Assembly: GCA_903813345.2 (NCBI GenBank)
Contig: CAIIXF020000001.1
Location: 25,544,001 to 25,608,000 of the forward strand
Length of the DNA stretch: 64,000 bases
Origin: Owenia fusiformis
Lineage: Eukaryota
Direction of reading: 5' to 3'
Part shown: positions 1 through 64,000 of the stretch, piece after piece
Layout: each line of letters begins with the position of its first letter
Position numbering within the stretch: position 1 is the first letter of the stretch
The notes under the pieces: model-generated
Databases searched by the model: none
What the model was told of the DNA's origin: nothing
Seen by the model: the letters and a program-made list of their open reading frames with translations, nothing else
Translations under genes and position numbers: made by a program

Positions 1-3000
1 CTGCTGTAGTATCTGCCGTAGTTGCGTCAGCCACTGTAGTTGTGTCAGCTACTGTTGTTGTAACATCAGCCGTTGTTGCATCAGCAACTGTTGTTGCAGC
101 ATCAGCTGTAGTTGTGTCAGCCACTGTAGTTGTAGCATCAGCTGCTGTAGTATCTGCCGTAGTTGCGTCAGCCACTGTAGTTGTGTCAGCTACTGTTGTT
201 GTAACATCAGCCGTTGTTGCATCAGCAACTGTTGTTGCAGCATCAGCTGCAGTTGTGTCAGCCATTGTAGTTGTAGCATCAGCTGCTGTAGTATCTGCCG
301 TAGTTGCGTCAGCCACTGTAGTTGTGTCAGCTACTGTTGTTGTAACATCAGCCGTTGTTGCATCAGCAACTGTTGTTGCAGCATCAGCTGTAGTTGTGTC
401 AGCCACTGTAGTTGTAGCATCAGCTGCTGTAGTATCTGCCGTAGTTGCATCAGCCACTGTAGTTGTGTCAGCTACTGTTGTTGTAACATCAGCCGTTGTT
501 GCATCAGCAACTGTTGTTGTAGCATCAGCTGTAGTTGTGTCAGCCACTGTAGTTGTAGCATCAGCTGCTGTAGTATCTGCCGTAGTTGCGTCAGCCACTG
601 TAGTTGTGTCAGCTACTGTTGTTGTAACATCAGCCGTTGTTGCATCAGCAACTGTTGTTGTAGCATCAGCTGTAGTTGTGTCAGCCACTGTAGTTGTAAA
701 ATCAGCTGCTGTAGTATCTGCCGTAGTTGCGTCAGCCACTGTAGTTGTGTCAGCTACTGTTGATGTAACATCAGCCGTTGTTGCATCAGCAACTGTTGTT
801 GCAGCATCAGCTGTAGTTGTGTCAGCCACTGTAGTTGTGTCAGCTACTGTTGTTGTAACATCAGCCGTTGTTGCATCAGCAACTGTTGTTGCAGCATCAG
901 CTGTAGTTGTGTCAGCCACTGTAGTTGTAGCATCAGCTGCTGTAGTATCTGCCGTAGTTGCGTCAGCCACTGTAGTTGTGTCAGCTACTGTTGTTGTAAC
1001 ATCAGCCGTTGTTGCATCAGCAACTGTTGTTGTAGCATCAGCTGTAGTTGTGTCAGCCACTGTAGTTGTAGCATCAGCTGCTGTAGTATCTGCCGTAGTT
1101 GCGTCAGCCACTGTAGTTGTGTCAGCTACTGTTGTTGTAACATCAGCCGCTGTTGCATCAGCAACTGTTGTTGTAGCATCAGCTGTAGTTGTGTCAGCCA
1201 CTGTAGTTGTAACATCAGCTGCTGTAGTATCTGACGTAGTTGCGTCAGAAACTGTAGTTGTGTCAGCTACTGTTGTTGTACCATCAGCCGTTGTTGCATC
1301 AGCAACTGTTGTTGCAGCATCAGCTGTAGTTGTGTCAGCCACTGTAGTTGTAGCATCAGCTGCTGTAGTATCTGCCGTAGTTGCGTCAGCCACTGTAGTT
1401 GTGTCAGCTACTGTTGTTGTAACATCAGCCGTTGTTGCATCAGCAACTGTTGTTGCAGCATCAGCTGTAGTTGTGTCAGCCACTGTAGTTGTAGCATCAG
1501 CTGCTGTAGTATCTGCCGTAGTTGCGTCAGCCACTGTAGTTGTGTCAGCTACTGTTGTTGTAACATCAGCCGTTGTTGCATCAGCAACTGTTGTTGCAGC
1601 ATCAGCTTTAGTTGTGTCAGCCACTGTAGTTGTAGCATCAGCTGCTGTAGTATCTGCCGTAGTTGCGTCAGCCACTGTAGTTGTGTCAGCTACTGTTGTT
1701 GTAACATCAGCCGTTGTTGCATCAGCAACTGTTGTTGCAGCATCAGCTGTAGTTGTGTCAGCCACTGTAGTTGTAGCATCAGCTGCTGTAGTATCTGCCG
1801 TAGTTGCGTCAGCCACTGTAGTTGTGTCAGCTACTGTTGTTGTAACATCAGCCGATGTTGCATCAGCAACTGTTGTTGTAGCATCAGCTGTAGTTGTGTC
1901 AGCCACTGTAGTTGTAGCATCAGCTGCTGTAGTATCTGCCGTAGTTGCGTCAGCCACTGTAGTTGTGTCAGCTACTGTTGTTGTAACATCAGCCCTTGTT
2001 GCATCAGCAACTGTTGTTGTAGCATCAGCTGTAGTTGTGTCAGCCACTGTAGTTGTAACATCAGCTGCTGTAGTATCTGCCGTAGTTGCGTCAGCCACTG
2101 TAGTTGTGTCAGCTACTGTTGTTGTAACATCAGCCGTTGTTGCATCAGCAACTGTTGTTGCAGCATCAGCTGTAGTTGTGTCAGCCACTGTAGTTGTAGC
2201 ATCAGCTGCTGTAGTATCTGCCGTAGTTGCGTCAGCCACTGTAGTTGTGTCAGCTACTGTTGTTGTAACATCAGCCGTTGTTGCATCAGCAACTGTTGTT
2301 GCAGCATCAGCTATAGTTGTGTCAGCCACTGTAGTTGTAGCATCAGCTGCTGTAGTATCTGCAGTAGTTGCGTCAGCCACTGTAGTTGTGTCAGCTACTG
2401 TTGTTGTAACAGCCGTTGTTGCATCAGCAACTGTTGTTGCAGCATCAGCTGTAGTTGTGTCAGCCACTGTAGTTGTAGCATCAGCTGCTGTAGTATCTGC
2501 CGTAGTTGCGTCAGCCACTGTAGTTGTGTCAGCTACTGTTGTTGTAACATCAGCCGTTGTTGCATCAGCAACTGTTGTTGCAGCATCAGCTGTAGTTGTG
2601 TCAGCCACTGTAGTTGTAGCATCAGCTGCTGTAGTATCTGCAGTAGTTGCGTCAGCCACTGTAGTTGTGTCAGCTACTGTTGTTGTAACATCAGCCGTTG
2701 TTGCATCAGCAACTGTTGTTGCAGCATCAGCTGTAGTTGTGTCAGCCACTGTAGTTGTAGCATCAGCTGCTGTAGTATCTGCCGTAGTTGCGTCAGCCAC
2801 TGTAGTTGTGTCAGCTACTGTTGTTGTAACATCAGCCGTTGTTGCATCAGCAACTGTTGTTGTAGCATCAGCTGTAGTTGTGTCAGCCACTGTAGTTGTA
2901 GCATCAGCTGCTGTAGTATCTGCCGTAGTTGCGTCAGCCACTGTAATTGTGTCAGCTTCTGTTGTTGTAACATCAGCCGTTGTTGCATCAGCAACTGTTG

Positions 3001-6000
3001 TTGTAGCATCAGCTGTAGTTGTGTCAGCCACTTTAGTTGTAACATCAGCTGCTGTAGTATCTGCCGTAGTTGCGTCAGCCACTGTAGTTGTTTCAGCTAC
3101 TGTTGTTGTAACATCAGCCGTTGTTGCATCAGCAACTGTTGTTGCAGCATCAGCTGTAGTTGTGTCAGCCACTGTAGTTGTAGCATCAGCTGCTGTAGTA
3201 TCTGCCGTAGTTGCGTCAGCCACTGTAGTTGTGTCAGCTACTGTTGTTGTAACATCAGCCGTTGTTGCATCAGCAACTGTTGTTGTAGCATCAGCTGTAG
3301 TTGTGTCAGCCACTGTAGTTGTAACATCAGCTGCTGTAGTATCTGCCGTAGTTGCGTCAGCCACTGTAGTTGTGTCAGATACTGTTGTTGTAACATCAGC
3401 CGTTGTTGCATCAGCAACTGTTGTTGCAGCATCAGCTGTAGTTGTGTCAGCCACTGTAGTTGTAGCATCAGCTGCTGTAGTATCTGCCGTAGTTGCGTCA
3501 GCCACAGTAGTTGTGTCAGCTACTGTTGTTGTAACATCAGCCGTTGTTGCATCAGCAACTGTTGTTGCAGCATCAGCTGTAGTTGTAGCATCAGCTGCTG
3601 TAGTATCTGCCGTAGTTGCGTCAGCCACTGTAGTTGTGTCAGCTACTGTTGTTGTAACATCAGCCGTTGTTGCATCAGCAACTGTTGTTGCAGCATCAGC
3701 TGTAGTTGTGTCAGCCACTGTAGTTGTAGCATCAGCTGCTGTAGTATCTGCCGTAGTTGCGTCAGCCACTGTAGTTGTGTCAGCTTCTGTTGTTGTAACA
3801 TCAGCCGTTGTTGCATCAGCAACTGTTGTTTTAGCATCAGCTGTAGTTGTGTCAGCCACTGTAGTTGTAACATCAGCTGCTGTAGTATCTGCCGTAGTTG
3901 CGTCAGCCACTGTAGTTATATCAGCTACTGTTGTTGTAACATCAGCCGTTGTTGCATCAGCAACTGTTGTTGCAGCATCAGCTGTAGTTGTGTCAGCCAC
4001 TGTAGTTGTAGCATCAGCTGCTGTAGTATCTGCCGTAGTTGCGTCAGCCACTGTAGTTGTGTCAGCTACTGTTGTTGTAACATCAGCCGTTGTTGCATCA
4101 GCAACTGTTGTTGCAGCATCAGCTGCAGTTGTGTCAGCCACTGTAGTTGTAGCATCAGCTGCTGTAGTATCTGCCGTAGCTGCGTCAGCCACTGTAGTTG
4201 TGTCAGCTACTGTTGTTGTAACATCAGCCGTTGTTGCATCAGCAACTGTTGTTGCAGCATTAGCTGTAGTTGTGTCAGCCACTGTAGTTGTAGCATCAGC
4301 TGCTGTAGTATCTGCCGTAGTTGCATCAGCCACTGTAGTTGTGTCAGCTACTGTTGTTGTAACATCAGCCGTTGTTGCATCAGCAACTGTTGTTGTAGCA
4401 TCAGCTGTAGTTGTGTCAGCCACTGTAGTTGTAGCATCAGCTGCTGTAGTATCTGCCGTAGTTGCGTCAGCCACTGTAGTTGTGTCAGCTACTGTTGTTG
4501 TAACATCAGCCGTTGTTGCATCAGCAACTGTTGTTGTAGCATCAGCTGTAGTTGTGTCAGCCACTGTAGTTGTAACATCAGCTGCTGTAGTATCTGCCGT
4601 AGTTGCATCAGCCACTGTAGTTGTGTCAGCTACTGTTGTTGTAACATCAGCCGTTGTTGCATCAGCAACTGTTGTTGTAGCATCAGCTGTAGTTGTGTCA
4701 GCCACTGTAGTTGTAACATCAGCTGCTGTAGTATCTGCCGTAGTTGCGTCAGCCACTGTAGTTGTGTCAGCTACTGTTGTTGTAACATCAGCCGTTGTTG
4801 CATTAGCAACTGTTGTTGCAGCATCAGCTGTAGTTGTGTCAGCCACTGTAGTTGTAGCATCAGCTGCTGTAGTATCTGCCGTAGTTGTAACATCAGCTGC
4901 TGTAGTATCTGCCGTCGTTGCGTCAGCCACTGTAGTTGTGTCAGCTACTGTTGTTGTAACATCAGCCCTTGTTGCATCAGCAACTGTTGTTGTAGCATCA
5001 GCTGTAGTTGTGTCAGCCACTGTAGTTGTAACATCAGCTGCTGTAGTATCTGCCGTAGTTGCGTCAGCCACTGTAGTTGTGTCAGCTACTGTTGTTGTAA
5101 CATCAGCCGTTGTTGCATTAGCAACTGTTGTTGCAGCATCAGCTGTAGTTGTGTCAGCCACTGTAGTTGTAGCATCAGCTGCTGTAGTATCTGCCGTAGT
5201 TGTGTCAGCCACTGTAGTTGTGTTAGCTACTGTTGTTGTAACATCAGCCGTTGTTGCATCAGCAACTGTTGTTGTAGCATCAGCTGTAGTTGTGTCAGCC
5301 ACTGTAGTTGTAGCATCAGCTGCTGTAGTATCTGCCGTCGTTGCGTCAGCCACTGTAGTTGTGTCAGCTACTGTTGTTGTAACATCAGCCCTTGTTGCAT
5401 CAGCAACTGTTGTTGTAGCATCAGCTGTAGTTGTGTCAGCCACTGTAGTTGTAACATCAGCTGCTGTAGTATCTGCCGTAGTTGCGTCAGCCACTGTAGT
5501 TGTGTCAGCTACTGTTGTTGTAACATCAGCCGTTGTTGCATTAGCAACTGTTGTTGCAGCATCAGCTGTAGTTGTGTCAGCCACTGTAGTCGTAGCATCA
5601 GCTGCTGTAGTATCTGCCGTAGTTGCGTCAGCCACTGTAGTTGTGTCAGCTACTGTTGTTGTAACATCAGCCGTTGTTGCATCAGCAACTGTTGTTGCAG
5701 CATCAGCTGTAGTTGTGTCAGCCACTGTAGTTGTAGCATCAGCTGCTGTAGTATCTGCCTTTGTTGCGTCAGCCACTGTAGTTGTGTCAGCTACTGTTGT
5801 TGTAACATCAGCCGTTGTTGCATCAGCAACTGTTGTTGCAGCATTAGCTGTAGTTGTGTCAGCCACTGTAGTTGTAGCATCAGCTGCTGTAGTATCTGCC
5901 GTAGTTGCGTCAGCCACTGTAGTTGTGTCAGCTACTGTTGTTGTAACATCAGCCGTTGTTGCATCAGCAACTGTTGTTGTAGCATCAGCTGTAGTTGTGT

Positions 6001-9000
6001 CAGCCACTGTAGTTGTAGCATCAGCTGCTGTAGTATCTGCCGTAGTTGCGTCAGCCACTGTAGTTGTGTCAGCTACTGTTGTTGTAACATCAGCCGTTGT
6101 TGCATCAGCAACTGTTGTTGCAGCATCAGCTGTAGTTGTGTCAGCCACTGTAGTTGTAACATCAGCTGCTGTAGTATCTGCCGTAGTTGCGTCAGCCACT
6201 GTAGTTGTGTCAGCTACTGTTGTTGTAACATCAGCCGTTGTTGCATCAGCAACTGTTGTTGCAGCATCAGCTGTAGTTGTGTCAGCCACTGTAGTTGTAG
6301 CATCAGCTGCTGTAGTATCTGCCGTAGTTGCGTCAGCCACTGTAGTTGTGTCAGCTACTGTTGTTGTAACATCAGCCGTTGTTGCATCAGCAACTGTTGT
6401 TGTAGCATCAGCTGTAGTTGTGTCAGCCACTGTAGTTGTAGCATCAGCTGCTGTAGTATCTGCCGTAGTTGCGTCAGCCACTGTAGTTGTGTCAGCTACT
6501 GTTGTTGTAACATCAGCCGTTGTTGCATTAGCAACTGTTGTTGTAGCATCAGCTGTAGTTGTGTCAGCCACTGTAGTTGTAGCATCAGCTGCTGTAGTAT
6601 CTGCCGTAGTTGCGTCAGCCACTGTAGTTGTGTCAGCTACTGTTGTTGTAACATTAGCCGTTGTTGCATCAGCAACTGTTGTTGTAGCATCAGCTGTAGT
6701 TGTGTCAGCCACTGTAGTTGTAACATCAGCTGCTGTAGTATCTGCCGTAGTTGCGTCAGCCACTGTAGTTGTATCAGCTACTGTTGTTGTAACATCAGCC
6801 GTTGTTGCATCAGCAACTGTTGTTGCAGCATCAGCTGTAGTTGTGTCAGCCACTGTAGTTGTAGCATCAGCTGCTGTAGTATCTGCCGTAGTTGCGTCAG
6901 CCACTGTAGTTGTGTCAGCTACTGTTGTTGTAACATCAGCCGTTGTTGCATCAGCAACTGTTGTTGCAGCATCAGCTGCAGTTGTGTCAGCCACTGTAGT
7001 TGTAGCATCAGCTGCTGTAGTATCTGCCGTAGCTGCGTCAGCCACTGTAGTTGTGTCAGCTACTGTTGTTGTAACATCAGCCGTTGTTGCATCAGCAACT
7101 GTTGTTGCAGCATCAGCTGTAGTTGTGTCAGCCACTGTAGTTGTAGCATCAGCTGCTGTAGTATCTGCCGTAGTTGCATCAGCCACTGTAGTTGTGTCAG
7201 CTACTGTTGTTGTAACATCACCCGTTGTTGCATCAGCAACTGTTGTTGTAGCATCAGCTGTAGTTGTGTCAGCCACTGTAGTTGTAGCATCAGCTGCTGT
7301 AGTATCTGCCGTAGTTGCGTCAGCCACTGTAGTTGTGTCAGCTACTGTTGTTGTAACATCAGCCGTTGTTGCATCAGCAACTGTTGTTGTAGCATCAGCT
7401 GTAGTTGTGTCAGCCACTGTAGTTGTAACATCAGCTGCTTTAGTATCTGCCGTAGTTGCATCAGCCACTGTAGTTGTGTCAGCTACTGTTGTTGTAACAT
7501 CAGCCGTTGTTGCATCAGCAACTGTTGTCGCAGCATCAGCTGTAGTTGTGTCAGCCACTGTAGTTGTGTCAGCTACTGTTGTTGTAACATCAACCGTTGT
7601 TGCATCAGCAACTGTTGTTGCAGCATCAGCTGTAGTTGTGTCAGCCACTGTTGTTGTAGCATCAGCTGCTGTAGTATCTGCCGTAGTTGCGTCAGCCACT
7701 GTAGTTGTGTCAGCTACTGTTGTTGTAACATCAGCCGTTGTTGCATCAGCAACTGTTGTTGTAGCATCAGCTGTAGTTGTGTCAGCCACTGTAGTTGTAG
7801 CATCAGCTGCTGTAGTATCTGCCGTAGTTGCGTCAGCCACTGTAGTTGTGTCAGCTACTGTTGTTGTAACATCAGCCGTTGTTGCATCAGCAACTGTTGT
7901 TGTAGCATCAGCTGTAGTTGTGTCAGCCACTGTAGTTGTAACATCAGCTGCTGTAGTATCTGCCGTAGTTGCGTCAGAAACTGTAGTTGTGTCAGCTACT
8001 GTTGTTGTACCATCAGCCGTTGTTGCATCAGCAACTGTTGTTGCAGCATCAGCTGTAGTTGTGTCAGCCACTGTAGTTGTAGCATCAGCTGCTGTAGTAT
8101 CTGCCGTAGTTGCGTCAGCCACTGTAGTTGTGTCAGCTACTGTTGTTGTAACATCAGCCGTTGTTGCATCAGCAACTGTTGTTGCAGCATCAGCTGTAGT
8201 TGTGTCAGCCACTGTAGTTGTAGCATCAGCTGCTGTAGTATCTGCCGTAGTTGCGTCAGCCACTGTAGTTGTGTCAGCTACTGTTGTTGTAACATCAGCC
8301 GTTGTTGCATCAGCAACTGTTGTTGTAGCATCAGCTGTAGTTGTGTCAGCCACTGTAGTTGTAGCATCAGCTGCTGTAGTATCTGCCGTAGTTGCGTCAG
8401 CCACTGTAGTTGTGTCAGCTACTGTTGTTGTAACATCAGCCGTTGTTGCATCAGCAACTGTTGTTGTAGCATCAGCTGTAGTTGTGTCAGCCACTGTAGT
8501 TGTAACATCAGCTGCTGTAGTATCTGCCGTAGTTGCGTCAGCCACTGTAGTTGTGTCAGCTACTGTTGTTGTAACATCAGCCGTTGTTGCATCAGCAACT
8601 GTTGTTGTAGCATCAGCTGTAGTTGTGTCAGCCACTGTAGTTGTAACATCAGCCGTTGTTGCATCAGCAACTGTTGTTGTAGCATCAGCTGTAGTTGTGT
8701 CAGCCACTGTAGTTGTAACATCAGCTGCTGTAGTATCTGCCGTAGTTGCGTCAGCCACTGTAGTTGTGTCAGCTACTGTTGTTGTAACATCAGCCTTTGT
8801 TGCATCAGCAACTGTTGTTGCAGCATCAGCTGTAGTTGTGTCAGCCACTGTAGTTGTAGCATCAGCTGCTGTAGTATCTGCCGTAGTTGCGTCAGCCACT
8901 GTAGTTGTGTCAGCTACTGTTGTTGTAACATCAGCCGTTGTTGCATCAGCAACTGTTGTTGCAGCATCAGCTGTAGTTGTGTCAGCCACTGTAGTTGTAG

Positions 9001-12000
9001 CATCAGCTGCTGTAGTATCTGCCGTAGTTGCGTCAGCCACTGTAGTTGTGTCAGCTACTGTTGTTGTAACATCAGCCGTTGTTGCATCAGCAACTGTTGT
9101 TGCAGCATCAGCTGTAGTTGTGTCAGCCACTGTAGTTGTAGCATCAGCTGCTGTAGTATCTGCCGTAGTTGCGTCAGCCACTGTAGTTGTGTCAGCTACT
9201 GTTGTTGTAACATCAGCCGTTGTTGCATCAGCAACTGTTGTTGCAGCATCAGCTGTAGTTGAGTCAGCCACTGTAGTTGTAGCATCAGCTGCTGTAGTAT
9301 CTGCCGTAGTTGCGTCAGCCACTGTAGTTGTGTCAGCTACTGTTGTTGTAACATCAGCCGTTGTTGCATCAGCAACTGTTGTTGCAGCATCGGCTGTAGT
9401 TGTGTCAGCCACTGTAGTTGTAGCATCAGCTGCTGTAGTATCTGCCGTAGTTGCGTCAGCCACTGTAGTTGTGTCAGCTACTGTTGTTGTAACATCAGCC
9501 GTTGTTGCATCAGCAACTGTTGTTGCAGCATCGGCTGTAGTTGTGTCAGCCACTGTAGTTGTAGCATCAGCTGCTGTAGTATCTGCCGTAGTTGCGTCAG
9601 CCACTGTAGTTGTGTCAGCTACTGTTGTTGTAACATCAGCCGTTGTTGCATCAGCAACTGTTGTTGCAGCATCAGCTGTAGTTGTGTCAGCCACTGTAGT
9701 TGTAGCATCAGCTGCTGTAGTATCTGCCGTAGTTGCGTCAGCCACTGTAGTTGTGTCAGCTACTGTTGTTGTAACATCAGCCGTTGTTGCATCAGCAACT
9801 GTTGTTGCAGCATCAGCTGTAGTTGTGTCAGCCACTGTAGTTGTAGCATCAGCTGCTGTAGTATCTGCCGTAGTTGCGTCAGCCACTGTAGTTGTGTCAG
9901 CTACTGTTGTTGTAACATCAGCCGTTGTTGCATCAGCAACTGTTGTTGCAGCATCAGCTGTAGTTGTGTCAGCCACTGTAGTTGTAGCATCAGCTGCTGT
10001 AGTATCTGCCGTAGTTGCGTCAGCCACTGTAGTTGTGTCAGCTACTGTTGTTGTAACATCAGCCGTTGTTGCATCAGCAACTGTTGTTGCAGCATCAGCT
10101 GTAGTTGTGTCAGCCACTGTAGTTGTAGCATCAGCTGCTGTAGTATCTGCCGTAGTTGCGTCAGCCACTGTAGTTGTGTCAGCTACTGTTGTTGTAACAT
10201 CAGCCGTTGTTGCATCAGCAACTGTTGTTGCAGCATCAGCTGTAGGTTGTGTCAGCCACTGTAGTTGTAGCATCAGCTGCTGTAGTATCTGCCGTAGTTG
10301 CGTCAGCCACTGTAGTTGTGTCAGCTACTGTTGTTGTAACATCAGCCGTTGTTGCATCAGCAACTGTTGTTGCAGCATCAGCTGTAGTTGTGTCAGCCAC
10401 TGTAGTTGTAGCATCAGCTGCTGTAGTATCTGCCGTAGTTGCGTCAGCCACTGTAGTTGTGTCAGCTACTGTTGTTGTAACATCAGCCGTTGTTGCATCA
10501 GCAACTGTTGTTGCAGCATCGGCTGTAGTTGTGTCAGCCACTGTAGTTGTAGCATCAGCTGCTGTAGTATCTGCCGTAGTTGCGTCAGCCACTGTAGTTG
10601 TGTCAGCTACTGTTGTTGTAACATCAGCCGTTGTTGCATCAGCAACTGTTGTTGCAGCATCAGCTGTAGTTGTGTCAGCCACTGTAGTTGTAGCATCAGC
10701 TGCTGTAGTATCTGCCGTAGTTGCGTCAGCCACTGTAGTTGTGTCAGCTACTGTTGTTGTAACATCAGCCGTTGTTGCATCAGCAACTGTTGTTGCAGCA
10801 TCAGCTGTAGTTGTGTCAGCCACTGTAGTTGTAGCATCAGCTGCTGTAGTGTCTGCCGTAGTTGCGTCAGCCACTGTAGTTGTGTCAGCTACTGTTGTTG
10901 TAACATCAGCCGTTGTTGCATCAGCAACTGTTGTTGCAGCATCAGCTGTAGTTGTGTCAGCCACTGTAGTTGTAGCATCAGCTGCTGTAGTATCTGCCGT
11001 AGTTGCGTCAGCCACTGTAGTTGTGTCAGCTACTGTTGTTGTAACATCAGCCGTTGTTGCATCAGCAACTGTTGTTGTAGCATCAGCTGTAGTTGTGTCA
11101 GCCACTGTAGTTGTAAGCATCAGCTGCTGTAGTATCTGCCGTAGTTGCGTCAGCCACTGTAGTTGTGTCAGCTACTGTTGTTGTAACATCAGCCGTTGTT
11201 GCATCAGCAACTGTTGTTGCAGCATCAGCTGTAGTTGTGTCAGCCACTGTAGTTGTAGCATCAGCTGCTGTAGTATCTGCCGTAGTTGCGTCAGCCACTG
11301 TAGTTGTGTCAGCTACTGTTGTTGTAACATCAGCCGTTGTTGCATCAGCAACTGTTGTTGCAGCATCAGCTGTAGTTGTGTCAGCCACTGTAGTTGTAGC
11401 ATCAGCTGCTGTAGTATCTGCCGTAGTTGCGTCAGCCACTGTAGTTGTGTCAGCTACTGTTGTTGTAACATCAGCCGTTGTTGCATCAGCAACTGTTGTT
11501 GCAGCATCAGCTGTAGTTGTGTCAGCCACTGTAGTTGTAGCATCAGCTGCTGTAGTATCTGCCGTAGTTGCGTCAGCCACTGTAGTTGTGTCAGCTACTG
11601 TTGTTGTAACATCAGCCGTTGTTGCATCAGCAACTGTTGTTGCAGCATCAGCTGTAGTTGTGTCAGCCACTGTAGTTGTAGCATCAGCTGCTGTAGTATC
11701 TGCCGTAGTTGCGTCAGCCACTGTAGTTGTGTCAGCTACTGTTGTTGTAACATCAGCCGTTGTTGCATCAGCAACTGTTGTTGCAGCATCGGCTGTAGTT
11801 GTGTCAGCCACTGTAGTTGTAGCATCAGCTGCTGTAGTATCTGCCGTAGTTGCGTCAGCCACTGTAGTTGTGTCAGCTACTGTTGTTGTAACATCAGCCG
11901 TTGTTGCATCAGCAACTGTTGTTGCAGCATCAGCTGTAGTTGTGTCAGCCACTGTAGTTGTAGCATCAGCTGCTGTAGTATCTGCCGTAGTTGCGTCAGC

Positions 12001-15000
12001 CACTGTAGTTGTGTCAGCTACTGTTGTTGTAACATCAGCCGTTGTTGCATCAGCAACTGTTGTTGCAGCATCAGCTGTAGTTGTGTCAGCCACTGTAGTT
12101 GTAGCATCAGCTGCTGTAGTATCTGCCGTAGTTGCGTCAGCCACTGTAGTTGTGTCAGCTACTGTTGTTGTAACATCAGCCGTTGTTGCATCAGCAACTG
12201 TTGTTGCAGCATCAGCTGTAGTTGTGTCAGCCACTGTAGTTGTAGCATCAGCTGCTGTAGTATCTGCCGTAGTTGCGTCAGCCACTGTAGTTGTGTCAGC
12301 TACTGTTGTTGTAACATCAGCCGTTGTTGCATCAGCAACTGTTGTTGCAGCATCAGCTGTAGTTGTGTCAGCCACTGTAGTTGTAGCATCAGCTGCTGTA
12401 GTATCTGCCGTAGTTGCGTCAGCCACTGTAGTTGTGTCAGCTACTGTTGTTGTAACATCAGCCGTTGTTGCATCAGCAACTGTTGTTGCAGCATCAGCTG
12501 TAGTTGTGTCAGCCACTGTAGTTGTAGCATCAGCTGCTGTAGTATCTGCCGTAGTTGCGTCAGCCACTGTAGTTGTGTCAGCTACTGTTGTTGTAACATC
12601 AGCCGTTGTTGCATCAGCAACTGTTGTTGCAGCATCAGCTGTAGTTGTGTCAGCCACTGTAGTTGTAGCATCAGCTGCTGTAGTATCTGCCGTAGTTGCG
12701 TCAGCCACTGTAGTTGTGTCAGCTACTGTTGTTGTAACATCAGCCGTTGTTGCATCAGCAACTGTTGTTGCAGCATCAGCTGTAGTTGTGTCAGCCACTG
12801 TAGTTGTAGCATCAGCTGCTGTAGTATCTGCCGTAGTTGCGTCAGCCACTGTAGTTGTGTCAGCTACTGTTGTTGTAACATCAGCCGTTGTTGCATCAGC
12901 AACTGTTGTTGCAGCATCAGCTGTAGTTGTGTCAGCCACTGTAGTTGTAGCATCAGCTGCTGTAGTATCTGCCGTAGTTGCGTCAGCCACTGTAGTTGTG
13001 TCAGCTACTGTTGTTGTAACATCAGCCGTTGTTGCATCAGCAACTGTTGTTGCAGCATCAGGCTGTAGTTGTGTCAGCCACTGTAGTTGTAGCATCAGCT
13101 GCTGTAGTATCTGCCGTAGTTGCGTCAGCCACTGTAGTTGTGTCAGCTACTGTTGTTGTAACATCAGCCGTTGTTGCATCAGCAACTGTTGTTGCAGCAT
13201 CGGCTGTAGTTGTGTCAGCCACTGTAGTTGTAGCATCAGCTGCTGTAGTATCTGCCGTAGTTGCGTCAGCCACTGTAGTTGTGTCAGCTACTGTTGTTGT
13301 AACATCAGCCGTTGTTGCATCAGCAACTGTTGTTGCAGCATCAGCTGTAGTTGTGTCAGCCACTGTAGTTGTAGCATCAGCTGCTGTAGTATCTGCCGTA
13401 GTTGCGTCAGCCACTGTAGTTGTGTCAGCTACTGTTGTTGTAACATCAGCCGTTGTTGCATCAGCAACTGTTGTTGCAGCATCAGCTGTAGTTGTGTCAG
13501 CCACTGTAGTTGTAGCATCAGCTGCTGTAGTATCTGCCGTAGTTGCGTCAGCCACTGTAGTTGTGTCAGCTACTGTTGTTGTAACATCAGCCGTTGTTGC
13601 ATCAGCAACTGTTGTTGCAGCATCAGCTGTAGTTGTGTCAGCCACTGTAGTTGTAGCATCAGCTGCTGTAGTATCTGCCGTAGTTGCGTCAGCCACTGTA
13701 GTTGTGTCAGCTACTGTTGTTGTAACATCAGCCGTTGTTGCATCAGCAACTGTTGTTGCAGCATCGGCTGTAGTTGTGTCAGCCACTGTAGTTGTAGCAT
13801 CAGCTGCTGTAGTATCTGCCGTAGTTGCGTCAGCCACTGTAGTTGTGTCAGCTACTGTTGTTGTAACATCAGCCGTTGTTGCATCAGCAACTGTTGTTGC
13901 AGCATCGGCTGTAGTTGTGTCAGCCACTGTAGTTGTAGCATCAGCTGCTGTAGTATCTGCCGTAGTTGCGTCAGCCACTGTAGTTGTGTCAGCTACTGTT
14001 GTTGTAACATCAGCCGTTGTTGCATCAGCAACTGTTGTTGCAGCATCAGCTGTAGTTGTGTCAGCCACTGTAGTTGTAGCATCAGCTGCTGTAGTATCTG
14101 CCGTAGTTGCGTCAGCCACTGTAGTTGTGTCAGCTACTGTTGTTGTAACATCAGCCGTTGTTGCATCAGCAACTGTTGTTGCAGCATCGGCTGTAGTTGT
14201 GTCAGCCACTGTAGTTGTAGCATCAGCTGCTGTAGTATCTGCCGTAGTTGCGTCAGCCACTGTAGTTGTGTCAGCTACTGTTGTTGTAACATCAGCCGTT
14301 GTTGCATCAGCAACTGTTGTTGCAGCATCGGCTGTAGTTGTGTCAGCCACTGTAGTTGTAGCATCAGCTGCTGTAGTATCTGCCGTAGTTGCGTCAGCCA
14401 CTGTAGTTGTGTCAGCTACTGTTGTTGTAACATCAGCCGTTGTTGCATCAGCAACTGTTGTTGCAGCATCAGCTGTAGTTGTGTCAGCCACTGTAGTTGT
14501 AGCATCAGCTGCTGTAGTATCTGCCGTAGTTGCGTCAGCCACTGTAGTTGTGTCAGCTACTGTTGTTGTAACATCAGCCGTTGTTGCATCAGCAACTGTT
14601 GTTGCAGCATCAGCTGTAGTTGTGTCAGCCACTGTAGTTGTAGCATCAGCTGCTGTAGTATCTGCCGTAGTTGCGTCAGCCACTGTAGTTGTGTCAGCTA
14701 CTGTTGTTGTAACATCAGCCGTTGTTGCATCAGCAACTGTTGTTGCAGCATCAGCTGTAGTTGTGTCAGCCACTGTAGTTGTAGCATCAGCTGCTGTAGT
14801 ATCTGCCGTAGTTGCGTCAGCCACTGTAGTTGTGTCAGCTACTGTTGTTGTAACATCAGCCGTTGTTGCATCAGCAACTGTTGTTGCAGCATCAGCTGTA
14901 GTTGTGTCAGCCACTGTAGTTGTAGCATCAGCTGCTGTAGTATCTGCCGTAGTTGCGTCAGCCACTGTAGTTGTGTCAGCTACTGTTGTTGTAACATCAG

Positions 15001-18000
15001 CCGTTGTTGCATCAGCAACTGTTGTTGCAGCATCGGCTGTAGTTGTGTCAGCCACTGTAGTTGTAGCATCAGCTGCTGTAGTATCTGCCGTAGTTGCGTC
15101 AGCCACTGTAGTTGTGTCAGCTACTGTTGTTGTAACATCAGCCGTTGTTGCATCAGCAACTGTTGTTGCAGCATCGGCTGTAGTTGTGTCAGCCACTGTA
15201 GTTGTAGCATCAGCTGCTGTAGTATCTGCCGTAGTTGCGTCAGCCACTGTAGTTGTGTCAGCTACTGTTGTTGTAACATCAGCCGTTGTTGCATCAGCAA
15301 CTGTTGTTGCAGCATCAGCTGTAGTTGTGTCAGCCACTGTAGTTGTAGCATCAGCTGCTGTAGTATCTGCCGTAGTTGCGTCAGCCACTGTAGTTGTGTC
15401 AGCTACTGTTGTTGTAACATCAGCCGTTGTTGCATCAGCAACTGTTGTTGCAGCATCAGCTGTAGTTGTGTCAGCCACTGTAGTTGTAGCATCAGCTGCT
15501 GTAGTATCTGCCGTAGTTGCGTCAGCCACTGTAGTTGTGTCAGCTACTGTTGTTGTAACATCAGCCGTTGTTGCATCAGCAACTGTTGTTGCAGCATCAG
15601 CTGTAGTTGTGTCAGCCACTGTAGTTGTAGCATCAGCTGCTGTAGTATCTGCCGTAGTTGCGTCAGCCACTGTAGTTGTGTCAGCTACTGTTGTTGTAAC
15701 ATCAGCCGTTGTTGCATCAGCAACTGTTGTTGCAGCATCAGCTGTAGTTGTGTCAGCCACTGTAGTTGTAGCATCAGCTGCTGTAGTATCTGCCGTAGTT
15801 GCGTCAGCCACTGTAGTTGTGTCAGCTACTGTTGTTGTAACATCAGCCGTTGTTGCATCAGCAACTGTTGTTGCAGCATCAGCTGTAGTTGTGTCAGCCA
15901 CTGTAGTTGTAGCATCAGCTGCTGTAGTATCTGCCGTAGTTGCGTCAGCCACTGTAGTTGTGTCAGCTACTGTTGTTGTAACATCAGCCGTTGTTGCATC
16001 AGCAACTGTTGTTGCAGCATCAGCTGTAGTTGTGTCAGCCACTGTAGTTGTAGCATCAGCTGCTGTAGTATCTGCCGTAGTTGCGTCAGCCACTGTAGTT
16101 GTGTCAGCTACTGTTGTTGTAACATCAGCCGTTGTTGCATCAGCAACTGTTGTTGCAGCATCAGCTGTAGTTGTGTCAGCCACTGTAGTTGTAGCATCAG
16201 CTGCTGTAGTATCTGCCGTAGTTGCGTCAGCCACTGTAGTTGTGTCAGCTACTGTTGTTGTAACATCAGCCGTTGTTGCATCAGCAACTGTTGTTGCAGC
16301 ATCAGCTGTAGTTGTGTCAGCCACTGTAGTTGTAGCATCAGCTGCTGTAGTATCTGCCGTAGTTGCGTCAGCCACTGTAGTTGTGTCAGCTACTGTTGTT
16401 GTAACATCAGCCGTTGTTGCATCAGCAACTGTTGTTGCAGCATCAGCTGTAGTTGTGTCAGCCACTGTAGTTGTAGCATCAGCTGCTGTAGTATCTGCCG
16501 TAGTTGCGTCAGCCACTGTAGTTGTGTCAGCTACTGTTGTTGTAACATCAGCCGTTGTTGCATCAGCAACTGTTGTTGCAGCATCAGCTGTAGTTGTGTC
16601 AGCCACTGTAGTTGTAGCATCAGCTGCTGTAGTATCTGCCGTAGTTGCGTCAGCCACTGTAGTTGTGTCAGCTACTGTTGTTGTAACATCAGCCGTTGTT
16701 GCATCAGCAACTGTTGTTGCAGCATCAGCTGTAGTTGTGTCAGCCACTGTAGTTGTAGCATCAGCTGCTGTAGTATCTGCCGTAGTTGCGTCAGCCACTG
16801 TAGTTGTGTCAGCTACTGTTGTTGTAACATCAGCCGTTGTTGCATCAGCAACTGTTGTTGCAGCATCAGCTGTAGTTGTGTCAGCCACTGTAGTTGTAGC
16901 ATCAGCTGCTGTAGTATCTGCCGTAGTTGCGTCAGCCACTGTAGTTGTGTCAGCTACTGTTGTTGTAACATCAGCCGTTGTTGCATCAGCAACTGTTGTT
17001 GCAGCATCAGCTGTAGTTGTGTCAGCCACTGTAGTTGTAGCATCAGCTGCTGTAGTATCTGCCGTAGTTGCGTCAGCCACTGTAGTTGTGTCAGCTACTG
17101 TTGTTGTAACATCAGCCGTTGTTGCATCAGCAACTGTTGTTGCAGCATCAGCTGTAGTTGTGTCAGCCACTGTAGTTGTAGCATCAGCTGCTGTAGTATC
17201 TGCCGTAGTTGCGTCAGCCACTGTAGTTGTGTCAGCTACTGTTGTTGTAACATCAGCCGTTGTTGCATCAGCAACTGTTGTTGCAGCATCAGCTGTAGTT
17301 GTGTCAGCCACTGTAGTTGTAGCATCAGCTGCTGTAGTATCTGCCGTAGTTGCGTCAGCCACTGTAGTTGTGTCAGCTACTGTTGTTGTAACATCAGCCG
17401 TTGTTGCATCAGCAACTGTTGTTGCAGCATCAGCTGTAGTTGTGTCAGCCACTGTAGTTGTAGCATCAGCTGCTGTAGTATCTGCCGTAGTTGCGTCAGC
17501 CACTGTAGTTGTGTCAGCTACTGTTGTTGTAACATCAGCCGTTGTTGCATCAGCAACTGTTGTTGCAGCATCAGCTGTAGTTGTGTCAGCCACTGTAGTT
17601 GTAGCATCAGCTGCTGTAGTATCTGCCGTAGTTGCGTCAGCCACTGTAGTTGTGTCAGCTACTGTTGTTGTAACATCAGCCGTTGTTGCATCAGCAACTG
17701 TTGTTGCAGCATCAGCTGTAGTTGTGTCAGCCACTGTAGTTGTAGCATCAGCTGCTGTAGTATCTGCCGTAGTTGCGTCAGCCACTGTAGTTGTGTCAGC
17801 TACTGTTGTTGTAACATCAGCCGTTGTTGCATCAGCAACTGTTGTTGCAGCATCAGCTGTAGTTGTGTCAGCCACTGTAGTTGTAGCATCAGCTGCTGTA
17901 GTATCTGCCGTAGTTGCGTCAGCCACTGTAGTTGTGTCAGCTACTGTTGTTGTAACATCAGCCGTTGTTGCATCAGCAACTGTTGTTGCAGCATCAGCTG

Positions 18001-21000
18001 TAGTTGTGTCAGCCACTGTAGTTGTAGCATCAGCTGCTGTAGTATCTGCCGTAGTTGCGTCAGCCACTGTAGTTGTGTCAGCTACTGTTGTTGTAACATC
18101 AGCCGTTGTTGCATCAGCAACTGTTGTTGCAGCATCAGCTGTAGTTGTGTCAGCCACTGTAGTTGTAGCATCAGCTGCTGTAGTATCTGCCGTAGTTGCG
18201 TCAGCCACTGTAGTTGTGTCAGCTACTGTTGTTGTAACATCAGCCGTTGTTGCATCAGCAACTGTTGTTGCAGCATCAGCTGTAGTTGTGTCAGCCACTG
18301 TAGTTGTAGCATCAGCTGCTGTAGTATCTGCCGTAGTTGCGTCAGCCACTGTAGTTGTGTCAGCTACTGTTGTTGTAACATCAGCCGTTGTTGCATCAGC
18401 AACTGTTGTTGCAGCATCAGCTGTAGTTGTGTCAGCCACTGTAGTTGTAGCATCAGCTGCTGTAGTATCTGCCGTAGTTGCGTCAGCCACTGTAGTTGTG
18501 TCAGCTACTGTTGTTGTAACATCAGCCGTTGTTGCATCAGCAACTGTTGTTGCAGCATCAGCTGTAGTTGTGTCAGCCACTGTAGTTGTAGCATCAGCTG
18601 CTGTAGTATCTGCCGTAGTTGCGTCAGCCACTGTAGTTGTGTCAGCTACTGTTGTTGTAACATCAGCCGTTGTTGCATCAGCAACTGTTGTTGCAGCATC
18701 AGCTGTAGTTGTGTCAGCCACTGTAGTTGTAGCATCAGCTGCTGTAGTATCTGCCGTAGTTGCGTCAGCCACTGTAGTTGTGTCAGCTACTGTTGTTGTA
18801 ACATCAGCCGTTGTTGCATCAGCAACTGTTGTTGCAGCATCAGCTGTAGTTGTGTCAGCCACTGTAGTTGTAGCATCAGCTGCTGTAGTATCTGCCGTAG
18901 TTGCGTCAGCCACTGTAGTTGTGTCAGCTACTGTTGTTGTAACATCAGCCGTTGTTGCATCAGCAACTGTTGTTGCAGCATCAGCTGTAGTTGTGTCAGC
19001 CACTGTAGTTGTAGCATCAGCTGCTGTAGTATCTGCCGTAGTTGCGTCAGCCACTGTAGTTGTGTCAGCTACTGTTGTTGTAACATCAGCCGTTGTTGCA
19101 TCAGCAACTGTTGTTGCAGCATCAGCTGTAGTTGTGTCAGCCACTGTAGTTGTAGCATCAGCTGCTGTAGTATCTGCCGTAGTTGCGTCAGCCACTGTAG
19201 TTGTGTCAGCTACTGTTGTTGTAACATCAGCCGTTGTTGCATCAGCAACTGTTGTTGCAGCATCAGCTGTAGTTGTGTCAGCCACTGTAGTTGTAGCATC
19301 AGCTGCTGTAGTATCTGCCGTAGTTGCGTCAGCCACTGTAGTTGTGTCAGCTACTGTTGTTGTAACATCAGCCGTTGTTGCATCAGCAACTGTTGTTGCA
19401 GCATCAGCTGTAGTTGTGTCAGCCACTGTAGTTGTAGCATCAGCTGCTGTAGTATCTGCCGTAGTTGCGTCAGCCACTGTAGTTGTGTCAGCTACTGTTG
19501 TTGTAACATCAGCCGTTGTTGCATCAGCAACTGTTGTTGCAGCATCAGCTGTAGTTGTGTCAGCCACTGTAGTTGTAGCATCAGCTGCTGTAGTATCTGC
19601 CGTAGTTGCGTCAGCCACTGTAGTTGTGTCAGCTACTGTTGTTGTAACATCAGCCGTTGTTGCATCAGCAACTGTTGTTGCAGCATCAGCTGTAGTTGTG
19701 TCAGCCACTGTAGTTGTAGCATCAGCTGCTGTAGTATCTGCCGTAGTTGCGTCAGCCACTGTAGTTGTGTCAGCTACTGTTGTTGTAACATCAGCCGTTG
19801 TTGCATCAGCAACTGTTGTTGCAGCATCAGCTGTAGTTGTGTCAGCCACTGTAGTTGTAGCATCAGCTGCTGTAGTATCTGCCGTAGTTGCGTCAGCCAC
19901 TGTAGTTGTGTCAGCTACTGTTGTTGTAACATCAGCCGTTGTTGCATCAGCAACTGTTGTTGCAGCATCAGCTGTAGTTGTGTCAGCCACTGTAGTTGTA
20001 GCATCAGCTGCTGTAGTATCTGCCGTAGTTGCGTCAGCCACTGTAGTTGTGTCAGCTACTGTTGTTGTAACATCAGCCGTTGTTGCATCAGCAACTGTTG
20101 TTGCAGCATCAGCTGTAGTTGTGTCAGCCACTGTAGTTGTAGCATCAGCTGCTGTAGTATCTGCCGTAGTTGCGTCAGCCACTGTAGTTGTGTCAGCTAC
20201 TGTTGTTGTAACATCAGCCGTTGTTGCATCAGCAACTGTTGTTGCAGCATCAGCTGTAGTTGTGTCAGCCACTGTAGTTGTAGCATCAGCTGCTGTAGTA
20301 TCTGCCGTAGTTGCGTCAGCCACTGTAGTTGTGTCAGCTACTGTTGTTGTAACATCAGCCGTTGTTGCATCAGCAACTGTTGTTGCAGCATCAGCTGTAG
20401 TTGTGTCAGCCACTGTAGTTGTAGCATCAGCTGCTGTAGTATCTGCCGTAGTTGCGTCAGCCACTGTAGTTGTGTCAGCTACTGTTGTTGTAACATCAGC
20501 CGTTGTTGCATCAGCAACTGTTGTTGCAGCATCAGCTGTAGTTGTGTCAGCCACTGTAGTTGTAGCATCAGCTGCTGTAGTATCTGCCGTAGTTGCGTCA
20601 GCCACTGTAGTTGTGTCAGCTACTGTTGTTGTAACATCAGCCGTTGTTGCATCAGCAACTGTTGTTGCAGCATCAGCTGTAGTTGTGTCAGCCACTGTAG
20701 TTGTAGCATCAGCTGCTGTAGTATCTGCCGTAGTTGCGTCAGCCACTGTAGTTGTGTCAGCTACTGTTGTTGTAACATCAGCCGTTGTTGCATCAGCAAC
20801 TGTTGTTGCAGCATCAGCTGTAGTTGTGTCAGCCACTGTAGTTGTAGCATCAGCTGCTGTAGTATCTGCCGTAGTTGCGTCAGCCACTGTAGTTGTGTCA
20901 GCTACTGTTGTTGTAACATCAGCCGTTGTTGCATCAGCAACTGTTGTTGCAGCATCAGCTGTAGTTGTGTCAGCCACTGTAGTTGTAGCATCAGCTGCTG

Positions 21001-24000
21001 TAGTATCTGCCGTAGTTGCGTCAGCCACTGTAGTTGTGTCAGCTACTGTTGTTGTAACATCAGCCGTTGTTGCATCAGCAACTGTTGTTGCAGCATCAGC
21101 TGTAGTTGTGTCAGCCACTGTAGTTGTAGCATCAGCTGCTGTAGTATCTGCCGTAGTTGCGTCAGCCACTGTAGTTGTGTCAGCTACTGTTGTTGTAACA
21201 TCAGCCGTTGTTGCATCAGCAACTGTTGTTGCAGCATCAGCTGTAGTTGTGTCAGCCACTGTAGTTGTAGCATCAGCTGCTGTAGTATCTGCCGTAGTTG
21301 CGTCAGCCACTGTAGTTGTGTCAGCTACTGTTGTTGTAACATCAGCCGTTGTTGCATCAGCAACTGTTGTTGCAGCATCAGCTGTAGTTGTGTCAGCCAC
21401 TGTAGTTGTAGCATCAGCTGCTGTAGTATCTGCCGTAGTTGCGTCAGCCACTGTAGTTGTGTCAGCTACTGTTGTTGTAACATCAGCCGTTGTTGCATCA
21501 GCAACTGTTGTTGCAGCATCAGCTGTAGTTGTGTCAGCCACTGTAGTTGTAGCATCAGCTGCTGTAGTATCTGCCGTAGTTGCGTCAGCCACTGTAGTTG
21601 TGTCAGCTACTGTTGTTGTAACATCAGCCGTTGTTGCATCAGCAACTGTTGTTGCAGCATCAGCTGTAGTTGTGTCAGCCACTGTAGTTGTAGCATCAGC
21701 TGCTGTAGTATCTGCCGTAGTTGCGTCAGCCACTGTAGTTGTGTCAGCTACTGTTGTTGTAACATCAGCCGTTGTTGCATCAGCAACTGTTGTTGCAGCA
21801 TCAGCTGTAGTTGTGTCAGCCACTGTAGTTGTAGCATCAGCTGCTGTAGTATCTGCCGTAGTTGCGTCAGCCACTGTAGTTGTGTCAGCTACTGTTGTTG
21901 TAACATCAGCCGTTGTTGCATCAGCAACTGTTGTTGCAGCATCAGCTGTAGTTGTGTCAGCCACTGTAGTTGTAGCATCAGCTGCTGTAGTATCTGCCGT
22001 AGTTGCGTCAGCCACTGTAGTTGTGTCAGCTACTGTTGTTGTAACATCAGCCGTTGTTGCATCAGCAACTGTTGTTGCAGCATCAGCTGTAGTTGTGTCA
22101 GCCACTGTAGTTGTAGCATCAGCTGCTGTAGTATCTGCCGTAGTTGCGTCAGCCACTGTAGTTGTGTCAGCTACTGTTGTTGTAACATCAGCCGTTGTTG
22201 CATCAGCAACTGTTGTTGCAGCATCAGCTGTAGTTGTGTCAGCCACTGTAGTTGTAGCATCAGCTGCTGTAGTATCTGCCGTAGTTGCGTCAGCCACTGT
22301 AGTTGTGTCAGCTACTGTTGTTGTAACATCAGCCGTTGTTGCATCAGCAACTGTTGTTGCAGCATCAGCTGTAGTTGTGTCAGCCACTGTAGTTGTAGCA
22401 TCAGCTGCTGTAGTATCTGCCGTAGTTGCGTCAGCCACTGTAGTTGTGTCAGCTACTGTTGTTGTAACATCAGCCGTTGTTGCATCAGCAACTGTTGTTG
22501 CAGCATCAGCTGTAGTTGTGTCAGCCACTGTAGTTGTAGCATCAGCTGCTGTAGTATCTGCCGTAGTTGCGTCAGCCACTGTAGTTGTGTCAGCTACTGT
22601 TGTTGTAACATCAGCCGTTGTTGCATCAGCAACTGTTGTTGCAGCATCAGCTGTAGTTGTGTCAGCCACTGTAGTTGTAGCATCAGCTGCTGTAGTATCT
22701 GCCGTAGTTGCGTCAGCCACTGTAGTTGTGTCAGCTACTGTTGTTGTAACATCAGCCGTTGTTGCATCAGCAACTGTTGTTGCAGCATCAGCTGTAGTTG
22801 TGTCAGCCACTGTAGTTGTAGCATCAGCTGCTGTAGTATCTGCCGTAGTTGCGTCAGCCACTGTAGTTGTGTCAGCTACTGTTGTTGTAACATCAGCCGT
22901 TGTTGCATCAGCAACTGTTGTTGCAGCATCAGCTGTAGTTGTGTCAGCCACTGTAGTTGTAGCATCAGCTGCTGTAGTATCTGCCGTAGTTGCGTCAGCC
23001 ACTGTAGTTGTGTCAGCTACTGTTGTTGTAACATCAGCCGTTGTTGCATCAGCAACTGTTGTTGCAGCATCAGCTGTAGTTGTGTCAGCCACTGTAGTTG
23101 TAGCATCAGCTGCTGTAGTATCTGCCGTAGTTGCGTCAGCCACTGTAGTTGTGTCAGCTACTGTTGTTGTAACATCAGCCGTTGTTGCATCAGCAACTGT
23201 TGTTGCAGCATCAGCTGTAGTTGTGTCAGCCACTGTAGTTGTAGCATCAGCTGCTGTAGTATCTGCCGTAGTTGCGTCAGCCACTGTAGTTGTGTCAGCT
23301 ACTGTTGTTGTAACATCAGCCGTTGTTGCATCAGCAACTGTTGTTGCAGCATCAGCTGTAGTTGTGTCAGCCACTGTAGTTGTAGCATCAGCTGCTGTAG
23401 TATCTGCCGTAGTTGCGTCAGCCACTGTAGTTGTGTCAGCTACTGTTGTTGTAACATCAGCCGTTGTTGCATCAGCAACTGTTGTTGCAGCATCAGCTGT
23501 AGTTGTGTCAGCCACTGTAGTTGTAGCATCAGCTGCTGTAGTATCTGCCGTAGTTGCGTCAGCCACTGTAGTTGTGTCAGCTACTGTTGTTGTAACATCA
23601 GCCGTTGTTGCATCAGCAACTGTTGTTGCAGCATCAGCTGTAGTTGTGTCAGCCACTGTAGTTGTAGCATCAGCTGCTGTAGTATCTGCCGTAGTTGCGT
23701 CAGCCACTGTAGTTGTGTCAGCTACTGTTGTTGTAACATCAGCCGTTGTTGCATCAGCAACTGTTGTTGCAGCATCAGCTGTAGTTGTGTCAGCCACTGT
23801 AGTTGTAGCATCAGCTGCTGTAGTATCTGCCGTAGTTGCGTCAGCCACTGTAGTTGTGTCAGCTACTGTTGTTGTAACATCAGCCGTTGTTGCATCAGCA
23901 ACTGTTGTTGCAGCATCAGCTGTAGTTGTGTCAGCCACTGTAGTTGTAGCATCAGCTGCTGTAGTATCTGCCGTAGTTGCGTCAGCCACTGTAGTTGTGT

Positions 24001-27000
24001 CAGCTACTGTTGTTGTAACATCAGCCGTTGTTGCATCAGCAACTGTTGTTGCAGCATCAGCTGTAGTTGTGTCAGCCACTGTAGTTGTAGCATCAGCTGC
24101 TGTAGTATCTGCCGTAGTTGCGTCAGCCACTGTAGTTGTGTCAGCTACTGTTGTTGTAACATCAGCCGTTGTTGCATCAGCAACTGTTGTTGCAGCATCA
24201 GCTGTAGTTGTGTCAGCCACTGTAGTTGTAGCATCAGCTGCTGTAGTATCTGCCGTAGTTGCGTCAGCCACTGTAGTTGTGTCAGCTACTGTTGTTGTAA
24301 CATCAGCCGTTGTTGCATCAGCAACTGTTGTTGCAGCATCAGCTGTAGTTGTGTCAGCCACTGTAGTTGTAGCATCAGCTGCTGTAGTATCTGCCGTAGT
24401 TGCGTCAGCCACTGTAGTTGTGTCAGCTACTGTTGTTGTAACATCAGCCGTTGTTGCATCAGCAACTGTTGTTGCAGCATCAGCTGTAGTTGTGTCAGCC
24501 ACTGTAGTTGTAGCATCAGCTGCTGTAGTATCTGCCGTAGTTGCGTCAGCCACTGTAGTTGTGTCAGCTACTGTTGTTGTAACATCAGCCGTTGTTGCAT
24601 CAGCAACTGTTGTTGCAGCATCAGCTGTAGTTGTGTCAGCCACTGTAGTTGTAGCATCAGCTGCTGTAGTATCTGCCGTAGTTGCGTCAGCCACTGTAGT
24701 TGTGTCAGCTACTGTTGTTGTAACATCAGCCGTTGTTGCATCAGCAACTGTTGTTGCAGCATCAGCTGTAGTTGTGTCAGCCACTGTAGTTGTAGCATCA
24801 GCTGCTGTAGTATCTGCCGTAGTTGCGTCAGCCACTGTAGTTGTGTCAGCTACTGTTGTTGTAACATCAGCCGTTGTTGCATCAGCAACTGTTGTTGCAG
24901 CATCAGCTGTAGTTGTGTCAGCCACTGTAGTTGTAGCATCAGCTGCTGTAGTATCTGCCGTAGTTGCGTCAGCCACTGTAGTTGTGTCAGCTACTGTTGT
25001 TGTAACATCAGCCGTTGTTGCATCAGCAACTGTTGTTGCAGCATCAGCTGTAGTTGTGTCAGCCACTGTAGTTGTAGCATCAGCTGCTGTAGTATCTGCC
25101 GTAGTTGCGTCAGCCACTGTAGTTGTGTCAGCTACTGTTGTTGTAACATCAGCCGTTGTTGCATCAGCAACTGTTGTTGCAGCATCAGCTGTAGTTGTGT
25201 CAGCCACTGTAGTTGTAGCATCAGCTGCTGTAGTATCTGCCGTAGTTGCGTCAGCCACTGTAGTTGTGTCAGCTACTGTTGTTGTAACATCAGCCGTTGT
25301 TGCATCAGCAACTGTTGTTGCAGCATCAGCTGTAGTTGTGTCAGCCACTGTAGTTGTAGCATCAGCTGCTGTAGTATCTGCCGTAGTTGCGTCAGCCACT
25401 GTAGTTGTGTCAGCTACTGTTGTTGTAACATCAGCCGTTGTTGCATCAGCAACTGTTGTTGCAGCATCAGCTGTAGTTGTGTCAGCCACTGTAGTTGTAG
25501 CATCAGCTGCTGTAGTATCTGCCGTAGTTGCGTCAGCCACTGTAGTTGTGTCAGCTACTGTTGTTGTAACATCAGCCGTTGTTGCATCAGCAACTGTTGT
25601 TGCAGCATCAGCTGTAGTTGTGTCAGCCACTGTAGTTGTAGCATCAGCTGCTGTAGTATCTGCCGTAGTTGCGTCAGCCACTGTAGTTGTGTCAGCTACT
25701 GTTGTTGTAACATCAGCCGTTGTTGCATCAGCAACTGTTGTTGCAGCATCAGCTGTAGTTGTGTCAGCCACTGTAGTTGTAGCATCAGCTGCTGTAGTAT
25801 CTGCCGTAGTTGCGTCAGCCACTGTAGTTGTGTCAGCTACTGTTGTTGTAACATCAGCCGTTGTTGCATCAGCAACTGTTGTTGCAGCATCAGCTGTAGT
25901 TGTGTCAGCCACTGTAGTTGTAGCATCAGCTGCTGTAGTATCTGCCGTAGTTGCGTCAGCCACTGTAGTTGTGTCAGCTACTGTTGTTGTAACATCAGCC
26001 GTTGTTGCATCAGCAACTGTTGTTGCAGCATCAGCTGTAGTTGTGTCAGCCACTGTAGTTGTAGCATCAGCTGCTGTAGTATCTGCCGTAGTTGCGTCAG
26101 CCACTGTAGTTGTGTCAGCTACTGTTGTTGTAACATCAGCCGTTGTTGCATCAGCAACTGTTGTTGCAGCATCAGCTGTAGTTGTGTCAGCCACTGTAGT
26201 TGTAGCATCAGCTGCTGTAGTATCTGCCGTAGTTGCGTCAGCCACTGTAGTTGTGTCAGCTACTGTTGTTGTAACATCAGCCGTTGTTGCATCAGCAACT
26301 GTTGTTGCAGCATCAGCTGTAGTTGTGTCAGCCACTGTAGTTGTAGCATCAGCTGCTGTAGTATCTGCCGTAGTTGCGTCAGCCACTGTAGTTGTGTCAG
26401 CTACTGTTGTTGTAACATCAGCCGTTGTTGCATCAGCAACTGTTGTTGCAGCATCAGCTGTAGTTGTGTCAGCCACTGTAGTTGTAGCATCAGCTGCTGT
26501 AGTATCTGCCGTAGTTGCGTCAGCCACTGTAGTTGTGTCAGCTACTGTTGTTGTAACATCAGCCGTTGTTGCATCAGCAACTGTTGTTGCAGCATCAGCT
26601 GTAGTTGTGTCAGCCACTGTAGTTGTAGCATCAGCTGCTGTAGTATCTGCCGTAGTTGCGTCAGCCACTGTAGTTGTGTCAGCTACTGTTGTTGTAACAT
26701 CAGCCGTTGTTGCATCAGCAACTGTTGTTGCAGCATCAGCTGTAGTTGTGTCAGCCACTGTAGTTGTAGCATCAGCTGCTGTAGTATCTGCCGTAGTTGC
26801 GTCAGCCACTGTAGTTGTGTCAGCTACTGTTGTTGTAACATCAGCCGTTGTTGCATCAGCAACTGTTGTTGCAGCATCAGCTGTAGTTGTGTCAGCCACT
26901 GTAGTTGTAGCATCAGCTGCTGTAGTATCTGCCGTAGTTGCGTCAGCCACTGTAGTTGTGTCAGCTACTGTTGTTGTAACATCAGCCGTTGTTGCATCAG

Positions 27001-30000
27001 CAACTGTTGTTGCAGCATCAGCTGTAGTTGTGTCAGCCACTGTAGTTGTAGCATCAGCTGCTGTAGTATCTGCCGTAGTTGCGTCAGCCACTGTAGTTGT
27101 GTCAGCTACTGTTGTTGTAACATCAGCCGTTGTTGCATCAGCAACTGTTGTTGCAGCATCAGCTGTAGTTGTGTCAGCCACTGTAGTTGTAGCATCAGCT
27201 GCTGTAGTATCTGCCGTAGTTGCGTCAGCCACTGTAGTTGTGTCAGCTACTGTTGTTGTAACATCAGCCGTTGTTGCATCAGCAACTGTTGTTGCAGCAT
27301 CAGCTGTAGTTGTGTCAGCCACTGTAGTTGTAGCATCAGCTGCTGTAGTATCTGCCGTAGTTGCGTCAGCCACTGTAGTTGTGTCAGCTACTGTTGTTGT
27401 AACATCAGCCGTTGTTGCATCAGCAACTGTTGTTGCAGCATCAGCTGTAGTTGTGTCAGCCACTGTAGTTGTAGCATCAGCTGCTGTAGTATCTGCCGTA
27501 GTTGCGTCAGCCACTGTAGTTGTGTCAGCTACTGTTGTTGTAACATCAGCCGTTGTTGCATCAGCAACTGTTGTTGCAGCATCAGCTGTAGTTGTGTCAG
27601 CCACTGTAGTTGTAGCATCAGCTGCTGTAGTATCTGCCGTAGTTGCGTCAGCCACTGTAGTTGTGTCAGCTACTGTTGTTGTAACATCAGCCGTTGTTGC
27701 ATCAGCAACTGTTGTTGCAGCATCAGCTGTAGTTGTGTCAGCCACTGTAGTTGTAGCATCAGCTGCTGTAGTATCTGCCGTAGTTGCGTCAGCCACTGTA
27801 GTTGTGTCAGCTACTGTTGTTGTAACATCAGCCGTTGTTGCATCAGCAACTGTTGTTGCAGCATCAGCTGTAGTTGTGTCAGCCACTGTAGTTGTAGCAT
27901 CAGCTGCTGTAGTATCTGCCGTAGTTGCGTCAGCCACTGTAGTTGTGTCAGCTACTGTTGTTGTAACATCAGCCGTTGTTGCATCAGCAACTGTTGTTGC
28001 AGCATCAGCTGTAGTTGTGTCAGCCACTGTAGTTGTAGCATCAGCTGCTGTAGTATCTGCCGTAGTTGCGTCAGCCACTGTAGTTGTGTCAGCTACTGTT
28101 GTTGTAACATCAGCCGTTGTTGCATCAGCAACTGTTGTTGCAGCATCAGCTGTAGTTGTGTCAGCCACTGTAGTTGTAGCATCAGCTGCTGTAGTATCTG
28201 CCGTAGTTGCGTCAGCCACTGTAGTTGTGTCAGCTACTGTTGTTGTAACATCAGCCGTTGTTGCATCAGCAACTGTTGTTGCAGCATCAGCTGTAGTTGT
28301 GTCAGCCACTGTAGTTGTAGCATCAGCTGCTGTAGTATCTGCCGTAGTTGCGTCAGCCACTGTAGTTGTGTCAGCTACTGTTGTTGTAACATCAGCCGTT
28401 GTTGCATCAGCAACTGTTGTTGCAGCATCAGCTGTAGTTGTGTCAGCCACTGTAGTTGTAGCATCAGCTGCTGTAGTATCTGCCGTAGTTGCGTCAGCCA
28501 CTGTAGTTGTGTCAGCTACTGTTGTTGTAACATCAGCCGTTGTTGCATCAGCAACTGTTGTTGCAGCATCAGCTGTAGTTGTGTCAGCCACTGTAGTTGT
28601 AGCATCAGCTGCTGTAGTATCTGCCGTAGTTGCGTCAGCCACTGTAGTTGTGTCAGCTACTGTTGTTGTAACATCAGCCGTTGTTGCATCAGCAACTGTT
28701 GTTGCAGCATCAGCTGTAGTTGTGTCAGCCACTGTAGTTGTAGCATCAGCTGCTGTAGTATCTGCCGTAGTTGCGTCAGCCACTGTAGTTGTGTCAGCTA
28801 CTGTTGTTGTAACATCAGCCGTTGTTGCATCAGCAACTGTTGTTGCAGCATCAGCTGTAGTTGTGTCAGCCACTGTAGTTGTAGCATCAGCTGCTGTAGT
28901 ATCTGCCGTAGTTGCGTCAGCCACTGTAGTTGTGTCAGCTACTGTTGTTGTAACATCAGCCGTTGTTGCATCAGCAACTGTTGTTGCAGCATCAGCTGTA
29001 GTTGTGTCAGCCACTGTAGTTGTAGCATCAGCTGCTGTAGTATCTGCCGTAGTTGCGTCAGCCACTGTAGTTGTGTCAGCTACTGTTGTTGTAACATCAG
29101 CCGTTGTTGCATCAGCAACTGTTGTTGCAGCATCAGCTGTAGTTGTGTCAGCCACTGTAGTTGTAGCATCAGCTGCTGTAGTATCTGCCGTAGTTGCGTC
29201 AGCCACTGTAGTTGTGTCAGCTACTGTTGTTGTAACATCAGCCGTTGTTGCATCAGCAACTGTTGTTGCAGCATCAGCTGTAGTTGTGTCAGCCACTGTA
29301 GTTGTAGCATCAGCTGCTGTAGTATCTGCCGTAGTTGCGTCAGCCACTGTAGTTGTGTCAGCTACTGTTGTTGTAACATCAGCCGTTGTTGCATCAGCAA
29401 CTGTTGTTGCAGCATCAGCTGTAGTTGTGTCAGCCACTGTAGTTGTAGCATCAGCTGCTGTAGTATCTGCCGTAGTTGCGTCAGCCACTGTAGTTGTGTC
29501 AGCTACTGTTGTTGTAACATCAGCCGTTGTTGCATCAGCAACTGTTGTTGCAGCATCAGCTGTAGTTGTGTCAGCCACTGTAGTTGTAGCATCAGCTGCT
29601 GTAGTATCTGCCGTAGTTGCGTCAGCCACTGTAGTTGTGTCAGCTACTGTTGTTGTAACATCAGCCGTTGTTGCATCAGCAACTGTTGTTGCAGCATCAG
29701 CTGTAGTTGTGTCAGCCACTGTAGTTGTAGCATCAGCTGCTGTAGTATCTGCCGTAGTTGCGTCAGCCACTGTAGTTGTGTCAGCTACTGTTGTTGTAAC
29801 ATCAGCCGTTGTTGCATCAGCAACTGTTGTTGCAGCATCAGCTGTAGTTGTGTCAGCCACTGTAGTTGTAGCATCAGCTGCTGTAGTATCTGCCGTAGTT
29901 GCGTCAGCCACTGTAGTTGTGTCAGCTACTGTTGTTGTAACATCAGCCGTTGTTGCATCAGCAACTGTTGTTGCAGCATCAGCTGTAGTTGTGTCAGCCA

Positions 30001-33000
30001 CTGTAGTTGTAGCATCAGCTGCTGTAGTATCTGCCGTAGTTGCGTCAGCCACTGTAGTTGTGTCAGCTACTGTTGTTGTAACATCAGCCGTTGTTGCATC
30101 AGCAACTGTTGTTGCAGCATCAGCTGTAGTTGTGTCAGCCACTGTAGTTGTAGCATCAGCTGCTGTAGTATCTGCCGTAGTTGCGTCAGCCACTGTAGTT
30201 GTGTCAGCTACTGTTGTTGTAACATCAGCCGTTGTTGCATCAGCAACTGTTGTTGCAGCATCAGCTGTAGTTGTGTCAGCCACTGTAGTTGTAGCATCAG
30301 CTGCTGTAGTATCTGCCGTAGTTGCGTCAGCCACTGTAGTTGTGTCAGCTACTGTTGTTGTAACATCAGCCGTTGTTGCATCAGCAACTGTTGTTGCAGC
30401 ATCAGCTGTAGTTGTGTCAGCCACTGTAGTTGTAGCATCAGCTGCTGTAGTATCTGCCGTAGTTGCGTCAGCCACTGTAGTTGTGTCAGCTACTGTTGTT
30501 GTAACATCAGCCGTTGTTGCATCAGCAACTGTTGTTGCAGCATCAGCTGTAGTTGTGTCAGCCACTGTAGTTGTAGCATCAGCTGCTGTAGTATCTGCCG
30601 TAGTTGCGTCAGCCACTGTAGTTGTGTCAGCTACTGTTGTTGTAACATCAGCCGTTGTTGCATCAGCAACTGTTGTTGCAGCATCAGCTGTAGTTGTGTC
30701 AGCCACTGTAGTTGTAGCATCAGCTGCTGTAGTATCTGCCGTAGTTGCGTCAGCCACTGTAGTTGTGTCAGCTACTGTTGTTGTAACATCAGCCGTTGTT
30801 GCATCAGCAACTGTTGTTGCAGCATCAGCTGTAGTTGTGTCAGCCACTGTAGTTGTAGCATCAGCTGCTGTAGTATCTGCCGTAGTTGCGTCAGCCACTG
30901 TAGTTGTGTCAGCTACTGTTGTTGTAACATCAGCCGTTGTTGCATCAGCAACTGTTGTTGCAGCATCAGCTGTAGTTGTGTCAGCCACTGTAGTTGTAGC
31001 ATCAGCTGCTGTAGTATCTGCCGTAGTTGCGTCAGCCACTGTAGTTGTGTCAGCTACTGTTGTTGTAACATCAGCCGTTGTTGCATCAGCAACTGTTGTT
31101 GCAGCATCAGCTGTAGTTGTGTCAGCCACTGTAGTTGTAGCATCAGCTGCTGTAGTATCTGCCGTAGTTGCGTCAGCCACTGTAGTTGTGTCAGCTACTG
31201 TTGTTGTAACATCAGCCGTTGTTGCATCAGCAACTGTTGTTGCAGCATCAGCTGTAGTTGTGTCAGCCACTGTAGTTGTAGCATCAGCTGCTGTAGTATC
31301 TGCCGTAGTTGCGTCAGCCACTGTAGTTGTGTCAGCTACTGTTGTTGTAACATCAGCCGTTGTTGCATCAGCAACTGTTGTTGCAGCATCAGCTGTAGTT
31401 GTGTCAGCCACTGTAGTTGTAGCATCAGCTGCTGTAGTATCTGCCGTAGTTGCGTCAGCCACTGTAGTTGTGTCAGCTACTGTTGTTGTAACATCAGCCG
31501 TTGTTGCATCAGCAACTGTTGTTGCAGCATCAGCTGTAGTTGTGTCAGCCACTGTAGTTGTAGCATCAGCTGCTGTAGTATCTGCCGTAGTTGCGTCAGC
31601 CACTGTAGTTGTGTCAGCTACTGTTGTTGTAACATCAGCCGTTGTTGCATCAGCAACTGTTGTTGCAGCATCAGCTGTAGTTGTGTCAGCCACTGTAGTT
31701 GTAGCATCAGCTGCTGTAGTATCTGCCGTAGTTGCGTCAGCCACTGTAGTTGTGTCAGCTACTGTTGTTGTAACATCAGCCGTTGTTGCATCAGCAACTG
31801 TTGTTGCAGCATCAGCTGTAGTTGTGTCAGCCACTGTAGTTGTAGCATCAGCTGCTGTAGTATCTGCCGTAGTTGCGTCAGCCACTGTAGTTGTGTCAGC
31901 TACTGTTGTTGTAACATCAGCCGTTGTTGCATCAGCAACTGTTGTTGCAGCATCAGCTGTAGTTGTGTCAGCCACTGTAGTTGTAGCATCAGCTGCTGTA
32001 GTATCTGCCGTAGTTGCGTCAGCCACTGTAGTTGTGTCAGCTACTGTTGTTGTAACATCAGCCGTTGTTGCATCAGCAACTGTTGTTGCAGCATCAGCTG
32101 TAGTTGTGTCAGCCACTGTAGTTGTAGCATCAGCTGCTGTAGTATCTGCCGTAGTTGCGTCAGCCACTGTAGTTGTGTCAGCTACTGTTGTTGTAACATC
32201 AGCCGTTGTTGCATCAGCAACTGTTGTTGCAGCATCAGCTGTAGTTGTGTCAGCCACTGTAGTTGTAGCATCAGCTGCTGTAGTATCTGCCGTAGTTGCG
32301 TCAGCCACTGTAGTTGTGTCAGCTACTGTTGTTGTAACATCAGCCGTTGTTGCATCAGCAACTGTTGTTGCAGCATCAGCTGTAGTTGTGTCAGCCACTG
32401 TAGTTGTAGCATCAGCTGCTGTAGTATCTGCCGTAGTTGCGTCAGCCACTGTAGTTGTGTCAGCTACTGTTGTTGTAACATCAGCCGTTGTTGCATCAGC
32501 AACTGTTGTTGCAGCATCAGCTGTAGTTGTGTCAGCCACTGTAGTTGTAGCATCAGCTGCTGTAGTATCTGCCGTAGTTGCGTCAGCCACTGTAGTTGTG
32601 TCAGCTACTGTTGTTGTAACATCAGCCGTTGTTGCATCAGCAACTGTTGTTGCAGCATCAGCTGTAGTTGTGTCAGCCACTGTAGTTGTAGCATCAGCTG
32701 CTGTAGTATCTGCCGTAGTTGCGTCAGCCACTGTAGTTGTGTCAGCTACTGTTGTTGTAACATCAGCCGTTGTTGCATCAGCAACTGTTGTTGCAGCATC
32801 AGCTGTAGTTGTGTCAGCCACTGTAGTTGTAGCATCAGCTGCTGTAGTATCTGCCGTAGTTGCGTCAGCCACTGTAGTTGTGTCAGCTACTGTTGTTGTA
32901 ACATCAGCCGTTGTTGCATCAGCAACTGTTGTTGCAGCATCAGCTGTAGTTGTGTCAGCCACTGTAGTTGTAGCATCAGCTGCTGTAGTATCTGCCGTAG

Positions 33001-36000
33001 TTGCGTCAGCCACTGTAGTTGTGTCAGCTACTGTTGTTGTAACATCAGCCGTTGTTGCATCAGCAACTGTTGTTGCAGCATCAGCTGTAGTTGTGTCAGC
33101 CACTGTAGTTGTAGCATCAGCTGCTGTAGTATCTGCCGTAGTTGCGTCAGCCACTGTAGTTGTGTCAGCTACTGTTGTTGTAACATCAGCCGTTGTTGCA
33201 TCAGCAACTGTTGTTGCAGCATCAGCTGTAGTTGTGTCAGCCACTGTAGTTGTAGCATCAGCTGCTGTAGTATCTGCCGTAGTTGCGTCAGCCACTGTAG
33301 TTGTGTCAGCTACTGTTGTTGTAACATCAGCCGTTGTTGCATCAGCAACTGTTGTTGCAGCATCAGCTGTAGTTGTGTCAGCCACTGTAGTTGTAGCATC
33401 AGCTGCTGTAGTATCTGCCGTAGTTGCGTCAGCCACTGTAGTTGTGTCAGCTACTGTTGTTGTAACATCAGCCGTTGTTGCATCAGCAACTGTTGTTGCA
33501 GCATCAGCTGTAGTTGTGTCAGCCACTGTAGTTGTAGCATCAGCTGCTGTAGTATCTGCCGTAGTTGCGTCAGCCACTGTAGTTGTGTCAGCTACTGTTG
33601 TTGTAACATCAGCCGTTGTTGCATCAGCAACTGTTGTTGCAGCATCAGCTGTAGTTGTGTCAGCCACTGTAGTTGTAGCATCAGCTGCTGTAGTATCTGC
33701 CGTAGTTGCGTCAGCCACTGTAGTTGTGTCAGCTACTGTTGTTGTAACATCAGCCGTTGTTGCATCAGCAACTGTTGTTGCAGCATCAGCTGTAGTTGTG
33801 TCAGCCACTGTAGTTGTAGCATCAGCTGCTGTAGTATCTGCCGTAGTTGCGTCAGCCACTGTAGTTGTGTCAGCTACTGTTGTTGTAACATCAGCCGTTG
33901 TTGCATCAGCAACTGTTGTTGCAGCATCAGCTGTAGTTGTGTCAGCCACTGTAGTTGTAGCATCAGCTGCTGTAGTATCTGCCGTAGTTGCGTCAGCCAC
34001 TGTAGTTGTGTCAGCTACTGTTGTTGTAACATCAGCCGTTGTTGCATCAGCAACTGTTGTTGCAGCATCAGCTGTAGTTGTGTCAGCCACTGTAGTTGTA
34101 GCATCAGCTGCTGTAGTATCTGCCGTAGTTGCGTCAGCCACTGTAGTTGTGTCAGCTACTGTTGTTGTAACATCAGCCGTTGTTGCATCAGCAACTGTTG
34201 TTGCAGCATCAGCTGTAGTTGTGTCAGCCACTGTAGTTGTAGCATCAGCTGCTGTAGTATCTGCCGTAGTTGCGTCAGCCACTGTAGTTGTGTCAGCTAC
34301 TGTTGTTGTAACATCAGCCGTTGTTGCATCAGCAACTGTTGTTGCAGCATCAGCTGTAGTTGTGTCAGCCACTGTAGTTGTAGCATCAGCTGCTGTAGTA
34401 TCTGCCGTAGTTGCGTCAGCCACTGTAGTTGTGTCAGCTACTGTTGTTGTAACATCAGCCGTTGTTGCATCAGCAACTGTTGTTGCAGCATCAGCTGTAG
34501 TTGTGTCAGCCACTGTAGTTGTAGCATCAGCTGCTGTAGTATCTGCCGTAGTTGCGTCAGCCACTGTAGTTGTGTCAGCTACTGTTGTTGTAACATCAGC
34601 CGTTGTTGCATCAGCAACTGTTGTTGCAGCATCAGCTGTAGTTGTGTCAGCCACTGTAGTTGTAGCATCAGCTGCTGTAGTATCTGCCGTAGTTGCGTCA
34701 GCCACTGTAGTTGTGTCAGCTACTGTTGTTGTAACATCAGCCGTTGTTGCATCAGCAACTGTTGTTGCAGCATCAGCTGTAGTTGTGTCAGCCACTGTAG
34801 TTGTAGCATCAGCTGCTGTAGTATCTGCCGTAGTTGCGTCAGCCACTGTAGTTGTGTCAGCTACTGTTGTTGTAACATCAGCCGTTGTTGCATCAGCAAC
34901 TGTTGTTGCAGCATCAGCTGTAGTTGTGTCAGCCACTGTAGTTGTAGCATCAGCTGCTGTAGTATCTGCCGTAGTTGCGTCAGCCACTGTAGTTGTGTCA
35001 GCTACTGTTGTTGTAACATCAGCCGTTGTTGCATCAGCAACTGTTGTTGCAGCATCAGCTGTAGTTGTGTCAGCCACTGTAGTTGTAGCATCAGCTGCTG
35101 TAGTATCTGCCGTAGTTGCGTCAGCCACTGTAGTTGTGTCAGCTACTGTTGTTGTAACATCAGCCGTTGTTGCATCAGCAACTGTTGTTGCAGCATCAGC
35201 TGTAGTTGTGTCAGCCACTGTAGTTGTAGCATCAGCTGCTGTAGTATCTGCCGTAGTTGCGTCAGCCACTGTAGTTGTGTCAGCTACTGTTGTTGTAACA
35301 TCAGCCGTTGTTGCATCAGCAACTGTTGTTGCAGCATCAGCTGTAGTTGTGTCAGCCACTGTAGTTGTAGCATCAGCTGCTGTAGTATCTGCCGTAGTTG
35401 CGTCAGCCACTGTAGTTGTGTCAGCTACTGTTGTTGTAACATCAGCCGTTGTTGCATCAGCAACTGTTGTTGCAGCATCAGCTGTAGTTGTGTCAGCCAC
35501 TGTAGTTGTAGCATCAGCTGCTGTAGTATCTGCCGTAGTTGCGTCAGCCACTGTAGTTGTGTCAGCTACTGTTGTTGTAACATCAGCCGTTGTTGCATCA
35601 GCAACTGTTGTTGCAGCATCAGCTGTAGTTGTGTCAGCCACTGTAGTTGTAGCATCAGCTGCTGTAGTATCTGCCGTAGTTGCGTCAGCCACTGTAGTTG
35701 TGTCAGCTACTGTTGTTGTAACATCAGCCGTTGTTGCATCAGCAACTGTTGTTGCAGCATCAGCTGTAGTTGTGTCAGCCACTGTAGTTGTAGCATCAGC
35801 TGCTGTAGTATCTGCCGTAGTTGCGTCAGCCACTGTAGTTGTGTCAGCTACTGTTGTTGTAACATCAGCCGTTGTTGCATCAGCAACTGTTGTTGCAGCA
35901 TCAGCTGTAGTTGTGTCAGCCACTGTAGTTGTAGCATCAGCTGCTGTAGTATCTGCCGTAGTTGCGTCAGCCACTGTAGTTGTGTCAGCTACTGTTGTTG

Positions 36001-39000
36001 TAACATCAGCCGTTGTTGCATCAGCAACTGTTGTTGCAGCATCAGCTGTAGTTGTGTCAGCCACTGTAGTTGTAGCATCAGCTGCTGTAGTATCTGCCGT
36101 AGTTGCGTCAGCCACTGTAGTTGTGTCAGCTACTGTTGTTGTAACATCAGCCGTTGTTGCATCAGCAACTGTTGTTGCAGCATCAGCTGTAGTTGTGTCA
36201 GCCACTGTAGTTGTAGCATCAGCTGCTGTAGTATCTGCCGTAGTTGCGTCAGCCACTGTAGTTGTGTCAGCTACTGTTGTTGTAACATCAGCCGTTGTTG
36301 CATCAGCAACTGTTGTTGCAGCATCAGCTGTAGTTGTGTCAGCCACTGTAGTTGTAGCATCAGCTGCTGTAGTATCTGCCGTAGTTGCGTCAGCCACTGT
36401 AGTTGTGTCAGCTACTGTTGTTGTAACATCAGCCGTTGTTGCATCAGCAACTGTTGTTGCAGCATCAGCTGTAGTTGTGTCAGCCACTGTAGTTGTAGCA
36501 TCAGCTGCTGTAGTATCTGCCGTAGTTGCGTCAGCCACTGTAGTTGTGTCAGCTACTGTTGTTGTAACATCAGCCGTTGTTGCATCAGCAACTGTTGTTG
36601 CAGCATCAGCTGTAGTTGTGTCAGCCACTGTAGTTGTAGCATCAGCTGCTGTAGTATCTGCCGTAGTTGCGTCAGCCACTGTAGTTGTGTCAGCTACTGT
36701 TGTTGTAACATCAGCCGTTGTTGCATCAGCAACTGTTGTTGCAGCATCAGCTGTAGTTGTGTCAGCCACTGTAGTTGTAGCATCAGCTGCTGTAGTATCT
36801 GCCGTAGTTGCGTCAGCCACTGTAGTTGTGTCAGCTACTGTTGTTGTAACATCAGCCGTTGTTGCATCAGCAACTGTTGTTGCAGCATCAGCTGTAGTTG
36901 TGTCAGCCACTGTAGTTGTAGCATCAGCTGCTGTAGTATCTGCCGTAGTTGCGTCAGCCACTGTAGTTGTGTCAGCTACTGTTGTTGTAACATCAGCCGT
37001 TGTTGCATCAGCAACTGTTGTTGCAGCATCAGCTGTAGTTGTGTCAGCCACTGTAGTTGTAGCATCAGCTGCTGTAGTATCTGCCGTAGTTGCGTCAGCC
37101 ACTGTAGTTGTGTCAGCTACTGTTGTTGTAACATCAGCCGTTGTTGCATCAGCAACTGTTGTTGCAGCATCAGCTGTAGTTGTGTCAGCCACTGTAGTTG
37201 TAGCATCAGCTGCTGTAGTATCTGCCGTAGTTGCGTCAGCCACTGTAGTTGTGTCAGCTACTGTTGTTGTAACATCAGCCGTTGTTGCATCAGCAACTGT
37301 TGTTGCAGCATCAGCTGTAGTTGTGTCAGCCACTGTAGTTGTAGCATCAGCTGCTGTAGTATCTGCCGTAGTTGCGTCAGCCACTGTAGTTGTGTCAGCT
37401 ACTGTTGTTGTAACATCAGCCGTTGTTGCATCAGCAACTGTTGTTGCAGCATCAGCTGTAGTTGTGTCAGCCACTGTAGTTGTAGCATCAGCTGCTGTAG
37501 TATCTGCCGTAGTTGCGTCAGCCACTGTAGTTGTGTCAGCTACTGTTGTTGTAACATCAGCCGTTGTTGCATCAGCAACTGTTGTTGCAGCATCAGCTGT
37601 AGTTGTGTCAGCCACTGTAGTTGTAGCATCAGCTGCTGTAGTATCTGCCGTAGTTGCGTCAGCCACTGTAGTTGTGTCAGCTACTGTTGTTGTAACATCA
37701 GCCGTTGTTGCATCAGCAACTGTTGTTGCAGCATCAGCTGTAGTTGTGTCAGCCACTGTAGTTGTAGCATCAGCTGCTGTAGTATCTGCCGTAGTTGCGT
37801 CAGCCACTGTAGTTGTGTCAGCTACTGTTGTTGTAACATCAGCCGTTGTTGCATCAGCAACTGTTGTTGCAGCATCAGCTGTAGTTGTGTCAGCCACTGT
37901 AGTTGTAGCATCAGCTGCTGTAGTATCTGCCGTAGTTGCGTCAGCCACTGTAGTTGTGTCAGCTACTGTTGTTGTAACATCAGCCGTTGTTGCATCAGCA
38001 ACTGTTGTTGCAGCATCAGCTGTAGTTGTGTCAGCCACTGTAGTTGTAGCATCAGCTGCTGTAGTATCTGCCGTAGTTGCGTCAGCCACTGTAGTTGTGT
38101 CAGCTACTGTTGTTGTAACATCAGCCGTTGTTGCATCAGCAACTGTTGTTGCAGCATCAGCTGTAGTTGTGTCAGCCACTGTAGTTGTAGCATCAGCTGC
38201 TGTAGTATCTGCCGTAGTTGCGTCAGCCACTGTAGTTGTGTCAGCTACTGTTGTTGTAACATCAGCCGTTGTTGCATCAGCAACTGTTGTTGCAGCATCA
38301 GCTGTAGTTGTGTCAGCCACTGTAGTTGTAGCATCAGCTGCTGTAGTATCTGCCGTAGTTGCGTCAGCCACTGTAGTTGTGTCAGCTACTGTTGTTGTAA
38401 CATCAGCCGTTGTTGCATCAGCAACTGTTGTTGCAGCATCAGCTGTAGTTGTGTCAGCCACTGTAGTTGTAGCATCAGCTGCTGTAGTATCTGCCGTAGT
38501 TGCGTCAGCCACTGTAGTTGTGTCAGCTACTGTTGTTGTAACATCAGCCGTTGTTGCATCAGCAACTGTTGTTGCAGCATCAGCTGTAGTTGTGTCAGCC
38601 ACTGTAGTTGTAGCATCAGCTGCTGTAGTATCTGCCGTAGTTGCGTCAGCCACTGTAGTTGTGTCAGCTACTGTTGTTGTAACATCAGCCGTTGTTGCAT
38701 CAGCAACTGTTGTTGCAGCATCAGCTGTAGTTGTGTCAGCCACTGTAGTTGTAGCATCAGCTGCTGTAGTATCTGCCGTAGTTGCGTCAGCCACTGTAGT
38801 TGTGTCAGCTACTGTTGTTGTAACATCAGCCGTTGTTGCATCAGCAACTGTTGTTGCAGCATCAGCTGTAGTTGTGTCAGCCACTGTAGTTGTAGCATCA
38901 GCTGCTGTAGTATCTGCCGTAGTTGCGTCAGCCACTGTAGTTGTGTCAGCTACTGTTGTTGTAACATCAGCCGTTGTTGCATCAGCAACTGTTGTTGCAG

Positions 39001-42000
39001 CATCAGCTGTAGTTGTGTCAGCCACTGTAGTTGTAGCATCAGCTGCTGTAGTATCTGCCGTAGTTGCGTCAGCCACTGTAGTTGTGTCAGCTACTGTTGT
39101 TGTAACATCAGCCGTTGTTGCATCAGCAACTGTTGTTGCAGCATCAGCTGTAGTTGTGTCAGCCACTGTAGTTGTAGCATCAGCTGCTGTAGTATCTGCC
39201 GTAGTTGCGTCAGCCACTGTAGTTGTGTCAGCTACTGTTGTTGTAACATCAGCCGTTGTTGCATCAGCAACTGTTGTTGCAGCATCAGCTGTAGTTGTGT
39301 CAGCCACTGTAGTTGTAGCATCAGCTGCTGTAGTATCTGCCGTAGTTGCGTCAGCCACTGTAGTTGTGTCAGCTACTGTTGTTGTAACATCAGCCGTTGT
39401 TGCATCAGCAACTGTTGTTGCAGCATCAGCTGTAGTTGTGTCAGCCACTGTAGTTGTAGCATCAGCTGCTGTAGTATCTGCCGTAGTTGCGTCAGCCACT
39501 GTAGTTGTGTCAGCTACTGTTGTTGTAACATCAGCCGTTGTTGCATCAGCAACTGTTGTTGCAGCATCAGCTGTAGTTGTGTCAGCCACTGTAGTTGTAG
39601 CATCAGCTGCTGTAGTATCTGCCGTAGTTGCGTCAGCCACTGTAGTTGTGTCAGCTACTGTTGTTGTAACATCAGCCGTTGTTGCATCAGCAACTGTTGT
39701 TGCAGCATCAGCTGTAGTTGTGTCAGCCACTGTAGTTGTAGCATCAGCTGCTGTAGTATCTGCCGTAGTTGCGTCAGCCACTGTAGTTGTGTCAGCTACT
39801 GTTGTTGTAACATCAGCCGTTGTTGCATCAGCAACTGTTGTTGCAGCATCAGCTGTAGTTGTGTCAGCCACTGTAGTTGTAGCATCAGCTGCTGTAGTAT
39901 CTGCCGTAGTTGCGTCAGCCACTGTAGTTGTGTCAGCTACTGTTGTTGTAACATCAGCCGTTGTTGCATCAGCAACTGTTGTTGCAGCATCAGCTGTAGT
40001 TGTGTCAGCCACTGTAGTTGTAGCATCAGCTGCTGTAGTATCTGCCGTAGTTGCGTCAGCCACTGTAGTTGTGTCAGCTACTGTTGTTGTAACATCAGCC
40101 GTTGTTGCATCAGCAACTGTTGTTGCAGCATCAGCTGTAGTTGTGTCAGCCACTGTAGTTGTAGCATCAGCTGCTGTAGTATCTGCCGTAGTTGCGTCAG
40201 CCACTGTAGTTGTGTCAGCTACTGTTGTTGTAACATCAGCCGTTGTTGCATCAGCAACTGTTGTTGCAGCATCAGCTGTAGTTGTGTCAGCCACTGTAGT
40301 TGTAGCATCAGCTGCTGTAGTATCTGCCGTAGTTGCGTCAGCCACTGTAGTTGTGTCAGCTACTGTTGTTGTAACATCAGCCGTTGTTGCATCAGCAACT
40401 GTTGTTGCAGCATCAGCTGTAGTTGTGTCAGCCACTGTAGTTGTAGCATCAGCTGCTGTAGTATCTGCCGTAGTTGCGTCAGCCACTGTAGTTGTGTCAG
40501 CTACTGTTGTTGTAACATCAGCCGTTGTTGCATCAGCAACTGTTGTTGCAGCATCAGCTGTAGTTGTGTCAGCCACTGTAGTTGTAGCATCAGCTGCTGT
40601 AGTATCTGCCGTAGTTGCGTCAGCCACTGTAGTTGTGTCAGCTACTGTTGTTGTAACATCAGCCGTTGTTGCATCAGCAACTGTTGTTGCAGCATCAGCT
40701 GTAGTTGTGTCAGCCACTGTAGTTGTAGCATCAGCTGCTGTAGTATCTGCCGTAGTTGCGTCAGCCACTGTAGTTGTGTCAGCTACTGTTGTTGTAACAT
40801 CAGCCGTTGTTGCATCAGCAACTGTTGTTGCAGCATCAGCTGTAGTTGTGTCAGCCACTGTAGTTGTAGCATCAGCTGCTGTAGTATCTGCCGTAGTTGC
40901 GTCAGCCACTGTAGTTGTGTCAGCTACTGTTGTTGTAACATCAGCCGTTGTTGCATCAGCAACTGTTGTTGCAGCATCAGCTGTAGTTGTGTCAGCCACT
41001 GTAGTTGTAGCATCAGCTGCTGTAGTATCTGCCGTAGTTGCGTCAGCCACTGTAGTTGTGTCAGCTACTGTTGTTGTAACATCAGCCGTTGTTGCATCAG
41101 CAACTGTTGTTGCAGCATCAGCTGTAGTTGTGTCAGCCACTGTAGTTGTAGCATCAGCTGCTGTAGTATCTGCCGTAGTTGCGTCAGCCACTGTAGTTGT
41201 GTCAGCTACTGTTGTTGTAACATCAGCCGTTGTTGCATCAGCAACTGTTGTTGCAGCATCAGCTGTAGTTGTGTCAGCCACTGTAGTTGTAGCATCAGCT
41301 GCTGTAGTATCTGCCGTAGTTGCGTCAGCCACTGTAGTTGTGTCAGCTACTGTTGTTGTAACATCAGCCGTTGTTGCATCAGCAACTGTTGTTGCAGCAT
41401 CAGCTGTAGTTGTGTCAGCCACTGTAGTTGTAGCATCAGCTGCTGTAGTATCTGCCGTAGTTGCGTCAGCCACTGTAGTTGTGTCAGCTACTGTTGTTGT
41501 AACATCAGCCGTTGTTGCATCAGCAACTGTTGTTGCAGCATCAGCTGTAGTTGTGTCAGCCACTGTAGTTGTAGCATCAGCTGCTGTAGTATCTGCCGTA
41601 GTTGCGTCAGCCACTGTAGTTGTGTCAGCTACTGTTGTTGTAACATCAGCCGTTGTTGCATCAGCAACTGTTGTTGCAGCATCAGCTGTAGTTGTGTCAG
41701 CCACTGTAGTTGTAGCATCAGCTGCTGTAGTATCTGCCGTAGTTGCGTCAGCCACTGTAGTTGTGTCAGCTACTGTTGTTGTAACATCAGCCGTTGTTGC
41801 ATCAGCAACTGTTGTTGCAGCATCAGCTGTAGTTGTGTCAGCCACTGTAGTTGTAGCATCAGCTGCTGTAGTATCTGCCGTAGTTGCGTCAGCCACTGTA
41901 GTTGTGTCAGCTACTGTTGTTGTAACATCAGCCGTTGTTGCATCAGCAACTGTTGTTGCAGCATCAGCTGTAGTTGTGTCAGCCACTGTAGTTGTAGCAT

Positions 42001-45000
42001 CAGCTGCTGTAGTATCTGCCGTAGTTGCGTCAGCCACTGTAGTTGTGTCAGCTACTGTTGTTGTAACATCAGCCGTTGTTGCATCAGCAACTGTTGTTGC
42101 AGCATCAGCTGTAGTTGTGTCAGCCACTGTAGTTGTAGCATCAGCTGCTGTAGTATCTGCCGTAGTTGCGTCAGCCACTGTAGTTGTGTCAGCTACTGTT
42201 GTTGTAACATCAGCCGTTGTTGCATCAGCAACTGTTGTTGCAGCATCAGCTGTAGTTGTGTCAGCCACTGTAGTTGTAGCATCAGCTGCTGTAGTATCTG
42301 CCGTAGTTGCGTCAGCCACTGTAGTTGTGTCAGCTACTGTTGTTGTAACATCAGCCGTTGTTGCATCAGCAACTGTTGTTGCAGCATCAGCTGTAGTTGT
42401 GTCAGCCACTGTAGTTGTAGCATCAGCTGCTGTAGTATCTGCCGTAGTTGCGTCAGCCACTGTAGTTGTGTCAGCTACTGTTGTTGTAACATCAGCCGTT
42501 GTTGCATCAGCAACTGTTGTTGCAGCATCAGCTGTAGTTGTGTCAGCCACTGTAGTTGTAGCATCAGCTGCTGTAGTATCTGCCGTAGTTGCGTCAGCCA
42601 CTGTAGTTGTGTCAGCTACTGTTGTTGTAACATCAGCCGTTGTTGCATCAGCAACTGTTGTTGCAGCATCAGCTGTAGTTGTGTCAGCCACTGTAGTTGT
42701 AGCATCAGCTGCTGTAGTATCTGCCGTAGTTGCGTCAGCCACTGTAGTTGTGTCAGCTACTGTTGTTGTAACATCAGCCGTTGTTGCATCAGCAACTGTT
42801 GTTGCAGCATCAGCTGTAGTTGTGTCAGCCACTGTAGTTGTAGCATCAGCTGCTGTAGTATCTGCCGTAGTTGCGTCAGCCACTGTAGTTGTGTCAGCTA
42901 CTGTTGTTGTAACATCAGCCGTTGTTGCATCAGCAACTGTTGTTGCAGCATCAGCTGTAGTTGTGTCAGCCACTGTAGTTGTAGCATCAGCTGCTGTAGT
43001 ATCTGCCGTAGTTGCGTCAGCCACTGTAGTTGTGTCAGCTACTGTTGTTGTAACATCAGCCGTTGTTGCATCAGCAACTGTTGTTGCAGCATCAGCTGTA
43101 GTTGTGTCAGCCACTGTAGTTGTAGCATCAGCTGCTGTAGTATCTGCCGTAGTTGCGTCAGCCACTGTAGTTGTGTCAGCTACTGTTGTTGTAACATCAG
43201 CCGTTGTTGCATCAGCAACTGTTGTTGCAGCATCAGCTGTAGTTGTGTCAGCCACTGTAGTTGTAGCATCAGCTGCTGTAGTATCTGCCGTAGTTGCGTC
43301 AGCCACTGTAGTTGTGTCAGCTACTGTTGTTGTAACATCAGCCGTTGTTGCATCAGCAACTGTTGTTGCAGCATCAGCTGTAGTTGTGTCAGCCACTGTA
43401 GTTGTAGCATCAGCTGCTGTAGTATCTGCCGTAGTTGCGTCAGCCACTGTAGTTGTGTCAGCTACTGTTGTTGTAACATCAGCCGTTGTTGCATCAGCAA
43501 CTGTTGTTGCAGCATCAGCTGTAGTTGTGTCAGCCACTGTAGTTGTAGCATCAGCTGCTGTAGTATCTGCCGTAGTTGCGTCAGCCACTGTAGTTGTGTC
43601 AGCTACTGTTGTTGTAACATCAGCCGTTGTTGCATCAGCAACTGTTGTTGCAGCATCAGCTGTAGTTGTGTCAGCCACTGTAGTTGTAGCATCAGCTGCT
43701 GTAGTATCTGCCGTAGTTGCGTCAGCCACTGTAGTTGTGTCAGCTACTGTTGTTGTAACATCAGCCGTTGTTGCATCAGCAACTGTTGTTGCAGCATCAG
43801 CTGTAGTTGTGTCAGCCACTGTAGTTGTAGCATCAGCTGCTGTAGTATCTGCCGTAGTTGCGTCAGCCACTGTAGTTGTGTCAGCTACTGTTGTTGTAAC
43901 ATCAGCCGTTGTTGCATCAGCAACTGTTGTTGCAGCATCAGCTGTAGTTGTGTCAGCCACTGTAGTTGTAGCATCAGCTGCTGTAGTATCTGCCGTAGTT
44001 GCGTCAGCCACTGTAGTTGTGTCAGCTACTGTTGTTGTAACATCAGCCGTTGTTGCATCAGCAACTGTTGTTGCAGCATCAGCTGTAGTTGTGTCAGCCA
44101 CTGTAGTTGTAGCATCAGCTGCTGTAGTATCTGCCGTAGTTGCGTCAGCCACTGTAGTTGTGTCAGCTACTGTTGTTGTAACATCAGCCGTTGTTGCATC
44201 AGCAACTGTTGTTGCAGCATCAGCTGTAGTTGTGTCAGCCACTGTAGTTGTAGCATCAGCTGCTGTAGTATCTGCCGTAGTTGCGTCAGCCACTGTAGTT
44301 GTGTCAGCTACTGTTGTTGTAACATCAGCCGTTGTTGCATCAGCAACTGTTGTTGCAGCATCAGCTGTAGTTGTGTCAGCCACTGTAGTTGTAGCATCAG
44401 CTGCTGTAGTATCTGCCGTAGTTGCGTCAGCCACTGTAGTTGTGTCAGCTACTGTTGTTGTAACATCAGCCGTTGTTGCATCAGCAACTGTTGTTGCAGC
44501 ATCAGCTGTAGTTGTGTCAGCCACTGTAGTTGTAGCATCAGCTGCTGTAGTATCTGCCGTAGTTGCGTCAGCCACTGTAGTTGTGTCAGCTACTGTTGTT
44601 GTAACATCAGCCGTTGTTGCATCAGCAACTGTTGTTGCAGCATCAGCTGTAGTTGTGTCAGCCACTGTAGTTGTAGCATCAGCTGCTGTAGTATCTGCCG
44701 TAGTTGCGTCAGCCACTGTAGTTGTGTCAGCTACTGTTGTTGTAACATCAGCCGTTGTTGCATCAGCAACTGTTGTTGCAGCATCAGCTGTAGTTGTGTC
44801 AGCCACTGTAGTTGTAGCATCAGCTGCTGTAGTATCTGCCGTAGTTGCGTCAGCCACTGTAGTTGTGTCAGCTACTGTTGTTGTAACATCAGCCGTTGTT
44901 GCATCAGCAACTGTTGTTGCAGCATCAGCTGTAGTTGTGTCAGCCACTGTAGTTGTAGCATCAGCTGCTGTAGTATCTGCCGTAGTTGCGTCAGCCACTG

Positions 45001-48000
45001 TAGTTGTGTCAGCTACTGTTGTTGTAACATCAGCCGTTGTTGCATCAGCAACTGTTGTTGCAGCATCAGCTGTAGTTGTGTCAGCCACTGTAGTTGTAGC
45101 ATCAGCTGCTGTAGTATCTGCCGTAGTTGCGTCAGCCACTGTAGTTGTGTCAGCTACTGTTGTTGTAACATCAGCCGTTGTTGCATCAGCAACTGTTGTT
45201 GCAGCATCAGCTGTAGTTGTGTCAGCCACTGTAGTTGTAGCATCAGCTGCTGTAGTATCTGCCGTAGTTGCGTCAGCCACTGTAGTTGTGTCAGCTACTG
45301 TTGTTGTAACATCAGCCGTTGTTGCATCAGCAACTGTTGTTGCAGCATCAGCTGTAGTTGTGTCAGCCACTGTAGTTGTAGCATCAGCTGCTGTAGTATC
45401 TGCCGTAGTTGCGTCAGCCACTGTAGTTGTGTCAGCTACTGTTGTTGTAACATCAGCCGTTGTTGCATCAGCAACTGTTGTTGCAGCATCACCTGTAGTT
45501 GTGTCAGCCACTGTAGTTGTAGCATCAGCTGCTGTAGTATCTGCCGTAGTTGCGTCAGCCACTGTAGTTGTGTCAGCTACTGATGTTGTAACATCAGCCG
45601 TTGTTGCATCAGCAACTGTTGTTGCAGCATCAGCTGTAGTTGTGTCAGCCACTGTAGTTGTAGCATCAGCTGCTGTAGTATCTGCCGTAGTTGCGTCAGC
45701 CACTGTAGTTGTGTCAGCTACTGTTGTTGTAACATCAGCCGTTGTTGCATCAGCAACTGTTGTTGCAGCATCAGCTGTAGTTGTGTCAGCCACTGTAGTT
45801 GTAGCATCAGCTGCTGTAGTATCTGCCGTAGTTGCGTCAGCCACTGTAGTTGTGTCAGCTACTGTTGTTGTAACATCAGCCGTTGTTGCATCAGCAACTG
45901 TTGTTGCAGCATCAGCTGTAGTTGTGTCAGCCACTGTAGTTGTAGCATCAGCTGCTGTAGTATCTGCCGTAGTTGCGTCAGCCACTGTAGTTGTATCAGC
46001 TACTGTTGTTGTAACATCAGCCGTTGTTGCATCAGCAACTGTTGTTGCAGCATCAGCTGTAGTTGTGTCAGTCACTGTAGTTGTAGCATCAGCTGCTGTA
46101 GTATCTGCCGTAGTTGCGTCAGCCACTGTAGTTGTGTCAGCTACTGTTGTTGTAACATCAGCCGTTGTTGCATCAGCAACTGTTGTTGCAGCATCAGCTG
46201 TAGTTGTGTCAGCCACTGTAGTTGTAGCATCAGCTGCTGTAGTATCTGCCGTAGTTGCGTCAGCCACTGTAGTTGTGTCAGCTACTGTTGTTGTAACATC
46301 AGCCGTTGTTGCATCAGCAACTGTTGTTGCAGCATCAGCTGTAGTTGTGTCAGCCACTGTAGTTGTAGCATCAGCTGCTGTAGTATCTGCCGTAGTTGCG
46401 TCAGCCACTGTAGTTGTGTCAGCTACTGTTGTTGTAACATCAGCCGTTGTTGCATCAGCAACTGTTGTTGCAGCATCAGCTGTAGTTGTGTCAGCCACTG
46501 TAGTTGTAGCATCAGCTGCTGTAGTATCTGCCGTAGTTGCGTCAGCCACTGTAGTTGTGTCAGCTACTGTTGTTGTAACATCAGCCGTTGTTGCATCAGC
46601 AACTGTTGTTGCAGCATCAGCTGTAGTTGTGTCAGCCACTGTAGTTGTAGCATCAGCTGCTGTAGTATCTGCCGTAGTTGCGTCAGCCACTGTAGTTGTA
46701 TCAGCTACTGTTGTTGTAACATCAGCCGTTGTTGCATCAGCAACTGTTGTTGCAGCATCAGCTGTAGTTGTGTCAGTCACTGTAGTTGTAGCATCAGCTG
46801 CTGTAGTATCTGCCGTAGTTGCGTCAGCCACTGTAGTTGTGTCAGCTACTGTTGTTGTAACATCAGCCGTTGTTGCATCAGCAACTGTTGTTGCAGCATC
46901 AGCTGTAGTTGTGTCAGCCACTGTAGTTGTAGCATCAGCTGCTGTAGTATCTGCCGTAGTTGCGTCAGCCACTGTAGTTGTGTCAGCTACTGTTGTTGTA
47001 ACATCAGCCGTTGTTGCATCAGCAACTGTTGTTGCAGCATCAGCTGTAGTTGTGTCAGCCACTGTAGTTGTAGCATCAGCTGCTGTAGTATCTGCCGTAG
47101 TTGCGTCAGCCACTGTAGTTGTGTCAGCTACTGTTGTTGTAACATCAGCCGTTGTTGCATCAGCAACTGTTGTTGCAGCATCAGCTGTAGTTGTGTCAGC
47201 CACTGTAGTTGTAGCATCAGCTGCTGTAGTATCTGCCGTAGTTGCGTCAGCCACTGTAGTTGTGTCAGCTACTGTTGTTGTAACATCAGCCGTTGTTGCA
47301 TCAGCAACTGTTGTTGCAGCATCAGCTGTAGTTGTGTCAGCCACTGTAGTTGTAGCATCAGCTGCTGTAGTATCTGCCGTAGTTGCGTCAGCCACTGTAG
47401 TTGTGTCAGCTACTGTTGTTGTAACATCAGCCGTTGTTGCATCAGCAACTGTTGTTGCAGCATCAACTGTAGTTGTGTCAGCCACTGTAGTTGTAGCATC
47501 AGCTGCTGTAGTATCTGCCGTAGTTGCGTCAGCCACTGTAGTTGTGTCAGCTACTGTTGTTGTAACATCAGCCGTTGTTGCATCAGCAACTGTTGTTGCA
47601 GCATCAGCTGTAGTTGTGTCAGCCACTGTAGTTGTAGCATCAGCTGCTGTAGTATCTGCCGTAGTTGCGTCAGCCACTGTAGTTGTGTCAGCTACTGTTG
47701 TTGTAACATCAGCCGTTGTTGCATCAGCAACTGTTGTTGCAGCATCAGCTGTAGTTGTGTCAGCCACTGTAGTTGTAGCATCAGCTGCTGTAGTATCTGC
47801 CGTAGTTGCGTCAGCCACTGTAGTTGTGTCAGCTACTGTTGTTGTAACATCAGCCGTTGTTGCATCAGCAACTGTTGTTGCAGCATCACCTGTAGTTGTG
47901 TCAGCCACTGTAGTTGTAGCATCAGCTGCTGTAGTATCTGCCGTAGTTGCGTCAGCCACTGTAGTTGTGTCAGCTACTGTTGTTGTAACATCAGCCGTTG

Positions 48001-48376
48001 TTGCATCAGCAACTGTTGTTGCAGCATCAGCTGTAGTTGTGTCAGCCACTGTAGTTGTAGCATCAGCTGCTGTAGTATCTGCCGTAGTTGCGTCAGCCAC
48101 TGTAGTTGTGTCAGCTACTGTTGTTGTAACATCAGCCGTTGTTGCATCAGCAACTGTTGTTGCAGCATCAGCTGTAGTTGTGTCAGCCACTGTAGTTGTA
48201 GCATCAGCTGCTGTAGTATCTGCCGTAGTTGCGTCAGCCACTGTAGTTGTGTCAGCTACTGTTGTTGTAACATCAGCCGTTGTTGCATCAGCAACTGTTG
48301 TTGCAGCATCGGCTGTAGTTGTGTCAGCCACTGTAGTTGTAGCATCAGCTGCTGTAGTATCTGCCACTGTAACATC
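1..48376 (-). repeat. Coding tandem array, 141-bp unit (47 codons), about 343 copies, truncated by left window edge
   Basis: Sequence lines recur every 2820 bp (20x141). The minus-strand unit translates as ADATTTVADTTTADAATTVADATTADVTTTVADTTTVADATTADTTA. Copies are identical in the centre and more diverged at 1-9.3 kb. Confidence 0.99.
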
Positions 48377-48417
48377 TCGCCGAAATCTTTTGGCTAATTT
48401 ATTAGAAACATATTTTT
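1..48417 (-). CDS. Giant repeat exon of a secreted Thr/Ala/Asp/Val-rich mucin-like protein (partial, continues beyond position 1; three apparent frameshifts at ~13061, ~11115, ~10245)
   Basis: Minus-strand acceptor catttaatttcAG ends at 48418. The exon reads (G)AA AAA TAT GTT TCT AAT AAA TTA GCC AAA AGA TTT CGG CGA GAT GTT ACA GTG GCA GAT = E-KYVSNKLAKRFRRDVTVAD, in frame with ORF 13058..48367. I saw no stop in the T/A/D/V register from 10244 to 1. Confidence 0.82.
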
Positions 48418-48510
48418 CTGAAATTAAATGAATGGTTGTTTAATAACTTTAATATTTCTCAAATGACCATAAACCCATTTCAAGACACGTAAGACCCATT
48501 TCATGTTTTT

Positions 48511-48731
48511 AGTCATGCCTAGGTCACATTTGCTCCGGTGCCCGGCCGATTGAGTATTTTGTTCAAAATTGAAAGTCAAATCTCAAATTTAAGGTCGCAT
48601 GAGAGATCCTGAGACATTGTACGTGATTTAAAAAAAAGTTTGGTCAATTTGAATTCAGTCGAAACCGGTTTTGAACAAAATATTGCACCCCCCCCCCCCC
48701 CATGAATCGTTAATGTGACCTAGGCATTACT
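48511..48731. mobile_element. MITE, possibly PIF/Harbinger-like
   Basis: 20-bp TIRs agtcatgcctaggtcacatt / aatgtgacctaggcattact (1 mismatch), plus inner IR tattttgttcaaaa / ttttgaacaaaata. Family assignment is tentative. Confidence 0.7.
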
Positions 48732-49599
48732 TGTCAACGGACAGATATTATATGACCTTATCTAGAAAATGTATATTGTTAAATGAAATTCGGACTATTT
48801 GCAATTGATTGCTAATTAATGAGGTCACATGTTAATGAAGCATGAGTCTGGGTTAAGTATCTTTTTATATAATATAGGTATCTTGTAAACTAATCGAAAC
48901 ATTTCATTTTGGTCTAGGAATTTCAGATTTTCAGATTCTCCAGCTGGTGCATATATTTTCTATTTGATCTCTTTTTCTGATATCAATACACAAAAAACTC
49001 CAATTTCCTAGCCAATATATCTATAATTATATAACAATGTTAAACTGTTACAAGTAATTCAAATGTAATACTAGTGTTTCTCAATTCATCAGTTCGTCTA
49101 TGGTTTACTCAAATGATATTAATATAACATGATTCTCTAGGGCCTAGGACAGAGTTTTTTGTTAAACGACGTAAGGGGGATATTTTGTTCTACCTTCTTC
49201 GGGACAATTCCACAGGCAAATGCTCTAATGTAATCTAATGGGAACATATTGAAATCTATGAATTGATTATGCAAAATCGAGGATTTTCGGTACATAACCC
49301 CATATACCACGGCAAAAAAATTGCATAGATCACCCATTGAGAAAACAAGATATGACCCCTTTTCCGCCATCTATCCGAATTTTAAACAATTTTCAATAGA
49401 TTTCAAACTCAAGACCACCGTCACAAAAAGTCAAATATTTGAAGTGAACCGAATCATTTCGTCATACTTTTTTGTAAAATTGTATACACACAAGATAAAC
49501 AAAACCAAATATAGAATTTGTACATTTTCACGAGTGATTGCGCTGATAAATCTTGATTTCAATCAACCATCATTCCGATCTTAAATTTAGATTTTTTGT

Positions 49600-49785
49600 C
49601 TTCTACCTTTTCACTAGCGCCATCTGTTGCCCTTAGAAATGACGTTATTGTACTATTAACACTTCTACCTTTTCACTAGCGCCATCTGTTGCCCTTAGAA
49701 ATGACGTTATTGTACTATTAACACTTCTACCTTTTCACTAGCGCCATCTGTTGCCCTTAGAAATGACGTTATTGTACTATTAACA
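49600..49785. repeat. Three perfect tandem copies of a 62-bp unit
   Basis: cttctaccttttcactagcgccatctgttgcccttagaaatgacgttattgtactattaaca starts at 49600, 49662 and 49724. Confidence 0.97.
49615..49754 (-). promoter_or_regulatory. Three co-oriented CTCF-like motifs (GCAACAGATGGCGCTA)
   Basis: Reverse complement of 49615-49630, 49677-49692 and 49739-49754 resembles the bilaterian CTCF core CCASYAGRKGGCRSYA. The match is by eye only. Confidence 0.45.
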
Positions 49786-49801
49786 ATATCAAATTCAGAT
49801 A

Positions 49802-50672
49802 CATGGTGTTAAAAAAACGCAACCCAAAGAAATCGCTATATCTTGGAAAATACTTGTCCAATTATATTCATATTTTCAGGAAAAAAAGAAGAGACTGTGT
49901 ATGTATAGCCCCTGTTGTAATTTAGTTGTAAAACATGATGTCTTGGTCACTTGCGCAAAAGACAGTTGTACTAGCAAAATACGAAAAACGCTCATGGAAA
50001 TTAAATCACTATATCTTGGAAAATACTAAATCAATTATGTTCATTTTTTCAGAAAAAGAAAAAAGAGACTATGTATGTATAGCTCCTGTTGTCAGTGAGT
50101 TGTAAAACATGATGCCTTGGACACCTGCTCAAATGACAGTTATACTAGGAAAATATGAAAACGCAGTCAGAGGTGACTGCCACAGCAATAAAACCAAATA
50201 ACTTTCTAACCATAGTGTTTTGGCACTTCAAATCTGGCACAAATTATCCTCATTCAATGTGTGGTGAATTTGTGGAGTTTCATCAAAATCTTTCCAGGGA
50301 CTTTACAGTCATGGTCAAAATTTCTCCCTGAACCGACTGCGATTTGAAAGCATTTCAACCATGACTGTAAAGTCCCTGAAGTGATTTTGATTTCACTCTA
50401 CAGATTTACCAAACAGTGAATGAAGATGATTTGTGCCAAATTTGAAGTGCCAAAACACTATGGTTAGGAAATTATTTAATGTTTTTGCGGTTGCAGACAC
50501 CCTCGACTGCGTTTTTCGTATTTTCCTCGTACAATTATCTTTTGAGCAGGTGTCCAAGGCATCATGTTTTACAACTAATCATTTACATGAGCTATACATA
50601 CACAGTCTCTTCTTTATTTCCTGAAAATATGAACATAATTGAACCAGTATTTTTCGTGTTTTGAACACCCTG
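49802..50672. mobile_element. Tc1/mariner-type non-autonomous foldback element with TA target duplication
   Basis: Ends TA-catggtgttaaaaaaacg and cgtgttttgaacaccctg-TA are inverted. Internal ~300-bp inverted arms (50019-50315 / 50358-50655) and a ~173-bp direct duplication in the left arm (49830 / 50003). Confidence 0.8.
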
Positions 50673-51351
50673 TAGTATTAGTTTAACTCTAATGTCTGCA
50701 ACCTTTTTTTACAACACTAAGTCGCATTTGCTCTCCCCCCCCCCTGCGACTTTTTACTACCAATAATGCATGCATTGTTGTAGGCCTTATTCAATAAACA
50801 CTTCAGAGAAGTACACTTATTGCATTCTTTGAAAAAGTAGGTCAACTAAGGTCAAATCGGGGTCAACGTGTCCTATGGGGTGTCATGTTTTGATATTTTG
50901 TGATAAAATGTTAATTTTCTTTCAAAATAGAATTTTTGGTGCCAAAAATGCTAAGCTTCTTAAAAGAAGAATCTGTTATCTTTCAAACAAAACTAAAATC
51001 AAAGTAAATGCTTTTCTTTAACTGAACTTATGCACTTTCAAAGATAGCAAGTATAGCGAAATCCTGAAACCAATGTAACGCAAAATAATTGAATAATCAA
51101 CAATTTCAAGTTTAACTTGTTTTTGTTTTTTGCATTCATATTTCAACAAAACAAATACCAATCATTGATTTAGTAAGAAAATAGATAAATGCTTGACCTG
51201 GTAATATTCCAATATAATTTCGATCCATAATTTTGCCTAGCAATTGCAACCACCTAGCAACAGCATACATACGGTACCAATTAGTAAAATTGAAAAATAG
51301 GGGGTAGGGGAGAATAAAACAATATGCTTGTAACTTGGAAGAAGTTTTCAG

Positions 51352-51423
51352 CATAATTATGTTAAGGTATTCATCTAGCAGTTTCTAACATAATTCTGTT
51401 AAGGTATTCATCTAGCAGTTTCT
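51352..51423. repeat. 37-bp-period tandem duplication (2 copies)
   Basis: cataattatgttaaggtattcatctagcagtttct at 51352 and cataattctgttaaggtattcatctagcagtttct at 51389. Confidence 0.9.
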
Positions 51424-52111
51424 GAGGAGAAGGCGAGTAACAAATACTTGTCGATTACCTGCTTATTGTAGAGAAAAATTAGTTGATTAGCATAAGTTAG
51501 GTAAATGATGGTACGGGCAATTTGAGAGATGCATTGTTTTGTGGTCCTGTATGTAACCTATAATAAGGCAATCTATAAAATAAGGTACTAGTATATAGTG
51601 CAGTCTAGTATATTAGTGGATAATGAAAGAACAGAAGAAATCTGTTTTTGAATGCATTTCATCTATGACAAGGTCATAAAAAATAATATAAATGCGTAAA
51701 CCAATACTGTAAATTAAAGGACTGACGGTATAAGAAACATAAAGATGGCATTACTAACTTAATGATCAATATGTTTAATCCAGTGATGTATAACTACAAG
51801 TATATCAAATTAACCTTCACATTTGCTCATGTTTTTGGCAAGTTGTATCCAATGTCATGATGTCATACAACTACAACATATTTTCATATTATCATATTTT
51901 CCTATTGTATACATGTTGTAGCTTCTAAAATCTGAGATTATTTATGTACTCATCGTCAAGGTGGAAATAAACGTAAACTAATTAATCCATTGGGTAGCAA
52001 TTGAAAAATTCGAGATGTAAATGAGGCCAATATGAAAGTAGAACCGTGCACCACAGGATGGTGCATTAAACTTGATCATGAGACATCGAATGATGATCAT
52101 ACACACCATTG

Positions 52112-52296
52112 TTTACCACGAAATGTGGCGTAAAACAGGGAAGTACATTGTCCACAACTCTTTTTCTATTATTATGACCGATCTCCAGAATGACCTTTTA
52201 AACGAAAAAGGATTCCCAAGTTTAATGTGGATCGATGGTTTTGTCTTATTAGGAAAATCTGATCAAGATCTCAAAAAGATGCTCAACTGGGAATAA
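52112..52296 (+). pseudogene. Decayed non-LTR retrotransposon (LINE) reverse transcriptase fragment
   Basis: FTTKCGVKQGSTLSTTLF (GVxQGxxLSPxLF motif) from 52112, then a frameshift near 52165 into SIIMTDL...SLMWIDGFVLLGKSDQDLKKMLN, a degenerate (Y/W)ADD-box region. Confidence 0.8.
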
Positions 52297-54559
52297 TTTA
52301 CCAATTCAGCTAGCCAAAAAGAAGCTGTGATTTGAACACTACGTGTGCTACAAAATAACTGTCTGTGGGGTGAAATGACTACCTTAGGGACGACATTTGC
52401 TCCAGTGTTTCCATATGGGATATTGGGACAACATCAGCCATACATGTAGCTGTAGCAACTTTTACTGCCGCTTATAAGGGCACTCTTGGCTTTGAATGGA
52501 AAGGTAAAGGACAAATCTATTTTATAACAATAACATTTGCACTTTTGCCTCTTAAAACCAAAGTGAACTTAGTTCAATAAATTTATTGAATATAGCCATT
52601 GATCTAGCCATTGACAAACACCTTTTGTAGGTTTTATAAGGTTTACCCAATGTAAAAGTTTGAGAATAGATCGATGAATGATCCCTTCAATGCTGTTGTT
52701 GGGTGTAACAATTTACCATGCAAATAGACAAATCACACGACATTTACCAAAAAATATTTCTCCCTCACCGATATATGGTTTCTTTGATATCATACTTTCC
52801 TTATAAAACATTCACATATTACATTTAGGTAAGCAACACGATGGCGTAGATTATTAACATACAATATGTTGAGGCTTATAATGAAATGTTCAAAACGGAA
52901 GGACGGTATTCAAAAACTAGATTTTGGCGAATCTTATCAGTATATGACAATGTTTTTACTTTCAAGTATTCAACGAAGGTTTTCTGCATTCCATAAATTA
53001 ATTCATTCTTTCAGATCGCCCGATATGTAATATACACAATTATTAAACAATGATGACGTTATCATTGGACATGTGATGTTTTTGATACACGCAATTCGAC
53101 AAAAACTCCATGCTTTTAGATTAAATTTTGTCTCTCATTTCTTTAAATATATTTTCCTATTCTAGATTGATAGAACTTTACCTAATTTGACTTAATTATC
53201 CAAGTCAAGTTAATTAGCTTCAAGAAGTACTGGAAATAGTTAATGAATTGAGAAAATAGTAAAATTATAGAATTCGTAATTGTCATATCATTCACTGGTT
53301 AATTCTTTGAAAATGGATTTTGTTTTATTTTCATTATTTCTATTACTTATTTTAGATCGCGAAATAATAGATATTTTAACTTTTGTATCAGAAACAGGCA
53401 GAAAGACGATAATTGTATCCCAGCCTATTTGATCTAATATTATGTTCAATTAACAAAAATGCAATTTAGTACTTAATTTTAATACTTTCTAGATAATCAA
53501 TAAAAAGGAATGTAATTAGTGTAATCGGTTAAATGTTTCTATTTCAAATATGAACTTGTTTAATGTCGAAAATGAATTTAAGGATGAATATTATGAAATG
53601 TGCGAAATGCGTAATATATCGTAGTACATGTAAAACTCCTTTGGTGGATCGGAGGCCCTAGATAATTATGTCGTTGTCCCTCCCTCTGGATCATCCAGCT
53701 AAAACTGGCTAGAAGAAGATATGGAGATGCTCCGGGAAAATGCAAGAATAAAAATTGTCTTACAAGTCCTTGATTTAGATAGCTGAAGATGTTTTCGGCA
53801 TCAACTCTGTACACTACAAGTATCATTGTAGTGGAGCTAGTTGGCTAACCGAAAGGCATCGGGATAAGTAACAATGTTTTTTCTCCATTCAGCTGGGACA
53901 AAGCAAAATAGAATACTACCTGCATACGGAGTACATTGACCGAAAGTTCAATACTTGTCAAAAACGTATAGCTCATTTACCTTACATAGAAATCATTGAA
54001 AGCAAATAGGGCATTCACTGATAACAAAATTTAATGTGTGTTTATTTGTTTGTTCTAAAGTGGCAGTCATAACTAGAAATTGGAAATCGGAAATATAGTG
54101 CGGTAATCGCTGAAACAAGAAAATGGCCTTATGACGTGCACGGACCTGGGGACAATTCGGGAAATACGGGCTAATCTCAGCTTTACGCGTTAATATCTGC
54201 CTCATTTAAAAATCTTACTATGTGCTTTATAATCATTTTGAAGAATTTTTTATTCGCATTTCACTGAAACTATTTTAACTTGAAAAGTTAGATGGGATCT
54301 ACCATATTTTTAAAGTTAAATGTACCCCGGCATCGTCGAATACGCTGTACGACTAACATTTCACGAACACGGTTCGTTGAAATATCGGGATAACTTTTGA
54401 AATACTGATCAGAATTTTACTAAAAATTCACATTTTATTCTATGGAACATGTGCATTTATGACGTCACAATTGCATAACGGCTACAGTTCAAATTGTCTT
54501 ATATGAATCGAACGCTTTTAAAATTTTCAAAATTGTGTAAGGTTTTGAAGGCGAGGAGA

Positions 54560-54660
54560 CAAGCAATAAGTTTACCTTTATTTAACCTTCTTTAGGTCTG
54601 ATTTCAAAAAAAATTAACTGCACAATATTGTCATGGCGAAATTTACAAAACAATAACCGA
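54560..54660 (+). repeat. Dispersed repeat fragment, second diverged copy at ~61128-61240
   Basis: Shared blocks ataagttt, tttaaccttct, gtctgattt and aaaaattaactgcacaatatt occur in the same order at both sites. Confidence 0.65.
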
Positions 54661-55050
54661 TTTTTTTATTTTTCAAATAATATCAAAATAAGAGCTGATT
54701 TTAGAGACTTGAAAAATGTAACGCATCGATTTTTTACCACAAATTCCATACATACCAATTTTTACTAACGCCCCGAGTGGATTTTCCCCGGGATTTCCCC
54801 TCATCATTTTTCGTCCTCTAATTATTTCCAAAAACAATTTTGAAAAGCTGACGATATTTAAAAGGTTATAAATGATTAACCGTTAGTTAGATTTCAGACG
54901 GAATCTCGGAAAATATTTTTTCATCGATTTGATACCAATTTCATTGAATTCGGATAAAATATTTGGTTGGCCTAATTTTTGAGCATAGATGCAGTAAATC
55001 GAAATCGAATCGAGATATCGTTCCCTACTTTTTTATAAGGAACACATATC

Positions 55051-55317
55051 AACAAGATGACTTGGAGAAGCTGTACACCTCAGACAGATCACCTCAGGTT
55101 TTTCTATTGTGTTTTAGATATTAGATCGCAGAATGTCCACAACTCGATTATAAACCATGATTTAACAAGGCATTAACATGCAACATGTCACCACCTGCCA
55201 TCTGTTACAGACGCCGGACGCCAAACACCAATGCAACCGCCGAACGCCGAGCATCGTCCATGAAAAAGCTGAAGACCATAACAATATGTCACCACACTTG
55301 TGGTGGTAACATGAAAA
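55051..55317 (+). mobile_element. Non-autonomous Helentron/HINE-like element
   Basis: Starts aacaagatga, contains an acagacgccggacgcc microsatellite-like tract and a 3' hairpin atgtcaccac...gtggtaacat (55286-55312) followed by As. Its head recurs inverted at 59789-59832. Confidence 0.5.
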
Positions 55318-56665
55318 CAGAAAGATGTCGTGAGTATCAGAATTGGCCAAAATCGTTAATACAACAAATCCGATCACCCCTAACATCTGTGAAATTCACA
55401 TTAAAGTCATTAGCACCAACTCAAATCATCACTCAGATTGCATCGTGGAGATGGTAAACCACTTAAATTGTGCGGATTATAAAAATTAATATCAACACAT
55501 GTAAGGATACTGTGAATTTTAAAGACAATGAAAAGCAAATAAAAGTAACTCATGACAACTTTGAGCTATGTATTCTCTCGATATGCCAATGACTTGAGAG
55601 CGGCTACAAAGCGAAAAACGTTATGCTCTGCTTCATTTCTTTAAGAGACTCATTTTACCATAGACTGGAAATGAATGGAGTGGGCATTCTATTTTGCACT
55701 CATTTAAAGACAATAAATCATATTGTATTAGAACGATGTTTTAAAAGTTGTTCAATCAATATAATATACATGTTTTACTTTTTTGACGTAACATTCATTT
55801 TGACAAAGTTGTAAAGTTATTAATGAACACATTCGGTGAATTGGGTATCGGTGGTGATTTTAATACAGTTGTAATCCTTGTAATGATTATTGTCTGAAAA
55901 ATTTGCAAAAAATAAGAAACTGATCTAATCTACGGGGGGAGAATCAACATTTCACATAAAGACAAAAGCTCATGAAGAACAGATTGTTCATCTGATTGAG
56001 TGTACATGTGTTAATAACCAACAAGCAATTGCTTAAAAAAACTTTTATCTTGCTCCATTCAAGGTTTTCTGTGATCCACGGTATGTACTATCCCCTGTTG
56101 GAAAAACTTTAGACAACGAGAAACTCTTATAAATCGAAATGCGTTAGAAAATGATAATTAACTCTTAACCATTAGAAATAATTAAGGTACTGTGAGAAAT
56201 ACATTCATGGGATATAATATTGAGTTGATAAGTAACGGTAATTAATCATGCTAATTCTATTTAAAAATATTGGAATTAGCTATTATTTTGCGCTTTTGAA
56301 ATGTTTTGGCTATTTAGAAATTGACTTCACATTATAATCATTAAAAAATCAATTTCGGTAGAAGTTTTATTTAGTCGATTAATGGTATACAAATAAGTGT
56401 AGCTTAAGAATGGACAATTTCAATGTCTCTATCTTTGCCGCAGGAACAATGGTAATTATCATACGGAATCATAGACCTGTATTAAATAAATGAACAGCTT
56501 AAAATAAGCCTGGTAACTTAGAGGTGACACTACGCATTTTGTTCGTGATCTCACTATTAATTAGTAAAGTCCACATGGCCTGGGCAACTTAGATCCGGAT
56601 AGTTTTTAAGATATCCTTGAAAAGGGTATTAGCTAGGGAAGATGGTAACATTGAAAGAGACTTAC

Positions 56666-57086
56666 CATTAGAACTTATGATATCATTTGTTGCTGATGAA
56701 TAAATATCGTTTGACTTCTTTAGATTCAGTTTCCTTACTCCCCTTGCCTTGATAATTTGGCGTTGTAAAATAAATTTTACCAACGACTTGACTAAATTTA
56801 TTTTGCTTGAGTTGCGACCTTTGAATATTAGCCGATTTTCCGAATTGTACCATCGTTTATGTATCTTGGCTTTCTCATGTTTAAAATGAGACGATTTCCT
56901 CAATAATGAACTATGATTTTTATAATCCAATATAATGTCAATCCACAATTTCTGATTGTTAAAGTTGACATATCTTTGATTGTTAGTTTGTGTAAATTGT
57001 GATCGTTGCACTCTGTTTTGGCTTGAAAAATCAAGCAACAAAAATAGTATCCATAATTTGAGAAACATTGACAAATTCCAAAACAT
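56666..57086 (-). CDS. Probable first coding exon of the giant protein: signal peptide plus basic pro-region (140 codons + 1 nt)
   Basis: Longest non-repeat ORF (56589..57086). ATG is in an AAAATG context and the N-terminus MFWNLSMFLKLWILFLLLDFSS is hydrophobic. A perfect GTAAGT donor follows codon 140 plus one base, on the same strand and in the same phase as the repeat exon. Confidence 0.7.
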
Positions 57087-59203
57087 TTTAAGCCTATATA
57101 TTCTTGTTCATGTTTCTACTGCATCGTGTTATAAAATATTGTCTAGAATACCACTATATTTTTGTAGATGTTTATCACAAAACAAATAAAGTACAAAAAA
57201 CGAAATGTTTTCAATACAGAGGTGCGTTCTACATTATCAGTGGGGGGTATTACTTTTTAAACAATACAACTTAAAAATTGTTGACATTACAAGTTCATAT
57301 TCAGAATTCGGTGATTTACATATTGTCACCACAGTGTATTATAAAATATGCTTATAAAAATATGCCATAATAACTTAAATCAGAGACATATAAAACAGTA
57401 AAATAGTTATGTTTTTTCATCAGTACTTTTTGAACACCCTGTATTTTCTTAAATTGTTTTGTATATGCGTTACGCCAAACAAAACCATTACTTATATGGA
57501 ACTAATACAGTCTAGTCTAGTCGATGAAATTCTACATTCAGTCTTAAAAATCGATTCATTCGCTGAATGCGTGTGATCGCGTGTATTTGAATTTCTCTAC
57601 CTTATGAGGTCATCATTTATGACACACAAGTTATTCTTGAGATGCCCTTGTGGTTTACAGAAAAGGAACTTCCACTTTACTTGAATGTTGTTCCGGTAAG
57701 AATGAATGCCATTGCCAAAGAATTATCCTCTCTCCATTAGTTACAGTGAACTATATAACGCGTACGATTATTTTCAATACGTTTACGTTTAATACGGGAC
57801 GGTTGATTTAATTCGTTTAAATTAGATGTAAATTAGTTAATGGGGCAGTTTATATTTTCATTCTATATCATTAGGAGACAGTTTTAATCACAACGGTGCT
57901 ATTATTTTTAGATAACAATTATTACAGTTAGATAAAAAGTACACTCTAAAATTATATAGTACTGATTCTACATAAGAAAATCCATGGTCATTGTGAATGC
58001 AGTTTTTGGTAATGAGATATTTTGACTAATATTAGCTGTAATAAATCTTGTATAAAGGTAACAAAACATCCTTTCTTAACTATATGTACACAATGTGAGA
58101 AAGAGTCACTATTTATATTTCCGATCCTTTATTCATTGTATGTTTTGGATTCCAAAAAAATGTTTTGTACAATAAAGGCCAATAAACAAAACAAAATAAT
58201 CTGTCTCTATGAATCTATTGTGTCTTTGTAAATAAACTTATAGGCCAATGCATTGGGTTTCTTCTCATCTGTGATGACTAAACCGTTTCTTTTTATCCAC
58301 TATGATACATGTTCGTGTACATATTCCAATAGTTGCAAAAGTAGAATCCTCAAGTAAAGGCATTGCTGTGTTGGAAACAAGATCGGAAGGGTTGGTATAT
58401 AATAGGGGAAACGGGGCAAAACATATTTACACGTATTGTCGCAATTGCTTAAGTATCAAATCTCGCATGCAACCTTAAAAATAGTTTCAATTTTAGAATA
58501 TTTTGTCTTGGTCTCAATAAGTGATATAATGTTTATCAAGCAATAGAAAAAAGAAAATGAATAATTCTGATATCCAGACCGCATTAGATATTATACTGCA
58601 TGATATAAGCGTACGATGTGAAGGGTACGACGACGTGCTCCGATACACTCTTACTTTTTTACTTTTTTACAGGCTATATTTACACGCTTGATTTATGAAC
58701 GTATACTGTATGGTAAATATCCAGATCTTACTGTATCAATGGCAGTTTAGTCTCCACCCAAGTTTGCTATAGGCGGAACCCATTGCATTAGCTATAGAGT
58801 GGCAAAAATCTCAAGGTACAATAAATCTTAATTTAACCATAATGTGGGTAATGAATTTTTCATAACACTAACGGCCAGGGGGTCAGACAAACCCTCCCCC
58901 ACCCTTAGCGTTTCCAGAGTTGACGAGGTACAGGTAAAATTTAGGTACAACATTAGAGGTCATTCAATTCGCTCGAGGGAGGCGCATTAAAATTACAAAA
59001 GTAGTAGGTTAAATGAGGTCAAAAGTAGGTCAAAGTAAAATGACAACGAATATGTAGACACATGTAACTGATGTAAATCAGCAAACGAGCCCAATGCTCT
59101 GGAGTCACATGGAGTTTTTCGTGGTAAAGGAGTTAGACACAATCACTGATGAAAAGCCGTGTTTAACTAGAGTTAACCAAAATTTTCAAAAAGGTCTTAA
59201 ATA

Positions 59204-59551
59204 TCCTGTTCAAGAACCCCTATTCTCACTTATTAAAATGGATTCTAGAAACACACTCCCACGTGGATCTTTACTTGTTGAGACTCGATCCGATTTGAGT
59301 TCTGAGTAAATGAGGATTTTGTACCTGTACCCGTGTATGATACCATGATGATATGCAGTTTTTAAGTCAAGTGTGTATATCCCCGCCCCCATATTAAGTC
59401 AATACACTCTTGCTGAATCATCATTTTCTCAGAACTCAAATTGATGAGTCGTCTCAACAACTACGTACATGTAGAGCCATGTGTTATAGTATAACTAGAA
59501 GCGGGCTTGAATCCGTTTTAATAGTGAGAATAGGGGTTCTTAAACAGGACA
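59204..59551. mobile_element. MITE with ~41-bp TIRs
   Basis: tcctgttcaagaacccctattctcacttattaaaatggattc (59204-59245) versus gaatccgttttaatagtgagaataggggttcttaaacagga (59509-59549). Confidence 0.8.
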
Positions 59552-59788
59552 TCGGGGTTGCTTTTAGAACTTTTTGTTGGCTCTCTGTAGTCTATAAACT
59601 ATATTCAAAGATATGTCCTTTAGAACTGAAACGACTTTTAGTCCATGAGCTGCTCCAAAAAATGATATGTCGTTGCCCGATACACCAACTTTTTTTTTCT
59701 GGGCCAACCTTAGGGGGGGAGGCGGGCCCCATGGGCCCCCCCCCCCCCGGATCCGCCATAGAAACGTACCAACAGAATTTCAGTTGAG

Positions 59789-59832
59789 TCTGTTCTGAGG
59801 TGTACAGCTTCTCCAGCTCATCTTGTTGATAT
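59789..59832 (-). repeat. Inverted copy of the head of the 55051 element
   Basis: Reverse complement atatcaacaagatgagctggagaagctgtacacctcagaacaga matches 55046-55088. Confidence 0.8.
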
Positions 59833-60653
59833 TCTACCTGAGCATTGATAGGTCTTGATAAGCGTTTTTAGCATCTTTGTATCGTCTCCGAATCTGATTG
59901 GTACAAATAATACTGGACAAATATTTTTCTTTTTATGTTAGAAAGCATACATGAATATACTTGTTAATTATTTCTGGCAAGGAAATGCCCAGAATTTTTC
60001 TTAATTAGAAAGTTTTGTTTTTATTTTCAATCAAAGTAACGAGTAGAACTGTTGGAAATGTGGTAGTTTATCCATAGATACAGGGTGTCCATAAAATCGC
60101 TTTACAATTATACGTTTTTGTATACTCCCCTCCATAAGTACACTCCCCTCCACTCATGGACTGTCTCTATCCCATTTACACTCCCTTCCATAAGTTTGGC
60201 AACCTTAACTCCCCCATTGAACTACATGTTAATAAGCCTCTTTACGTTTGAATTTTTATTTACTTGACTTGCGATGAAAATACTTATACTGTTGATGGAA
60301 ACGTAATTTGACTTTATTTCCAATACCTCCAAATTTTCTCAATTTTTTCCTCAATTACAATAGGTCGAAAATTGATGATAAATTCGATGAATTTTTGAAA
60401 ATCGACATTCCCATGTTAACCAGTGTTAACCAAACATTAATGTTGTTTTGAATATACCCTATTCCCCGAAACATATTTGCCTTTTCGAAAAAACTGTATC
60501 TTGAACCTAAAAGTGATAAGTGTGCTTATACACATTCATCATTTAAAGAGTGCATCCCCTGACAGGGTCCGCTTCAAGAGACATGAAGGCCATGAAGAGA
60601 GGAACAGTGGACTGTAATCGGATTTGACTAAACAGAGCCAAAAAGCAAGACTA

Positions 60654-60728
60654 ATGTCCTGTTTAAATCCTTATTCAACCCTTACTTGTTGAGACTCGAG
60701 TAAAAGTATGGGTTCTTAAACAGGACAT
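60654..60728. mobile_element. 75-bp deletion derivative of the 59204 MITE family
   Basis: TIRs atgtcctgtttaa / ttaaacaggacat. Internal ttacttgttgagactcga is shared with ~59271. Confidence 0.75.
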
Positions 60729-61322
60729 TGAAGCCAACTTCAGAAAATACGATGAATGAAAAATAATATTTTCCTCCAGGTTGACCAACATAATTTAAGA
60801 AGTTGTAGATAGTCAATGTCACTGTGTAGACTGATATATTCTGTCAAAAAGTCGAATATGCGAGAGAACTTGATTATAATTTTGACAGACAGTTAACGAA
60901 ATTAATGTCTTTAAAAATCCCTGCTAGTTATTCAACGGTTGTCCGATTTGATAATTGTATATCAATGGTATCTTCTAATCTTTTATGACATGCGACCCCG
61001 TTTTAAACAATCACACATGGCACGCTTGACAGTGATATAATTCATTTTATCCGATGGATACTAAATATATATGGGGATGACAACACAAGATAATTCTGGT
61101 ATGCGCCAGGGCGAAGGCGAAGGGGGTGAGCGATAAGTTTGACTTAATTTAACCTTCTGATCTGAAGTCTGATTTGAATGAAAAATTAACTGCACAATAT
61201 TATATTTTTGTGTTGCCTAAACTTGACAAACTGTAACGCTCGTAGTTTTTGACGTTATAAGACTACTATTTGCGCTCTATACTGCCCACTCGTGGAGATG
61301 GGCGATATCCACTCATGGATAA

Positions 61323-61740
61323 ATAAGTGTTATGTACTGGGAGGTTTTGGATATGGGGTTTATCCAGAGGGAGATATGCATATCTACCTGAGGGATGAAG
61401 GATGAACCCCATATCCAAACCGACCGTACATAACTGCTTTATCCTATACCAAGTAGAGTTTTCTAATTTTCTTTCAATTATTTTTTATTTTTTCACATTT
61501 TACTAATTTTTTCCATTTTTTTTTCTTTTCAATTTTTTATTTTTTTCAATTTATTTTCACATTTTTTCTTTTTTTCAATTTTTCTTGTTTTTCAATTTTT
61601 TTTCGAAGCGGGAAGATATGCCCTGGAGCGGGAGATATGGCGGGAGATATGGAGGTTCGGGATATGGAAACCTCAAAATCAGGATACGGGATATATCTTA
61701 GCAACTTATCTCCCTAAAACTCTACTTGGCATAGGATAAA
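61323..61740. mobile_element. Non-autonomous element whose internal region is complementary to both termini (Crypton/DIRS-like architecture)
   Basis: 61329-61365 pairs with 61400-61434, and 61438-61462 pairs with 61716-61740 (24/25). The two internal segments are adjacent. Confidence 0.6.
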
Positions 61741-63531
61741 AAATGGTATCCCTCAAAGATCATAGGATATCATCTATTTATGTTTGATACCTAGCCTACT
61801 GATACATCGCAAAAAAATCCAGCCGTAATACACTATGGTGCTCCATTGTGAGTTGTGACGTAATTATGCTATTTTACAAGACAGGTTTTATAAAATAACG
61901 GCGCAAGTTATCATGATCATGATGATTCTGGTACCAAAACAAAATAACACATTGTATTTGTTTCATCCCAACATACCAGCATACTCTGGTAAATGTTATT
62001 GAAAATAGAATGTCGAAAAGCAACACGATATATAAACCACAGGATATAAACATGTAGTTTAGCTGGAAGTTTATCGTAAATATAAGGGAATAATAACCCC
62101 CCTTCTTTTGACGGTCTTTCAATGCAAAGGAAGAGTTATTCGAATAGTATAATTCAAAGTATTCTTTATATCAATAAAGAATCTTATTTATGTTACACCC
62201 AACATTCAACTATAGCTCTGAAAGTTTCAATAACAATGAATCTATACAAAATCAAACTCTACTTAAAAGGACGTCTCCAATCGATAAAAAAAGAAATCGG
62301 TAGAAGGTGTTAGACGTTTGTGGGCGAACAATAGTTTACGTATCTTTTCCAAATATTGACGTGAAAATAAACAGTTTAACAAGTAAAATTGTAAGGTTAC
62401 GGTGACGTTGTAATTGACTCTGATCAGTCGAATAAACTTGATCTTCATTTACCAATTCATTTTCCTAAATCAAATCAAAATATTGTACGCCACGTATTTG
62501 AAAACAATAATTTAAAGTTGCCATTTTAATCATAGATAAAAAATGAATTACGTAAATAGCCAATACTGATAGTCCAATGATTGTTGGAGCCGGTCTCCAA
62601 TATCGTGGAATTAGACCTACCGTACATTTTTGTGAATTTATTTATAACGCAATAGACTTTGAAATTATTTTGATTTAATTCTGGGTCTCTGAGTTTTCAT
62701 TAAACTCTGAGTCAGTTCAGAAGATTGTAACCACCAGAAATGGGGTGCAATGAATTTTATTTTGTATTTGTGCAACCTTTTTGAGTCTTGACTTTTAAAA
62801 AATAGCTAAATGTATAGTCTAGAATTCTATCAAATGAAAGCCTTTAGAAAGAGAGGGCATTTTGGCGAGCACCAAAGAGACTTGATTCAAAATAATCCTT
62901 CATATCTTACAAAGAAAATTGTGAGATTTGCCAAGGTAAACGAGTGTACAAAGGCACTAATTAGATAATTAATTAATATAGCATTCCTTATTTATTTTTA
63001 ACTAGTTCAATCAATACAACCACTGTTGATCACCATATAGATACCAAAATAGCTATGGTCAACGTCTCCAAATTGTTTCATGCTGGACAATGTGCCAGTG
63101 TTTTGAAAATCCATAGATTACAGGTACTCAATTGCCGCTAATGTTTTTATATAAATTGCCGCTAATGTTTTTTATAAAACTCTGGCAATCAATTACATGT
63201 CTATTATTGTTAACCAAGGGGTTTAATTTAATGTATAAAAAACAAAAACAAAATAGTACTCAATCTGCTTTGATTGATTTTACTGAACTAGTAAACCAAT
63301 AATCAGAATCACACTACAGCATTGCAGCATTGTCTGCCCCTCAGATTCTCTCATAAGGCAGTTACTGTATCTCTTAGATCACATAAAAGTAAATGCTAAT
63401 TTAATAAACCAAAATAGTTATTTTACTATACTGTAAGTAACCCATAATCAAGTCACGTTGTATTATGTGTTAAAGGTGCAACAATTGCAGGGGGGGCATT
63501 CAACAATCATCGACCAGTGTCAAAATATATT

Positions 63532-63783
63532 TGAGCCAGGCCACAGGAAAAGGGGTCCTATCACCGATTTTTTCAATATTTTGATTTTTTGTTTATCTTA
63601 GAAAGCACAAAGAGACCTTTCAAATGAGCCATGGCTTATGTCTTAGAATTTTTCCTTGCATAATTAGACCAAAAATTCGGATTTGAATTTAGCACATTTT
63701 CCTCTTAATCTTGGGCACATTTTTGGCTCTGTAGCACAGTTCTAATTCTTGTGATAAAACCTGTTTTCCTATGGCCAGGCTCA
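63532..63783. mobile_element. MITE with imperfect ~33-bp TIRs
   Basis: tgagccaggccacaggaaaaggggtcctatcac versus gtgataaaacctgttttcctatggccaggctca. Confidence 0.75.
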
Positions 63784-64000
63784 TTTAAGTTTGGATATTT
63801 CATCAAGACTAACATATATCTTTATTATCTACAAAGAAACCTCCTGGGTGAACATTATTTCAGCTGATATTCCTATTAAAACGTGGTTGATCTTAAAAAT
63901 CTATAAGTGGGACTCCCTTTATAGAAGCTTTGAACTGGATTTACACTTCTTAATGCTGAAATTGATATTTTATCCATACATTTTAAGAAAATAGTTATGT

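Follow-up and report, generated by a model that had tools for sequence, protein, structure and literature searches.

A homogeneous tandem array on the minus strand

In the window, by which we mean the whole stretch of 64,000 nucleotides of Owenia fusiformis DNA that was analysed, positions 1..48376 of the minus strand are occupied by a tandem array of a 141-bp unit (47 aa in translation), which exits the window at position 1. Segmentation resolved a 48-aa head (DVTVAD..., one degenerate first unit) followed by 342 units running from 48232 down to 25, and the unit spacing was exactly 141 in 332 of the 342. Tandem Repeats Finder returned a period of 141 with 290.0 copies and 99% matches over 7470-48365, and blocks of 97% and 92% matches below this interval. 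A sequence-only reading of the same DNA had described an array of about 343 units of 4.43 kDa leaving the window, which agrees with the 342 units plus head found here, and its arithmetic for the 4.43 kDa was correct.

DNA-identical units made up 267 of the 342. The homogeneous core of the array (15239..45412, minus strand) consists of 214 consecutive DNA-identical units, and 141-periodicity is perfect over 30,315 bp (15177-45491). Because of these identical units and this perfectly periodic stretch, the unit number is only as reliable as the assembly, with nothing to anchor the copy number within 30 kb of perfect repeat. The 3' part of the array (1..14110, minus strand) is diversified, with 1.17 differences per unit versus 0.018 in the core and with insertions and deletions of whole sub-repeats; its start is approximate, from unit 243 onward at about 14.0-14.1 kb. 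The 5' 20 units were also variable, at 0.4 differences per unit. The base composition of the array (GC 0.48, CpG o/e 0.37) differed from that of the flank (GC 0.31-0.37, about 33%; CpG o/e 0.79).

Translated from the minus strand, the consensus unit is ATTADTTAADATTTVADTTTADAATTVADATTADVTTTVADTTTVAD, with 20 T, 14 A, 8 D and 5 V; P, S, K and R are absent. In the 338 units with a length divisible by 3 (15,927 residues), we counted 6787 Thr (42.6%), 4693 Ala (30%), 2701 Asp (17%) and 1708 Val (11%). Ser was found at 8 of these residues and Pro at none, Lys or Arg at 9, all among variants, and the array contained no Cys. These counts bear out the earlier estimates of about 6,900 Thr and 2,700 Asp, as well as the earlier remarks that the array lacks the Pro and Ser typical of mucin PTS domains and that the core repeat lacks Lys and Arg.

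The repeat unit has a codon-like architecture

The 47-residue unit is composed of eight x-T-T-x-A-D sub-repeats of 5-7 residues, each ending in Asp and all 15, 18 or 21 nt long, and the A-D codons vary at third positions only. The first codon position was a purine in 47 of the 47 codons of the unit, and the identity of the unit with itself was 47% at shifts that are multiples of 3 versus 15% at other shifts. Apart from three units with a +1 insertion, described below, all six length variants differed by multiples of 3 (+72, +90, +90, -18, -3 and a 33-nt unit) and involved whole sub-repeats. In the consensus unit, Asp was encoded by GAY in eight of eight cases, and four-fold degenerate sites carried a purine in 23 of 39 cases and C in none of the 39.

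Third-position variation alone does not choose the strand, because it is common to the minus frame and one plus-strand frame, a derivation that was checked against the plus translation. The restriction of Asp codons to GAY fits the minus frame and not the plus-strand V/A/S/T frame, where four-fold degeneracy would be expected at these sites. Comparison between units gave 44 distinct substitutions, distributed 18/16/10 over the three codon positions, of which 9 were synonymous and 35 were not, with about 30% synonymous expected. No signal of purifying selection was present among these 44 substitutions, and the selection test on unit variants was uninformative.

That the array is open does not argue for coding. 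A long ORF results whenever a stop-free unit is repeated in tandem, so that the one seen here is not in itself beyond chance: of 20,000 mononucleotide shuffles of this unit, 47.9% had at least one open frame, as did 52% of Markov-1 units. Two of the three plus-strand frames were also open, for 35 kb, giving three open frames among the six; at least three open frames arose in only 1.2-2.3% of shuffled units. Under the ciliate code, nothing long was opened.

A candidate first exon and a splice-compatible junction precede the array

The array frame needs an upstream exon, because no in-frame ATG precedes the array; the unique start of exon 2, (E)KYVSNKLAKRFRR at 48377..48417 (minus strand), is likewise without one. 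The candidate exon 1 lies at 56666..57086 on the minus strand and begins at ATG 57086, with a second in-frame ATG at 57068; its 421 nt correspond to 140 codons plus 1 base. It is directly followed by a GTAAGT splice donor in phase 1 (56660..56665), a putative 8.2-kb intron (48418..56665), within which lie a foldback repeat and a 62-bp x3 tandem, and a splice acceptor with a pyrimidine-rich run, aaccattcatttaatttcag (48418..48437), which supplies 2 bases, all on the minus strand. The acceptor sequence reads ...catttaatttcag, followed by AA at 48417, and the predicted spliced product is ...ISSN-E-KYVSNKLAKRFRR-DVTVAD. The join of 56666 to 48417 proposed earlier, with its GTAAGT donor, tttcag acceptor and phases 1 and 2, was recovered in full. 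The last four residues before the array, RFRR (48377..48388, minus strand), match the proprotein-convertase-type motif R-X-[KR]-R and abut the first repeat directly, as expected from the furin-type site noted in the earlier reading.

Only one GTAAGT was found on the minus strand of 48440-64000, about 5 being expected from base composition. This sole GTAAGT of the 15.5-kb flank sits within the longest ORF of the flank and leaves 1 base, matching the acceptor phase. The longest stop-free stretch of the flank, of 172 codons, holds exon 1, and its length was reached in 6 of 300 Markov-2 simulations. From the upstream stop (48442-48440) to the array there are four AGs, of which the acceptor is the first and has the best upstream tract. 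RX[KR]R occurred at 11 of 31,118 six-frame positions in the flank; this and the other junction probabilities are post hoc, calculated for features already chosen, and are not mutually independent. The minus strand upstream of 48417 was scanned for ATG-ORFs ending in a good phase-1 donor, which gave three candidates: two were this exon, starting at ATG 57086 or 57068, and the third had no hydrophobic start. Among the models that the sequence allows, the two-exon one is the best.

Residues 1-22 of the candidate, MFWNLSMFLKLWILFLLLDFSS (57021..57086, minus strand), resemble a signal peptide in their hydrophobicity profile, with a 9-residue Kyte-Doolittle mean of 2.1-2.4 at residues 7-18 and below -1.4 from residue 19. 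The signal peptide proposed earlier is signal-like in its hydrophobic core at residues ~7-18, but 11 of the 79 ATG-ORFs of the same flank had an equally hydrophobic start, and inspection of the translation revealed no small residues at -3/-1 of any obvious cleavage point. The remainder of exon 1 is a basic segment rich in Asn, Lys, Ser, Ile and Arg, without Cys or Pro, in which 25 of 118 residues are K or R versus 6 that are D or E. The codon-position composition of exon 1 was flat (G at position 1 only 0.12) and like that of translated AT-rich DNA, which counts weakly against coding.

Three single-base duplications interrupt the frame

Three units of the array are 142 bp long, each through duplication of one base on the minus strand. 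The first duplication (C to CC, 13061..13062) creates a TGA at 13060-13058, which is the first in-frame stop of the array frame; the second (T to TT) lies at 11115..11116; and the third (C to CC, 10245..10246) returns the repeat to the original frame, the three +1 insertions summing to +3. No homopolymer run of at least 3 is present at any of these sites. As assembled, the spliced ORF comprises 140+1+11,785 = 11,926 codons, and the single open frame of more than 16,000 aa to position 1 that had been claimed earlier does not exist. We infer that the three insertions are assembly errors, since single-base doublings that sum to +3 read as long-read consensus errors, and a frame of more than 16,000 codons is present only if all three are such errors. 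Of the earlier size of about 1.5 MDa, the mass per unit was confirmed; the total rests on the three presumed errors and on a copy number that cannot be anchored. Taken as a whole, that reading was borne out for the array, its composition and the splice-compatible join, and was not borne out for a frame continuous as assembled.

Homology and literature searches

No Pfam match above cut-off was obtained for the leader, the junction, the repeat, either plus-strand frame or the 142 ORFs of at least 40 aa in the flank (48440-64000). The 10 + 142 + 3 queries gave only sub-threshold noise, such as RTE1 (13.3 bits versus a cut-off of 29.4) and DUF7577 (18 versus 28), and the hexapeptide repeat was not matched. 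The PDB contained no relative and NCBIfam gave no match. The leader had six candidates among proteins of near length, none at E<=0.01, and 233 among longer proteins, none of which was a homologue. A phmmer search with the junction and six repeats against 1.84 billion protein representatives returned 34 matches at E<=1e-3. These were rejected as homologues and considered compositional: the best (P0002) has 12-residue QQPTTADVMSGV repeats, and the remainder are either low-complexity proteins rich in Thr, from horseshoe crab, mussel, krill and crayfish, or unnamed proteins. Of the 600 pattern matches in prokaryotic genome contigs, not one was confirmed.

In the flank, neither tRNAs nor Rfam families were found, nor any recognisable gene or transposon protein, and a 129-aa ORF at 59398-59787 was without homologue. 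The flank's CpG o/e of 0.79 and GC of 33%, together with the putative 8-kb intron, point to a non-vertebrate animal. Peptide motifs, a 24-nt stretch and keywords gave no match in the main papers of the PMC CC subset. The candidate thus appears to be an orphan, with no homologue in Pfam, the PDB or the 1.84 billion representatives; this is in line with the earlier statements that no named family (here also sought in NCBIfam) could be recognised and that an N-terminal VWD domain is absent, the 140-aa leader having no Pfam match and no Cys.

A candidate gene for a giant mucin-like protein

We consider it rather likely that the array is the huge main exon of an unannotated, secreted, orphan, proline-free and backbone-acidic mucin-like gene on the minus strand. 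This reading is supported because the only GTAAGT falls in the longest ORF in the matching phase, RFRR is rare, indels comprise whole codons and Asp is always GAY. The gene model is also supported by its layout, in which a long intron separates a short signal exon from a giant VNTR exon, as described for mucin and Balbiani-ring genes (PMC13345508; PMC4192438). Counting against it are the stop of the frame at 13060, the lack of Pro and Ser, which are normal in mucin domains, and the absence of any homologue from the collections searched. The earlier proposal of a giant secreted biopolymer gene is partly supported, with a frame that is broken as assembled.

The window would hold the 5' part of this gene. 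From the sequence, we infer that the candidate would be transcribed, spliced, secreted, glycosylated and cleaved by a convertase. A signal sequence and a basic leader of 118 residues would be encoded by exon 1 (57086-56666). The giant exon, after the 8.2-kb intron, would open with 13 unique residues, the last four being RFRR, and continue with 343 or more copies of the 47-residue unit. The protein would enter the ER, and its Thr clusters (43% of residues) would be densely O-glycosylated in the Golgi, giving an extended bottle-brush, from which a furin-type convertase would remove the basic leader by cutting at RFRR|D. The product would be a polyanion with its charge in the backbone, with Asp at roughly every sixth residue and about 2,700 Asp within the window. 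Cations would condense such a polymer in granules, and its release would let it swell to form a hydrated gel or a lubricant, adhesive or matrix.

More speculatively, and with doubt outweighing confidence, the product may represent a new type of extracellular biopolymer: a Pro-free, Ser-free Thr/Ala/Asp/Val bottle-brush of more than 1 MDa, polyanionic through backbone Asp and not through sialylated or sulfated glycans, released from a basic leader by a convertase, and born de novo within a single invertebrate lineage when the 141-bp unit expanded very recently. In a variant of this proposal, the T/V-rich sub-repeats may fold, or be phosphorylated, into a mineral-, ice- or cation-binding fibre and not a disordered mucin.

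Alternative readings of the locus

Satellite DNA is a non-coding, untranslated tandem array, usually present at many or heterochromatic sites. The locus could be a satellite or minisatellite whose 141-bp unit grew from an ACN/GCN-type short motif and is stop-free in three frames by chance, the ORF of exon 1 and the junction motifs being coincidental. The 267 identical units and the 30 kb of perfect periodicity would suit a young satellite, an open frame is present in roughly half of the shuffled units, the unit variants carry no selection signal, no homologue was found, exon 1 has a non-coding-like composition, and GC and CpG o/e of the array are sharply unlike those of the flank. We nevertheless regard this reading as unlikely: a single GTAAGT within the longest ORF and in matching phase, an acceptor at the edge of the ORF and an RFRR that coincides exactly with the array boundary are jointly improbable coincidences, within the limits given above for such probabilities. 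Moreover, length variants other than the three +1 units are all multiples of 3, three or more open frames are rare among shuffled units, and Asp codons are limited to GAY.

A real gene with real +1 insertions has a lower probability still. In that case, translation would terminate at 13060, giving 11,926 aa with a repeat part of about 1.1 MDa and leaving 13 kb of the array as 3' UTR; alternatively, this locus, or this allele, would be a pseudogene inactivated recently. It is true that the stop follows the first insertion, that the sites are not homopolymer runs of at least 3, and that the units vary ~65-fold more downstream of about 14 kb than in the core, as under relaxed constraint; yet array edges are usually more diverged anyway, and the 5' 20 units vary as well. 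The insertions restore the frame, single-base doubling is a typical signature of consensus errors, and downstream indels are still multiples of 3.

A transcribed but untranslated array seems very improbable. Such a repeat-bearing lncRNA would be like Drosophila hsr-omega, a locus with a short ORF, a single intron and a long tract of unique tandem repeats (10.1101/695486), a layout similar to the short 5' exon with a small ORF, intron and long tandem repeat seen here; the unit variants also show no selection signal. However, the codon architecture, multiple-of-3 indels, phase-matched splice and boundary RFRR would have no role in an lncRNA. Translation of the plus strand into a Val/Ala/Ser/Thr-rich (SATVVVASAAVV...) or Cys/Ser-rich protein with 5' exons beyond window position 1 is hardly credible: both plus frames are open for 35 kb and the V/A/S/T frame shares its variable third positions with the minus frame, but the complements of the Asp third positions are complements of T or C only (8/8), no junction evidence comparable to that of the minus strand was seen, neither plus frame had a Pfam match, and to our knowledge there is no precedent for a 16,000-residue polypeptide of 43% Val and 30% Ala, or of ~29% Cys, which counts against it.

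Implications

If expressed, the candidate would be among the largest repeat proteins known, and would show that a mucin-like function needs neither proline nor serine and can rely on charge borne by the backbone, which bears on the origins of orphan mucins and on bio-inspired hydrogels and adhesives. Genes of this kind could escape annotation entirely, because the protein collections searched hold no counterpart. Two lessons concern method: finding a 35-kb ORF within tandem repeats does not argue for coding, and where 30 kb of repeat is perfect, ultra-long reads are needed before its length or frame can be relied on.

Comparison with known systems

The mucin criteria of Pajic et al. 2022 (PMC9417175) comprise exonic tandem repeats in an ORF, more than 20% Thr+Ser, PTS repeats, more than 4% predicted O-glycosylation sites and a signal peptide. 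In the candidate, the repeats are confined to one block of 342 units, which is exonic only if the frame is translated; Thr far exceeds 20%; and the repeats are rich in Thr only, not in Pro, Thr and Ser. Like the orphan or lineage-specific mucins described there (PMC9417175), the candidate combines a signal-like N-terminus, domain-confined and putatively exonic repeats, very high Thr and no homology to other mucins, and its near-identical units imply recent expansion. Unlike them, its array is without Pro and essentially without Ser and is far larger; since Ala, Asp and Val replace Pro and Ser, negative charge would lie in the backbone. The candidate also differs from gel-forming mucins of the MUC2/5AC/5B/6/19 type in that its 154 unique N-terminal residues contain no VWD, C8 or TIL domain and no Cys, a comparison that covers the N-terminal side, the C-terminal end of the array lying outside the window.

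MUC4, in which exon 1 encodes the signal peptide and the repeat unit is 16 aa, is a membrane mucin with downstream NIDO, AMOP, VWD, EGF and TM parts. Its tandem repeat is placed in exon 2 (PMC4856973). The candidate resembles MUC4 in its short first exon, long first intron and second exon that is almost wholly one tandem repeat, and differs in repeat chemistry and in that the window shows no downstream parts. Fish antifreeze glycoproteins are Pro-poor, Thr/Ala-dominated and O-glycosylated on Thr; their precursor, a strict (Ala-Ala-Thr)n tripeptide, more generally (Ala/Pro-Ala-Thr)n, is proteolysed after the signal or leader and cut into many small molecules at internal spacers. The candidate shares with these polyproteins a Thr/Ala-dominated, Pro-poor repeat and a leader before it, would also share O-glycosylation on Thr and proteolytic processing, and is unlike them in its 5-7-residue sub-repeats ending in Asp and in having no internal basic or spacer sites.

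Balbiani-ring repeats contain constant parts with Cys and sub-repeats of Lys, Pro, Ser and Glu. The candidate array is unlike them in having no Cys, and no Balbiani-ring protein was among the 34 phmmer matches. The Chironomus Balbiani-ring genes are about 40 kb long, have a highly homogeneous repeat core of ~35 kb that is irrecoverable by short-read assembly, carry few introns, located near the ends, and encode secreted fibre or gel proteins of ~1 MDa (PMC4192438). It is in this giant, homogeneous tandem-repeat core that the candidate resembles the Balbiani-ring genes as described there (PMC4192438).

The array and its repeat unit

The minus strand of the window is best read, with moderate confidence, as carrying a real gene whose product would be giant, secreted and mucin-like, a candidate defined from sequence. 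No letters other than A, C, G and T occur in the window. Positions 1–48376, which hold the tandem array, have a GC content of 47–48% and differ strongly between the strands (AT skew of about −0.29), and positions 48377–64000 have a GC content of 31–37% without skew; CpG observed/expected is 0.37 in the array versus 0.79 in this non-repeat flank. Tandem Repeats Finder reported a 141-bp block at 7470–48365 (290.0 copies, 99% matches, 0% indels), 141-bp blocks of lower identity at 4805–7567 (97%) and 1–4864 (92%), and a weak 18-bp sub-period within the array, which has not ended at position 1. With the 20 nt that open the consensus as anchor, the array was divided into 342 units from 48232 down to 25. 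Ahead of them, beginning at 48376, lies a 48-aa head (DVTVAD...), a single degenerate first unit. Unit spacing was exactly 141 nt in 332 of the 342. Identical DNA was found in 267 units, 214 of them consecutive (45412–15239). The number of differences per unit was 0.4 for the initial 20 units, 0.018 for the core and 1.17 for the final 89 units of full length. The longest perfect 141-bp periodicity spans 30,315 bp (15177–45491), and because reads shorter than this cannot fix copy number, the assembled length of the array is provisional.

Translated from the minus strand, the consensus is a string of eight sub-repeats of 15, 18 or 21 nt (ATTAD TTAAD ATTTVAD TTTAD AATTVAD ATTAD VTTTVAD TTTVAD), with 20 Thr, 14 Ala, 8 Asp and 5 Val. 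The 338 units with a length divisible by 3 encode 15,927 residues (T 6787, A 4693, D 2701, V 1708), with 8 S, 8 N, 6 K, 5 G, 3 R, 3 I, 3 E, 1 F and 1 M, and neither Pro nor Cys occurs among them.

Open frames, codon architecture and strand

The open frame across the array is no evidence of a gene, as an ORF of any length follows from any stop-free unit in tandem. Over the same 35 kb, the Thr/Ala/Asp/Val minus frame and two plus-strand frames, one Val/Ala/Ser/Thr and one Cys/Ser-rich, are all free of stops. When the unit was shuffled 20,000 times, 47.9% of the mononucleotide and 52% of the Markov-1 versions had one or more stop-free frames, and just 1.2–2.3% had three or more. Units differ by 44 distinct substitutions, 18, 16 and 10 of them at codon positions 1, 2 and 3, and just 9 are synonymous against a neutral expectation for these codons of about 30% by our own arithmetic. 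Individual units thus show no trace of purifying selection, a signal that either concerted evolution or assembly error would blur. A non-coding satellite could have these properties, and we regard this as an unlikely, though the strongest, alternative. The architecture of the unit is codon-like and speaks for coding: all 47 codons begin with a purine and 34 have C at position 2, the unit is 47% identical to itself when shifted by a multiple of 3 versus 15% at other shifts, and the Ala-Asp codons closing every sub-repeat vary at third positions only. Besides three +1 units, all length variants are multiples of 3 (+72, +90, +90, −18, −3 and a 33-nt unit), and every one of them represents whole sub-repeats.

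The three exceptional units are 142 nt long, each with one doubled base on the minus strand (CC at 13062/61, TT at 11116/15 and CC at 10246/45). The first insertion brings in a TGA at 13060–13058, after which the repeat moves to the second frame and then the third, and the first frame is regained past the third insertion. The spliced ORF as assembled therefore has 140+1+11,785 = 11,926 codons. The sequence-only reading had proposed an uninterrupted exon of more than 16,000 aa; its array, unit, composition (including the Thr and Asp numbers), splice-compatible junction and RFRR motif stand, but in the assembly the uninterrupted exon does not, since the frame is broken at this TGA. Its interpretation is supported in part. 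Genuine frameshifts that truncate or inactivate a real gene would account for the break, and are improbable in our judgement; the three single-base doublings, which sum to +3, look like consensus errors.

The codon-like unit leaves very little room for the array as a repeat lncRNA. As to strand, third-position variation does not choose, because a plus frame offset by one base shares the variable third base: ACN, GCN, GAY and GTN become GTN, GCN, TCN and ACN, a conversion with which the plus-strand translation agrees. The Asp codons do discriminate, because their third sites would be free in the plus frame, yet they are GAT or GAC in 8 of 8, while four-fold sites are A or G in 23 of 39 and C in none; this argument is supportive rather than decisive because the sub-repeats share ancestry. 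Coding on the plus strand is scarcely credible.

The putative splice junction and the flank

The repeat frame needs an upstream exon, because no in-frame ATG lies between the upstream minus-strand stop (48442–48440) and the array. The first AG past this stop, at 48419–48418, is preceded by aaccattcatttaatttc and as an acceptor gives two bases to a split codon. RFRR closes the 13 unique residues of the candidate second exon, immediately ahead of the first Asp of the array, and the flank has R-X-[KR]-R at 11 of its 31,118 six-frame positions. The longest stop-free stretch in 48440–64000 is 172 codons (56589–57107, minus strand), a length reached in 6 of 300 Markov-2 simulations. Inside it, at 56665, lies the sole minus-strand GTAAGT of that interval, which leaves one base after 140 codons, the phase needed; GTAAGT occurs once per strand there, versus about five predicted from base composition by our arithmetic. 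A scan for ATG-ORFs of at least 15 codons ending in a phase-1 donor with at least 7/9 matches to CAGGTAAGT gave three candidates, two of which are the candidate first exon (57086–56666; ATG at 57086 or 57068), and the third (60791–60686) is without a hydrophobic start. Together these features are hard to ascribe to chance, with probabilities that are post hoc and not independent. Against coding, this exon matches translated AT-rich DNA in both amino-acid (L, S, N, K, I, R) and codon-position composition (position-1 G just 0.12). Its hydrophobic start (9-residue hydropathy 2.1–2.4 at residues 7–18) is equalled or exceeded in 11 of 79 flank ATG-ORFs, itself counted, and inspection of its N-terminus revealed no small residues at −3/−1 of a likely cleavage point.

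The 15.6-kb flank contained no tRNA or Rfam family and, in 142 ORFs of at least 40 aa, no credible Pfam domain; the ciliate code opened nothing in it. Its CpG observed/expected of 0.79 and the long putative intron suggest a genome from a non-vertebrate animal. Within the putative intron (48418–56665) are a 14-G run on the minus strand (48688–48701, some 270 nt before the proposed acceptor), a perfect 62-bp tandem triplication (49600–49785, 100% identity), and a foldback of about 634 bp (50020–50653, with 81% self-complementarity across 637 alignment columns) accompanied by a direct duplication of 174 bp (49830–50161) akin to its arms; the element at 49830–50653 has the look of a MITE or foldback insertion. 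At 61459–61604 there is a degenerate T-rich microsatellite, TTTTCAATTT-like with periods 10/17/29/46. Two short dispersed repeat pairs, 59789–59832 with 55046–55088 (inverted, 93% over 44 nt) and 61113–61201 with 54547–54629 (80% over 89 nt), are probably from an interspersed element.

Proposed function

A giant secreted mucin-like protein from this locus would be made as a precursor with a signal sequence, a basic 118-residue leader (25 K+R versus 6 D+E) and the repeat chain. Cleavage by a convertase at RFRR|D would leave a megadalton Thr-rich chain that dense O-glycosylation may extend into a brush, with one backbone carboxylate per about six residues. Cations could condense the polymer in secretory granules, and release could let it swell into a gel, lubricant, adhesive or matrix. 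For the leader, sorting or processing is more likely than charge shielding, because its net charge of about +19 is too small to offset about 2,700 Asp.

Relatives and comparison with known systems

The leader matched no Pfam family (best RTE1, 13.3 bits versus a cut-off of 29.4), no PDB relative and no homologue among proteins of near or greater length; the repeat and both plus frames had no match in Pfam, NCBIfam or PDB, and no relative was found in prokaryotic genomes, in keeping with the earlier statement that no named family is recognised. A search of the junction plus six units (300 residues) against 1.84 billion representatives gave 34 matches at E<=1e-3. Inspection revealed other repeat types and these were rejected as relatives: QQPTTADVMSGV 12-mers in P0002, TTTERPTTTVEP repeats in a horseshoe-crab protein and TTEEITTTVQP in a mussel protein. 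The 404-aa P0021 (JGI/IMG), an otherwise unrelated protein, contains about 25 ATAAD/ATTAD pentapeptides in tandem, a pentapeptide that it shares with the array sub-repeat, probably by convergence.

The layout of the candidate locus, in which a long intron separates a short exon for the signal from a single giant VNTR exon, matches that of mucin genes, such as MUC4, for which the cited passage places the tandem repeat in exon 2 (PMC4856973). It also matches the layout of the Balbiani-ring genes of Chironomus, described in the cited text as about 40 kb with a repetitive core of about 35 kb that short reads cannot recover (PMC4192438), but the locus is not like them in sequence. Nor is it a tripeptide polyprotein of the AFGP type, and its N-terminus differs from that of gel-forming mucins, without VWD domains or Cys. 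By the mucin criteria in the text consulted from Pajic et al. (PMC9417175), its repeats are confined to a domain and T+S exceeds 20%, but it is not PTS-rich because the consensus unit is without Pro or Ser. As judged from its DNA, we would file the locus as one that works like an orphan mucin, outside every named family.
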